A stretch of DNA of 64,000 nucleotides from Ascidiella aspersa. Lineage: Eukaryota. The DNA lies in NCBI GenBank assembly GCA_963924565.1, contig OZ004607.1, positions 7,688,001 to 7,752,000 on the forward strand, given 5' to 3'. The position numbers and the translations under genes were made by a program. This document shows, piece after piece, positions 1 to 64,000 of the stretch (positions are counted from its first letter, which is position 1; every line of letters begins with the position of its first letter). The notes beneath the pieces were generated by a model. That model was not told the DNA's origin. It worked only from the letters and a program-made list of their open reading frames with translations, and searched no databases.

Positions 1-3000
1 GCTGCCCGCCCTTCCCTGCTAAACGAATTACTGGTCACTGAAACTTAATTTTCGTGGCCTCGTCGTCGCGAACCGCGTATGTCTTTTGTATGCAGGCCTT
101 TGCCGATGGACCTTCGCTCCCTGGTAACCCTTTTAAAACGAGGGTTGGGTTTTTGGTGAGCTCGACGAATTAAAGTCGAAATTTGTTGGTTTAATTCTGT
201 GGGCCGCTAACAACGTGTTTTTAGGATTAATTGTTTCAGTATGGAACTTTGAGGTGTATCTTCGTTGCGTCATTATAAAAAATTCATAACCCCTCAAACG
301 AAATCATGGATTCGCCCTGTTGTCGTAGTGGGCCTTTGCTCTTGAAAGAGTATTTTTGACTGCGGGGAAAAAAGTTTGCCGACCATTGGTGTAATTGTTT
401 AAAGCGAATAAACGTGTGAAAAAAAAACGAAATCGCCTTGGACAGACGGTATGTCGGAAGCTCGTATAACTGAAAATTGTACGCGTCATCTTTGCACATT
501 TTGACCAATTATATAGTTCAAGAAAATCGTAAATTAACTTTAGAGGCTATTTCGGATTTTTATTTAAAAAATACTGTTGGATGTGTAATTCGGTGCTTTA
601 AAAAAAGGCCACGAAAATGTTTCAAAACTGACTGGTTACCTAAATCTAAAATCTACTAGCTTTATAAAAGTGTTATTTAGTTAAAATGTTCTTTCCAATC
701 AGTTTAGTTTGAAATTGCATCCCTCAAACGTTGCTGTTAAAAATATACTGACCGGATTTCGGTGAAGGCTGGTTAAGACTTGGAGGTACTATTTTCCCTG
801 TACGGAATTTCTCCGATGTGCATTCAAAAAACATAAAAACAACTACGATACCACAGTTGTTGGGAAGATTTGATTACAGACTTTATCCTGATCATCGCCT
901 TTTCGTTTTTTTGCCTTAAAGCGCTTTTGAATGACCGATCGAGCCCGAAAGATCAAATCCGATGAGAGAAGAGTATATTCAATCCGGCTCCTTACCCGGC
1001 GGCGTCTGCCAAGCCTTCAAAATAATGCGTGGCATGTCATAAGCGGGCAGCGGCACTTGCGGCTTGGCTGACCACCGGTCGATGCTAAACGAATGCCGGC
1101 GAGTTATGAATTATAAATGACTGAAGTGGACGCTGCCCTTCCAACTCCTGCGCCCCCTCCCCCCACTATGTCGTCACAATGCACGATAGCGACTTGGCGT
1201 GCGGTCAATTTTCCTTTGTCCGACGTTACCACAACGGCCACCACAAGAATCAATGCCGATTGTCAGAAGTAGTTAAACGGCGAAATATTGCCAGACAGAT
1301 GCGTTATTGGAAATTGACGTTTATTGTGTGGCGAATATCCCTGTGCGGGCAAAATGACGGGACCCTGTCGATTTAATTGATGTTAATGCCGGGAAATAAG
1401 AATGAAAACTGCAGCTGCTCTATCTCTTCTTTGTCTCCGCTAGTTTTTCGCAATACTTCGCTCTGTATTGTACATCACAATTAAGCTGATAACTGATGAT
1501 GATAAGCCATAATTAAAGGCATATATATTCCCTAATACACCAAGAATGGATTGCTTAGAAGACCTTTGAACTTATCATTTCGTCTGCTATTTGTGTATTT
1601 TTGCCCACAATTAAATCATAGGGCTGTAAAGGACTAGGCTAAAGTAAAAGAGACGGCATTTAATTAACACACTTAATCTCAGCGCAAAATTTTGGTTGTA
1701 TAATACAAAAAAGTTGCATAACAACAAAAGTGGATTTCGGAATGACAATGAATGTCATAGCCAAATATCGAAAACGTCTTTTTTAAGATCAATTCGATCT
1801 ACTCGACCTGTTTGGCTTTGACACTTAAGCTACATTACAGACGCGTGTATAGTGTAACGTACTAACAGAAGTGTATTTTGCTGTAAATATGTTCGGGGTT
1901 TGAATAGAAAGCAGAAGAGAAGTGAATTATAATATTTTACGATTTTGTTGGGCATTTCTTACTTGGTGACCATACTTCAACCACCATGTCAAAGCGAGAA
2001 CAACTCTAACTACTATTTTGTTTCAGAATAGCGTATTGCGTCCGACAAACAAACTAGCCCGTTCAGTTGAACTTGGTGAACTCCCCCTACAACACACAAA
2101 AAATACGACGGGGTCTTTATGAGCGATGCGATGCGCATTCCAAAATCATAAAACCATAAATCGTCCAACGCGCGCTCTCTTTCCATTCCGGATGACGTCA
2201 CTCGCCGAATTAAAGCTGGGCGCCGATGATACATCGACAAAAAGCAGCATCAAAAGCAATAAACGTCCAAGGCCATATTTCTATGTGTTCAGCGATATGG
2301 AATTGCCTTCCATAAACTGGTTGGCGGCGACATCTTTACGGCCACGCCGTGACGAATCGTGAGCCAAATTTTATGACATTCGTAGTCGAGCGCGCGAGCC
2401 CTGCTGCCTTATGGCACAACAGAGCGTCGGTTACTTGCGCTTCGTTAGGCAGGCCGACCGCCGGCCAACGCAACTAACCCGAGGCATTCGGGGTCAGGCG
2501 TGGCCAATCGGTTTGAGCGGCCACGATTTGACTTCGCCTCCGCAGCGCCGCTGCAGGAATAGACGGCAAAATGCGGGTATTTTTTTATTAAACTTGGATG
2601 TGCGGCCGTACACTGTGTGTTGGTTGGTTTGTTGTTTACCTTATAACAAATAGGCTAGGGAAATTTACTGTTGCCAATTTGTATACAACCGAGTCTGTTT
2701 GTTAATTACAATGCGAGTTCCGGTTCGAGCCTTATTTTGTTACCAATAGTCGAAACCCGGTTGAGTGTTTTACCATGTAAATAGCAACACCAGTTAATAA
2801 TGTCATTAAGATTTTAAACTCGATAAATTTATCTTTTCATATAGTCTTACCCGGGACAACATTACAGAAGTAAATCACTTTTTACAAAATCAGAAACTTA
2901 AGCAACTGTACGCAAGTAAAGTTCGGTCATTTTAAAAAATGACTCGGTCATTGTACTTAGTTAACCCTTTTTCTGAATAACATTTAATGTAGTTATGTAT

Positions 3001-4877
3001 AGTAGTACAATGGCGGGAGTATATAAGGCAAACACTTTCCGTGTTTTTACTTCTGCCCTATTAGAAACATCGTAATTAGAATGTCCGGACAAACTGTAGG
3101 TATTTTATTGGATAAATCGTAAAACGTTGCCAAATTAATTCCTTGATCTTTTCCCAAAATATGCATATTTTTTTTTTTTTTTTTATCTAACATAGCAAAT
3201 GCCTTACGCAATAGTACAAAATTAATTCTCTGTCATCCGTTTTTTGCTTATAGAAAAAATAAATGGGTTTATTTAACAGGTAACCTAAACAGGAGTACGT
3301 CTTTATCGCATCATTCTTGTGGTTCGAGTTTTTAATAATAGCCAACAACTTTTAACCTCTGTTCAGGATTATATTTTCCTAAAATAAAACACAATTTTCA
3401 AGCACAAAAACACAATCACAAGTTCAATTTCACAATTGCAAGCACAAAGTACACAATAAAACACATTTTTTTATGACAAGCCTTACGCCATCTTAGGAAT
3501 CGGACCAGCATATATCACTTCAGCATGGTTTTTGTTTGCGATAAAAATTTCGCGACCGATTCATGCTGATCACCTTGTTTTTTTATTAGTAATATATTGG
3601 CGAAAAATGCACAAAGAAAACAAGGAAAATGGAAAAGCTCTCATGCAGCTAACGACCATTTACTTTTGTGTATCGACCTACCTTCATTTTTTAAAGCCGA
3701 ATAACGCTCGGAAGTTTGCAGAAAACAACATCGAACAAAGCGCAACATAGTCGAGGCGACTACGTTTTGGCATACTTACCTTGCACATTGATAAATCACA
3801 TACCTTGCACATGTTCTGCGCGGTTTCTCGTTGTGAACTCGAGATGCTAATCTACTTTTTTGTTATTTTTTTAGGCAGAAAACAACAAAATAAAAAGGAC
3901 TGACGAGAATAAATAGCACTTATCAGGAAGCTACAAGATCGGCTAGAGGCCAGCCCACTAAACTTTATCAATTGCAAGTTTTTTAAAATGTAAAGAACAT
4001 ATACATTCTTGGTGTTTTAACTAGTTGATCATAAACACAAACATATAGGGAGCGTAGGGGTTGGGGTGCTAATCGCATTTTATATTATTACACTTAATAG
4101 AAAGACGGATGGGAATAAGAATAGCACCTATCCAAAGCGATAGGTTGGGGTAAAGGTCAGCCCGCTTAACTTTATGAGTTGTGATTGTTTTAGAATTTAA
4201 AACAGAGATAATCATAATATTATTTTCTAAACAGCAGGGTTGGTTACAGGGTTATTTCGTAAGGAAATTAAAAGTAAATTAGATTGGTCGGAGACATTTT
4301 TTTCAAAAGAGTGTGATGCTTCGTTTTATATGAAACGAGCAATTCTAATCGCCAAAAAGTCACAAAACTCCAAAGGCCTCGACAGCGCCTCCAGCGTCTG
4401 TTGGGTTTCGTGCGACCCGCATATCGTTATGCAAAAACAAGGCCGACGCGATTTTTAATTTGTCACGACAGAAGCAACAGCAACCGGGGGATGCAGTATC
4501 TGATTAGGAACGATTCGCAGCCGAGCTAACATGTGTAATCGCCTGACGCCCGCTGATTGATCACGCGCCTGCAAAAATGTATCGGGACTCGGCAGCGTTC
4601 CCATATAACAGCCGAATATTCACCTCGACTGCGCGCGGCCAAATCGCAATCAATCTATCTCGTCATTGATTGTCCGCTGTCGCTGTCGTTGTCGTTTTTC
4701 CGTTTTGTTTTTTTGACAAAGCGCGCCTCGTCGATTCATCTCTAATTAATTGCCGTTCGAGCTCGCTCGACCGCCTCTAACCTTGTTTTGTTTTTTTGCT
4801 TTTGGGAAATCTGTGTGGACCGAAAATTGAGCCATGTAAGATTGGTTTTGAAGGCGCATGTTTTGATGTGCTTTCCA

Positions 4878-5193
4878 CTAGTTTAGTGTTTCTCAAGCTA
4901 TTTTCGCGGGGAACCGACTACTATTTGCGTAAGTTTTACCAGCGAAGCTTTGCCGACCCAGTTCTACTCAATTAACTCTTAATAAGTGTACGGAATATAC
5001 GACAAATAGTATAAATCCATTTAAATTTGACGAATATGAGCCATGTTGTCGCATTTCTCCCCCCGTTTTCCCAATTTTCTGTACCGATCTCAATAAATCT
5101 AACCGTGTAAACTACTGCAGCCGGCGACCCAACCAAATTACACGGCGACATAAGTTTGGGTCGCGACCTAGAGGTTGAGAAACACTAAACTAG
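4878..5193. mobile_element. hAT/Charlie-like MITE
   Basis: 19-bp perfect inverted ends ctagtttagtgtttctcaa...ttgagaaacactaaactag; subterminal gggtcgcgacc. Confidence 0.7.
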
Positions 5194-5779
5194 CTCGTAT
5201 GCTTCGCTTTGTGCTGATTTCTTTCTCAGTTTTGTAAATAGTGTACACACTATCGTTTATTGTTTTTCCGTCATACGCTGTGGCTTGTAAAAGGTAAAAC
5301 TGTGCGGATTTTTCGGGTACGCTAACATTCAATGTAGTATGAAATGTTTGTTGTAGAGAGGTAAAAATAAAGCGACTCACTGCTTGATGTGGATTTTAAC
5401 AATGTCGTGGATATTGTTTAAAAGTGTAGGATTAGATAATTTTATTATACCGAACAAGCATTCGCTAAAAGTCGGATAAGGCTTGGTTTTATTCATATGG
5501 TAAAATGCTCGTCCATAACGCTACAATCGCTGCATATATTTATTTGCTTACCGCGAAATGTATGTTAGGTAAGTATTGAATCACGAATTCCCAAGGTTTG
5601 TGCTGCTCAAAAACAGTTTTTGTTTCTATTTTTAGTGTGTTTTTTTTAAACAAAATGTAATATTGTGTATTATTTTCGCATTTTGCCTCGTTTTTGAGGG
5701 CGTCGTACAGAATCTAAAAATGACCAGAAAGAGCGCTTAACAAGTGCGACTTAACGAAACTTCCAAAGATTTGAATTTA

Positions 5780-6460
5780 TTTTCAGACGGAGTCATTAAA
5801 ATGTTTTCGCCGCTTGCTAAGCGACCGTTGCTTCTTACGAGCCGAAAAAAACAACAACCGACCGCATTTTATTTCCGACCCTGACAAAAAAGCGGCGGCG
5901 ACAATACGACCGAAAGAAAATAATGTCGAGTTTATTCGTTCGCGCTCGAGCCGTCTTGCGAGATGACGAGAGCTTTCCACGCGTCGTCTTCAAGGCTCCT
6001 TCGTATATCGACTTTGCGGTGTTCGCGCGACGCCTCCAAGGTTTTATTCTCACCCGGGCGCGCGGCAAAAGCGGCGAAAATAGTATTTTTCGCGTCCAGG
6101 GCCAGCTAGGAGCGCCCGCGCAGCGACAATTGACCACTTTTCAGTGAAATCCCAGGCGCTAAGCGCGTCTCTAATGGCATAATTGGGCGGCGGAAAAATG
6201 AAGAAACCCCGGGGCATTAGGCGGGGGCTGGCGGGCGCGCACACGGCCAATATCGACGCCGAGAGCCAAGACCACGTTCCTAATGATTTTATAGCGAATG
6301 CATAATTTAAAATTTTGCCGCGAAATTGTCGGGCTAATTGCCGCGCCGTGGGGTAGAGCGCCCCACTTTCGAACCCTCGCCAGCCATCCACAGACTTGAA
6401 ACGTCACTCTCGTTGGGCCGAAAAAGTTTGTTGCACTTGCGACGCATCCCCAGCGATAGC
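5780..6460. promoter_or_regulatory. CpG/GC-rich non-coding island, putative enhancer (one of about six between 0.9 and 12.2 kb)
   Basis: High CpG, clustered TAAT/ATTA and TTTTAT motifs, no convincing coding frame or splice structure. Confidence 0.35.
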
Positions 6461-9400
6461 AAGTTTACTAATTTTCATTAAAATTTAAAGTCCTAATCCA
6501 ATTGATTAACTTGTTAGACGTTGTAAGAATATCGAAGCCAATGCAGAAGTATATAGGTAGCATTTTGAAGGTTTCAAATGTCTCTTTATCCATTTTTTTG
6601 AAAATGAATAAGGAGATATTACGTAATGTTCAAAATGCAACCTACTTCTGTACGGGCTTTGATGTGCTTACGATTTATCAAAGAATATTCTTATTATACC
6701 GTTAACTTGTTTGTTTCTGAAACTCTTTTTTAACTGCTGCTGATTTATCGTAATAATATGTTTGAATGTAAATGTCAGGCAATTATAGCATCTGTAAGAA
6801 TTTATTTACACTCGAAACAGAATCACTGTGTGACGCCCTTGGAAAATTTATACGACGTACAGTTTGAGAACATTCGCCTCAGTTTTGAAGAGTCTAGTTT
6901 TTCTGCATTTTTCGCCATTTGATTATGAATAAAATAAATAATAAAAGGTTTTAAACAGTCTTCAGACTTATACCTTTATTTTTGTTAACGTGCTACTAAA
7001 GGAACGACAGCAAGGCCCAGCAATACAATAATGGCTAAAAAAGAGATTTTTTTCACACACTTTTATATTGAATGCGTATAGAATTTCATTTGAATTTATT
7101 TAAGCCAATGGAATCATTTCCACTATGTGTCGTGCGGAGAACAGACACAACGCACCCCTGTCCTCTCTGTTATTCCCCCCACAGATGCAGTGCGTTGCTA
7201 CTTCCTAATTATTCGAGACTTACGCCGAGCTTGAACTTGAATATCCCCTATATATTGGACGATCTGTTTATTTTCTCAGCGTGGCAGCTAAAGGTAAAGC
7301 AAGTTACTTCTTTGCTGATAGAAACATCAAATATATTGTGAATAACCAAACACGCTATATAGGTATTGGAATGGATAAATGTAAAAACGTTGATGAGTTT
7401 ATTCCCTTTTTTCTCCTCAAAATATGCGCAGATCGTTTTTAATTTTTGACTGAAAGCATTATAAAACAGATTCCTAGTTTATCGTGAATTCATTACCCCC
7501 TGGGTTTATTCGGGCGATCCACTCTTACCCCCTACGGCTCCCGACCGTTTCCTATTTATGGAAAACTAATCGAGTTTAAACTTAAATATGACCTACATTG
7601 GACCTTTATCCTCATACAACCGAGTCCATTATTTTACTACGTTCGTGCTTGCCCAACTGCATTTCGCGATTTCTATATTCTTTTTCACGCTCCGTCGACT
7701 TTCCATTACGCGCTTCAGCTGGCACGTGATTGATGACGTAACGAGCAAAACGCACGCTGCCGATGATGACGACACAGACTTGCGTCCCAATTTTTGGATT
7801 GTGAGTAGGCGACGCGTGCAATTGCTGTCCGCATGTTTTCTGTTATGCGCTGTCAATGGCTTTCTCCTTTGTCTAGACGCGACAGTTTTTTTTTACTCTT
7901 TGTGTCAATCGATCTCTCGGGGATTGAAGACGCAGGTTTTCCCATACTTCTTTTCTGTTTAGTTTTCCAAATTTGTTATTTTTATTTTGACACAGTTGTG
8001 TTTTCAGTTTCTCCCTGAGTTTTAAGTCGTCAGGATCAATTGTGCCGCTCAAACATTTGTTTAAAAAAAAATAGCACGATTAAATGAATGGAGTATCACG
8101 GTTGACTTCATTGTTTGTAGGAATATTTATTAACAACCCAAATACATAGTGGGGTGGATGGCTTTGCAACTAGGTTTATGCTGGTCTTACGTCCAGGTGG
8201 TGTTCGACTTTATTCGGATGTCAAGAGTCGATTCTCATGTGTTAATTTGTTGCCTATATGTTAATTATTCTTATATAAAAAATTCGGCGCTCAAAGGATT
8301 TCACTTTAAACGGAACGTAAATCCAGTTTGAAAACCTTTTTACGTAATTACGTCGTGCCTCTCATGGTAGTTTGCCAACTTTTAAAGGGTGGAGCTTTTG
8401 TCGCCTTTATCCTTGAATGTGTTTATGCTTGCTTTCTGTTGCATATTTGCGCACAATACTTATTTCATGGAGTCACATGTTTACCATACCTCTTCAACAT
8501 AATTACGAATTTCACCTCTGCTCAGATCGTTTCACGTTTTGTGAATTCAACACCAAATTTTATAAACTTTGACAGCGTTATGTCATCCAGTGAAGAAGTC
8601 CTGTACTGTAGTGTAAACAAAAGTTTGCTTAAATGTAGCTTACGCAATTTTTTATTGTGCAACATCTAAATAAATAGAGCTGAGCAATGATGTGTGCAAA
8701 TGAGGAAGAAATATTCAGGGTGATATACATTTCTGCCTATGGGAAATATGTCGCTCTTTGCGGTTTAAGTAAGACATGTGGTTTTTGGTCTATGGCTAGT
8801 TAGTCACGCCTGTAGTACACTAAACGCTGTTTACTTTTCCCTATACGTTTTGTAAATCATTCTTGATTAGTCTTGCTGAGTTAAGTAAAATAATTTGCGT
8901 TTTAATTCCTGTGGTCCCTATTGTTGTACAAACCACCCATCTATACATTTAAACTTACCATTTTAAGGTACACTTTAAAATTAATGATGCGAAGCTTTTG
9001 CTTTACCTAAAGAGTTGTGTAACATTCAATGTGAAGGCTACCATAAGTTATGTTTAGTTGTGTGACACACCGCAAACTATTTTGACTTTACATGCTATTT
9101 TGGTCTTCCAATCTTGAGAGCAGTAGGTGTCTATTGATATTAGATATAGTTGTGTATGCTGCATTTTAATAAGATGGCCATTTTATTAAGACTTATAAAG
9201 GGGTTTGATGCTCATGAACCTTGTGAGTTCAAACAAAATATCTATCAATTTTAATTTGGTAAAAGAGCGGTAATCTACAGACATTTCGGACGTTTATTGG
9301 ATGTTGAAAGTGACATTTTTTTAGATTTTAAAAGCCCAACGACTTTGACAGACCGAGAATGCTGTTTGGTTATTTTAAATGGTATTTAAATATTTCCACA

Positions 9401-9675
9401 GTGTTTGCTATGGTGAAAAATTCCCATAATTAATTGTTTATTCTGTAAATCGCTTAGAAAATTGATTAGGTATCACCCATATACCTATTTGAATGCCGAT
9501 ACGACCAACTGTTTAGTTTCGGATCCGATCAGTCATCGTCAAACATACATGATCCTAAATTCATCGTTTAACAATCACTCGTTAAAATTACCGTCGCTCC
9601 AAATAGCAATTATCGACGAGTAATGTCAAAGAACAGCGCCCAACACACAACAGCGGATGCTATAGCCCTTGGGGC

Positions 9676-10156
9676 CAGTGTTGTGAACCCCCAGTCAAGT
9701 CATTTGTAAACTAAATTAAGTTCAAGTAAAGTATTTTAGAAAAAAATAATTCCCAGTCCAAGTCATCAGTTGCCCAAATTATGTACCTGTCACAATGAGA
9801 ACAAACCAACGCCTAGTTAAGTCATTGTTAAATGAAACGTTAAAAACTAGGTAAAAACTCGTCTCATTATGAGCAATGACTTAACTAAAAATAACAAAAG
9901 CTCAACGTACACCAAGCAAATTGTTTACGTGCAAAAATTTAAACAAATTATCTAAAAATGTTATATGAAAACACTTAATTTCAACTCAACTCATTGAAAC
10001 TTGAGTTGAAATTACTGAATTGCAAGTCAGGTAATTTGTCCAAAAGACTTATGTCAAGTTGAGTCATTTTGCTGAAACGACTTAAGTCAAGTCATTTAAA
10101 AACAGCGACTTAAGTGAGCCGAAGTTAAGTCATTGTCCATGATCATGGCCACACTG
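9676..10156 (+). mobile_element. MITE family A (CAGTGTTGT ends, internal AAGTC pentamer arrays), copy 1
   Basis: Alignable with 16694-17188, 47595-48005 and 54026-54395; degenerate 8-bp flanks cttggggc/cttggtat. Confidence 0.75.
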
Positions 10157-10252
10157 CTTGGTATAACGAATCGCTCCTAAAACACACCAACACCCTTTAA
10201 GAAAACCACACAACGTTTCACGTATTTCGTAGTTCAAATTAAACCGTTAAAC

Positions 10253-10546
10253 TTAGTTCCACTTTATCGCCGTGGTCCAAACCACTTCGTCGTAGGAGAG
10301 ACGCGGAAACCGGGTTAGGTTGAGCACGATGTGCTTAAACTGCTGGAGAACGATTTCGGACGAGCCCACTTCGTCCCTACGCCAACTCAAGTCCACTGCT
10401 TCGCCCAGCTCCGGATCTCTGAAAGCCAGGCTCGCTATCAGATACAGGCCCACCAGGTGACGTACCAGCGTTAGGACGAATATCAAGTAAAAAGATACGT
10501 CCACCGTAAACTTGAGCCCGCCTACCAGTTTTAACAACTTGTCCAT
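10253..10546 (-). CDS. Putative 97-aa orphan protein with a hydrophobic (TM-like) segment
   Basis: ATG after an A-run; GC-rich codons sharply bounded by the start and stop in an AT-rich context; hydrophobic residues about 13-42; candidate acceptor at 10666-10667; no family recognised. Confidence 0.55.
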   Translation of the reverse strand: MDKLLKLVGGLKFTVDVSFYLIFVLTLVRHLVGLYLIASLAFRDPELGEAVDLSWRRDEVGSSEIVLQQFKHIVLNLTRFPRLSYDEVVWTTAIKWN

Positions 10547-11349
10547 TTTTTTTTATAAATTTTTGCCTCTATAGTCACATTATCGCTGAACTATAAGCTT
10601 CACTAAGCTCTAATTTGTTTTTTCTTGGATTGCCTTCAAACCCAAGTTGATTATGTACAGGTTGACTGTGACATCACAAAACGCTCAAATTTAAGTTTAA
10701 TGTGTTTTCTGTAAAATATTCACCTTTTATTTTTATATTTTCCCGCAAGGAGTTCAATGGCCTTTTCCCGATATTTCGAATGCCATCTGCTCGAAAAATC
10801 GATCGTACATTACCGCAGAAAGTTGCGTCATCGATTTGAGTGGTACTTTCTAACGGCATTAATATCATTAGATTGATTTTTAATAATTTAGGGGAATTCG
10901 CAAATTTGTTTACGTCCATTTGACAGGGTTAACTTCGTTGTGGTAAGGTTGTAATGTTAAAACAGGGATACCGCAGCTTTGCACAGTGATTTAGGCCGGG
11001 AAGTTACACTTTATTGCCAGTATTTCATTACATATTACACCTACACCAGCAGGCATACTAACACTTAAGTCACCGACATTACATCAGCAATTGGTCGTTT
11101 AAAGGTTCGCTAAAACAGTGCTTTTAAACCAACTTTTATCAAGAATTTAAAGGCCCACAATTACCAAAAATCGCACAAAGCACACGAGCAATCGACTGAG
11201 TTGCTAAATCTGTGTGCATCTCTCATACTAAAAGTGTTTCTTTTATTGAAGAATTGGGTGAACAAATTACAAAGGTCTGCGATACAATGCCCGCTTTAGG
11301 CAGATGGTTCGTCGAGTAAAGCCCATACATCATTTACTCGGATGAAACT

Positions 11350-12220
11350 GCAACTCAGTGGCCACTGCAAAGCGCGTAAGGTTTCGCGTCGCAGAAGGGA
11401 AACCGACTTCGAAAATTTGCGCATCAGGGTTATGTTTTTCCGGCGCCAGGGGATCGATTTGGTCGCTAAAGCGTCGGCGGCAGCAGCGGAAAATTGCTAC
11501 CGTCGCCACCGCTCCTATACTTCTGCTGCTGTTTCAGACTCTTCTGCTGGTAACAAGGCCCACAACATGCTTCCCTTGCATCGATCGACACGACACGCAC
11601 AATTCCCAACCGCACACAAAAACTTGATTAATTTCCGCCCCTCCCAGTCCTTAGCCCGTCGGCGAACAGCAACGCTTTATGTTTTCTCTATGACGGCGAA
11701 AGTTTTAATTTGCTCGCCGCCGATCGATCAGTGCGATTTCCGATGAAGCGAAATACGCTGCCTCGCCGTCTTTTTCACACCGCTCGGGGCCTGCTCAACG
11801 AACGAGGCCTAAAGCGGCCGCACGAACCGTTGTGCGCGCCGACGGCCGGCCTTACGCAAAAATGAAATTATTCAATCTCGCGCTGTTGGCCGGCGCGGCC
11901 ATTTAGCGGTCGATACTGGGCCCGTGGGCACCGTTATTAAATCGCAAAGTCTATTTCTAATCCACTTACATCTGTCCCGAGCTATTAATGAAAAGTGGCC
12001 CCCAGCCTTTATGCCCGCTCGCCCGCCCGCCCGCCGCTGCAGCGCGATATTCGCTCAGTCTTTTGTTTTTTTCTGTTCGTTTGCATGACACAATGACGTA
12101 ATTTTTTTGGCATTTCTCACGCGCGGCGTTTTTCGGCTAAATTAAATTCTCGCGCATTAAATGATAAATGGATTTTCCCCGCTTAATCCGATTCCGTCAT
12201 ATTTGTCGGCGGTCTTGGAG
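11350..12220. promoter_or_regulatory. CpG/GC-rich non-coding island, putative enhancer or promoter of the 97-aa ORF
   Basis: High CpG, GC boxes (gcccgcccgcccgcc), multiple ATTA/TAAT. Confidence 0.35.
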
Positions 12221-15200
12221 TTTTCTGTGACTCTTAAAACGGAACATAAAAATTCTTGGAATGATGAAGTTTAATTGAACAACAAGATACCCTAAATTGA
12301 CCGAAACTAAAAAACGCAACATGTATTTTTAAAGATTTGTTTGTATTTATTTCTATAAAACATGCTAAAACGGCCTGTACTGTTTGATCAGTGAAATCTA
12401 GTTCTTATCCTTCAAATACATATCAATACGTAGCTTAAGACATTTCGTCCCTTGATTTGTGAATGTTTTTTTCAAATCGTAACAATTCTAAAAGAAAAAA
12501 AGAATTTTTTAAAATTGCAAAAATATTTCGCGAAGTACACATTCTATGTGGTAAGAATATTTGTATGTCACGTGAAAATGTAGGTTTTTCGGTGACAAAA
12601 TAAGCAAGCTGTTTTGTTGAATCACTTTATTTGTGGGTTGATAACACATGGTAGCTTAACCTTGCAATGCATTTTTGTTAAAAGAAATGTTTGTAATTAA
12701 ACGCATGTAATGTTGTACTTGCGAGGTCGAAAAATGTGCCCTCTCAGTGAAAATCGTGTTGAAATAAACTTGGTTTAATTGTAACTGTTTGCGATGGAGA
12801 GCAAAAGTCATACATTTTATTGCAAAGGACATACATTTTATTTAAGTGCATACACGGCCCCCTACAAAAGTATCCTGATTGTACCGGTATCATGTTGAAC
12901 TGCAAATCAGCTACCACGCACATGTGGCTGAATAAAGCTTACAAACCGCTTGTATCTTAAATCAGACTGGATTGTAAAGGGAAAGTTAGAGATCTCCGTA
13001 ACATAACTCACTTATCTACACATGGTGGGTAATATGTAGAACCAGAACCCTATGTCCAATCTGGTGTCATTTTAGCGTCAACGGCTGATTCGGACACTTC
13101 GCATCGGACGTGGTTGAAGAGCGCCCTCAGGCGTTTGCGTAGGTACAAAATTTTTCAGTAACCAACAACAACCTCTTGTCGTAGGCCAGTTTGCATAATC
13201 AGTTGTTAACAGCTTTGTTAGGAAATTACTTATTAAATGTGTTAGTTTACTACGTTTCGTTATTCGTCGCTGATTTCTCTATTTGGAAACAACTTATATT
13301 CGTCTATTACTCTATTTAAATATCTTTTTTTGTTACAGCGACTATGTTGTAATTTGTTGATAAGTGAACGTACTTGACGTCGTTTATTGTTAGTCACTTC
13401 AGTTCGCCTTTCCTCATCGTCAGTTTAAAGTTTGCTCCTTGTGGTGGACTTTTCTTACCTTTAAGCAACACAAAACTTTTACCCTCAGCCAACAGAACAA
13501 AAAAGGTTCAAAGCTTTAGGCCTACATTCTATTGTAGGCCTACTAGCGTAATTCCATATCGGATCCTTCCTCCGTGGCGGCACCTACTCCCTTGTGGAGT
13601 CGGTTGCCAAGAGGACTGGGCTCTTGACCTTACTGACTTGTTCATGCATTGTCGACCTCGTTTTTGGCCAATGGGAAGAACCCAGCTACAACCTTCTTTT
13701 CTTTACTTTACTATTTTTTCCAAAAAAAAAGCGGTAACACTTTTAACCGCTTTAGCACTTGTTGTACTTTTTAGTGTAGTGCTATATGGTGATACGAGAA
13801 ATTTTATGCAAATTAGTAATGATAAAAATACATTATGATATATTTTCTGTTCTTGCAATTAAGCGAAAACGTTACAAATAAACCTGGTTAAGAAATACTC
13901 TGGCTATAATTGATAGTTTCTTCAATCCCGACTTGCTAATTCAGCTTCCTGAAGAAAGTCAGTCATGCGTACACATTTTATTAAAATGTTCTTTATTTCT
14001 CTGCTATATAAAACAAATTAAAAATCTACCGGCAAAAATTTAAAGAAGCGCCGTGAGTGGGCATAAATAATCACTGAGCACGCGATTGCAAGTCGTGAAA
14101 ATTATTGCAAACCGTTGTTTGTTTTGCTAGCGAAAAATACGTACAAAGAAATAGGCGTGAAACAAGTCAGGGGCGAATCCAGCATTCTTGTTCGAGGGTC
14201 ACAACTTTTTACATGCTTTTCAAAAATTACGTCATTGCATGACGTCGTAAAATAAGCAACTGTTTTGACTACCCCCCTGTGCCTGTGGATCCACCCCTTG
14301 TAAACACAGCAAAGGAAAAAACATTAATCAATTATGTTTTCAACGCATATCTCCCGGTATACATGGTTTGTTCGACGGCTACTTACAATAAAGCTGCATA
14401 AGCAAGTTTGTTCGTGATGGCTGGCACGCCTACGCCATTTTGCATTTGTTGTTCCATCTCTTTGTGAGATAGGTTTGGCGAAATGGTGCATTTAAAACTT
14501 AAAATGACATCAAAAGTACGAGAATTTGCCTTGGCGGATCACAGTCGTGTCGATAGTAAACAATCGGCATTTAGAATCGAGACAACTAAGGTTGTTCATT
14601 TGGGTGCGACAAACAAAAAAATCTATTCCAATGGGGCTCGGAATTTAAAAAAAAATCTTCCCGTACAAGACTTAACAAAATTTGTTGTTCCTGTTGCTTG
14701 TAAAATCAGGTGGTGCACAGAGCAACTGTCTTGCAAGGTAAAATCTGTGTCGCGAAGACACTGAACATTGTTGGCACAAAAATGCGTATATGTGTAAATG
14801 TTGGCACAATGCAAATGGCACATTTCGTTGTCCTTAATCACACGTACATTTGTTCTTTCGCACATTACAAAGGAGGTCACATTGGAATGACAAAATTCTT
14901 CGCAAAGCAAAAGTTGCTGCAAAGCTTGGTAAAGATGTTTTTGTTCGATAGAAGGATATAGTGAGTGCAAAAATACGATTTGTACACAAATAGCCAACAA
15001 TACTAACAACTAAAAAGTCAAGCGTGTAACCTCTATCTACTCTACACAAAGACGATGCAACAAACAAAATGAACTTTTAAAGAACGATTGGATAACGGCG
15101 CGTTTTCAGTTTGCCAACAATAGAACTGTAAGTTTTTATCGAACGCAGTAATGTGTTACCATAACTATAATTGTCAAATATAAGCATAGCTAATTAAAAT

Positions 15201-15667
15201 TTTCAAGTGATTCGTGAAACTGTTTTGTATAAAGTGGTGGATTGCACTAGTAGACTAAAACGACTACAATGGCGAAGGACTGGTAAGGGGGACTTTCTAA
15301 TGTTACAATGGTTTCCCATAAAGAGGAACTTTTTCAAAAAAGGAAAAAAAAACACTTGAATATTTTGATCTGTTAGCTGATTGAATGTGGTCATTACAAT
15401 TTGTATCTAAGATAAATATTTTGTAAGAAAGTTACCAATGCTTTAAGTGTGTTGTGTGTTGTTACATTAGTCACTAAAAGTGTAAAACTTTCATAGACTG
15501 TACGGCAAAGCGTTGCTAACGTCCGGTATAGTGATTTCGTCTTCAAAGATAAAAAGAAAGTTATGTACAGCGGCAAACTGCGTGACGGCATAATTAGGCT
15601 ACGGCGTGCAGTCGTAGAGTAAAAAAGCAAAACAAAAAAGAAAAAAGTCTCAAAAGCGAGAGACACC

Positions 15668-15948
15668 TCAAATAAAGCGATCCCCGTCGAAATCATTTCC
15701 GCCCTCACCCGACATACTGCTCCTCGCGTATCCGACCCGGATACCCACCGCCTGGGGGTAGCCCCTGGGGTACCTGGACCCCCCACCGCCGCCGTACTTT
15801 CCTTGGGTTCCGAAGTGGGGCACGTTGCTGCTGACCTTGTATTCCTTGGTGATGTCCTGTCCCCGGTCCTTCCAGGCCTCCATGATCTTGCGAATGCCAA
15901 GGTGATAGAGCTCGACGAAGTTCAGAAAGATCATAACAAGGCCGGTGC
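15668..15948 (-). CDS. Connexin 1 exon 6 (TM4, C-terminal tail)
   Basis: ctatag|GTGLVMIFLNFVELYHLG...NDFDGDRFI-stop. Confidence 0.93.
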
Positions 15949-18900
15949 CTATAGAAACGTTGCAAGGTGAAATTTTGGGATTTATTACAGATTTATGAAG
16001 GTTTTGACTGTTCAGGGTGTCTCGTAAAAACTTTTAGGAAACAGGGTTTGACCCCCAACAGCAAAGTTTTATTTTAGGATTTAGTATAGAGTTGTGCTTC
16101 CCACATTGGGGGTCCTGATTTTCAGAGAACAGTTTTTGACAAACTTTTTTATATGTATTGTACTTTTTTGACTCTCAATAGGCAAACGTCAAAACCTAAC
16201 TCTTAAAATACTGTGCCAAGTGATTTGTAGGCCTACTTTACTTCAACAAACAATAAAACTCAAAGTTTAAAAACCCGAGTAAAACCAGGATCAGACATTG
16301 TGTAAAGGATTGTTTCGCCTATACTGGCATCGTTTTTTGTTTATATTTATATAAATATAAACAATTCATTATATAAACTGTTGCTACCAGGCATGGTAAT
16401 ATAAATCAAAAACAGCTCCTCTGGTAAGTGTAATTGTTAACCAACGTTTCGGCAACCTATACAAGCCGCCTTCGTCAGGGTGAATGACACTGAACGCTCG
16501 TACAATAAATGGTCATTAATTTTGGAATCGTGGAACATCCATAAGAAGGGTAACACCATGAACGTCAAAACTGACGTGATGCTTTCTGCATGCTACAAGC
16601 ACCTGCTGAAGGCCTAGAGGCAGTCGCTAATTATTTTCTTATCGTTTCGTTGCTCGCGTTTATTTCTGCTTTTTTCCTTTTTTTGCTTTCCATTGCACTT
16701 AAGTCACTGTTTTCAAACGACTTGACTTGACTTAAGTCATTTGGGAAAAATGACTTGACTTAACTTAAGTCTTTCGGACAAATAACTTGACTTGACTTAA
16801 GTCATTTGGACAATTGACTTGGGTTAAAATGAAGCGTTTTTTTCAAGTATTTCTTTTATAAAATTGAGCTATTTATCCAAATTTTAGCACATAATACAAA
16901 TTGTTTGCTATATGTTGCGTTTTTTCTTATTTTTTAGTTCAATTATTGCTCATAATCATACAAATTTAAAAATTTTAATAGTTTAAAATTTTATTTTTTA
17001 ACAAGAACATTACTTGAAGTTGACTTGCTCTAATTATGACTTGACTGGGACTTAACTTGCGCAACTGATGACTTGGACTGGGACTTGACTTGTTATTTAT
17101 TCAAAAACAATTGACTTGGACTTAGGTTGTTTTACAAATGACTTGACTGGTACTTAAGTCAATTTAAAATGACTTGTTTACAACACTGTGACGTGATGTT
17201 TTAATAATTTCATGCCGACACTGGTGCACGCTAGGCAAACATATTTTTAGGGGTCCACGTTAAAAAAAGTTTATTAAACCCCATGTAAAGGGGTTCTGTA
17301 ATTTTAATCAACCAGTTTAGCCCAGAATACAGGCTTGTCAATAGGAGCAAGTTTTAGTCTTACCAAACATAATCCAGAGCATTATCGTCTTTTCCTTCGG
17401 CCTTGATACGAAGCAATCCACGACGTTTGGGCAGGGCCACCTCGCACACTTGAATAACTCGGGCACCCAAAACTTGAACACGTAGATGTTGAATTGAACA
17501 ACCATGAAGCCGACTTCGATTATTAACCTCGCTACCACCTGAAAAACCCGACGATTCTTTAGTAAATTGATCGACCATGGTGATTATTTACAACAAAGAT
17601 AATTATCCAAAGGAATATGACCTATAAAAATAAGTTTAAGATTCGTGAATTTTCTGATTACAGGTTTACGTAAATAAATAGAGTTTGAAATGATTACCAA
17701 TTTTCAATTGATTTACAAAGTTTGTATTTTAATTTGTGGGTGACGTTTATTGCGAAAGTATTTTATTTGGTTTACTGCTACAATTTATGCTTAACCTCAA
17801 TTGTGCCAAGATATGTCCATACAAACTGATTAAAGGTTACAGCTTATAAGGGTTACTTTTCTATCGTAACTTTCCAAAGAGCTTAACAAACGCGAAAAGG
17901 TTTCACTGCCCAATTGAGTAAACGAAACGCTTCGCAACGGCCTTGCAATGTAGGTTTTAAGTGGTCCGGTGTAAAGCAAATGTTTGCCGAAGCGGATTGG
18001 TCACCAGACAGTCAGTGGAATAACTTTGACACAACTTTATTACGAATCAAATTGGTCTTATCTTAGTAACATACCGCAACCCAAGTAAACACGATGGATT
18101 AATTTTCCATTTTGAGCTGTTTTTAAATAAAAATTAATTTGAATCTCACAGTTTGGAAATTATGTAGAGATTTTTATTACTATTGTAATGAAGCCTTTAA
18201 AAACATCCTATTTTTTATGTAAATTAACGTCACTTAACTTAGGGTCTTATTATAAAAACCTCCAAAATACCATTTACATGTTTAGTTAATAGTAACGGTA
18301 ATGCTCATATCTTGTCCTCCTTAGAATGGTTTCCCATTAGTTATCGAAGGATAGTGTGTCTAGAACCCGCCTACCAATAATATTTTCTGAAGCTTAACAC
18401 AGCTCAGCTGGGTTGTTGTGGTACATCAAAGACACACTTATGTTGTTAAATACATGTTCAAATGAAAAAGCAGCGTTGATTAACATTTTGTATTTTACCT
18501 GGGCGACGTAAGCCAGCATAAGCCTTGAAGGAGTGTCGTGATCAAGTTTGGTTGCAACCACCTTACCATCGTCGTCATCATTCTTTTTTTCCTTCTTGCT
18601 GTCCTTCTGTTAAAAAAATCGCTTTGTAATCTAGGAACCATGCTAACGCATTACTTTTTCTAGAATTTGGTGTTACTTCTTCAAGATTGCAACAAATTAT
18701 AATCTTTAGAATGATCCTAATTAAATTAGGACAAACAGAAAATACATCATTCAATTTTAATACTTCTTATCGCATTGTTTAGACTTTAGAATCTATCTTG
18801 CTATCGTACAAAGTAAATTTTCATGCTGAAATTTAGTAATGGGCATGAACTACGCCTTTAAATTAAACAAAGACGCTTACCTTTTCGGCGGGCATGTCAT

Positions 18901-21638
18901 CGAGTGCTTGGTACTCTGTAATGAACAACAACAAGAATTACCTTTATGGCTTTATCATCATTTATACAAAAACTAGATACGTTTCACTGATTTTAGTGCC
19001 TATTTTATGAATATGCTGTTGCTGCCAGGCATTGTTTCAATTGTACAATTGTTCTTCCGGCAAAAAAAAGTGCCAACGTTTCGATTACCTATTCGAGCAA
19101 TCTTCTTCAGGGCAATATGATTTCATCTAAAGGCGAAAACAAACGTTGGCACTTAATTAGTTTTTTTGCCGGAAACAATTATTTTGTACAATTGGCTATT
19201 TTATGTTTGAACAGTTAACTTTACCAAAAACAAAATCAGTTTATTGCATCCTAAGGATATATTGGACAACTTGCATTGTAACACCTGTCAAGTAAAAAAC
19301 ATGTGCAAAAACGTTCAGGACAAAGCTTTGCTTGTAACAGTAAATATTTCTAGCAACGAAACCAGCGAGTTATTGCGCAACGACTCCACGCTTCAAACCA
19401 GTAATAAACTTGAAAGAGAAACCGCAGGAAACTCGCGGATAAGTTGATGTTTACCTGGCGGTCCGCTTCCTTCTCGTCTCCTCCTTTCCTCAAAGGCCTT
19501 CTTGCGCGCCGCCTCCCTCTGTTTCCTCGCCTCCTCTCGTTTCTCTTTCTTTTTCTCCTGCTCCTCCTGACGTAGCTTCTTGGCTTGTGCGATCTTGGCC
19601 ATCTTGTGAGCAGTGTAGACCATGAATACGACCGTCGGAAGGGACACGCAAAGGATCTGGAAGTAGATACGGGTTACGGGTGTTGATTCTAAAACACGTT
19701 GGGGATGGAAGTTTTATACGTGGTTCATACAGTAACTATATCTAATGCGAACAATCTTGTGAGCGGTGTAGACCATGAACACCACCGTCGGAAGGAACAC
19801 GCAAAGGATCTAAAAGACGATACGGGTGTTGATTCTAAACCACGTTGGGGATGTGAGTTCTATACGTGGCTCATACAGCAATTCGACTTTTGTATTAAAC
19901 TTGACTTTTCTAATAAAATTGGCTTTTCTATAAAAACATAAACAATCTTGTGCGCGGTGTAGAACACCACCGTCGGAAGGGACACGCAAAGGATCTAGAC
20001 GAATATACAAATGTTAATCAAAAAATACGTTAGGGACGTGAATTTCACACATGGCTGGCACACACAGCAATTGCAGCTAATGCGAACAATTGTTGACTTT
20101 TCTAAAAATTCAACCAATCTTGGGTAGGAACAAAAACAATCAAGGTTGATACGTTACGAGTTGTTCGAAAACATCTAATAACTTTGCCTGACAAACGAAC
20201 AATAAATATATAATTTAGTGTAACGAGATATGTGGTTTGTTACGCAGAGCTCGTTTCGGTGTTCTAATGATTCTTGGCACGTTTGTTACCAGCTGTGCCC
20301 TTGAAAATTGTGACAGACTTATTTTTATTAGGCTGGTGAGTTATGAATTAAGGTCGCAATATGGCACATTTATAGGCAGTTTTGTGCCTAGTATTGCCAC
20401 AAAAATTATTATTTTGTTAAATTGTGTATTATTTTAAGCTGTCCAGGAATATTGGGTGACCGAGCGTTAAAAACAGATACCGCCTGTCTATATATGTTTA
20501 CGAAACCTTCTCCCTATATGCCTTTTTATTTTGTTTGTTCGTTGTTATAAATTATGAGAAGACTATATAATTGAATTTGTTCAACATGTTATCATGCGCT
20601 GCACGATTCTACAAATTTGGGGGCTGAAATGATAAAGTGCAATATACATATACCCTTTATGTCAAGAACAATGCCGATTATTTTGTTTAGTTTTAAAAAA
20701 ATAAAGAGGCAAACCCGCGCCCACAGTTGCAAAGCGACCGAAAACACAAACACGAAAACAAATATAGTACCTGCATAAACATTTAGAAAATTCGACGAGA
20801 AAACCGACACTTACAGCAGTTTGGCCATGCAAAAAAAGTTAACACCCTCCTATCACCACTATACAGCACGATTCCCCCCAAAACGACCTAAACAGTGGTC
20901 GGCAAACTTTTTTTGTCGCGGCCCAAAGTAGTCTTTTCATGGCTATTAAAGACCCACTGTACGTAAAACCACTACGATAACAGTGGCGTCTTTACGATAT
21001 TTGATTTTAAGGTGGAATATCACACGGTGCCTTGATTGTCAAAAACACTGCCATGCTTTAAGTAACAAGAATACTACAAAACGAAGAATATACACGCGAA
21101 GCGCGAACAAAAATTGCGCTAACATGTAGTTAAAGTTGGCAAAAAATATACCTGAGACAGGCTCTCAGGACCATATGTGGCACGTGGGCCTTTCCAAGCT
21201 GAGCGAATATAAAAATTCTACGCCACACTAACTTTTAAAATAAAGTGGTGTTAGTGTAAGGCTATCACGCGGCCCACAACTACATAGTCACACTAAGCCA
21301 TTCAAAATGACCTCGCGGCCCACTAAAAATGGCTCTGTGGCCCACATTTGGGCCGCGGCCCACAGTTTGCCCACCACTGACCTAAAGTAACGCAATACCT
21401 GCAGCGCCCATAGGCGGATTAAAGATATCGGGCTGAAATCATTGAAGCAGATGTTCGAACAACCCGGCGTCAGTGTATTGCACACGAAGGCTCCCTGCTC
21501 GTCTCCGAACACTGTGTCGGCGATTGAAACCACAAGCAGGAACCTTAGCACGAAGAAGAAGGTCACCCAGAACTTTCCCACAAGAGTGGAGTGCTCGGCC
21601 ACCTGTTCCAGCAGTTTTTCGATGATGTGCCACGCCAT
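15668..21638 (-). CDS. Connexin (gap junction protein), paralog 1; 6 coding exons, 346 aa
   Basis: join(complement 21399-21638, 19455-19656, 18881-18915, 18499-18606, 17364-17538, 15668-15948) = 1041 nt, open throughout, all GT-AG. N-terminus MAWHIIEKLLEQVAEHSTLVGKFWVTFFFVLR; E1 loop C-x6-C-x3-C (VCNTLTPGCSNICFND); E2 loop C-x4-C-x5-C followed by SRPKEKT; four hydrophobic TM segments. Confidence 0.95.
16437..16484 (-). ncRNA. Minimal type I hammerhead ribozyme (Penelope-like-element type) in connexin 1 intron 5
   Basis: minus strand: ttcacc-CTGACGA-a-ggcggc(ttgtatag)gttgcc-GAAA-CG-TT^ggttaa; palindromic AACGTT helix III. Confidence 0.75.
16694..17188 (-). mobile_element. MITE family A, copy 2 (inverted)
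   Basis: GACTT arrays, ends tacaacactg. Confidence 0.75.
17364..17538 (-). CDS. Connexin 1 exon 5 (TM3, E2, start of TM4)
   Basis: VVARLIIEVGF...FKCARWPCPNVVDCFVSRPKEKTIMLWIMF-G|gtaag; 175 nt, same length as in the paralog. Confidence 0.95.
18499..18606 (-). CDS. Connexin 1 exon 4 (loop end, start of TM3)
   Basis: taacag|KDSKKEKKNDDDDGKVVATKLDHDTPSRLMLAYVAQ|gtaaaa. Confidence 0.9.
18881..18915 (-). CDS. Connexin 1 exon 3 (35-nt micro-exon, EYQALDDMPAEK)
   Basis: ttacag|...|gtaagc, phase 1 to 0; homologous to paralog micro-exon EYNALDD. Confidence 0.85.
19038..19194. mobile_element. Penelope-like element terminal fragment with inverted partial duplication
   Basis: 19038-19081 and 19141-19194 form an imperfect inverted repeat (aaacgttggcactt...tttttttgccggaa...ttgtacaattg) flanking the hammerhead. 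Confidence 0.6.
19071..19114 (-). ncRNA. Minimal type I hammerhead ribozyme (Penelope-like-element type) in connexin 1 intron 2
   Basis: minus strand: tgcc-CTGAAGA-a-gattgc(tcgaatag)gtaatc-GAAA-CG-TT^ggca; helices I and II fully paired. Confidence 0.8.
19455..19656 (-). CDS. Connexin 1 exon 2 (TM2, charged cytoplasmic loop)
   Basis: cttccag|ILCVSLPTVVFMVYTAHK...GSGPP-G|gtaaac; matches paralog exon 2. Confidence 0.93.
19754..20090 (-). repeat. Two extra tandem copies of the connexin 1 intron-1/exon-2 junction
   Basis: Copies of 19601-19753 with retained AG acceptors at 19810-19811 and 19995-19996, each followed by ILCV(S/F)LPTVVF..YTAHK. Confidence 0.88.
20893..21379. mobile_element. hAT/Charlie-like MITE in connexin 1 intron 1
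   Basis: TIRs cagtggtcggcaaact...agtttgcccaccactg; flanking direct repeat acctaaa; internal gcggccc motifs. Confidence 0.8.
21399..21638 (-). CDS. Connexin 1 exon 1 (N-terminus, TM1, E1, start of TM2)
   Basis: 240 nt from ATG to ...LWALQ, then donor GTATTG. Confidence 0.95.
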
Positions 21639-23276
21639 CTTGTTTGTTTTTGTATAAGTTTTTGCTCCTTTTTACTGGCTTGATACGATCACGGATTATT
21701 TACAAATCAGAACTTTTTTTATATATAAAAAGTGGGTAAAATTAGACCCCGACTGGTTTCTGTAAAACACAATAGATTAGCGTTTAAATTGCGTCGTCAG
21801 TAAGCACAAAGTTGCGATTAGGGGACGAAACAATTTTGGCGTACAAGCACTAAATAAAGCGATTTAAAATGGAACGTTTAAATCTTCACACATAGTAATA
21901 TATAGACAAAAGTTAGCTGTCGTGTTTTGTTAAGGCGTTATGCTAAAAGGTATAGACTGGCGAAACGATTTGTTCATGATGGCCGCACAAGTAATTTTGA
22001 TACAAGTAAAAGCAAGTTCAAACGCATGTACAAATTCAGCAGAAAGAACGTAGTGATAAAATGTTGTTGCATTTGTTCGTTGTACCTTATAAAAACATGT
22101 CGCTTTGTTCATAAAGGCTCCGACAACATACTGAATATAATTTCAAACACGTTTTACGTAAAACACAAAACCACACGATAAAGCCAGGCATTTTAGTGAT
22201 AAAAAGAATACGTTTGGTTGTATCAATGCACAGTAATATTTGGTATTTCAAAGCAGTTAAAAAAACAAGTTTGTTCGTGAAAAAATGAATTAATTGGCGA
22301 AAAACTTTGTTGATAACTGGGTAAATTGTCTATACATGCTCCGATGATAATATAAATCAATTGAAATCACATTAAAACGCAAAACATGCAAACGTTTGAA
22401 GAGACGTCACCCAGATTTTCAGTTGTACAGTGAGATAACAAACAAAATGTGTGTTTATGATTTAAATTTTCTAAATTAAATGAGGTATCGATCTTTTCAA
22501 TCTGTGTATGTGGAAAAAACATTTTTTTTTTAAATTGTGCGACAGGATTTGAGCAAATTAAAATTATAATATTGAGGCTTCAAGAAACCAATGTTGATTG
22601 TTTTTTGTGCACAAAAATATGCTAAAGTGAGGCGGCTACTTGATGCTACAGGCTAAAATCTGGCACTGGTAAGTGTACGGTTTGCAATATTACTGTTTGT
22701 ACTAGACTGATTGCTGACAAGCTATTTGCGTACACTTTGCACAAATAGCGTACAGGACCGGCAGCTCCTGTTACCAAACGCATATTTATAATGGAAAATG
22801 GAACTTTGGAACATTCCGCCATGTAAAGAAAAACCTACATCTGTTTAAAAATAACGATTACAATTCAATTTCTCGGTACGATTTACATTTTCGGTGGATG
22901 CATACACAAAACGATGTCTTTAAGTTTAATAATTTGGTGCAAATATTCGTAACTTAAGAACAGGTTCAAAAAAACGTAGCAATAGACAAGGGCAACAATT
23001 TCACGAAATCGCTGCTTGTGAAAATGTTTAGTTCGATGGATAACTGTTTACAAATTATTAAAGTATGTGCAAATTAAGGTAACGTGGCGAGAGTAGCGGT
23101 ATAGGGTAGGTGTAAATTCTGTTATGTCAAAAAATGAGTCAGGCAAAGGCGCTTGCGAAAAACGGAACCGGCTCTAACTAACAGTAGCAATCCAATGACA
23201 AAGTAACGAGTGCTATCATACCTCTACTTTGAAACTTAGAACAAAAAGCAAAGACAAGAAATACAGTCAAACAGAA

Positions 23277-23623
23277 TCACATGAAGTGATCGCCGTCAAA
23301 ATCGTTTCCGTCCTCTCCGGACAAGCTGCTCCTGGCGTAACCCACCCTTATACCAACCGCTCGTGGATAACCCCTGGGGTAACCGGGTCTTCTTCGTCTT
23401 CTTCCACGATGCCGAGACTTTCCCACGCTGTACCCGACGTCATAAAATTCCTCGTCATCGTAGCGGTCTGCGCCGTGGTGGCTGCCGAAGTGTGGCACGT
23501 GGTTGCTGATCTTGTACTGCTTGGTGATGTCGTGATGTCGGTTCTTCCAGGCCTCTGCTATCTTGTCGGTGCCAAGGTGAACGAGCTCAACGATGTTTAC
23601 CACTATCATCATGAGGCCGGTAC
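23277..23623 (-). CDS. Connexin 2 exon 6
   Basis: acgcag|GTGLMMIVVNIVELVHLG...NDFDGDHFM-stop. Confidence 0.93.
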
Positions 23624-26600
23624 CTGCGTGTTGGCCAATGTTGGTTATGCGCTTGCAAGTGGATTTGAACACAAAAAAGGATGGGTTGGGGCCTAGAGCA
23701 GTGGTTTTCAACCGGGTGTATTGTACACCCCAGGTTGTACCAGAATTGTTAAAGGATATACCACATTGATGGGGTCTACTGGGGTGTGCAATATACCGCA
23801 ATAAAATAAGCTTAACATCAGGTATCATAATAAATAAACCGATGTATTACATGACTGAATAATGTGTACAATACATGGCACCACATGTATTTAAGCCTAT
23901 GTAGCTTGTAAGATATTATATTATATTATATTTGTGACATTATACCTGTTTGCAGTGCAACAGGGTGTATGTTTCTATAAGCTTAGTGCATTGCGTGGAC
24001 TGGGATGTACAAGTTCTTTAGTAAACGTAAAAGTGTGTACTGTTCCAAAAAAGGTTGACAAGCACTCACCTAGAGCACTGTTAACTATAGCTATACGGAG
24101 TAGAGGTTGGTCATTTCGAAAAATTATTGTGGACCATTTTGAATATAACTTGCAGACTTTATAAATGAAGAAGTTATTCTAAACAAACGTAGATTTGAAT
24201 CGTGTTGTTGGCACTCACACCCCACTTCACTTTGTTAAGGAGTGGAATCCCAGCTGATGCTCTCCACAAATAGCTTTACTATATGTCGCCTTATAGTTTA
24301 AAGCCTTTAAGTTTACAGTAGATTGGTGAATAGCCTAAAGTGCAAAAAGCCAATAGGCTGCAAAATCGCGAAAAAAAATATGCTGGGACTACACAAAATG
24401 GCAAACCCAGTATATTTTAACTGTTTTTACATTAGTCCTAGAGACTTGTCAGAAGGTCGCCATAGCTTTCTAGTTTCTGTTGAGTCTGTAAAATATCTAA
24501 CGTTCCTATTTGTGTCACGCATTTAAAATTACATCAGAGCAAACATCACGCTTATCACAAGCTTCACTTACAAAATATTCATGTAAGCCTAAGATATATA
24601 CCCAAAACTAATATTAGCCTGAAACTATATGCCAAAATAATTGCTCGAAATAGATTCGCGTGTTACAATAAATTATCTGTCGTTTTACCGAACATTATCC
24701 ATAGAATGACAGTCTTTTCCTTTGGTCTTGAAACGTAGCAATCCACAACGTTCGGGCAGGGAAACCTTGCACACTTAAACAACTCTGGAACCCAGAACTT
24801 GTACACGTAGATGTTGAATTGGGCCACCATGAAACCGATTTCGATAAACAATCTAATTAAAACCTGTTAGAAAAAGATTGTTAGGTCCTGTCTTACAATC
24901 GTAAAGAAAATGTATGTATATATAGGTTGTAAAGGGCTTTGGACGTAATAAAGAGCTGCGTGTATGCAGTTTCGATCTAATATGCAGTTGAGATCTGAGT
25001 TAAGATAGCATGTAATTAAGGTATTCGGAAAGAAGGATTCACTCTGCTAGGCGGTCCATTGCTTCTTTTACGAAACGATTGAAGGACAAAAACTTACTAT
25101 AATAACGAAATAAGCTTAAAAAATGAAAGATTTGTAAAATTTTATTAATTTCTTGTATTTTTTGAGTCCCCGTATAAGGATCAAACAGTTAATGTATGCG
25201 TGTTGTGTGTGTTCACAGTCTTGGAGACCGACTAAGATGTTATTAGGTACAGTAAACCTTGTGAACGTATTAACGTGTTGTTACCTGTGCGACGTATACC
25301 AGCAAAAGGGTGGATGGGGTGTCGGAGTTGAGTTGCGTGGCCACCACTTTGTCATCATCGTCATCATCTTTCTTTTCTTCCTTTTCGCCCTTGTCTTTTT
25401 TATTCTCATCGTCGTTCTTAAATAAGCAACAAAAGTAAAAAAATGATTCATTACGCACTATATAGCCATGTCGATGTACTTCAGTAGGGCAAAAGATAAA
25501 ATCATATATAACGTCACAGGTAGGTTTTTTTGATGGTTATTCGAAATTAGACTGAATAGTATTTAAAAAGTCCACAGAGCAACTCGCGATACGTTTAACC
25601 CGCAACGTAGTATACGTTGTCGTAAATGTGTAGGCGACGTACGTGTAAATTTGTTTAAGCAACCGTCACTTTTTTTTCTCCCAGTGGTCGTAAAACTCGA
25701 TTTACCATACCTCTGGTCTTACGTTGGTTACATTCGAAACAATTTGTAATGGTATTCGTATTTTAGGTAGACAAGAAACAAACTTACCCCTTTGTCTGAA
25801 AGGGGGTCATCCAGCGCGTTGTATTCTGTAAAAATAAATAGTATTCGTTGTTACTTAGATACAAGTTATTAAACAGACTATAAACTTGATGGACAGATGA
25901 TTTTTATTCTTGTTTTAAGCGAGTTAATGACAGAGATGCTTAAAAAATGTAAACCTAGTTTTCATCGACTTTTCGTAAATTTACCTTTGCTAATCAAGAT
26001 AAATTTTTGACAAAATACTTGTTGGAGCCAAATCGCAGATGATTTATAAGAAAAACAAAAAAATAGAGGGGCTATTCACCAAGCTTGTTGAACTTTTTAA
26101 CGCAACACAATAAAACCAATATTAGCCTGACATGTATATGCCTAGAAATAGTTTGACGGTGTTATGAGGATCTGCAATCTTATAAAAGAGGGGTAGGCAA
26201 TTATTTTTGACAAAGAGTCGCATAAGAGACACATAATGTCCTGACGGGCCGGATCTAAACGGGCTTTGAAATACACATAGTATAAAGTGTGATTCCTTTA
26301 CAAAGCTAGCTTTAAATATTTGAGTTTAGACAAGCTGGTAAGAGTATTGGAATAAGTGAACATACCTTACATGTATAATTCATACAATAAAAGATGCCAA
26401 AAGTACAAAAAAGGCATAATTCTGTTAAAAAAGTATTACAAAAAGTAAGTCGCGGGCCGGATTTAGTAGTTTGCCCAGGTTTGTTATAGAACATCAATCA
26501 GATAATGATAGTATTTTCCTTGGGCTTTGGAACTCCGTGAATATTAAGGCACAAACCCAAGTATACTGTTATTCGAACCACTCAAGACCACCCGCTGACA

Positions 26601-28060
26601 GCGACCGTTTGACATTGAAGAGCGCTATCGCGACACTCGGAGCAATAATTTCGCAATCACTAGCTCGGGCGCAAAGTTCGACAAAGTTCAACTTGCCCCG
26701 ACCCAAAAGGCAAATAGGCCCGAGGCCGAAGCGCCACTATTTACCCGGCGGCCCGCTCCCCTGCCTTGATATCCTCGTCCCGTCCTGGATGGCCAGCACT
26801 CGATTCTCCTCCCTCGTTTTTTTTGCCTTCTCCCTCCGCTCCTTCTCTTTCTCCTGCTCCTCCTGACGCATCTTCTTGGCTTGCGAGATCTTCTCCAGCT
26901 TGTGAGCGACGTACACCATGAACACGACCATAGGAAGCGACGCGCACAGGATCTGAGTGGTTTAGGTTTGGTTAAGAGGGCGTGACCTCGCGAAGTTATT
27001 AAAATAGGCGTAACGTTTGATGAAGTCTATAACTGCAGCCTTCGAACGCTGTTCAATTGATGCGTTCATTAACGGTACAGAGAGTATCTTTGCTGAATGT
27101 CTGATTATCGTATTAGGGCAGCACTTTTTTCCTCTTGTTAAAAGCCATTATGATACCAATTGCATTTAATAAATTACTTGTAGTGGCCCATCCATGCTTA
27201 TAGTGGAACATTTTTTGCATAGGCGCGATTAGCAAGAAAGAACAATAGAACGGTTTGGATAACAGGTTTAATGCAAGACTAAACTTTGTAACCAAAAATA
27301 CATCAGTACCCAGAGTCGCCTTTTTGTGCTTTCTGAATCGAAAAACTCAAGGTGCTTTTATACAAGTTATGGTAACGAATTTAAAGAGAAGAGCGATATA
27401 TAAATACAGGCCATTGTTACATGACAAATTTTGACTTTACATGACTCATTTTTGAAAAATTACTCTCACCCTTGATATTGTTTCGATGCATATTTCTCTT
27501 TAGGTATCTCATAGAAATGATTAAACGCTGACAGACTATATTAAAGTCTATTTTTTTTTTTTTAATATTCTATATCAATATTTTCATCTGTTGGCTGAAA
27601 GCAGTGCCATGTGCTTGCCTAAACGCTGAGTTCACTACAAACAAATCAACACAAAAGTTGGCAAAGCGGCGACACTCTTTAACGTGAAACTTGCTTGGCT
27701 AAACCTATAATAAGGCCCGGCTCCAATATCTCTTTTCTGCGTCGTTTAGCTTTAAGTGAGTTTTTTGATCACGCTTCCTTTTTTGAGTCCTTAAAGCTTA
27801 CACTAAAACCACCAACCCACCTGCAGAGCCCAAAGCTGGACGAGCGAGATCGGACTGAATTCGTTGAAGCAGACGTTGGCACAACCTGGCGTCTCAGTGT
27901 TGCACACAAAGTTGTCCTGCTCGTCTCCGAACACGTTGTCGGCGATTGAAACCACGATGAGGAACCTTAGAACGAAGAAGAAGGTCACCCAGAACTTGCC
28001 CACCAGAGTGGAGTGCTCCGCACCTTGCTCCACTAGCTTCTCGATGATGTGCCAACCCAT
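23277..28060 (-). CDS. Connexin (gap junction protein), paralog 2; 6 coding exons, 379 aa
   Basis: join(complement 27821-28060, 26745-26952, 25788-25825, 25285-25416, 24689-24863, 23277-23623) = 1140 nt, open. Same Cys spacing (VCNTETPGCANVCFNE; FKCARFPCPNVVDCYVSRPKEKT) and same intron positions/phases as paralog 1. Confidence 0.95.
23699..24067. mobile_element. hAT/Charlie-like MITE in connexin 2 intron 5
   Basis: cagtggttttcaacc...ggttgacaagcactc; 8-bp TSD gcctagag/acctagag. Confidence 0.75.
24689..24863 (-). CDS. Connexin 2 exon 5
   Basis: taacag|VLIRLFIEIGF...SRPKEKTVILWIMF-G|gtaaaa; 175 nt. Confidence 0.95.
25285..25416 (-). CDS. Connexin 2 exon 4
   Basis: tttaag|NDDENKKDKGEKEEKKDDDDDDKVVATQLNSDTPSTLLLVYVAQ|gtaac (AAG acceptor). 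Confidence 0.88.
25788..25825 (-). CDS. Connexin 2 exon 3 (38-nt micro-exon, EYNALDDPLSDKG)
   Basis: ttacag|...|gtaagt, phase 1 to 0. Confidence 0.85.
26190..26482. mobile_element. Degenerate hAT-like MITE
   Basis: ggggtaggcaa...gtttgccc ends with internal cgggccgg motifs. Confidence 0.45.
26745..26952 (-). CDS. Connexin 2 exon 2
   Basis: actcag|ILCASLPMVVFMVYVAHK...GSGPP-G|gtaaat. Confidence 0.93.
27821..28060 (-). CDS. Connexin 2 exon 1
   Basis: MGWHIIEKLVEQGAEHSTLVGKFW...LWALQ|gtgggt; 240 nt. Confidence 0.95.
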
Positions 28061-31000
28061 CTTTTGAGGATATCAGATCGCGTATGAGTCGTATGTGTGT
28101 TGCTTGTCTTGGTCTTGTGGTTTCGCTTTTGTACAGAGAAGATTGTATTTAATGTTTCACTCGAGGCAACATTTCTATTGAGAACTTTATTGAACAGAGG
28201 ATCCAAGAGACGTGACACCTGAATAATTATAAAACTTTGTTTGATAATGAGGCGACCAAGGGAATGATTTAAGTCATTAGCGAAATATGAATGTGTTTTT
28301 TTTCCTACATATTATACATCTTATCTTATAGCGATAATCCATTGTTTGATACTAAAACCATCAACATAAAAAAACACTAATTAATTTAACAGGGAAACTT
28401 CTGCCTTTAAACACATTTTTGTAATCTAAAATAAGCTAATTTAAATGGTGTAAAAATACTTTTAAATCTATTACATCCTCTACAGCTGAAAAATATCTCT
28501 AAATGTATTTTTTAAAAGTCTATTTGTTTCAATGCTAAAAAGTACGTTACGCCTCCTTGTCATTTTTCATAACGCTCAACAATGCAACAATCTGGCTTGT
28601 ATATTTACTTTACATATCTTACCACAAGGCACAAGCAATACGTCCTCAAGTTCTAACTTACAGTCATCTCTCCAGGTCGCAAATTACACATCGAGACAAT
28701 ACTATACTCAACAAAATACTGCCTTTCATTTTCGTAAACGGATTCCTGCTTAAACAGCTTCTCCGTAAGGTTAAACAAGTAGCCTAGGGCGGTACGCGTT
28801 TTCTTTTGTTCCCGGTTTGTGAGGCCAAACTCCAAATCCAACCATTTGCCGGTCCCGAAGCTCGTACGACGTTGCCCAAAGCGCGTACGAATAAAAAGTT
28901 ACTCATTACTCAAGGAATAAATAAATATTGGCCCAAAAAGTCTTGAGCAAACACTATACGATCTAAGGTATACGCCAGCCATCGAGCTATTCCCAAAACT
29001 CTGAAGAAGACGCTGGCACGGTTATATAACAACTCTATAAAAGACTTGTTTTTTAATTTAATTGTTTCGATAATATCTATTAGAAATAGGTGTTTCTATT
29101 TCTATCGTGTCGTGTCATTTATTAACATCTTCACATATAGCTGTTGGTTGGCGGAACTTTGTTTACCCGTATCTAAACTAGAGTCTTGGGTCGGTTAACA
29201 TAAGACATAGCGTTTCTTACGAGCGGGCGTTTTAATATATGTGTGCTCAGTGTTACAGCGAACACGGGTTGCGTTTTAAATCTTTTGCTATCTTCAGCGT
29301 GGTGTCTTTTAAGAGCCGAATCCTAAGGTGAATATATCGTAGATATACCAGCTGCGTAGTCCACTGGCAACTTAACGTTAATAGATCTAATTAATTGTTC
29401 ATTATACATTTTAAGCACAACGTCAATTGGTTTAACCTCTACACTTTATATTTTTAACTTCAAAAATCAATTTCTTTACATCGAAAAGTAACATCTTAAC
29501 GCAAATAAATATCTTAACGCTTATGTGTTGCGTTCTAAATATTTTTCGGAAACTGACAACATCAATGATATGGGGAATTACTCTTTTAAATTCTCGAGAT
29601 ATTGAACTTATTAAAAAAATATTAAAACAAGAGAAAATTTTAAATTTTATTTTACTGATGACAAAATCAGGCGCACGGAACTTTTAACAGTAAAAGCTAA
29701 GTCAGGCAATTAAATCAAATTTCCTCCACACCATTGAATTATCAATTTTTTTTCCAAGTCACATAATTATTCCACTCAGTACAGACGTCATTATTTTTAT
29801 ATAGCTATGTACTTGAAATAACCAAAACAACAAAAGGCTTTTCGTTTCCTGGAACTTTTAAAATGTGTCTTAACTTAACTAAAAACTAAATCTCTAACAG
29901 TTTGGTCTTCTAAAAAAAAACTCGCAAACAAAATATTTAAATTTGCCCTAGATTCACTTTTAATTTAATTCACCCCAAAGCACCTCCACCTGTGTATTGT
30001 TTAAAGTTCTCTTTAGTCTCATTCATACCTTCACTGATATTTCACGACGACTAGCCTGGCTCAAATGAACAGATATATTCTCTCCTTCTAGCGTCACTGG
30101 CAAACACGCAAGTCACAAGGTACACAACTGGCCTAAGTATGTCATCACCAAAAGCGTCATCTTTTACTAAACGGTCATTTCTCTTTGCTATGAGTCGAAC
30201 CACATTCACAATACCAAAACAGATTTATACCGCGGCTTTTCCCGTTACAAAAATCTATATTGCAATAAAGTTATTTGTATAAACTTTGATTTTTATTAAA
30301 ACATGTATTGCATCTCCGCTGCATACAAATTGTTTGAATGCAAAAATTTAGTTCTTTATACGCTATTTTTATTTGAAAATTTTGCGCTACTATAGATATA
30401 AATCGTGATTTCACATTTTTTTTCTGACCGAATTAACGTTGGCAAATTTTCGCTCGCGGACATTTTGGAAATAGATTTTTTGGCCAAACCTGAAAAAGGC
30501 TTTGGGACAAATGATATTTTGCAAAACTGAGATTTTTTCGCTTAAGGTAACAAAAAAGTCTGTTGTATTTAATGCTGATAAGGTTGAGTTAAGGATTTTC
30601 ACTTGATGAACTTGGTCATTGTTTGAGCAGTGATGTAGCAAGCCCAAATTGCCTAATAGTCTTTACATCGCTGTTTTACAATAAACGTACATTTGCAACG
30701 CCGTGTATTTACATGCCAGAATATAACCCATTCGAGACGCCTCTCTGATTTAAAATTGATTCCGCAGTGATTTGCCATAGAGTTTGTATTTAATTTTTTT
30801 TTTTGAAATCACCATTGCTTTAGTTTTATGTGCCAAAAGTCGTGAAAATAAATTGGGGTTATTTGCATGAAATGAAACACCTGTTTTAAAGACTGTCTGT
30901 TTCACCTGTGCATTTTTACAGGAGCTCCGGCACACCTATGTGTATATATAAACTTTATGTAAGTTAACCGCAAGTAAGACGCACGTTAAGCCCTTGGTTT

Positions 31001-32302
31001 GCCCACGCAAGTCGTCGCTATTTCGCATTTAAACCGCGCCGAAATGAAATCAATGATTAACCTTTGGATCAGACTCTTGTCCTAAATAACTGGGACAAGG
31101 TCGTTCCTCTGCCCACGTATGCAAGGTATGGGGCGAGTGTGCGTGTGTGTGTGTGCGCAAGATAACTGGTGTGTATTTGTGTGTGCACGAAGCGGTTTCG
31201 TGGAAACTTTTGGTCACGTCGTCAGTAAAGCAATCAAAATCAAACAGTTTATTCCCGATGTTTTAAAAATCGACATTTCTTTGTATTGTTACTATGGGAT
31301 GGTGAAGTCGTGGTCTCACAATATATAAATTTCTGTAAATACGGATATTTCGTATAACTTAATTCCTAACATTGAAAACTTTCTACAAACAACTATATAG
31401 GCCAGGGTCACATTACTCTTTAAAGATAGTATTTGAAAATTCGGTCTTCAAATCGAAGCCAAGCATAGATTTTCCGTTACTATACTATATTAACGTTTCT
31501 ATTTTTTGTTTTAAAAATATTCAATAAAATGTATGGACCTTATAGAGCTTTTCGACAAAAAAGAGGAAGATTCAGACCATTGTAGATAATTTTTGTCATT
31601 CAAAAATAGTTTAGCTTCACAACTTGTTTTTAAACCCGCTTGTTCTTTTTAATTTAGACGCAGTTTTATTATTTGACGAAAAGAATACGCAGTGAAAATG
31701 TGTTTTCCGTCCAGTTTATTGGTTTTGAACATTTTTTTGCATAAGTTTATACATTGTATTCATCCAGAGTCTGTTAACTCCTAATGCCTGAACCAATGCC
31801 TTAAAAAAGCAATTTTGGTCGGGTAAGCGATAGGACGGCCACAACTCACATACATATAGCATAAGAATCAAGGCTGACTGGACAAAGCCTATCCGCCTTA
31901 GACAAACAAAATCGCAAACAGTCTGCAAACATTTAACTCTCGACGAACGAATTTTGTGGCTCGATGAATCAAGGCAAAAAGGGTTTGACCAATCTATCTG
32001 TATAACAGACATGGTAGGGTAAGATAGTGACACGGGTTACCGTTCGTTACAAAACTATGTAGTTAACGGTCACATATTTAAGCAAGTTCACAGGCCAAAC
32101 CATATAAAAATTTATTCGCCAATAAGGTAGGAAAGTTGATTTTCCTAAATAAGCCATTTTGTAATCAGTCTATCAACCAGATTTATAACTCCATGCGAAC
32201 CTTGTTTACCTTATAATAATGCAAGGTGTGTACAACATTTTATCGTTAGGATTCATAAACCTTGTATGATAAAAATAGTTATAATTGACGAAATCAACGC
32301 CA

Positions 32303-32569
32303 TTTGTTTTCTCTCCTGAATCTCTGGTTTTGTTTTTCTCTCCTGAATCTCTGGTTTTGTTTTTCTCTCCTGAATCTCTGGTTTTGTTTTTCTCTCCTGA
32401 ATCTCTGGTTTTGTTTTTCTCTCCTGAATCTCTGGTTTTGTTTTTCTCTCCTGAATCTCTGGTTTTGTTTTTCTCTCCTGAATCTCTGGTTTTGTTTTTC
32501 TCTCCTGAATCTCTGGTTTTGTTTTTCTCTCCTGAATCTCTGGTTTTATATTTCTCTCTTGAATCTCTG
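32303..32569. repeat. 27-bp minisatellite, about 10 near-perfect copies
   Basis: Unit TTTGTTTTTCTCTCCTGAATCTCTGGT; explains the repetitive ORFs on both strands. Confidence 0.97.
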
Positions 32570-33683
32570 AATAAATTTGGCTTTGTTTGTCTGTAAGTCT
32601 CCCATATATGTTTCAAGCAAGAGAGATACGGAACACTGTCGCGCACTTTGCTCCGTCTTACTCCGGCGAGACGCTCTTAAATACAAAGAAAGTCATTTGC
32701 TCCCAGACAGAAAAAACAGCGTTCTTTCTATAAAAGAAGTCCGGCGCAATAAGGACGCGTCGTCTCAATACTCATACGTGTTTGTTTTTGAAGAATAACC
32801 TTTATACTATGTGTTTTTCTGATTTCTTTTTGACCCGGCGTTTTACAAAACATTCTTTGTTCCTCATGTAAACCCTTATAAAAATAATGCCAACCGTGAG
32901 TTTAAAACCAAAAAAACTATATGCAAAATTCCGGTAAATTTCACGAAAAAAAGTACTTTTACAAACATATTTTTTACTTTTAAACGTAATTGTTTCTTTC
33001 GGTGTGTTTACTTACGCAAAATATAGACAGAATTATCAAAATATCGCGTTTATTGCGTCGGTTTTAATAGTAAGCAATTTTTACTTTCAAACTGGTTACG
33101 GATTTGTTTTATGTTGAACGTCGTTTGGTGCCGGGATACCACGTTTACTTGGATATCAAGCAAGTCGAACAATAACTGCTGCCACACTTCTTGTAATATT
33201 AACACAATTTGACTAAGCACTGGGAAACTTAAACTTATATCGTACAACAAACCTGCCTGAGTATAATTTGCAACCGATTTGAGCCAAGCCTAATAATTTC
33301 TGACAGTGTGTTCATAGCCACGCAAAAAATTAGGCGGCGTTTAGAAATATCGGCTGCCAAATTTACACCAGGCTAGCAAATTTACAGGACACGTTACAAC
33401 GTAATACACAAAAGCAAATAAAGTTTCACAGCATAATAATTGTTTTACTTTGTTTAACCACGCAAAATTCAAATAGATTTATAATATTATCGCGCTTCTA
33501 ACAGTTGTAATTGATTTGCATTGTCGGTATAACACGGGTAGGCCTTTACCAGTTAAAAACAAACTGGTTAATATTCCATTTTAGTTATTTCGTCTAGTTA
33601 ATTATATGTAAAACTTATGTTTTAAAACAGTTCGAACAAAAAGGTTAGAACAGTCTCGCAAAAGTTTTTTAAACTCTCTAAAG

Positions 33684-34181
33684 CAGTGGTTCACAAACTT
33701 TTTTAGAAAAATTGCGCAACGGTCTCTCAGCAACTTTTTTAAATTGCTCACGGTCCCCTAAAAATATACACAAAATAACATTTGTTTTTAATGGTATCAA
33801 TTGGGTGCACTTGCATGGGTGCACTTGCTTCTTTGCTATCAGCTCGGCTATGTTAACCTCTAACAAATCACTTTTTTGTGTGAAGCAATCACAAACAGTT
33901 TTAAATTTTAAAACCATGACCGTACAGCTCACAGTGCCAGCGCAGCAAGCTGTAAAAACGCTCATTAGCACAATGCAATACTGTGACGCCACAATGGACA
34001 ATTCAACTCAAAGTGTACAATAACGTGAATGAGCAACTAATCAGCTTGCTTTGGAAAAGTAAGTTTCCTGAATTTTTTTTGCACAAGAGGTTTTCTTCTT
34101 TAGGAGCGTCGTTTTGATTTTTTGTTAGGTGCTTCGCGGTCCCAGAAAATTGTCTCGCGGACCCCAGTATGAGAACCACTG
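33684..34181. mobile_element. hAT/Charlie-like MITE
   Basis: cagtggttc...gaaccactg TIRs; perfect 8-bp TSD ctctaaag. Confidence 0.85.
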
Positions 34182-34313
34182 CTCTAAAGGTTAAACTGAA
34201 TTCATTTCTATGCAAAAGGATTTAAAATTAGATATAATACGACTTCGCTGCAAAAAATAATATAAATCTTCAAGTTTTAATTTGGAACAGCACGAAAACA
34301 CAATAAAGATAAA

Positions 34314-34534
34314 CCATTTTGTCATCAGTCTATCAACCAGATTTATAACTTCATGCGAACCTTGTTTACCTTATAATAATGCAAGGTGTGTACAACATTT
34401 TATCATTCACGTTATTGTACACTTTGAGTTGAATTGACCATTGTGACGTCACAGTATTGCATTTGCTAATAAGAGTTACGTTTTTACAGCTTGCTGCGCT
34501 GTCACTGTGAGCTGTACGGTCATGCTTTTAAAAC
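34314..34534. repeat. Patchwork duplication: direct copy of 32154-32244 fused to inverted copy of about 33906-34032
   Basis: Both segments align with few mismatches; 2-bp (tc) junction microhomology. Confidence 0.85.
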
Positions 34535-37500
34535 AGGGTTGCCAGTTTGGATTTTTTTATGTTTTTTTAAACAAATACTCGAAATGGTAGGCTATTCGAA
34601 AGAAAGCGCTAAAAATGTGAAGAACAATTTATTAAATGCTGATAAATTATATATAATGAAATGTAAATTAGTCATAATAGAAGAAACCTACATTTGTTCT
34701 GTTATCAAATATCGAGCGGATTAAATGATAGACAATGCAAAAATGATAGACCGTCATCTTTATTTTTTCTTAACAATTTCAATAGACACGTAGATTAGTC
34801 GTTATAACAAAATCATGTTTTATTTAAATTTATTTTTCATATTTAGACAACTTACCAAAGAGCTGATCTTGTTGCTTTATCATTCTGAAGACCAATATTG
34901 AAAAATGGAAACTAACTATATGTTCTATTTTCTCAATTTCCAATTTAATTTATAAAGAAACGCAAAGATCCTTACAAACGGTTATGGAAAAAAGCTTTAA
35001 TTTGAAACAAATATAGTAAGAATAGAGTCCAAAGAAAATTTGTCGTTTAACGATTTAAAAATCCGAATGAAATTCTCACAGACAGATAGATACCGCTCCA
35101 AACCCTTATCAAACTAATTTAAAACGTTTTGTCGCTCTTCCCTATAGGAACGTGTGTTGTAATAGGGCGTGTCGAGTGTCATCCAAAGTTGCTTGTCACA
35201 CTCGTCCATATTTTGTTTGTTCTGTATCTATATGAGCGCTTATGAGGAGGGCGACGACCCGTTCAGTGCCACATGGCTACATCATTGCACATATATACAT
35301 TTCCACTTGTGACCCTCGACGGCTTTTATTGTTTGCGCCATTTATTCGCTGGTCCCTGTACACAATTGGATCAGGTAGTAATATATGATTTTCCATGTTT
35401 TAGCCGTTTTGGATTCTGTTTCCAGCAAATAATAGGGTTCTCCAAACTGCTTATGTTTTTCCAATTTTAGTCTCATTGCTAGAGTTCTTATTATTTTTTA
35501 TAGAACAAAATACTGTAATATATTTATTACTAAGTTTCTGCTAATTAATTGTTTTCAAAGTAAAAAACAACTACATTTTGGTAGAGTTAAGTTTTCGGGA
35601 AAAAATTCCAGTTTTTGGAAATTCGAAAGTGTTACTATAGGTTTATATATTTCAAGGTATTGTCCAGAATGTGACGAAATCTTATTTTTATTTCGACCTG
35701 TTAACAATTGTACACATTTTGGCTGACGTGTGTTTCATAGATCTCACATTTTTTTATTACCACATATAGTCTTTTGGTTAAAAGGGCGTCAAAAGAAAAG
35801 TTCGTTGCAAGGCAACACTATTCTTATCACCCGGTCTAAGTATGTTTCTAACCCTAATTTTAAGTAATCTGGGTACTTACAAAATTAAAAAATATGTATT
35901 TAGCATCCTACTTTTTATCAACTGTGTGAATAATTTATTTTTTTTTTTTAAATATGACGATTATAACAGCTAAATGTCGCAACAATTCGTAGAATTTGTA
36001 CAGCACTTGAAATGTTTGCTCTCGTTTTGTTAACCCACTCCCACGCATATGCAATTATTTGAGAGCGGTTCCACTTCACAAATAAACCAAACTTTCTGTT
36101 AAACGATGGATTGGTTGCAGTGTGTAGAAATATGGTATCGTTTATCCCGATATTTTAAACTAGAATTGTTTAGAAGCTCGTCCTATATTAAAATGGCATC
36201 GGTCCCGATCGATAAGTATACTTCAAGTTCTCACTTCGGTCGTGACTATAGTTAGGTTACACATTGTTGAAAGTTTCAAGTTTGGTTCAAAATAAAAATG
36301 GTTTAGATAAAAAGGTAGACACTACATACATTTTGTTTAAAAAAAAAGAGATTAGTTAAATAAGCAAACGTCACACATCATTAGCAGGTAATAGTAAAAT
36401 TCTAGCTGCTAGTTGGCATCAAGTGTTGTAAGCATGTGTGGGGATTTAAATGCGTTATAATGTTAGGCCTGTTTCTTTGTATTGCCGCCTTCAGCCTTCT
36501 GAACCCTCTTTATTTCTCTCCAGTAAAACTAACAAAAATTATCATTTAAGATAAAAACGCGTATGGCCTTCTCATTTAATGTATATTTTCGAAATAATTA
36601 GTAAACCTTTTTAAGTAAGCTAAACAATACTTAACGAAACATTAATCGTATAAAGATCATAAAAAAATAAATAAATACTAAGAAATAAATAAAAGCGTTA
36701 GCGCTTACTTTTTATGACCTTTGAACTTTTGTGATAGCACCATTCCGCCATGTTTGGCTCACGTAACCAATCGTAATACGTTTCAATATCGTAATACCGC
36801 CTATAATATTGTTTTTCTGGCTAATTTATATATTATATTTCTACAACAGGAACAGCATACTCGTATTATTCCAACTGCTAATAAATCTGTGTACACGATA
36901 ACGCGCAAGTAATATATGTCGTGGTTGCCTATATCGGTAAACCTTATTTGTTAATCAACCTTTTTCGTCTTGGAAAACAATTGCAAAGAAAACAGCGAGC
37001 GTACCGTGCTCCCATGGGGCTCTAGATTATCCCAATGTGTTACGGCGTATCGCCGCAATTATGAAATTACGACACCTGTCCCCGCTATCGTTCGATTGGC
37101 GAGAAAGAGAGCGGGCAATTCTCTCGGCCCAATCCGTGACACTCTGGCGCGCTCCGGATTAGCGCTAATTCTTATTGAACGCTTCCCTAATCTCTTCAAA
37201 TCTTGGTCGTTTGGGCGTGCGTTTGTGGATTTAGGCGAGTACTTTTCGTCGGGCCAACTATAATCTCCAATTGCAACATATCGCAATCCACATTTAACTG
37301 TAACGATTTAGTTTACGGAAACCCTGGTGTTGATAACTTAATTCCACCATTTTCTTGCATAGTTTTTTGGCAGCTATCTCGTCGCATGACCGTTACTGTA
37401 TAACTTGTGGTAAAGCCTTAATTGACATCTTCAGTTTTATCGAAGTAAAATGATGTTTGTACGTATCCGCTAGGTGGAGTTTTAACGCTTCGTAGGTTTT

Positions 37501-38361
37501 TATACCTTTGTACTTTTTGAAATGTTTCCAGATTTGTTTTAAAATATATATTGGCGCTCCAAATGGTCTCTAAGTTTTAGTCTCTATTTTTTTATTTGTT
37601 TTATTTTGGAAAATGAGGGTCTTTTACTTTGCTATGCAGTTGTCGCAAAGAAATACATTTGGTACTGTAATGGTTAGCAAAAAGCGTTAAGGTTATGGGT
37701 AAATCTACAAATTCACAACAAACCCTTAATGTGGCTAATCGAAATCAGTCCGCCTATTAGGAATTTTAGCAAGAAAGGCAAGGCTAAAAAGAACGATGCT
37801 GTTTTAAGATTTTCCGTAAAATACTCGGTTTCTATGAAGGTTGTGCTGTATCTCGGCCAGTACAGTTTCAAGAAGATCTAAACACAATTATACATTTGGA
37901 TTAAATTGTTTTAGTTACGACAACAGCAATGAAGAACAAACCGAATGAAGTCTTGCTGTGGTGTCAGAAGCAATGGATTTGGTAATTATATAGCCTTTAT
38001 TTCCAAACGATGAAAACAAACTGATGCAAAAACGCAGTCTAACACTTTGTAATCAAAACATGTTTGCAAGGTCCGTCGTTCAATACATGATCGAAAACGC
38101 TATTTCAATTCAGAAACAAAGCGTCGAAAGAGTCGTCCCTCGGGCGAAAGAGCTGCGCCTGTTCGTTTCTCGCTAATCTCCCGCGAGAAGTGAGCTAAGC
38201 ACGAAACAACAGAAGGCGCACGTTTTGTTGTACTTTTTGCTAGGGTTGGTGGGCGAGTTCCAAAGATGCTGCAATCTTCTCTCACCGCAAATAAAAAAAA
38301 AATAGACGGAAAAAACTTCACCCAAAGCTTAATTCTCTTTCTCCACGTTTTACCTGCTCTT

Positions 38362-38476
38362 GATTTAGCACAAACAAAAAGATTTAGCACAAACAAAATG
38401 ATTTAGCACAAACAAAAGCACTACACTTCTTACTTACATTTAGCACAAACAAAAGCACTACACTTCTTACTTACAT
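38362..38476. repeat. Short nested tandem duplications (atttagcacaaacaaaa x4; 39-bp unit x2)
   Basis: Seen directly in the sequence. Confidence 0.85.
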
Positions 38477-39939
38477 ATTAGTTTTAAGTTAAACTAACAT
38501 CACAGTCAAAACTTGCTGTTTTTCATTAAATCCAAAACTGTGAACATATTCAAATTGATACAGAAAGTCCCCTGGTATCAAAGCGCACAAGAATTAAAAA
38601 ACGGTTTATGAAAGGCTTAAAAAGCTGAGATTGCTGTGGAGTGTTTACATTTTTTTCGACATTCCACAATCCTTGTAGAAATGTTCTGATGTTAATTTTG
38701 ACAGCCCGCAAGAAAAATTTTTTTAATGAAACAAAAACCGTTTGTCAAACTCGATCTGTCTTTTACCGATTTAATGCGGCCATTTGAAATTTACCGATTT
38801 ACTGCGTCGATTTTTTCGTGGATGTCCCAACATTCACACATACCCAATATCCCCACCTACCATTCAGTTTGAATTTTTTATAGTATTTTAAATGCTTTGA
38901 AAACTACTAAACCCTAGATTAAAGTTACAAATCAAAACGAACGAATTGGCGAATCTAGCAAATGGAAACTTTAAATTTCACCTGATTAATCAGATTAAAA
39001 GTTAGAGCAAAACCTAGAGCAATTTATATTTCCTGTTTTGTTTTTTTTAGTTTGATTTGCTCGAGGGGCACGCATGACGAAAATATAATTTTCACGTGAT
39101 AATCGAACCCCTAACCACGTTTCAATTTCTTTCGGAGTTGTTTTAGTCATAAATATTTCTCTGTACATCTCTTATTGGCCACCAATTACCGAGGCCCGTA
39201 GTTCGACAAATTCGTGATTTGGTCCTACGGCTGCGCACGGCATTTTTGAGGTAGAACGGCAGACGCTCCGTGTATTTCTGGCGAGTACATAAGGCGTATA
39301 CGTCACAGCGCTACCATCAGTGCGAATTGACTGCGAAAATAACGACTGTGACATTTCGTGCGCGAATTTTAACAAGAAACATCCACCGAAGTAAAATAAT
39401 GTGCTGTGCGTCGCCCATTGTAAGTTTTCCTTACAATTTTGGCGACAGGAGTTTTGGGAAAAGAATTGATGCTGCATATAGTCTTCTCATTAGTAAATTC
39501 TTTTGAAAAACTCTAAGCTGTTTAAACGTGTTTCACGAGAAGCCTAAGTGTCTGTTTTTATTCAAAAAAATATTAATAATTCAGGAGAGCAGTGTCCGTG
39601 TATATTCAAAGTTTTTGTGTTCTGATATATATTCAATGACAAATATTAAAAATGGACCATTAAGGTTCTAATTAGGTTTAATTTAATTGTTTTTCAACCT
39701 TTACTTATAATTTTTGTTATTAATAGTATTACCCATTGAAAAAAACATTGTTTTCCGAGGTGTTATCTTTATGTATTGGTTAACTGTATGCCATAATCAA
39801 CATTTGATTTTTTTATTGTTTTAAATAGTAACGTTTTTTTATATCATTTTTTCTGAGCATTGCCCCCAAAAGATCAACACAGCCACCTCTCCCACCTTTT
39901 TCAAAAAGCTGTGTGTGTGCAGATCGAAGTAAACAGGAT

Positions 39940-40215
39940 AAACTCTTAATCTTCGGCCTACAAGCGCCGAAAGGCTAAGCGCGTGGGCCTATCGCTTCGG
40001 ATCTCCGCCCAAGAACTCTATACGTTTACGACTGTCGAGAAAGCGAGAGAAGGTTCTCTCTTCGAAGGCCTTAAAAGCCCGGAGGCTCGAGCCCTTGCTT
40101 TATGAACGTCGACGTTAAATCGGGGACGCAACCATTCGGAATACTCGCCGGCCGAAGCACCGGCCGACTGACCGCTGACTGCTGACCACTTTACTGGCCA
40201 GAGCCGCCTTTCAAG
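39940..40215 (+). promoter_or_regulatory. Putative CpG-rich promoter/5' UTR of the PRD gene
   Basis: GC/CpG-rich island directly upstream of the first coding ATG. Confidence 0.45.
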
Positions 40216-40315
40216 ATGGACGGCGGACTTATTTTCCTGTTCGCCTTCTTAGGAATCGAAATCGCGCTGGTCGGAGGACTGGTGACCTACCTGCTCTACC
40301 GTCGCCAACCTCCTA
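40216..40315 (+). CDS. PRD gene exon 1: N-terminal signal-anchor/TM helix
   Basis: [33 protein letters not shown]|gtaagt; in-frame TGA upstream at 40183; GC-rich codons; phase 1 matches the next exon. Confidence 0.75.
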
Positions 40316-43300
40316 GTAAGTTATGCTTTTAGTATGTTTAAAATACTACCATAGGCGTATTACAGCTATACACTCACAACAAAATTTTACGAAGGCAAAC
40401 AATATATTTTCAATTGCCAAAAGTGTCAATGTTGTTTGAGCCACATTTTTTGTTTTTATTGTATATTGTAAGTAAAATTAAAAACAACTCGGTCGTTGTC
40501 GACCAAAGGTGGTATTTTTTCATGTTTAATTTGTTTTAGTTTTTTAAATGCCGTTCGTTGTAGCCTAAGCTTAGTTAGAATAATGAATTTAGGGGTAAAT
40601 TAATTTAGGGTTAGGAAAATTTAGAATCCTGCTGCCAATTCGGCTGACTGAAAATCCAATTATTATAGGTTATATCGATAGTGCGTGTTGATTAGCATTG
40701 CGTTGTTTCACTTTAAACTACAATATTCTGATTTAAAAATCAGGACGAATCAATACAAAGGTCCACGGCATTTTTTTAAAACATTCAATCTCTATAGAAT
40801 CGTTTTTGTTTTTGGTTGGAAGTGTATAATTGCCATTATTTTATCAAAATTTTATTTTCTAAACTAAATATAACAGGTTATAGTTAAATAGGCGAAAATC
40901 TTTGGTGGTTTGTTGTTTTAATACAAAATGTAATTGCATAGAGGAGAATACCCCATTTATCGCAAAAATAAACACCGTACTTTGCCCGAGTAGGCTTTTG
41001 AGTGATATAGCATTCATAACGTTCGTGATGTTGAAATAGTGCCCGACAAAAACAACAGATTTATCAGCATGCGCATTGAGTTTGCTATTTAAAGGGCGTG
41101 CTATATGTAAAAAATATTGAAGATAAAATCGTTGTAACGCCATTTCTAAGTTTTAAGATTAATGGGTGATCGTGTTTTTGTCAGTGCAAGATTTTGTTTC
41201 AAAAAAGCACAATGGGACGTTTATTAACGATGAGATATGTTTTATTTTTATTTTCTTTGACCTCAACGTCTGCCTAAATTACTTGGTTTTAACGGATTGC
41301 TTATTTAATATTAAAAATAAATAAATAGGTAATCACAAACAATATTGATACCCAATGTTGCCCAACCATCAAACCAGAGTCCAATATGTCGATTACAGAT
41401 ACCGGTAGCTGCAAAAACGCCTCATACCCCATGATTACAGTCGCTCGCGTTGCAAGCCTGCGCTATTACAGAGGTCATCTAGGCGTATTTACAGGCGCAC
41501 ATAACTTGCGCGTGATATCATATCAACTGCAAGTCTCCCGCCCAGGGCTATCCAACTATAAATGTCAGCTGATTTACATTTCGCGCAAATTGGCGATACC
41601 CGAGATTGCCGTCCAACGAACGTATCGCCTATACACCTCCGGACGCGGAGTTGGATTGTGCCATAGGAAAACAGTCGTCATGTATGTGTTTCTGTGTGAG
41701 TGTGTGTGTGTAGACGCGTCTACGTGTGTGCGTATGCTTGTGCGTAACCTAAAATCTGATTTCCAGCACTTTTATTAATACAAGATTAAACCTCATTATT
41801 TGCGGGCCTGAGCCGTCAGGTTACAATAGTGAAAATGTTGGGTGTATGTTTTCAAATTACTCCAATTCCATTTCAATTAATTGGTCTTTTTAGTTTTACG
41901 TGGCCTTGAACATTTTCGTTGGTCAATGTGCCAATTACTTACAAACACAAGTTATACCAATATTACTTGTTTCACGAAAACACAAAGCATGGCAAATCAT
42001 TTCTAAAAAAACTAATATTTTAAACCGTGTTTGGATTGCTTTGACCAAAACACGAACCCGACCAATTTAATAGATTTACGGCGCACAAAATAATCGTCTC
42101 AATCTATTGTGAATCATCATTCCCAGATACATGGGGCTACTTTCCTAGGTCACAAGACGAAGTAGTCACCAAGTAACGGAATACGTCCTAGATAGAAAAG
42201 ACTCTCGAAAACACCCACGCAATATCTTGTGCAAATCTGATGCATTAAAACTGAGAAAGGCAAGATATCGCCATGTAGTTTTAACTTTTCTACTGATACG
42301 ATTACTAGATAACTCACACCCCGAAAACAACTTATTTAAATGTTAATATTTTTAATTTCGTCGAACAATAACACAGGAAATAGACGACAATAAGTACAAG
42401 TTGGAGTAAATACTATTTAGAAAGTCTAAGAAAGATTTACTTATTTTTTGGTGTGAGTTTAATATTATTTAATAAATCTTAAGAGGCAAACTAGTTTGTT
42501 TTTCATTTTTTGCGCAAAAGTATTTTTCTGATGGAATATACCGAGATAGCATTGAACATAAAATCACAACAGAGGCGCGCCAAACGCTTACCAAGCCAAA
42601 AAAGTCCACCAAATCTTAAAGATCCGAGCTGATAAGTCGAGCACACCAAAACAAAGGAGCGCGATTTATCCTCTCCTTCCTAAAAAGCTCGGCATCGACC
42701 ACCTTCTATATCCTTGAAGAGCGAGGCTCAGGTCACACGTGCCGCGTTTGTTATTGCGTTTTCTTTTCCGTTCGCAGAGCCAAAGCCCAAGCCCAAGTCA
42801 TCGCTGAAGCCCGACGGCAAAGTGGCGACGACCTATGGCGACCCGAACGACTCAAACGGACACGTCCTCATCAACGTTGACGTAAGTGCAGATCAACTGC
42901 CGCTGTGAGCGCACGGGTTTGTGCGATGTCAACGAAACCCCTCAAACAGAGAAATATGTGTTTTTTTCCTTAAACAGAGAATATGGATTTTTTTAACGTT
43001 TTTGACTTTTTTTCTAAAATACTACTAGGCGTTTTACATCTATTTACATGTAGGTTTAATAATGTTTTACGAAGACCAACAATATATTTTAATTGTTTGA
43101 GTATCAATGTTATTTTTGCCGCACTTTTTCTTAATTGTTTATCAAGTAAAATGTAAAACACGCCAAACACCAAATTTAGTGTTTCGTTTGCATTGTTCAA
43201 GTTTTCGCCGTTCTGTGTAGACCAAGCTTTTTCCTAATTTTAGAAAACGTAAAATTTTTATTTTTTTATTTTTAACTACATGTTTTTCTTTTTTTAATTA

Positions 43301-46300
43301 ACATATATTATAACTACAAAGATAAGTCTGAGTAAATTAAACCTTATGCCGTTGTTGGGTAAACCTCAATATCCCAAAGAAAAGTTTTACAAGTGCTGTT
43401 CACCAGTTTTCAATCCTTTTTAAAGTCAATGCATTCCTGGTGTTTTTAAAATCCTTATAAGGACAAAAATTACCTGCTTTGCGTTCGACTTTTCTTTATA
43501 TACATTTTGATGCCAGCAAAGCTTTCCTTAATTAAATTTTCTTTGGGGCCAGCGGAAATGTCTTACTGACCCATCGCTGCTCCGGCAATATTACATATAA
43601 GTTATTTTTCAACTTATATTTCGTGTGTTGCTTTTTGGCGCGAATGGCACCGCCTTTGGTCCAACGCATTATTTTAACGCGAACGTGAATTACCGAAATG
43701 AGGCCCCACCCTACCTCCAATTCCCACGCTCTTACCCGTGTATTGTTGTCTACGCAGGACAAGCGACCCAACAATGTTTCTCCGTCCAACGATTCCTCCG
43801 CATCCTCGTCGCCAGGTGAGTAACCATGGTAACTGTAATAGTTACCTAGCTGTTGGAATCCTTGCATTATTCTTCATCGATTCGACAGCTGAACGTTACT
43901 TGTTGTGAAGCGCTTTTTTTTTGCGCACAAAGCGTTGCTTGTCACCTTATTTCAGCAACGGCGGATAAATGTATTTACGTAGATTTCAGGTTTGGGAAAA
44001 GTGCTTCCATTTACGCATTGCTTTACCCTTTTAAGATAATTTCGTTGGTAAAGCTTGCCGGCGGAATTGCAATCTTGTACTTAAAATAAACTTAATAAAT
44101 CTAATTTAAAATTTTTCGGTATTCACTTACCCTTAGATTTTTTACAGAAGCCCTAATTGCCACAATACGTGCTGTTATACCGGGTGTTATACCCAAGCTG
44201 GGATCCGTGAACCCCTTAAGGATACTTCAAGTTTAGGGGTTCCATAAAATCCTAATTGAAACTTGGTGAACAGTTAAAAATGTAGAAAAGTTACGCTTTG
44301 GTCTTTTAGATTTGATATCATTTTCATATTTGCATATGAGTTTACCGGATACAGATAGTTTAATTTTCCTAAAACGTAATCTCTTTAACTTTCATGACGA
44401 CATTAGTCTACGCGAACCAAAAACAATTTTAAGTGGTTCGCGATAAAAAAAAATTCAAAATCACTGTGTTATACTAAAACATTGTTGTGCTTTTTCATAT
44501 TTTTATAAAATTATGTTGTAATTTAAACAGCAAATTCTCCTCATTTACCTCATCGTATAGACTTTCGAGGAATTAATTGCCAAATGCTTGACGCCAGACT
44601 ACAGACCAAAGCGTTTTTGTAACTCACCAATACACAATATTCATATATACGCGGGGGCAAAGATCATACACGCCTTTGAAGCGAGCAGCCGAGTAGCATA
44701 GGTGGGCCGCGTAATGGTGCCAAGAGCCTCTCTAATGACGTGGTCTGATTGCTACCCCCTCTGTCCGCTAATGAACACTTCCCTGCACTTGTTGACGTAC
44801 CGGCTAATAGACTCGCGCGCGCCTAACTCGCCATTAAGCAATTTGATTTCGATGGGTCATTGTCGCTCGAAGCTGTTTTACGCACTGGCTCGCGGAATTT
44901 CGGAACAAGGTTATTACGCGATTTTTGTTTGGCGAAGTCGGCATCTCTTGACCTTTCATGCGCGCCTGTGGTGTGATCCGACCAGCGAGTTTTTCGCCTA
45001 TCTAAAACCTCGGTTTATGCCAGTTCCATTAACAGCAATAGTGCTCAAATTTTAATGACTGCGAAAGTGGATCGCTGTAAGTAAAATAAAAAAACTTATG
45101 TTGTTTTAAGTGAAAAAAAGCTTCTTAGGTTCGAGCGAGGGCTAAAATCACAACATTGTAGATCGCAAATTGCGATTTCATCCGTAGCATGCCAAATGCA
45201 AATGCATCTATCTCTAAATTCGTTCAATTGGAGAACAGCTTTAAGGAAAATTCCTTTTGTTTATGTTTACATCAGTAACGCCTAATTTTAAACACATGAA
45301 CAACATGTTTGTTATTCAACTATACTGGGATCTCGATGTGGAAAATAAATTTAAATAAACTTATTTCTTCAATTGTAAAATTGTTCTTTTTCCAGAAGAA
45401 CAATTTTACAATTAAAACAATGCCTCGTAGCAATATTCAAAATTATTTATTTTTTTGTTTAAATTACACACGCACTTAAATCAAACCAATCTAAAAACGA
45501 AATATTGTAGTAATCTGAAAAACAGTAGACGCATGACAACAAACGAAAATCCCACGCACGAATCGCAGCCTGGGATTACGGCGTTTCGGGCAAGATTAAA
45601 ACTGTTGCCTAAGACTCATCTCGTCTCCGTAAATCCTCTTTCGCTGACTATCGCAGAGCATATTTCCTCCACGCTTGTCAACGCAAAACTTGTGCTTTGC
45701 ATTTACGCAAAAATGATACTGAAGTTAAGCCCAACAAGGGGCAGATCCAGGGGGAGGGGCACGTAGCCATTAACAAAATAAACGAAAATAAAAGTATTTT
45801 GTGGTGTCCCCACAACAAACTGTGTGGTGTCATTGAGGTTAGTTATTTAATCCATCACATTTGTACGTCACATTTGTATGTCACGTTATGGCGTAACTTG
45901 GTGCCGTCATTTCTAAAAGAAAATGTATGCCCTCAAACAAATTCCTGAATCTGCACCTGGAAACGCATAGTACGTTTTCAATTGAAAACCGTCCCGGGCT
46001 TATTAATGAAAGTGAGCTTTATTTCGTTTTTGGCAGAGATTATTTGTTATTGTATGCGTGCATGCGATAAAAAAGTGACATAAAAGGAATTTACAAGCTT
46101 TTATGCGATGATAATAAGTTAATTGAATTTGGGTACACTATGTACGGATCTGCAATGTAGCTTAATGATGAATTGCAAAGCCACAAAGGTCACGTAGATC
46201 GACATCATCTTGATTAAAACGTTAAGATACGAACGTCAGTTAATGTCGATTAACCTAATTTTTATTAAACATTAAAAATGTTCACCGTGAACAAATCCAG

Positions 46301-49300
46301 ACTATAGGTTTTAGGAAGGCGAATGTTTACGCCGTGAACAGGCAAGTCTTGCGGCCTTTGCTTAGACCGAGCGATTTGCTTTTGCACAAGCCTCGGGGCC
46401 TCTGCGCGGTTTCGCGCGCTAAGGCTGAAGCCACGCATACACTGCTTCGAATATCAAGCATATCGCTATACAAGAGATTAACTCACGACCTGACATGCCT
46501 TTTTGTCAGAATTTCTACAGCTCTCCTTTTGCTGATTTCCACCAATTGTATCGAATGACCAATTAATCTTTCCCTGTGTTGACAACGCAATACCACGCTT
46601 TCACGGAAATCACCTGTTAAAGGAAAAATAAAACTTGAAAAAAGTCATTTCCTAAACCTAAATTATGCATTCGTAATGCTAGGTGAAGCAAGTCGTTGAA
46701 AATATCCTTGAGTTTTTATCGTTAGGATTTCTAAATTAGTAGTTAAAGCATCTTTAACTATTGCTAAATGTAACGTGTTGAATAGTAGCCAATAAACTGC
46801 ACCTTAGCGAGTAGTTTAACAGACACACCTATTAATAGCCTGTCAACGCACATTAAAAAACAAACTCCATTTTTTACCTAGCTGTTATCCAAGCTGCCAA
46901 TATAATTACCAGTCATTTTTATCGACGCCTTATTAAAGCGCTTGGGAATTGCATTTACTGATTAAAAAAAAACTAATTTCCGGGCGTTGGAAGTCACAAA
47001 GGTCTTTATAACATAAATAAACACCATAGCATTTCACTTGTTTTTATAGTTTTACTCGGTTTTACTTGGCGATGAAATAACAATACCCAAAAGCAGAAAA
47101 AAATTGCCGAAAAAAATCCAGACGGAGACGTCACAAAGTTACGTCATAACTGAACACGGTTATCGTTCGACGTAGTGCGCAAATATGAAACTAAAATCTT
47201 AGTTTAAATACATACAACGGGATGACCGGTAAAAAAGAGACAAAAAGAACATTTTACCGGAAAGGGGTACCTGCAAAACTTATTTTACCGTAACGCCTTT
47301 CCGGACCGTTCCGGCTTACTTCTAGCACGGATTTGCCTAATGTAAGCTTTCCAACATAACACCATCGTCACTAATTATTTGTTTACTTTCAAATACAGGC
47401 GTTCGCTTACATAGCTGTGACCTATTGTTCCATCATTTTAGATCCGAAAAAGAAGCTTCTGGATAGCGACAGCGACGTAAAGATCGAGATCGAACCATCC
47501 GCTCCCCCGCATCCCATTGTAGAGGAGGAGGAAGAGGTGCCTCCCTATTCACCACCTCATACTATTGTTCCTGTAAGTCCAATCGGATATTTACCAGTGT
47601 TGTAACCAGTCATTCTGTGGCACAAGTCCCAGTCAAGTCATTTGGAAAGTAACTTGAGTCCAAATCAAGTATTTTGCAAAAGTACCAAGTCAAGTCCCAG
47701 TTCAAGTCATGGATTGCTCAAGTCTAGTCCCAGTCAGTTCAATATAAGAGCAAGCTAATTTCAAGTCATGTCATTGACATAAAAGTAAAGCGTTAAACTA
47801 TAAAAGTTGGTTAAATTGTCCGATTATGAGCAATAATTCAACGAAAAAAGAACACAAGCGCAATATACAGCGTTAAAGTTGTTCAACGTACAAAACTTGA
47901 GATAAATTTTAATGAAAAACACTGAAGTTCAAGTCAGGACATTTGTCTAAAAGACTTAAGTCAAGTCAAGTCATTTAAAAACAGTGACTCAAGTGCATTT
48001 AAGTCCAATGGATAAAAGTTATTACAACAATCATATTTCTCTAAGTTTGGAAAAGACTGATATTAAAGGGGTCCTTGTCACAGTGACGAAGAGGTTGCAT
48101 ATACATTTACAAGAAATTAAGAAACGTTTTATTTGATGTAAAAACCAACTATTTTTTAACAGGATTCATGAATGTTTTTGTTATTAGATATGGTGTAAAC
48201 GCTTTTATTATCCATATGTTTTTCATATTGCTGTGCACAGTCGGTTGCTAGCATGTAGTATTATTGCGGCTGTCGTAAGTTATATTATCGCATTTAAATG
48301 TAGCTCGGTCGCAAGCCTTTGGTTAAGTAAAGACGTTCCCCTGGGTATAACAATCTGAAAATATATAGAAATGTGGTCCTTGTTGAAACGTCAAATTGTA
48401 CCGCTTTACAGTTCTTATATATCGTTAGTATCGTTGGTTTTTCGTTAGTTTTTTTACGGGATATTATTCAAATATCTTTCATTTGCGATATTTTGTATAG
48501 AAACAATATTTTATCGTTTATACTCCTTTCGCAGATGGACAGGTCGGCATTTGAGGAGGAAATCGTCCCCACCAACATTCGCTCGCAAGAGGAGCATCCG
48601 ACTCCCAGACCGCGCCAACCACGAGAAATAGAGGAGCATCTCGCCAAGGACATCGACTCTTCCGATGCCTGCAGCAACCAATCTGTTCCTTGTAAAGCTG
48701 TAGATGAAGATGTTGTGATCCCGATCGAACGCCAGGGTGACGAGGAGCGTGTCCCGTCTCCTCTCTACCGCCGAGCGTCTTCTCCATCCCCTGAGAGCCT
48801 CACGGAGGAAAAGAGAAGACCGGAAATTGTGGCTCATCAACCTGACGAGGAAATAGTTCATGGTAAGTCGCTCAACTGTGGAAAGGAAACTTGAAAGTCA
48901 CCTATTTAGTGCCCCAACAAGTATTTGTTTCTAAAGAACATTTCTGTTTTACCTTGTTGTTCATTAAAAATCTTTGCACATTTACAATGAAAGCTATAGA
49001 TAGTATGATACATCGACATATGTTTTTGTATGTTTTCTGTTTTCATTGGTCGATTTTATCGATTGTTCTGGCATACCGTGTTGAATAACAGAAGTTAAAT
49101 AATGTTTTAAGGTTTATTTTTTTCCTGAGGTATGTTTTTCGTTTTGGTACTTGCACCGATGACAGTTGCACATTATTGAAAACAACACAAAAATTAAACA
49201 AATAAAACCTAGCAGATGAAGTTTCTCGTAAACTCAACACTTAAATTAATATTAAATGACTTTGTGGAATCATTTTATCATTATCACTAGCTATAGTGAA

Positions 49301-52300
49301 ACGCACATAGTTGCTTCAACACTCACTGAGCGTGTGCTATATTTTGTAGACAACGTATTGAACGAAACCGCCCCTCCGCAAATCGCCCCTCGGCTTACGG
49401 GAGATAAACAGCACGAGCGTAAAGACTCAACTTCTTCTTCGTCTTCTTCCTCTGCAGAGCACTCGGACGACGACCACGAGAAGCCTCTTATCCCGGTGGA
49501 GGAGCTTCCGATAAGCGACTCTCGCGCTCCAAATGAAGAGGAAATCCTCCACTCTTCTGTAGTCAAGGAAACGCACACAAAGCAAACCCGCCTTTCCTCT
49601 TCCACATCTTCGGAAGTTGCAGTTATCAAGAAGAGGTCAGATCACAGCTCTATGGAGGAGGTTGAAATCCTGGAGGACGGGCCCGTGGCTCTCACCTCCG
49701 GGGACGACAACACGGTGGTCGACAAGCACAGGAGCAGGGTTCGGAGGAGAGTCATCCGGAACAAAGAGATCATCGAGTACATCGAGGAGGAGAACATCGT
49801 GATCAAGAAGCACAAGAAAGTGTCCAACGTCACTCGCCAGGAGACGTCGAGCTCTTCGTCCTCAGAAGAGGAACAGGAGGAGTTGAAAGTAAAGAAGAAG
49901 AAAAAGAAGAAGGTAAAGAGAAAGAAGATCCAGGTGTCGGAGTCTTCTTCTTCCTCATCAGAAGCCTCTTCTTCTGAGGATGAAATTGAGGTCGAAGAGA
50001 ACCCGAAAAAGAAAAAGTCTTCGAGGCACATGGAGGTCCAAACGATGCAGGTGCCTACTTCATCTACGGATGAAGCAGTCGTAAAGGTGAAAAAGATCAA
50101 GAAATCCAAGCACAAGAGAATTCAAGCGACTGTTGCGTCAACAAGTTGCAGTTCTTCCGAGGAAGAAACCAAAGTTTTTAAGGAGAGACGCCAGAAAAGT
50201 TTGCGTCACATGGAAGTGCAGACCTCCAAGTCTCCGCCATCCAGCTCCTCGGAAGACGACTTCAAAGATAAAAAGGTCGAAAAGGATCTGCGACACATGG
50301 AGGTGCAGACCTCCAAAGGTCCGACGCCGATTTCCAGTTCCACAGAAGACGAGATCAAAGTCGAGCCGATGCCGATATTGGAAACCACCTACCGCCAAAT
50401 GGATCTGCATCCAACATCGGGCGTTCCTGCGCAGCGCTCGAGGTCCTTCAAGAAAGAGCTAACCGTCGAACAAACAGAGAGCAAGAAAATTACAATGAGG
50501 AGCATGGAAGTACAAACAAAGGCCCCATCATCCAGCTCGAGTTCTTCGGAAGACGAAAAAATAGTCGAAAAGATTGAAAGAAAAGAAACATCTTTGAGGC
50601 ACATCGAGGTACAAACCTCCAAGCTTTCGTCTTCAAGTTCCAGCTCGTCTGAAGACGAAAAGGTCGTCGAGATCAAAACAGTCAGGCATATGGAGGTACA
50701 AGCAACGGTTTCTTCATCGTCCAGTTCTTCTGATGACGAGACTAAGATCGCGATAGTGAAGCGAGATCCCGTGAGCGTACGAGATGTCGACATCCAAGTG
50801 ACCCCGGCTAAGTCCTACGAAGAAAGAGCTGACATCTCTTTCGAGAAGAAATCCGAGATTGTGATTCAGGATGTCGAGAGGTCGGAGAGACGCATCGAGA
50901 TGCAAGCCCCGGAAGACGTGGAGGTGTGGGAGTTGACGAAGACCACCTGGGACAAGCAGAACCAGACTTCGCGTCCTCCGAGCAGCTCTTCCAGTTCGTC
51001 GGAAGAGGAAAAGATCGCGAAGAAGAAGAAGGAGTCCTCCGATAAGCAGATCCAGGCAACCAAGTCGCCGTTCACATCCAGCTCTGACGAGGAGGACCGA
51101 AGAGTAGAGCTGCTCTCCATCGAGAAGACCGACCGTCGCATCATGTCGAGCAGTTCCTCCTACAGCGAGGTCTTCCCAAGAACGAGATCCGTAACCGACA
51201 AGGAGACTCAAGCATCCAGGTCCTCCTCCAGCGCCTCGGAGGAGACAAGGAGGAGGTACGTCACTCTCGCTTCCCACACACATCATCAGAAGCAGGAAGA
51301 AGACAAGACCTTCTCCACCGAGTACTACTATGACGTCACCAGCAAGCAGCAGAAGACCCACGTCACCAAGACCCTCATCGAGCGGACCATGTCGCCCACG
51401 CGTGACGTCACACATCACCACGTGGTCAGGGAGATTCGGGAAAGTCCCACCACTTCGGGTTCGATATTTTATATATTGCTTTTAGTGTTGAAAAAAAATA
51501 TTCTTTCTATGTATAAAAAGTGTTTAGAGTACAATGTGAACAAAAACCTGTGGAACGTTCTATGATAACAATTTATTAACTAAGTTTAAGATCAAAACCT
51601 TTATACCTTCTGAACGCTGTCGAACACAGCTATCTAACTCTTGTTCTTCCTCAGTCATAATTGTTAAAGATGCCAAACACGAAATTTAATTTTAACAAGG
51701 TATTTTCGAAATTTGATTTATATATACGGTATCTTAGTTGAAAATCGCTGAACGTGTTCTAACAAGGCTATATCTAACACTTATTTTCACCAGTAACAAC
51801 AATGGAAATTCCCACCCCCAACAACGATATGTCCATGATGGAGGTAACTCTGCAGCCGAATTACAAAGACGAAGAGATTGAACCAATACATGAAAGTACG
51901 CATTTAGCTTGTTACAATAGTTATATAAAATATACTGATTTCCTGATTTGTGAAAGATCGTTGAATGGAAACTTTAAAGTTCTGCTATTACATCGCTTAC
52001 AGGCTTTATCGTGCTACCGATGCATTTATGATTAAACTGCTTGCATTAACTTCTTTGGTTTAACAACAACCGTTCCATCATTGTTTGGTTAATAAATTAA
52101 CAAGATTTAAGTTTCCTAAACGTCTTTGATCTATAATTTCTTGGCAAATTTGACATGCGTGGCAAATTCTAAAAGCTTTGTCTTTGTTGCAACAACCCCT
52201 CTTATGTTTTTGATGCACTGTCGACTAATAGAACCGCTTCTTAAAACAGTTTACTCTGAAAACTAAAAGCAAACAACAAAATATATCAGCAGTAAAGGTC

Positions 52301-55300
52301 TATATTAACTCTAATGTGCTACTTGTGCTTAATGTTTATCTTATCCAGTTTCAACATTGGAACACTCCTTACCAGAAACTAAAGATCTCTCGGTGGTCGA
52401 GGCGGAAGTCGAAGTTCACGAAGGTAAGTAGCTTGTTTTGTGGAATTAAGATATAATGCACATTAAAACTTAACATTACACACTTTTTGCCGGTACTCAA
52501 TATGGGTTTTGCATACATAGGCTACCGCCTAAAACGCAAAGTTCTTAACACTATAGTAAACACTTCTGGTTCAGATATTTAGTAAAATGAATATTTTGTC
52601 GGTAGAACATCAGAACCTATAAAAAACCTAACACAAATAGGCCAATGTTTTGTTAAATAAACATAACAAATTTAGGTTAGTGTAGCAGTGATCAATTTAC
52701 AGAAATCTACAGTCATTTGTTTCAGATTTTATTAATATACACCCCCATTTAATAATAATAAAAAGCAGCTCATCTGGTAATTGTAATTGTTAACCAACGT
52801 TTCAGCAACTTATTCAAATCGCCTTCTTCACAGTGAGTGACACCGAACGCTAGTAGTATAATATGTAGAAACCACATAGGGGGAAAATGGAAGAAAAAGC
52901 GCAAACAGCGTTAAGAAAACAATTAGCGATAACGTATAGCCTTATTCGTATACCCCATAAAATATATACACATTTTCACACTAGCTAAAAATTACCGTAA
53001 ATGGTAAAACTGAAACACATAATAGCCTGTATGAGATGTTTTCTACTCCCTGTGTGTTAAACTGCTTACTTTTAGTATCAACGATGGAAATAAATACGTT
53101 GGAACATTCCGCGCCAGAACCAGAACACATACTTTCGTCCATGGAAGTCGTTTTGTCACCCAGGCCTAAGGAGGAAGTAGTTGAACTCAAATTAGAAGAA
53201 GGTTAGATGCTTAACAAAACAATAAATCAAGATAGTATATGCAATAGTGTGCATACCAACGTACCGTTGAAGGCTATACACTTTTGTGATAAAATGCACG
53301 AGTAAATTTTGCAAAAAATAACATGTTAGGCTACTGCAGTTTCATTGTAAACATGCCCATCGACGAAGCGTTTAGACCAGGGCTGCGGAGTAGGTTAAAA
53401 ATAATACCCGAGTCCGACTCCGGCAAAAAAAATAAACCCGAGTCCGACTCCCTAATCCCGAGTCCGACTCCGGTCAAATGTGCGATTTTGTCGTGTCCCG
53501 AGTCCGGCCTTGACTCTTCAGCCTGTATTCCGCCAATTTACGTAACTGAAATAAGTGGATATTCGGCAATCCACTTATAGGGGTGACGTATAATACATGG
53601 TTGGAAAATATTACACCCTTTGCTATTTCACTTTTACAATTTTTAATTGGCGGCCATATCAGTTTTAAAACTTGGTACTGCGCATGCGCATGTTTTACGT
53701 GACCTTACTCGACTCCTCGAGTCCCGAGTCCCGAGTCCCGAGTCTTGGCGAATGTGCTAATATATTATTACGTCTTATACTTTAAAGAACCAACGATTGA
53801 AACAAGCGAGTTTGAGCACAGTGCCCCTGAGCACGAAACAAAATTTTCGACGATGAACGTGGTTTTGTCGCCCAAGTTTAAAGAGAAACAATTTGAATTT
53901 GAAGTTTCTGAAGGTAACCTGTTTTCTTTTTTTAAATGAGCAGAAGTTAATGCGTTGACTCTATGTAGTTAGACTTGAGTGGCCACTATAGCTTCAAAGT
54001 TTGTACTAAGGGCCAATGAATACGACGGTGTTGTAAAAAGTCATTTTGAAAGACCCAGCCAAGTCCTTTGTAAAATAACTTGAGTCCAAGTCAAATCCCA
54101 GCACAAGCCATCAGTTGTCCAAGTCAAGTCGCAAGTCAATTCCAAGTCAAGTCTTTGTCATGAAATAAAAAGTTTAAAATTGGTAAAATGGCCAGGTTAT
54201 GAGTAACGACTGAACTCAAAATAACACAAACGTAATATATAGAAGGCAACTTGTTTATGTGCAAAAAGGAGGATAAATAACCAACTTTTTGAACCAAAGT
54301 CGTTTGTCCAAAAGACTTGAGTGAAGTGAGGCATTTTAAAACAGTTAATTAAGTGCACTTAGATTAAGTCATTGACTTGAGTCAATACAACACTGGATAA
54401 CGCCAAACAAAGTAATGGTACAATACTTAGGGTCGGCTTACTAAAACTGAAGGCCTTGTTAAAAAAACAGGCTAAAAAAAGTTTTTTTGATAGATCCTTC
54501 AGATCTAACAAATAAATCTAACAACCGTGCGCGAAATCACGGTTTTTAATTGCGTTTACCTAATTCTTGCAGATAAGGCAGAAGCATTGTCGCCTTCTTC
54601 GGATGACGAGAAGGAGTTGGTTGTCGAAGAAAGAGAAGAAGTGGTTGATGCAGCGGTAAAACGCGACGTTTGTTTTTAGGCAGGCGCCACACGTAGCCAA
54701 TTGTTTGTTAGGTTTAATTCCTCTGACTCTCGAAATAATTTGATCCAAAATACTGGCGTTGCCATTTTTGCTGCTTTTATACAGAAACCGATATGCATCT
54801 TTATTTAATTTATCACGGTACCTATATAGTTTTAACAATATCTTACTTCATATAACTGAAATTAGACCCTACAGCAAGTTAAACTCCTTAAATTAGAGGT
54901 ACTTGGGTTTGTGGATGGTTTAAAAACGTACGAATAAATGTGAAGAGTTTTCTCTGAAACTATTAATTGATAGTTTTTCTCCTAAAAGATAAATTCATTC
55001 GGTAAACTATTTTATCAGATACCGTGGATTAGAACAACGTGTAGACCCGTTTGTTTCAAAGGAAATCTGTTCGTTTGTTTCAAAGGAAATCTGCCTTTAG
55101 AGAAAAAAAAATAGTTTGCGTTGGGATTATTTTCCTTTTTATCCTGAACTTTTTTAGCAAGTCGCTAGAATCACTTAAACCTAGGCTAGGAGCCTTTGCG
55201 ATTTCCGTTAATTTCTGATAACTTGTTCAAAGGTTGCCGACTTCCAGGAGACTTCAGTGTCGTCGATGTACAAAGACTTGGACAGGGATATTGACTTGGA

Positions 55301-58300
55301 TGACGATTCGTCAACGGAACGCGCAATTTCGACCGCTACCTCGACCTTGACCAGGGATCACGTGGAAGAGATAATCGTCGAAGAACCGATCTTGTAAGTT
55401 AACACTTGAAAAAAAATTTAAAGACTGAAACTTTACTGGCTTAAATAATTGATCTCAGGAAAGAGTCGATTTTCAGTAATATTTGCGAGTATGAGTTGAA
55501 TGTCCAAAACTAGACATTTTCGCCACTTGAAATCGCAAAACTCATTTCAATTCCGAGTAAAATCTATTTCTTTTAGTACTTTATCGTAAAAGACGAAGTT
55601 TAGTTTGGTTTCAGTTCAGTTAAAAGTATAACTGCTTGAAGGCCTAAATCACTGCCAGGGTTACAGCTTTTATATGAACATTTAGCTAAGATTTATTTAA
55701 AAGTATAGATTATTGTCTTATTACTTATTCTGTTCAACACCGACATTCAGCCTTATTTAAACGTGTAATACTTAAAGCCGGCCTTTTTTGTTTTACTATT
55801 CAGAAAATCGCGCAAGGATATCAAGTTCACTTCCGGCTGGCAGCGCCAGGTGACCTTGGACGACCTTCTCGAAGCGGGAGTCGTTACCGAGTCCACGGTT
55901 GAAAAACTCGAACATGGTAAGAAGTGCTATTTAAAAATCATATGATATGGTTTAACTCCTTTCTTTTACTATAGCTCTTACACTTTGTCAATTGACAACG
56001 TTCGGTATGTTCACTTTTGTTTAACATTATGCAGTTCATTAAATCGATTTGACAAATCGATTGATTGATTAAAACTAACTTTTTATTTTATTTCTTTAAA
56101 AAATAAACAAGATGGGTGCGCAGCAATAGATAACTGTAAAAAGTACATAAACCGCCAAAAAGAAAAATTGACAAATTTCGCCGTTCTCTCGAATTAGTTT
56201 TGAATTACTCACCTTTTGTTGATGTCAGGTTACCTGTGTATATATAATTCGAATAGGCACAATTCCTAAGAACGAAGAAAATATTTTCGTCCATAGCGAA
56301 TATATAGGCTACGGTAATTTGGTAAGCCAATACCCGTCTATCTGTTTTCGTGAATAAGCCACGGCGAAATCCCTGCGATCGCCGGCGGCTATTTTTGCAA
56401 TCTTCACGTTATGCTGTATGACTAAACATCTTCTGAGGATCGCAACTTAAAAACATCAGCAGTTTTTTCTTGTTTTTTTCGTGTTCTGCGTAACGCCTGC
56501 TGATTCGTCTCGTCGACACAAACAAAACCTTTTTATTACTTACGTACATTAGTGGGCTACTATATTTAAGGTCAAGGGTCATAGGTGCAATAACAATATA
56601 GGACGTCACGATTTAGGCATGACATCAAAGCAATCACAAAATAAGCTATATGAGTTTTGGAAATATAGTTTCCAACAGTTTTTGCATTGATAGCTGTTTC
56701 CGCTTTCCGCGTAATACAAACGTTGATTCACTAGGTATAGCAAACGACTACATTCTAAATCAATAGATCAAAAATTCTTTATACTTCACCTGTCCTAATC
56801 AAAGCCATTTTTTAATAAGTTCTTAAGAGAAATATATTACGCCACAAAAAAGGCACTATCTTTTATTTCTAATGAATGAAAAACTTGAACACGGTCATTC
56901 ATTTGAATTAAGAGATTGATGATGCCTTATTTTGTGGCAAAATATATTTAAGAACTTAAATAAATGACTAAGTTTAAGACAGGAAAGTATAAAGAGCATT
57001 TACTTCAACTTGTACCCATTGTCGTCACTTACCTGCAGGGCGAGGAGATTTCTTTTTTTTTTACAAATACAGTTTGTGACATACATCAATTATACTTTTA
57101 CGTAGGAACGATTGAGGAAGCAGACGTTGAGAAAACGCTACAGAGGTATCTGGTTGGAAACGACCCGATCGCCGGGTTGCTGATTGAGGAAACTGGAGAG
57201 AGGATGTCAATATTCGAAGCTTTCAAACAGGGATTAATCAGAAGAGGTGATTTAACGTTGTCATGTCCTGACAATTCTTATTGATAGTTATTTGGTTTAC
57301 TCTGTACAAGGGAACTCTGTCTATCAGCACCTTTACCAACCTTAGCGTAATATACTTTCATTTAACTTATATCTAGTGTTTTACATAAAATAATTCATTT
57401 GTATTGTGTTAATAGAGAATATGAAGTGCAAGTAAAGGTAAACCTAAAACTAAACTGTTTTCAAAATCATCTAACGGGCTGCAGTAGCTAACCTATAAAT
57501 TCAGAGACAATTAAACATCTAATCGTGGACAATTTTCATAGAATATAGCTAATCGGTACCCCTAATCAAAGTTATTTCATTCTACGAACTGTACGACTGT
57601 AGTGTCAACTAATATTCTTTGTGCTCACAACAAAGGCACTTCTATCAGTCTTCTTGAGGCCCAAGCGGCAACGGGACGCATCATTGACCCGACAACCGCA
57701 AACAAGATGTCCGTAAAAGAGGCAAAGCAGGAGAAAATAATCGACCGGCAGTTCGAAGCAGTTCTGACAAGGTACAGTGCATATAAGCAATCGTTGGACA
57801 ACTTTTTGCACATCAAAATTCGTCTTAATAAAATATAGTTAATATCGTCTTAATAAAATATCCTCAATTGTTATATAAGGAGATTAATTTAGATAATGTT
57901 TAATGACCTAATCCTAAATTGGAAAGTTGCCAAACATAATAAATACACAAAAAACAGAAAACTAAATAAAACATATGTATTACAATATAGATTTACACAA
58001 AAATAACAAACGAGCAATGTTGTTATCTTATGAACAATTGTGGCCACCACAGTGGCACTATTTAGAATTGATTACAAAATTTAAATAATAGCCGTTACAC
58101 GATTGCACCATAATAAATGTATGAAATACATTTTTAAACCAACCCATCACATTCAATGTGACAAACCAGAATTGCTCGCCTGACGTACCGTACCAAAGAT
58201 AAACAAACGAATAAAAGTTTCAGCGAAGTTGTCTCGCTTGACCTTGGCCCGTGATTTTCAAGGTCAAGCAGGATAGGTCGAGCTTACTTGACCTCCGATG

Positions 58301-61300
58301 TCCAACCGGCCATTTCCGTTACCGAATTTCACTTTCGAAGTGTCACCTGGTGCTAGTGAGTAACATCGCCCAATGTGACCTGTTAATCGCTCGCGAGGTT
58401 CCGTTTATTTACATGAGCCAAGTTTAACGCATCGTCCGGTCTTGAATGAAAGAAATTCGCAAACTTAAAATCAATCTAGCTCATCTCGCGAAATCTTACA
58501 AATGTTTACGTTTTCTCCTGCGAAGATTCAATTTTTATTATTATAAATTTCTGTAAAAGCATAAATAAAGACATCATTCTTTAAAAAATTCTTAATTAAA
58601 AGAAAACTGAACAAAACAATTGATGATTTTGGCATGTTTTTGTCAGCTTTTGTATAAATAACCTAGAGCAGGGCCGGTGTAGCATTTTTGTTTGGGGGTC
58701 AGAACTTTTTTTAGGGATGACGTCGCAATATTACGTCATGACGTGCTGTCATTAAATAATTAATCTTAAAAAACTTGTTGTTCTCTATTGAACTCGTACG
58801 CACAATAACGTATTAAAAATTGATTGGAGTTCGCGAGAAGTACGAACCTTTTTGTATTCACCTGACTGATGACCCTGGGTCCGCCCCTGACCCCAAGGGT
58901 CGTTATGACTACATTTGTTGGCAGCGCTATTTTTGCTCTGATTTTAATCGACGTTGCCAGATTTAACTTTACTGGGTAAGCTAATCTAATAGCTAAAAAA
59001 GTTGAATAATTCAAGGAAGATTTTTTTATAGCTTTTTTAACCCTTGCGCCAGCTCCAATTTAAACACCTTATCAGAATACTCTAGCAAAGCTAGTAACAA
59101 TTATTACCATTGCTAGAGTATTCTGCTATTACTGATCAGGAATTAACAAAATGTTCTATCACTTACAAAATACAAAGCATCTAACATCTCAAGTAAAAGC
59201 CTCAAACCTAGCAACCATCACCAAGGAATTAGGTTGGCTCCCATTTTTAGCTGTAATGCACTTTTACTGACCTTCACTTTGTGTGACTATATAACTGCCA
59301 TTACCAGGGCCGAAAAAGCTGTGTTCGGTTACAAGTCGCGAGGCAGCGACCACAACTTGTCATTGTTCGAGGCCATGAACCAGGGAATCGTCGTTCAAAA
59401 CCACGGGATCCGTTTGCTTGAAGCTCAAATTGCAACCGGAGGTAAAACCATTTTCAAAAACGTGTGTTTGCCATTGCTATCGATAAAAATTGTATGGTAT
59501 TATGAATGTTTATCATTTTAGGATACTTGTTACAACAATCTTAGTTGTTTAAATAATATAAAAGGGCGTATTTTTATGAAACCCCAGACTATTGGTAGCA
59601 GGTTTCTACTTGTCGGTCACGCTTGCCAAAGTTTTCTTCTGACAGCCTGTTTGGTTTTTAAACTTTTTACCCAATCCATACTGCTTTTGTATGTTTTTGA
59701 CTTTTTTGTTTGGAGCGATTTAAAACAACAATATATATAAAAAAAAATACAACAGTTATGCCCCAGCAGTGGAATGATCAGTTTGATATAAAGAAAGCTT
59801 TTTTGATCAGAATTAGCGACGGGCAATTGGCTTACTCTTGTTTCTATAAAACTTAACTGATGATGGGAAATATTGTTATTGAGTCGCAGCCTCACGTTCG
59901 AACTGCTGGTTAACAGTAACGCTCAGAGCAGTGTTTCTTAACCTTTTAGCGCTCTTTGAGCTGACATGAAATTTTCTCGTACCCCTGTCTACAATAGCCG
60001 AGGGTAGTAAATAAAATTGCAATAATAGGAATTAAACTCAGTGTATTTATACCGTAAGTGTTAAATGTATGCATTAAAAACAGTCTTGTAAGTTCAACAA
60101 TATTTACAAAACACGAACAATCAGTCATTTTACTAATGGCTTTTTTGTTGTTGCTTTTAGTATAAACGCATACTTTACAAATCTACCTAAACAGCGCATA
60201 CTTTCAAGCTGAATGCCATACCCCCTGCTTTCGTGCTTCGTACCACCGAGCGATACACGTACCCCTGGTTAAGAACCCCTGGCTCAGACTAAACATGGTA
60301 CAACCCACCAAATTTCGCACACGTGTAACCTGTACGGTCGTTTGCCAAAGTGTATGTAAGTGTGTGTCTCTTTAAAGCATAACTTACCTGGGCTCAGCCT
60401 TATCGTGCTTCTAGATCTAGATTGTACGGGCCAAACATTTTAAATAGGTAGCATTACATCACGCTGTTTTGAATGCAAAGTGGTTTACCGATATTTTTTT
60501 CTTTCCCAAAGGCGTCATCGACCCACAAGCAAACCATCGTCTCCCGGTCGAGGTCGCTTACGATCGAGGACTCTTCGACGAAAACCTTCACGAAATCCTG
60601 GAAGACCCATCGGATGACACCAGAGGCTTCTTCGACCCCAACACTGAAGAAAACCTCACTTACATGGAGCTTATGCAGAGGTAGATTGACTCATATAACG
60701 TTGTGTGCATTGTAGGCCCACCTAGACTTTTTTAAGATGCTGAATCTGTTCGTAAGTGTCATTTGGCCGCTTGAAACAATGGCCTGTAAAATTAAAAAAA
60801 TGGGTATTTTTCAGGTAGTTAGATGTAGTACATCTTGATAAACAACCAATTAAACATTTACCATACTTAATTTTACCTACTAAAGTATTCTAGCCTTGCC
60901 CTTGTAATGTAGATCAATGATATTAAATAGTGGCAGGATTAAAATATGCGTCTTTCTAAATAGTTTAAATGCTCAATAATGGTAAACCACTATTCATATT
61001 GTTATGTCTTTTCCGTGTACATCGAGTATTTCTGAGGCACTTGGTGTTGTTTTTTCTTACGTACAAACAACAAATGCTTTCTCCTTCCAGGTGTGTTACA
61101 GACAAGGACACTGGTCTTCTCCTGCTTCCGTTGAAGAAGAAGAAACAGGAGGAAGCTGACGTGGTCCAAGTTCCAGTGGAGGAATCAGTGGCATCCGATA
61201 CAGCGGTCGTCGTACAAACAGGTAAGGAAGACACAAGCTTATCGCTGTATTTTATTAGGTAACGTCCTGGATACACAACCTAAACAGGTTATAGTTTGGT

Positions 61301-63890
61301 TGTTTAGATTGTTGCGTGTATTTGATTACACTAATTGCCTCGCAAGTGACGTCACGAACTGTGAGGGAGTGGGGCTTTCTAATGAACTATTTAAAGCCAT
61401 ATGAGCAATATTTTAGTAAAAACGTGCATCTTGTATAAAAGGTAATAAAGTTATTAAATAATTGCAAAGTATTATAAAAGTACAACTGCTTTACTAAAGC
61501 CAAGTTCCCATTACAAAGAAGAGGTTCCATAGAAAAGAAAAACAATAATATCCGTTTGCGTGAAATCAACTAGAAAAATATGTTTATTTTAGAAATTTTC
61601 ATATTCCCGTTGAACGGTATCGTCATTATTTTATTGATGATTTCTTGTATTCTTGCTGAGTTCAGTCCAAGACGCCGTAGCATATTACCATTAAAATATT
61701 ATACTTGGTTTGATTTATTTATCCAAATACAATGACGTGCTTTCTTATTTTACAGAAAAGACATTAAACCGCAATGAAGGCTCTTTGGCTTCGATCGGTG
61801 AAGATACACAGGTCGTCACTTTAGAGGTAACATTTTCGATGTTTCCACTTGTTATTTCTACTAAATATTTTTATTTGAAAATTAAAATATATTGATTTTT
61901 CCTTTACTTGAATGAACCTTATGTAGACGTCGGAGCGATCACGAAGTGGACGACTGACCTCAACGACAACAATCGTTACCACGGAAGAGCTCGTCACCAC
62001 CGAGCAAAGCCAAAAGCGAAAGTAAGTTGTGTCTTCTTAAAACAAGTTAGAAATCTGATCATTGGGTTTTTATGTTTTGAACTCGCATCGTCAAGCCATA
62101 TGGTTAAAATTTTTGTGGCGTTTGTCTGCCGAGGATTATCAATTAGACCACGTCAGATTTTCTATAGAGTATAGGCCATTTTTATGTAACAGACCTATTT
62201 TTCGATACTAATAACAAGTGCAAAGTTTGCTTGGCGCTCCTTCCAAAGTGTGAGACCGCCAAATCAAATCTGTTGGCATCTTGTGGTTTCCTTAGGCCAA
62301 CTTATCCTACCCTGCTATAGTTCCGTTTTTCTTAGCTCATGGAAGAACTTAAATGGGTACAAATATTCAGATTGATAAACGATATTTCCTTCCTTATTTT
62401 TAAGGAAATCACGTCACGACATTCATTTCTTGTCCGGCTGGAAGCGACGTGTGACCTTGGATGACCTTTTCAAGGCCGGTGTCCTTGCAGAGGAGACCAT
62501 TGAGCAGCTGGAAGAAGGTAAAGCCTCAACGTAGATATATTTAAAGTGTTCGTCCGGTTAGTTGTTTATATGGTGTTTGTATATACGTTTTACATTTGCA
62601 ACCTATTGGAAATCATTCAGGGCAATTCATTTTGTTAGGCAAGCCATTTTTCCACGTTAGCAGCAATAAGTCCAACTGACATACTTAAATGCCTAAAGTC
62701 TGTCAATTAGACATCATGACCTTTTTACGTGACCTTTTTTTTTAAATTGCCTTCAATATTTCAAAGGTGCCTGTCCAAATAACCTTATCCGATTCGTTGA
62801 TCCAATATACTTTTTGTAAGCTAGTTACAATATTTGGCCTGAAAGACTTTATTCAATAAAGCTATCTAAGAACACTACCTCGAGTAAACTTATGCCAAGT
62901 CGGTGAAAGATTCAACACTAAACAAATTCGCTTTAAACTCTCCACTAGGCAAAATTGAGGAGTCTGTGGTGGCACAATCCCTAGAGCAGTACCTCGTCGG
63001 AGCCGAGCCCATCGCTGGCCTTCTAATGTCGAACAACGGAGACAAGATCTCGATTTACGACGCGTGGAAGAAGGGCTTGATAAGACGTGGAACCTCGATC
63101 AGCCTGCTCGAGGCCCAGGCGGCCACAGGGCGCATCATTGACCCCAAGACTGCTGAGAGAATGTCGGTGTCTGAGGCCTCACAAAAGCGTGTAATTGACA
63201 GGCAGTTTGAAGCTGTGCTCACCAGGTGGGCAGCCTTTTTGCTGTATTTGCTTTTTTGGTTTTCTTAGAATGCCAAATGCGCCATAGAGATTTGAGGAAC
63301 ACGGTTGGTCTTGGGCCGTACTGAAATGACGCACTATATTTTAAAGGAGTCTAGTTTACCTTTTTACAGGGGGTAGAAGAAAACATACGCCATTTAACAT
63401 TTTGGTCTGAGAAGATTCTTCTTCCCCATCCTAAGTATACAGCACTTGTACATTGTCTATATTTCTGAGGTTAAGTCATGTGCATAAGTTCGCGTTTGTC
63501 GCAGCTGTCATCAAAAAAATGTTTTCAAACTTCATGTGTACACTTAGTTCTTACACCCTTAGTTGAGAAACAAAACAAAGAAACGAATGGCATTCGGACT
63601 TTTAAAGTCGTTACATTCATTTCTATAGGTTAGTCTTTGACGAAGAACCTCGCTTTTTCCCTTATTGCAAGTATTAAATACTTACTGAACCCCGGAAATG
63701 CGGGCCTTAAGTATACCTTTTGCTCTGCTTACCAGTTGTTTTATAATTCCTCACAGGGCCGAACGTGCGGTGTACGGCTACACGACCCGACTCAGCAAGG
63801 AAACCATCTCGCTGTTCGCTGCCATGAAGCGAGGCTTGGTCGTTGAGAATCACGGAGTGAGGTTGCTGGAAGCACAGATCGCCACTGGAG
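40216..63890 (+). CDS. Plakin-repeat-domain (plectin/epiplakin-like) protein with N-terminal TM anchor and long Ser/acidic disordered arm; continues beyond the window
   Basis: join(40216-40315,42778-42881,43758-43815,47442-47572,48535-48862,49350-51458,51794-51895,52349-52423,53076-53201,53788-53913,54573-54655,55233-55393,55804-55916,57106-57246,57636-57771,59308-59441,60512-60680,61091-61221,61756-61826,61927-62021,62405-62517,62949-63225,63757-63890) = 5017 nt. Every junction is GT-AG and phase-compatible. PRD signatures: [62 protein letters not shown]. The PRD part is certain; linking the 5' exons to it is inferred from phase. Confidence 0.8.
42778..42881 (+). CDS. PRD gene exon 2
   Basis: ttcttttccgttcgcag|[35 protein letters not shown]|gtaagt. 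Confidence 0.8.
43758..43815 (+). CDS. PRD gene exon 3
   Basis: tacgcag|[19 protein letters not shown]|gtgagt, phase 0 to 1. Confidence 0.72.
47442..47572 (+). CDS. PRD gene exon 4 (EPSAPP and VPPY motifs)
   Basis: ttttag|[44 protein letters not shown]|gtaagt. Confidence 0.82.
47595..48005 (+). mobile_element. MITE family A, copy 3
   Basis: cagtgttgtaa start, AAGTC arrays, shared internal attatgagcaataattcaac. Confidence 0.75.
48535..48862 (+). CDS. PRD gene exon 5
   Basis: ctttcgcag|[12 protein letters not shown]...DEEIVH-G|gtaagt. Confidence 0.85.
49350..51458 (+). CDS. PRD gene exon 6 (2109 nt; repetitive Ser/Glu/Lys-rich disordered region)
   Basis: GC-rich part of the 769-aa ORF; ttgtag acceptor; weak donor GTTCGA at the GC-to-AT transition; repeated RHMEVQT...SSSSEDE units. 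Confidence 0.88.
51794..51895 (+). CDS. PRD gene exon 7 (symmetric phase-1 repeat exon)
   Basis: caccag|[34 protein letters not shown]|gtacg; 102 nt. Confidence 0.75.
52349..52423 (+). CDS. PRD gene exon 8
   Basis: atccag|[24 protein letters not shown]|gtaagt; 75 nt. Confidence 0.78.
52755..52851 (-). mobile_element. Degenerate Penelope-like fragment with mutated hammerhead core
   Basis: About 95 bp homologous to 16400-16498; core reads GTGAAGA (C3 lost)...GAAACGTT. Confidence 0.65.
53076..53201 (+). CDS. PRD gene exon 9
   Basis: ttttag|[42 protein letters not shown]|gttag; 126 nt. Confidence 0.8.
53378..53524. mobile_element. Small MITE with CCGAGT/CCGACT subterminal repeats
   Basis: cagggctgcggagt...actcttcagcctg; repeated cccgagtccgactcc; related (CCCGAGT)n at 53715-53744. 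Confidence 0.6.
53788..53913 (+). CDS. PRD gene exon 10
   Basis: ttaaag|[42 protein letters not shown]|gtaac; 126 nt, paralogous to exon 9. Confidence 0.8.
54026..54395 (+). mobile_element. MITE family A, copy 4
   Basis: cggtgttgta...tacaacactg terminal inverted repeats. Confidence 0.75.
54573..54655 (+). CDS. PRD gene exon 11
   Basis: ttgcag|[28 protein letters not shown]|gtaaa. Confidence 0.78.
55233..55393 (+). CDS. PRD gene exon 12
   Basis: [30 protein letters not shown]...EEPI|gtaagt; an alternative in-frame CAG acceptor lies 15 nt downstream. Confidence 0.78.
55804..55916 (+). CDS. PRD gene exon 13 (start of PRD 1)
   Basis: [37 protein letters not shown]; 113 nt, homologous to 62405-62517. 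Confidence 0.9.
57106..57246 (+). CDS. PRD gene exon 14 (PRD 1)
   Basis: [47 protein letters not shown]. Confidence 0.93.
57636..57771 (+). CDS. PRD gene exon 15 (PRD 1)
   Basis: [30 protein letters not shown]...FEAVLTR. Confidence 0.93.
58669..58889. mobile_element. MITE with CAGGGGCGGATCCAG-type ends (related copies near 14168-14299 and 45737-45959)
   Basis: cagggccgg...tgggtccgcccctg; shared internal ttacgtcat..tgacgt with the 14168 copy. Confidence 0.55.
59308..59441 (+). CDS. PRD gene exon 16 (PRD 1)
   Basis: AEKAVFGYK...[28 protein letters not shown]. Confidence 0.93.
59929..60281. mobile_element. hAT/Charlie-like MITE
   Basis: cagtgtttcttaacc...ggttaagaacccctg; TSD gctcagag/gctcagac. 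Confidence 0.8.
60512..60680 (+). CDS. PRD gene exon 17 (PRD 1)
   Basis: [24 protein letters not shown]...[18 protein letters not shown]. Confidence 0.93.
61091..61221 (+). CDS. PRD gene exon 18 (end of PRD 1, linker)
   Basis: [25 protein letters not shown]...|gtaagg. Confidence 0.9.
61756..61826 (+). CDS. PRD gene exon 19 (linker)
   Basis: ttacag|[24 protein letters not shown]|gtaac. Confidence 0.78.
61927..62021 (+). CDS. PRD gene exon 20 (linker)
   Basis: atgtag|[31 protein letters not shown]|gtaagt, phase 0 to 2. Confidence 0.78.
62405..62517 (+). CDS. PRD gene exon 21 (start of PRD 2)
   Basis: [37 protein letters not shown]; 113 nt. Confidence 0.9.
62949..63225 (+). CDS. PRD gene exon 22 (PRD 2)
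   Basis: 277 nt, equal to exons 14+15 (141+136) fused; contains [14 protein letters not shown]. Confidence 0.93.
63757..63890 (+). CDS. PRD gene exon 23 (PRD 2; gene continues)
   Basis: [44 protein letters not shown]|gtagat; 134 nt, same length as exon 16. Confidence 0.93.
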
Positions 63891-64000
63891 GTAGATTTAT
63901 AGGAAGTTTAATTTATGTAAACTAATGAAATACATATACGGAAAGTCACATCTTACCCCCGTTTTGTGAAATTCTCAGCTTAGGTTTAAAATGCTCCCTC

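Follow-up and report, generated by a model that had tools for sequence, protein, structure and literature searches.

Organisation of the locus

The window analysed is a 64,000-nucleotide stretch of Ascidiella aspersa contig OZ004607.1, and unless stated otherwise positions refer to it. It contains 22 of the 31 exons of a plus-strand gene model that encodes approximately 2053 amino acid residues; all introns are GT-AG and the exons are phase-consistent without internal stops. The encoded parts are, in order, a transmembrane (TM) anchor, a disordered arm of ~1080 residues, three B-type plakin repeat domains (PRDs) and a plectin-repeat tail. It is likely that these belong to one gene, which starts at 40216 and ends at approximately G000:C1:7759368. 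The initial annotation had described a chain of 23 exons ending at 63890. Its phase consistency was borne out, with one exon fewer, and the gene extends ~7.4 kb past the end of the window, where PRD2 is completed and followed by the third PRD and the tail repeat. The spliced model was searched exon by exon against protein and profile databases.

Exon 1 (40216-40315) begins with an ATG whose Kozak-like context is good; an in-frame TGA (40183-40185) lies 31 nt upstream. The exon encodes a 23-residue hydrophobic helix followed by RR. The sequence gtaagt directly follows the exon, and joining it to 42778 yields a PKPKPK run. Exon 2 (42778-42881) encodes this basic PK repeat and a conserved YGD..NGH motif, exon 4 (47442-47572) is acidic with a PPxY-like motif and exon 5 (48535-48862) belongs to the disordered arm. 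In a spliced transcript contig from run X3, exon 2 is followed by 55 unplaced letters and these by exon 4, to which exon 5 is joined directly; one of its pieces begins exactly at the exon 2 acceptor (42778) and the contig has 458 nt upstream of exon 2. Exons 2 and 4 are in phase only via a 58-nt micro-exon, so the unplaced letters and the restored phase point to exon 3 at 43758-43815, which scores best among the open AG..GT candidates of fitting length and whose ends explain the 55 letters. The contig and the micro-exon made needless both an alternative donor at 42885 joining exon 2 to 47442 and an alternative acceptor at 47399 for the exon 2 joint. X3 was taken as RNA from its spliced contig and not from its run label; run X4, labelled RNA, has almost no depth on the exons and therefore speaks neither for nor against the model. 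Reads were placed on 42770-48769, and the exon 1-2 and exon 6-7 joints and exons 7-11 are predicted, with consistent phases.

The predicted N-terminal signal anchor

Exon 1 reads from the ATG as first annotated, with basic residues following a hydrophobic helix. On the Kyte-Doolittle scale the highest 19-residue window reaches 2.54, and only four residues precede the helix, without a signal-peptide n-region. By sequence and hydropathy the N-terminus thus has the features of a type III (N-out, C-cytosolic) signal anchor, namely a hydrophobic stretch 19 or more residues long that no signal peptide precedes and a net positive charge on the C-terminal flank. Exon 1 aligns with residues 4-32 of the homologues P0066 and P0123 (E 2e-6), which share their N-terminus, and the signal-anchor layout of P0123 is the same; exon 2 aligns with residues 44-70 of P0066. 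The spacing from the TM to the YGD motif is 28 residues in one and 24 in the other of the two N-termini compared, which leaves no room for an extra exon between them.

The helix is predicted to be an uncleaved signal anchor, and the basic residues after it would hold the remaining protein in the cytosol. Its hydrophobicity favours the membranes of the ER and secretory pathway; strongly hydrophobic helices of this kind favour SRP/ER targeting over mitochondrial signal anchors. Among the secretory-pathway membranes, the anchored one is, judging from sequence, probably the plasma membrane. A second membrane-anchored PRD gene lies directly downstream, and in this paralogue and many other family members a signal-peptide-like segment stands ahead of the TM, which also argues for the secretory pathway. 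Both observations tell against a different destination of the same gene product, the mitochondrial outer membrane or the ER/nuclear envelope, where it would position organelles on filaments and not act at cell junctions. This reading is unlikely, though it deserves some weight: an N-terminal helix with a basic C-terminal flank and no signal-peptide n-region suits such an anchor, and precedents are plectin 1b for the mitochondrial outer membrane (PMC2426950) and dystonin-a2 for the ER/nuclear envelope (PMC6975176).

The disordered arm

The arm between the helix and PRD1 was described initially as about 1130 low-complexity residues; charge-hydropathy indicates disorder, and the length is ~1080 residues. 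Its exons are Ser/Glu/Lys-rich and fall on the disordered side of the Uversky charge-hydropathy line. The largest, exon 6 (49458-51458; phase 1 to 1), has 667 codons with ~8-10 MEVQT-like units. No Pfam family was found in exon 6, and phmmer gave no genuine homologue among 1.84 billion representatives; the sole match, P0121, is an unrelated Ser-rich repeat protein and was treated as spurious. Exons 7-11 (51794-51895, 53076-53201, 53788-53913, 54573-54667 and 55233-55393) are predicted short acidic arm exons, three of which are paralogous phase 1-1 units.

The donor of exon 6 is weak (CGG/gttcga) and the reading frame could continue through it to a stop at 51563. The locus might therefore hold two genes, one for a TM/low-complexity protein ending in or after exon 6 and one for a soluble epiplakin-like PRD protein starting at exon 7 or at about exon 12. 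The in-frame ATGs in exon 7, the prediction of the exon 6-7 joint from phase and the models of two homologues of the neighbouring gene (P0012 and P0044), which have no TM, would fit such a division. It is nevertheless improbable, as P0123 combines a homologous TM N-terminus with homologous PRDs in a single ORF, exons 6-12 form an unbroken phase-consistent chain and the sequence past the exon 6 donor looks AT-rich and intron-like. By eye, exons 7-9 also repeat the MEV.. unit of exon 6. The likelier reading of a single gene is followed below.

The plakin repeat domains

Plectin repeats extend from 55.8 kb to the end of the window. PRD1 is encoded by exons 12-17 (55804-55916, 57106-57246, 57636-57771, 59308-59441, 60512-60680 and 61091-61221) and is colinear with a PRD of P0123. 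The linker that follows comprises exons 18-19 (61756-61826 and 61927-62021), chosen as the best phase-consistent chain; to the eye, exon 19 is similar to both exon 11 and the linker ahead of the PRD in P0123. The first three exons of PRD2, exons 20-22 (62405-62517, 62949-63225 and 63757-63890), complete the part inside the window; they match PF00681 (E 1e-20) and PRD2 exons are 60-86% identical to a P0123 PRD. PF00681 matches were found on the exons at 57.1, 57.6, 60.5 and 62.9-63.2 kb, and two more exons score near the threshold because an intron splits the repeat. Junction codons across the spliced exons restore conserved PRD residues, including G and R.

These matches, together with PDB matches to PRD-B, PRD-C, plectin and envoplakin, place the protein in the plakin family in the broad sense of PRD-bearing cytolinkers. 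The annotation of at least two B-type PRDs was thus correct, the third lying beyond its proposed gene end. Desmoplakin PRD-B is the best match for the PRD2 and PRD3 exons, and 1LM7 is the closest solved structure to PRD2. Desmoplakin PRD-B (1LM7, 5DZZ) aligns over its full length, including the N-terminal extension, with the PRDs of this gene and of its neighbour; the identity is ~50%, and the contiguous PRD of the neighbouring gene matches with E 6e-74. Groove residues have been described for the envoplakin PRD (PMC4782060). By analogy with their vertebrate homologues, the PRDs would be expected to bind intermediate filaments by way of the basic groove, and through the long flexible spacer they would tether the filaments directly to the membrane.

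Genomic surroundings and absent domains

Genome-wide searches found no CH domain (PF00307) in the window, the nearest on this chromosome being ~8 Mb away, and no spectrin repeat (PF00435) within ~9 Mb. This agrees with the expectation of the initial annotation that a Pfam scan would return the plectin repeat (PF00681) and neither CH nor spectrin. The gene accordingly has neither the ABD nor the spectrin repeats of the plakin domain that characterise the conventional plakins plectin, desmoplakin and BPAG1e; for the latter, the evidence is the PF00435 search and a Pfam scan of P0123 that gave PF00681 only. The connexin gene upstream is on the minus strand, opposite to this gene, and the 12 kb between the two contain no long ORF of coding appearance.

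It is very improbable that the helix is a cleaved signal peptide or that ABD or plakin-domain exons further upstream are spliced to exon 1: although an AG (40214-40215) directly precedes the ATG, the 23-residue hydrophobic run exceeds the usual length of a signal peptide, has no basic n-region and carries its charge on the C-terminal side, cytoplasmic filaments would be out of reach of PRDs that lay in the lumen, the in-frame stop lies just upstream, the Met of P0123 is three residues ahead of the position aligned to the start codon, CH and spectrin matches are megabases away and the adjoining gene is on the opposite strand.

Homologues in tunicates and environmental sequences

The environmental sequence P0123 is a single ORF of 1065 amino acid residues on a single contig, with a TM, an arm, two PRDs and a tail. 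Its colinearity with the locus spans 31 kb and takes in exon 1, PRD1/2, PRD3 and the tail, and the anchor, juxtamembrane motifs and PRDs are shared in the same order with P0066/P0123. An N-terminal TM together with a PRD was also found in Ciona P0075, Phallusia P0069 and Clavelina P0050 and P0092, P0050 matching the neighbouring gene; Styela P0076 is a weaker case and possibly truncated, with a short hydrophobic run that scores 1.44. The combination of TM anchor, disordered arm and B-type PRDs proposed for the locus is therefore upheld by the phase-consistent model, the contig spanning exons 2-5 and the colinearity of P0123. It is not confined to this locus, being common to tunicate entries that the databases name 'desmoplakin-like' or uncharacterised, and to the second gene downstream.

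What these tunicate entries and P0123/P0066 have in common is a TM at the N-terminus, a linker that is acidic or rich in Ser, and a PRD of the B type. Most tunicate and environmental members have one PRD and a linker of 100-400 residues, whereas this gene has three PRDs, the tail and the ~1080-residue arm. A search with residues 1-125 of P0066 returned P0066 alone. When the second PRD and the tail of P0123 served as the query, vertebrate plectin/epiplakin fragments, none with a TM, dominated the matches and no tunicate orthologue was found. None of the vertebrate PRD proteins that were fetched has an N-terminal TM. A tree of the PRDs places those of vertebrates in a clade of their own, apart from the tunicate and unlabelled PRDs. 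Based on sequence comparisons, the gene is a member of a membrane-anchored PRD group that so far comprises proteins from tunicates and unlabelled marine sequences.

Comparison with known plakins and implications

In vertebrates, intermediate filaments attach to membranes via multi-protein plaques. To our knowledge, plakins inserted directly into a membrane are known only as special isoforms of very large conventional plakins. The premise of the initial annotation that plakins generally reach membranes indirectly has exceptions in these isoforms, plectin 1b (PMC2426950) and dystonin-a2/b2 (PMC6975176). An N-terminal signal anchor inserts plectin 1b in the mitochondrial outer membrane and leaves the remainder on the cytosolic side (PMC2426950), so that, like the predicted product of this gene, it is a filament-binding plakin inserted directly by such an anchor. 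Unlike this gene, plectin 1b keeps its ABD, plakin domain and rod, and its anchor is supplied when a conventional plakin uses an alternative first exon. An N-terminal transmembrane domain, located before the ABD, is likewise found in dystonin (BPAG1) a2/b2, and the b isoforms have a PRD as well (PMC6975176). In contrast to the arrangement here, these isoforms continue after the TM with the ABD, a plakin domain, a spectrin rod and a microtubule-binding end.

Epiplakin resembles this gene in consisting of PRDs and linkers without ABD, plakin domain or rod. Epiplakin lacks both a TM and a long disordered arm at its N-terminus, and the helix (Kyte-Doolittle 2.54) sets this gene apart from the soluble, epiplakin-like PRD-only proteins. 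An EPPK1 homologue could not be identified in lamprey or Ciona (PMC8782857). Compared with desmoplakin, the gene has no plakin domain, PRD-A, PRD-C or desmosomal partners, and probably no rod. Desmosomes are reported to be absent from non-vertebrate chordates (PMC2905707).

We tentatively propose, as a possibility that we hold with less than even confidence, that a family of single-pass membrane proteins binding intermediate filaments directly via PRDs arose within the tunicates, which lack desmosomes. This gene would be its longest member, with three PRDs on a flexible 1000-residue arm that may be multimerised by way of the MEVQT-like repeats. The tethering of filaments, the choice of membrane and any replacement of desmosomes are what we infer, not observe. 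If the proposal is true, a single polypeptide would do what vertebrates achieve with the multi-protein desmosome, hemidesmosome and nesprin-3/plectin linkages. A compact TM anchor, spacer and PRDs, which the sister group of vertebrates encodes in several genes, would represent a different and simpler solution to membrane linkage, and would bear on the evolution of filament-membrane linkage at about the time when desmosomes arose. This architecture is hidden behind the automatic name 'desmoplakin-like'; a literature search on tunicate plakins and TM-bearing PRD proteins found no description of proteins consisting of a TM and PRDs only.

Gene model and predicted membrane anchor

The gene lies on the plus strand of a 308.6-Mb, 75-contig assembly (window at G000:C1:7688001-7752000, contig OZ004607.1). 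As it continues past the window end, 39 kb of 3' sequence were added to the analysis; extended coordinates carry the window numbering on beyond 64000, such that genome position is 7688000 plus the coordinate. The model, built from open frames, GT-AG sites, phases and homology, has 31 exons encoding about 2053 residues, with no internal stops and all junctions in phase; 22 of the exons are in the window, rather than the 23 of the initial annotation. Junctions inside the plakin repeat domains (PRDs) are validated by their split codons, which recover the conserved G and R residues of the repeat consensus. PRD1 begins near residue 1112, giving an arm of about 1080 residues. PRD2 ends outside the window (extended 64905-65635) and is followed there by a third PRD (66237-69530), a short basic exon and the last exon, a plectin repeat according to Pfam (71184-71368). 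The model is least secure at its 3' end. The model shows the order of the domains, and anchor, arm and PRDs are likely to share a single reading frame.

The start codon at 40216 is flanked by A (-3) and G (+4), with an in-frame TGA upstream at 40183-40185. Exon 1 terminates at 40315, followed by gtaagt, and translation of 40216-40315 gives exactly the peptide quoted in the initial annotation. The Kyte-Doolittle score of its helix is 2.54 for the best 19-residue window and 2.34 over 23 residues; the N-terminus ahead of the helix is just four residues long, including an acidic one, and RR and a PK repeat are found on the C-terminal side of the helix. Sequence and hydropathy thus show the signal-anchor features, namely hydrophobic length and a C-terminal basic flank, and the homologue P0123, described below, has the same layout. 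Based on the positive-inside rule, the anchor is predicted to be uncleaved with an N-out, C-in topology.

Homologues with the same domain order

A search with the PRD exon of the neighbouring gene, a second membrane-anchored PRD gene directly downstream, revealed many tunicate proteins. In the environmental homologue P0066 (592 amino acids), residues 4-32 align with exon 1 and residues 44-70 with exon 2 (42778-42881). A member of its 90% cluster, P0123 (1065 amino acids), is encoded as one ORF by a single 3895-nt contig. It consists of an N-terminal transmembrane segment (TM), an acidic arm rich in Ser, two PRDs, the first of them B-type, and a plectin-repeat tail; the only Pfam family found in it was the plectin repeat, PF00681. 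When compared with the locus by tblastn, P0123 is colinear over 31 kb, matching exon 1, PRD1/PRD2, PRD3 and the tail exon, with identities of 60–86% for PRD1 and, better, PRD2, and 55–72% for PRD3. Its Met start is three residues ahead of the position aligned to the start codon of the gene. By count, 28 residues separate the TM from the YGD motif here versus 24 in P0123, so that no further exon would fit between exons 1 and 2. The colinearity of P0123 is the main evidence that anchor and PRDs are part of one polypeptide.

Transcript evidence

Reads were mapped to 42770-48769, the stretch in which the reading phases of the model did not fit. The unlabelled run X3, used as Logan contigs, contained a 1080-nt plus-strand contig with three placed pieces (42778-42882, 47440-47572 and 48535-48769), 458 letters upstream of the first piece and letters 564-618 unplaced. 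The start of the first piece coincides exactly with the exon 2 acceptor, which means that a splice at this point joins the contig to sequence further upstream. Of the open candidates with a fitting length, a 58-nt exon at 43758-43815 (cag|GACA...CAG|gtgagt) scored highest; the base at its 5' end and the two at its 3' end account for the difference between its 58 letters and the 55 unplaced ones. This exon turns phase 0 into phase 1, as exon 4 requires. The DNA runs X1 and X2 were colinear with the genome over the same interval. The labelled RNA run X4 had near-zero depth on the exons of this interval, a result that indicates weak expression of the gene in this one sample and nothing more.

The few X4 reads placed were mostly on the bins at 47.8-48.3 kb. 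In the DNA runs, three intervals, 45370-45569, 45970-46369 and 47570-48169, reached word depths between thousands and about 100,000 and showed many chimeric joints; they are high-copy interspersed repeats in intron 3 (43816-47441) or intron 4 (47573-48534). Within 42770-48769, exon 5 included, about 1–2% of positions in contigs from X2 and X3 do not match the reference, consistent with high heterozygosity or different individuals.

Disordered arm

By charge and hydropathy, every arm exon is placed on the disordered side of the boundary, and a PRD exon on the folded side. No Pfam family was found in the 769-codon open frame at 49256-51562. Exon 6 (49458-51458) is composed of 18% Ser, 13% Glu and 11% Lys, has about 8–10 MEVQT-like units (eight at 49830-51245 with the strict expression [MIV][ED][VMI]Q[TAV], about 10 by eye) and had no real homologue among 1.84 billion representatives. 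Exons 7-9 are paralogous units echoing this repeat, and as exons 6, 7, 8 and 9 (49458-53913) are each phase 1 to 1, any could be skipped without a frameshift, which suggests that exons were duplicated and that isoforms may differ in arm length. About 120 residues from the N-terminus, the sequence VPPYSPP contains a PPxY-like motif (PPYS, 47540-47551), a candidate binding site near the membrane for a WW domain (Nedd4-type ligase); none was seen in P0123.

Plakin repeat domains and absent domains

The plakin repeats recognised in the initial annotation are borne out by Pfam, which places PF00681 in exons from 57.1 to 63.9 kb. The closest structures for the PRD2 and PRD3 exons and for the contiguous PRD of the neighbouring gene are of desmoplakin PRD-B (1LM7, 5DZZ), which outranks PRD-C, plectin and envoplakin. 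The absence of CH and spectrin exons also held, as genome-wide HMM searches put none within megabases of the window. Four other PRD loci were found. At G000:C4:3681228-3742782 (plus strand), a CH match (3.681 Mb) and a weak spectrin match (3.692 Mb) lie upstream of PRDs (3.724-3.743 Mb) on the same strand, so this is probably the conventional plakin of the same genome. The locus at C4:30078808-30079308 (minus strand) resembles Ciona and Phallusia TM-PRD proteins, and no TM exon was found in the 10 kb examined there. The remaining two, C6:10778383-10778721 and C6:12542599-12544596, are on the plus strand.

Neighbouring gene and tunicate family

The neighbouring gene, about 2 kb downstream (G000:C1:7761401-7768533; L005:401 is G000:C1:7761401), is colinear with Clavelina P0050. 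It comprises a signal-peptide-like segment and TM exon (L005:401-619), an exon matching a P0050 region that one source names PDZ, in which Pfam found nothing (L005:5624-5848), and a last exon of 446 codons for an acidic linker rich in Ser and a single, complete PRD of the B type (L005:6196-7533). The public Ciona savignyi model P0004 (H2ZEQ9) fuses the tail of the gene's orthologue to the PRD of the neighbour's orthologue, which points to a fused mis-annotation and a tandem pair that is probably conserved.

An N-terminal TM (2.4–2.9) followed by a single PRD is seen in Ciona P0075, Phallusia P0069, Clavelina P0092 and several unlabelled marine sequences; Styela P0076, with a short hydrophobic start alone (1.44), may be truncated. 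Among 254 proteins examined, almost all PRD proteins, the N-terminal TM was confined to tunicate-named or unlabelled sequences. In the PRD tree, vertebrate domains form one clade (100/99) and the majority of tunicate and unlabelled domains cluster separately (94/92), including a subclade made up entirely of TM proteins (99/96); the tree is midpoint-rooted with some long branches and thus shows clustering, not direction.

Relation to known proteins

PRD binding to intermediate filaments is reported for homologues (PMC4782060), and by this homology the PRDs here are presumed to bind them. Most likely, the long flexible arm would tether filaments to a secretory-pathway membrane. Five cytoplasmic intermediate filament proteins are reported in Ciona (Karabinos 2004, as cited in PMC5603733), and desmosomes are reported to be absent from non-vertebrate chordates (PMC2905707). 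Plectin 1b (PMC2426950) and dystonin-a2/b2 (PMC6975176) are also inserted in membranes by an N-terminal anchor but both retain an ABD, a plakin domain and a rod. Epiplakin is PRD-only but soluble, and no homologue is identifiable in lamprey or Ciona (PMC8782857). TM plus PRD-only proteins were not found described in the papers searched; public databases list relatives as predictions with a misleading name.

Upstream region

A connexin N-terminal exon is located at 28060-27803 on the minus strand, so the connexin and PRD genes are divergently oriented, about 12 kb apart. The intervening 12 kb contain no long coding-looking ORF. A unit of roughly 27 nt repeated in tandem (32206-32646) creates artificial open frames on both strands of this intergenic region.

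What the first reader, a model, noticed from the sequence alone, without database searches (positions are those of the whole stretch)
49830..51245. Array of about 13-15 LC8 (dynein light chain)-like QT motifs: a possible LC8-zippered substitute for the plakin coiled-coil rod
Seen: repeated units RHMEVQT (x3), RSMEVQT, RHIEVQT, RHMEVQA, RDVDIQV, RRIEMQA, DKQNQT, DKQIQA, DKETQA, KRIQAT and KKIQVS, spaced about 25-40 aa apart, most followed by S(4-8)-[ED](2-3). Established: LC8/DYNLL binds K/R-x-T-Q-T-type motifs with a Gln anchor (VQT/IQV variants occur) in disordered regions, and multivalent arrays (ASCIZ, Nup159) dimerise and stiffen chains; Ser runs followed by acidic residues are CK2 consensus sites. 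Inference: the arm sits where plakins have their dimerising rod and may form a phospho-tunable LC8 ladder.
Basis: partly seen in the sequence, partly recalled or inferred. Interest (0 to 1): 0.75.

Follow-up and report, generated by a model that had tools for sequence, protein, structure and literature searches.

The report
Conserved Gln-motif array, sea-squirt plakin arm
A sea-squirt gene for a filament-binding (desmoplakin-type) protein has a long floppy arm with 13 copies of a short, carefully preserved motif that resembles docking sites for the small clamp protein LC8, which might pair two arms in place of the usual coiled rod; binding has not been tested.

Summary
Window 49916-51244 lies in one 2.1-kb exon (49350-51458, + strand). 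Spliced contigs of one public run join this exon to its neighbours. Splice phases link it in frame to desmoplakin-type plakin-repeat exons.

It encodes 13 units: an 8-residue motif with an invariant Gln, in 11 of 13 followed by a Ser run and acidic residues.

This is not chance. Motif counts are about 10 times those in shuffles. In the six best units the motif has pN/pS 0.10 at saturated synonymous sites, against 0.70-0.76 in the flanks.

The motifs fit the published LC8 rules at positions -4, -3 and -2 in 13 of 13 units. Five carry a VQT anchor, and VQT peptides are shown to bind LC8. The genome encodes a canonical LC8.

Against LC8:
- no TQT anchor;
- Ala at +1 in five units;
- P/D/E at +2 in one of 13;
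- linkers of 12-61 residues, unlike the 3-5 of LC8 rods;
- no orthologue found;
- binding untested.

No plakin domain or rod was found, so "rod substitute" is plausible but inferred. I put LC8 binding at about 0.35.

The scan has also flagged LC8-type arrays elsewhere in this genome.

The parts
49350..51458 (+). Large exon C (about 703 codons) that holds the array. It starts in phase 1 after ...ttttgtag and ends in phase 1 before gttcga.
   Evidence: Open frame. In run X2, contig records 12 and 13 lie on 49349-49486 and 49457-51457 and run on into other exons. X2 depth falls to 0.3-2.8 in the flanking introns. Pfam finds no family.
49916..51217 (+). Array of 13 Gln-centred 8-mers (positions -5..+2). 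They lie at 49916-49939, 50024-50047, 50108-50131, 50204-50227, 50291-50314, 50498-50521, 50597-50620, 50684-50707, 50780-50803, 50888-50911, 50948-50971, 51038-51061 and 51194-51217.
   Evidence: Enrichment over shuffles. Codon-level selection.
49943..51244 (+). Eleven Ser/Thr-run plus acidic clusters (CK2-type S/T-x-x-D/E), each 1-5 residues after a motif. Two further clusters lie upstream at 49427-49474 and 49844-49873.
   Evidence: 13 clusters; 50 S/T-x-x-D/E sites against 33.8 +/- 4.6 in shuffles.
51254..51458 (+). Non-repetitive tail of exon C (His/Thr/Tyr-rich, about 67 residues). It contains the longest stretch of exon C without Pro, Gly or a Ser run (54 residues).
47442..47572 (+). 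Exon A. It starts in phase 1, so at least one coding exon lies upstream. It is acidic and Pro-rich and has a PPxY motif.
   Evidence: X2 record 9 joins 47572 to 48535. Sequence.
48535..48862 (+). Exon B (109 codons, acidic and Pro-rich).
   Evidence: X2 record 9. Of 4 listed variants, 3 fall at third codon positions.
43698..43815 (+). Candidate first coding exon: ATG, 39 codons, ends ...CCAG|GTGAGT in phase 1. Inferred only.
   Evidence: It was the only substantial one of 2 ATG-bearing frames listed that end AG|GT[AG]A in phase 1 within 28000-47440 (the other is 2 codons long). Sequence. It fits the two extra letters AG that X2 record 9 matches at 47440-47441.
51794..53913 (+). Four phase 1-1 mini-exons: D 51794-51895, E 52349-52423, F 53076-53201 and G 53788-53913. 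They carry a second repeat (TMEI.T ... SMEV[VT]L.P).
   Evidence: Sequence and splice sites. X2 has depth in the bins over D, E and F, and a depth-21.5 variant (the depth of record 13) lies in D at 51864.
54573..55916 (+). Exons H (54573-54655), I (55233-55393) and J (55804-55916). Their phases run 1>0, 0>2 and 2>1, which links the arm in frame to the first plakin-repeat exon (from about 57105).
   Evidence: The splice phases are my inference.
57105..64000 (+). Plakin-repeat (Plectin repeat) exons, desmoplakin type. They continue past the window end to about window 71365 (L007:7365).
   Evidence: Pfam PF00681 in 6 of 6 open frames tested, 5 of them above the cut-off. Best solved structure is desmoplakin 5dzz, E 7.9e-47. 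L007 open frames.

Best explanation
What is shown. The region is the core of a long, disordered, strongly charged arm. The arm spans about 1,100 residues over exons A-J. It belongs to an expressed ascidian protein whose C-terminal part is made of desmoplakin-type plakin-repeat domains, which bind intermediate filaments. No plakin domain and no coiled-coil rod were found.

The arm carries 13 copies of a composite short linear motif. Each copy has an 8-residue strand-type motif with an invariant Gln, in one of two classes:
- class I: R-H-M-E-V-Q-T-S
- class II: D-K-x-x-Q-T/A

In 11 of 13 copies a Ser run ending in acidic residues follows. The motif is a selected functional element.

What is inferred. 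The motifs are docking strands for the dimeric hub LC8 (DYNLL). Each LC8 dimer would take one motif from each of two parallel arms. Several weak non-TQT sites would then act together to pair two chains in register. That would yield a two-tailed filament binder without a coiled coil. Because the linkers are long (median 24 residues), I expect a flexible ASCIZ-like ladder, not a rigid Nup159/KANK1-type rod. Multi-site CK2-type phosphorylation of the Ser-acid clusters just C-terminal of each site would add negative charge next to LC8's positive surface and tune occupancy.
For: Gene and expression:
- Spliced contigs of run X2 join exons A-B and run from exon C into neighbouring exons.
- X2 depth is exon-shaped, while X1 and X3 cover the introns evenly.
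- Splice phases chain exon C to the plakin-repeat exons.
- The repeat exons match PF00681 and desmoplakin 5dzz.

The motif is real and selected:
- Strong enrichment over shuffles.
- In the six class I units, positions -5..+1 have pS 0.95 and pN 0.094 (ratio 0.10). The flanks give 0.70 and 0.76.
- There is no DNA-level tandem repeat.
- Against the reference, exon C carries 14 synonymous and 12 non-synonymous variants (pN/pS 0.24). Only one (R to K at -5) falls within positions -5..+1 of the 13 motifs.

Fit to LC8:
- The printed rules are: Gln at 0; mid-sized residues at -1/+1; no large hydrophobic at -4; a large residue at -3; no aromatic at -2; a slight preference for positive charge at -5.
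- These are met at -4, -3 and -2 in 13 of 13 units, and -5 is R/K in 10 of 13.
- A strict rule filter passes 6 units against 0.35 in shuffles. A lenient one passes 12 against 0.84.
- VQT-anchored peptides of ZFPM1, SON and MAST1 bind LC8.
- Class II units resemble the DKxTQT type of binders in the same table.
- Two unlike sequence classes share only the LC8-relevant features.
- Disorder by composition: hydropathy 0.374 against a boundary of 0.415, and 36% charged residues.
- The genome encodes a 90-residue LC8. It is identical to human-type DYNLL1 chains at 71 of 89 aligned positions, and the aligned stretch GRNFGSYVTHETKHFIYFY is unchanged.

Precedent: weak non-canonical sites bind cooperatively in KANK1 and turn a disordered linker into an LC8 assembly.
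Against: - No TQT anchor occurs (0 observed).
- +1 is Ala in 5 of 13 units, and I found no TQA or IQA anchor in the LC8Pred paper.
- +2 is the preferred P/D/E in only 1 of 13 units, and is Met in one.
- The three IQT peptides in Table 2 of PMC6607443 did not bind, so the four Ile(-1) units may be weak.
- Linkers of 12-61 residues are unlike LC8 rods.
- The near-perfect coupling to a Ser-acid cluster is not a described LC8 feature. It could mean the recognised unit is longer and the partner is different.
- The only library hit is fish lrrc66 (E 3e-4). Its repeats align to these units but have Lys where these have Gln.
- The mini-exon repeat keeps M-E-V but has Val or Thr at the Gln position.
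- No orthologue was found, so Gln conservation across species is untested.
- The one RNA raw-read run, of which about 6% was read, gave zero depth on these exons.
- No binding or multimer model could be run.
Confidence: 0.35

Rival explanations
1. The composite unit (basic residue, alternating hydrophobic/acidic strand with Gln, then a phosphorylatable Ser-acid cluster) is a docking site for a different, still unidentified partner, or for an intramolecular contact such as the protein's own basic plakin-repeat grooves. On this reading the resemblance to LC8 motifs is coincidental.
For: - Selection on the motif is shown, but not the partner.
- The motif is coupled to a Ser-acid cluster in 11 of 13 units, which is not an LC8 feature.
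- Fish lrrc66 repeats (R-H-L-D-I-K-A-P-S-P, then a Ser-acid run) align to the units with Lys in place of Gln.
- The mini-exon repeats keep M-E-V without Gln.
- The +2 preference and the TQT anchor of LC8 are not met.
Against: - The Gln is the single invariant residue across two otherwise unlike unit classes (table).
- No alternative partner with a Gln-centred strand motif was identified.
- The lrrc66 match is marginal, with a very high composition bias (score 36.5, bias 240.7).
Confidence: 0.35
2. The arm is only a lineage-specific entropic or polyampholyte spacer with CK2-type phospho-clusters (a Nopp140/treacle-like alternation of acidic Ser clusters and basic blocks). On this reading the recurring motif is a leftover of unit duplication.
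For: - Composition: 18% Ser, 36% charged residues, near-zero net charge.
- No relatives in 1.84 billion representatives except one marginal hit.
- No paralogue in the genome.
Against: - Synonymous sites between units are saturated (pS 0.95) while the 7-residue motif is kept (pN/pS 0.10 against 0.70-0.76 in the flanks).
- No DNA-level repeat remains.
- Leftover similarity would decay evenly across motif and flanks.
Confidence: 0.1
3. The regularly spaced Gln residues in a Lys-rich arm are acyl-donor sites for a transglutaminase. The protein would be covalently cross-linked into a scaffold, as envoplakin, periplakin and involucrin are in vertebrate cornified envelopes (recalled knowledge).
For: - The Gln is invariant, and the arm has 77 Lys in 702 residues.
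- Plakin-family context.
Against: - No test was run here.
- The flanks do not resemble the Q-x-P type preferences I recall for transglutaminases.
- Strict conservation of positions -5 to -1 as an alternating strand is not explained.
- I did not check the genome for a transglutaminase.
Confidence: 0.07
4. The units are phospho-regulated SUMO-interaction motifs: a hydrophobic core followed by a CK2-phosphorylated Ser-acid stretch, as in PML or PIAS1 (recalled knowledge).
For: A hydrophobic strand followed by a Ser-acid cluster resembles phosphoSIM modules (for the layout).
Against: A SIM core (three of four residues from V/I/L; pattern recalled) overlaps 0 of 13 motifs. The invariant Gln is unexplained.
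Confidence: 0.03

Closest known systems
ASCIZ/ATMIN, a multivalent LC8 client (7 sites in fly, 11 in human)
   Same: Many LC8-type motifs spread over a long disordered region. Linkers of tens of residues and sites of mixed strength would give a ladder of two parallel chains (search listing and abstracts of PMC5963919 and PMC10046861; discussion).
   Different: ASCIZ sites are mostly TQT, and binding is shown. Here there is no TQT, each site is coupled to a Ser-acid cluster, the protein is a filament linker and not a transcription factor, and binding is untested.
KANK1 L2 linker with 15 or more LC8 dimers (bioRxiv 10.1101/2025.07.16.665182)
   Same: A cytoskeletal adaptor whose long disordered linker carries many weak, non-canonical LC8 sites that act cooperatively. 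The idea that LC8 gives a disordered linker a defined extended form is already in print (abstract and sections 10 and 12 read).
   Different: KANK1 linkers are 3-4 residues and form rigid rods, and its anchors (TST, VNT, IGC, VMA) differ. Here linkers are 12-61 residues, so a rigid rod is unlikely.
Nup159 DID-Dyn2 rod
   Same: An array of QT-type motifs that pairs two chains (as described).
   Different: It has five or six strong motifs with 4-5 residue linkers. It is a nuclear pore component.
Desmoplakin, envoplakin and plectin (plakin family)
   Same: The C-terminal plakin-repeat domains are of desmoplakin type (PF00681; 5dzz E 7.9e-47).
   Different: Classical plakins have an N-terminal plakin domain of spectrin repeats and a long coiled-coil rod that dimerises them (recalled). 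Neither was found here. The arm is disordered instead.
Fish lrrc66 cytoplasmic tail repeats (KAM4549135.1)
   Same: A repeated unit of basic residue, R-H-hydrophobic-acid-hydrophobic-x-A/T, then Pro/Ser, a Ser run and acidic residues. It aligns unit for unit.
   Different: It has Lys where this array has Gln. The repeats are near-identical (recent). It is a membrane protein of unknown function (search listing only). The match is marginal (E 3e-4).

Membership tests
LC8 (DYNLL) client motif | Gln at position 0 flanked by mid-sized H-bonding or hydrophobic residues at -1 and +1 (PMC6607443 section 9) | tested here: inconclusive
   Gln is present in 13 of 13 units. [TVI]Q[TV] occurs in 7 (VQT x5, IQV x2). 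The other 6 have Ala at +1 (5 units) or Asn at -1 (1 unit); one of the Ala units also has Met at -1. VQT is validated in 3 of 3 peptides of Table 2, while the 3 IQT peptides there did not bind.
LC8 (DYNLL) client motif | Canonical TQT anchor | tested here: not met
   0 TQT in exon C. Non-TQT sites are known but are rarer and weaker.
LC8 (DYNLL) client motif | -4 has no hydrophobic residue larger than Ala; -3 is at least as large as Val; -2 is not aromatic | tested here: met
   13 of 13 units at each of the three positions (table; rules).
LC8 (DYNLL) client motif | +2 prefers Pro, Asp or Glu; hydrophobic residues are disfavoured | tested here: not met
   +2 is S x6, T x4, K, M and P. The preferred set is met in 1 of 13 units, and 1 unit has a hydrophobic residue.
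LC8 (DYNLL) client motif | The motif lies in an intrinsically disordered region | tested here: met
   Shown by composition only. Mean hydropathy is 0.374, below the charge-hydropathy boundary of 0.415. 36% of residues are charged and 27% are Ser or Thr. 17 of 702 residues are aromatic. Pfam finds nothing.
LC8 (DYNLL) client motif | The organism encodes LC8 with a conserved binding groove | tested here: met
   PF01221 has 5 matches in the genome. The best is a 90-residue open frame, 71 of 89 positions identical to chain 6gzj_A (E 5.7e-51). The aligned stretch GRNFGSYVTHETKHFIYFY is identical.
LC8 (DYNLL) client motif | Physical, Gln-dependent binding of LC8 dimers | not testable with these tools
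The numeric LC8Pred matrices are in a figure, not in the text I read.
LC8 (DYNLL) client motif | Anchor conserved in orthologues | tested here: inconclusive
   No orthologue was found: the word search gave none, and the full HMMER search gave one marginal fish hit. Only paralogous units and within-species variants could be compared.
Plakin family | Plakin-repeat domain(s) at the C-terminus | tested here: met
   PF00681 in 6 of 6 downstream open frames, 5 above the cut-off. Desmoplakin 5dzz E 7.9e-47. More repeat exons in L007.
Plakin family | N-terminal plakin domain (spectrin repeats with SH3) | tested here: not met
   None in exons A-C. None in the 10 longest + strand open frames of 33682-46555. 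None by eye in 21700-47400. The 5' end of the transcript is not fully mapped, so exons further upstream cannot be excluded.
Plakin family | Long coiled-coil rod between the head and the repeat domains | tested here: not met
   The longest stretch of exon C without Pro, Gly or a Ser run is 54 residues. Exons D-J are short, acidic and Pro/Ser-containing. No coiled-coil predictor was available.
CK2-type acidic Ser clusters | S/T-x-x-D/E consensus (recalled) in runs that allow hierarchical phosphorylation | tested here: met
   50 sites against 33.8 +/- 4.6 in shuffles, and 13 Ser/Thr-run plus acidic clusters. Phosphorylation itself is untested.
SUMO-interaction motif (phosphoSIM) | Hydrophobic core with three of four residues from V/I/L (recalled pattern) | tested here: not met
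   0 of 13 motifs overlap such a core.

The most novel reading that the evidence does not exclude
An ascidian-specific, rodless and headless desmoplakin-type protein is dimerised not by a coiled coil but by a ladder of up to 13 LC8 dimers on a disordered arm. Each rung would be paired with a CK2-type phospho-switch. Filament cross-linking valency would then be set reversibly by LC8 level and phosphorylation. This would be the first case of LC8 multivalency taking over the dimerising role in an intermediate-filament linker.
Probability: 0.22. Interest if true: 0.7.

Novelty: new variant of a known kind. Interest (0 to 1): 0.45.

Why it matters
If the array binds LC8, it would add a filament linker to the short list of proteins that LC8 organises through many weak sites (ASCIZ, Nup159, KANK1, RSP3). 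It would also show that a plakin-repeat protein can become two-tailed without a coiled coil.

It offers a natural test set for LC8 prediction. There are 13 non-TQT sites in two sequence classes, each with an adjacent phospho-cluster.

Even if LC8 is not the partner, the data show a short linear motif kept under strong selection inside an otherwise fast-evolving, lineage-restricted arm. That motif is a concrete target for a pull-down.

The value is limited because the arm has no detectable orthologue, the organism is not a standard laboratory model, and nothing has been measured.

Tried and rejected
Searches that led nowhere:
- Orthologue search. The word search with exon C returned nothing. 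It only sees proteins 0.55-1.75 times the query length, and its words were probably dominated by low-complexity runs.
- The full HMMER search of 1.84 billion representatives gave a single marginal hit, fish lrrc66. I take that hit for an analogue in composition and layout, not an orthologue.
- Own-genome search: no paralogue of the arm.
- Pfam on the arm: nothing.
- ESM Atlas: not available for this sequence.

Readings I rejected:
- SIM reading: 0 of 13 motifs overlap a SIM core.
- Recent-tandem-repeat reading: no DNA repeat and saturated synonymous sites.

Membrane anchor. Earlier notes on this genome describe membrane-anchored plakin-repeat proteins, so I looked for one here.
- There is an ATG-led open frame with a transmembrane-like helix and a perfect GTAAGT donor at 40216-40315. 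Its phase fits exon A.
- However, it ends in TA, whereas X2 record 9 shows AG just before exon A.
- No intermediate phase 1-1 exon was convincing.
- It has no paralogue in the genome.
- The better candidate first exon is 43698-43815. Neither candidate is confirmed by reads.

Other limits:
- I did not score the motifs with LC8Pred. Its matrices are in a figure and its web server is out of reach, so I used the rules printed in the text.
- I did not open any supplements. They may hold full motif lists that bear on whether VQA, IQA or TQA anchors are known.
- The claim that no paper links plakins to LC8 rests on three searches: 'plakin' + 'LC8' (1 unrelated review); 'plakin repeat' + 'ascidian' (0 papers); and DYNLL1 with plakin names (8 of 266 listed, none relevant by title or abstract).
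All searches were exon by exon.
Full report
**1. What is at the coordinates**

The window is G000:C1:7688001-7752000 of a 308.6-Mb assembly. Earlier notes of this scan call the organism a sea squirt. A connexin cluster on the minus strand (PF00029, 117 bits) fits a chordate; I recall connexins from vertebrates and tunicates only.

The finding lies inside one long + strand open frame, 49256-51565. By splice sites and phase, the exon proper is 49350-51458.

There are 13 Gln-centred motifs between 49916 and 51217, spaced 20-69 residues apart.

The motifs form a composite unit with Ser/Thr runs that end in acidic residues:
- Anchoring on those clusters alone gives 13 clusters.
- Every cluster has a Gln within the 12 residues before it.
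- 11 clusters have one of the 13 motifs there.
- Two motifs lack a Ser run.

**2. It is more than chance and more than a recent repeat**

Counts in exon C against 5000 residue shuffles:

| Pattern | Observed | Shuffle mean |
|---|---|---|
| [TVIMN]Q[TVA] | 14 | 1.47 (maximum 7) |
| [MIV][ED][VIM]Q[TAV] | 8 | 0.02 |

Tandem Repeats Finder reports nothing across the array except the Lys run at 49885-49928.

Codon comparison of the six class I units (R-H/S-M/I-E-V-Q-T/A):

| Region | pS | pN | pN/pS |
|---|---|---|---|
| Positions -5..+1 | 0.95 (saturated) | 0.094 | 0.10 |
| Eight codons before | | | 0.70 |
| Five codons after | | | 0.76 |

Caveats on this test: the units were chosen by their motif, which inflates the contrast. 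The flanks were compared without gaps.

Against the reference, the X2 contigs differ at 26 places in exon C: 14 synonymous and 12 non-synonymous, pN/pS 0.24. The only non-synonymous change within -5..+1 of the 13 motifs is R to K at -5. A Gln-to-Glu change hits the degenerate upstream unit T-R-Q-E-T. About 1.6 hits were expected in the motifs by chance, so this count alone proves nothing.

**3. The gene**

Evidence from the runs:
- Runs X1 and X3 cover exons and introns evenly. X1 matches the reference and is probably its source.
- Run X2 has exon-shaped depth and spliced contigs.
- Record 9 joins 47572 to 48535 and carries 618 further letters upstream.
- Record 12 enters exon C at 49349 with 28 letters before it.
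- Record 13 covers 49457-51457 and carries 530 letters beyond.
- I therefore take X2 for cDNA-derived, although its kind is not on record.
- The one run on record as RNA (X4, about 6% read) gave zero depth on these exons.

Exons downstream of exon C:
- Four phase 1-1 mini-exons: D 51794-51895, E 52349-52423, F 53076-53201, G 53788-53913.
- Then H 54573-54655, I 55233-55393 and J 55804-55916.
- Their phases chain in frame to the first plakin-repeat exon at about 57105.

The repeat exons match Pfam Plectin repeat in 6 of 6 open frames tested, 5 above the cut-off. Their best solved match is desmoplakin (5dzz, E 7.9e-47). They continue for about 7.4 kb past the window end (L007).

Upstream of the arm:
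- Exon A starts in phase 1, so at least one coding exon precedes it.
- The best candidate is 43698-43815: ATG, 39 codons, CAG|GTGAGT. Its last two letters fit the AG that X2 record 9 matches at 47440-47441.
- A transmembrane-like ATG exon at 40216-40315 also fits by phase but ends in TA. No linking exon was found.
- No plakin domain appears in exons A-C or in the 10 longest upstream + strand open frames.
- The longest stretch of exon C free of Pro, Gly or Ser runs is 54 residues.

As modelled, the protein is a disordered arm of about 1,100 residues followed by desmoplakin-type repeat domains. It has no head and no rod.

**4. Relatives**

- The arm has no Pfam family and no paralogue in its own genome.
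- The word search found nothing.
- The reading of all 1.84 billion representatives found one hit, at E 3e-4. It is a 2850-residue fish protein named lrrc66 (KAM4549135.1).
- That protein's tail is built of near-identical repeats that align unit for unit with the array. They have basic-R-H-L-D-I-K-A-P-S-P and then a Ser-acid run, with Lys where the array has Gln.
- The score carries a very large composition bias.
- The papers listed for LRRC66 give no function (search listing only).
- I could not reach orthologues in other ascidians.

**5. Comparison with LC8 motifs**

I read sections 9 and 12 and Table 2 of PMC6607443. I also read passages of PMC12057147, and the abstract and sections 10 and 12 of the KANK1 preprint 10.1101/2025.07.16.665182.

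The printed rules are:
- Gln at 0, with mid-sized residues at -1 and +1. Charged residues there abolish binding.
- +2 prefers P, D or E and dislikes hydrophobic residues.
- -2 is free but not aromatic.
- -3 is at least as large as Val and is often K or R.
- -4 is polar and never a large hydrophobic residue.
- -5 is slightly positive.

The 13 units compare as follows:

| Position | Residues seen | Rule met |
|---|---|---|
| -5 | R/K in 10 | slight preference met |
| -4 | H, D, R, S | 13 of 13 |
| -3 | K, M, I, V | 13 of 13 |
| -2 | E, Q, K, R, D | 13 of 13 |
| -1 | V x6, I x4, M, N, T | mid-sized in most |
| +1 | T x6, A x5, V x2 | Ala is uncertain |
| +2 | S x6, T x4, K, M, P | preferred set in 1 of 13 |

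- A strict filter passes 6 units against 0.35 in shuffles. A lenient one passes 12 against 0.84.
- VQT anchors bound in 3 of 3 peptides of Table 2 (ZFPM1, SON, MAST1). The 3 IQT peptides there did not bind.
- Class II units (D-K-Q-N-Q-T, D-K-Q-I-Q-A, D-K-E-T-Q-A) resemble the D-K-x-T-Q-T binders of the same table.
- No TQT anchor occurs.
- The genome has five Dynein_light matches. The best is an intact 90-residue frame, 71 of 89 positions identical to DYNLL1 chain 6gzj_A, and the aligned stretch GRNFGSYVTHETKHFIYFY is unchanged.
- Composition places the arm on the disordered side of the charge-hydropathy boundary (0.374 against 0.415).

**6. What I conclude**

Shown:
- There is a selected, composite short linear motif array in the disordered arm of an expressed, rodless desmoplakin-type protein.

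Inferred:
- The partner is LC8. I put this at about 0.35.

Reasons for LC8:
- The single invariant residue across two unlike unit classes is the Gln.
- Its neighbours follow the LC8 rules.
- VQT anchors are validated.
- Multivalency is known to rescue weak sites.

Reasons against LC8:
- the unmet +2 preference;
- Ala at +1 in five units;
- the tight coupling to Ser-acid clusters;
- the lrrc66 repeats with Lys in place of Gln;
- the mini-exon repeats that keep M-E-V but not Gln.

If LC8 does bind, the linkers of 12-61 residues (median 24) predict a flexible, possibly heterogeneous ladder of the ASCIZ kind. The rigid rods of KANK1 and Nup159 depend on 3-5 residue linkers.

Rivals are listed with their odds in the Rival explanations section. 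A SUMO-interaction reading fails its core pattern in 13 of 13 units.

**7. Novelty**

LC8 ordering a disordered cytoskeletal linker is already described for KANK1. I found no paper that links plakin-repeat proteins with LC8, and none that describes plakin repeats in ascidians. These searches cover only the held open-access library.

The scan's own notes list seven other LC8-type calls in this genome, and two membrane-anchored plakin-repeat genes. I did not test those.

I rate this a new variant of a known kind. Interest is moderate because nothing has been measured and the arm is lineage-restricted.

Noticed in passing
window 51794-53913: Four symmetric (phase 1-1) mini-exons of 102, 75, 126 and 126 bases encode a second repeat (T-M-E-I-x-T ... 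E-H-S-A-P-E ... S-M-E-V-V/T-L-x-P). It shares M-E-V/I with the main motif but lacks the Gln. It looks like exon duplication inside the same arm.
   Followed up: partly
window 40216-40315: An ATG-led open frame encodes a transmembrane-like helix followed by R-R-Q and ends at a perfect GTAAGT donor in phase 1. It is phase-compatible with exon A, but it ends in TA where the X2 contig implies AG. It has no paralogue in the genome. It may be an alternative first exon or a separate small gene.
   Followed up: partly
P0001 (fish lrrc66, KAM4549135.1), residues about 560-2100: About 30 near-identical tail repeats (basic-R-H-L-D-I-K-A-P-S-P, then a Ser run and acidic residues) align unit for unit with the ascidian array. 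This may be an analogous composite motif in the cytoplasmic tail of a membrane protein of unknown function.
   Followed up: partly
window 47700-48100 and 52700-52900: Two intronic stretches have enormous word depth in the DNA-like runs (up to 148,410 and 26,712 in X1, against about 63 elsewhere). Many contigs break there. They are very high-copy repeats built of caagtcaagtc-like words.
   Followed up: no
window 15394-28064, minus strand: A cluster of connexin genes. The one at 21291-21671 appears to continue in a second coding exon at about 19396-19713, so the coding region seems to be split by an intron. I recall this as unusual for vertebrate connexins.
   Followed up: no
window 32285-32600: A tandem repeat reads as F-S-P-E-S-L-V-L-F about nine times in one + frame (27-base period). 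It lies in the region between the connexins and the plakin-repeat gene.
   Followed up: no
window 47530-47560 (exon A): A PPxY-type motif (V-P-P-Y-S-P-P) follows an acidic run. It is a possible WW-domain ligand in the N-terminal part of the arm.
   Followed up: no
L007:9401-9619 (window about 73401-73619): The next open frame downstream starts with a signal-peptide-like stretch and has a transmembrane-like helix followed by R-F-C-C-R-K. It is probably the first exon of the neighbouring gene.
   Followed up: no
window 49838: A C/G variant in runs X2 and X3 changes Gln to Glu in the degenerate upstream unit T-R-Q-E-T. None of the 13 main Gln residues varies in the listed variants.
   Followed up: yes
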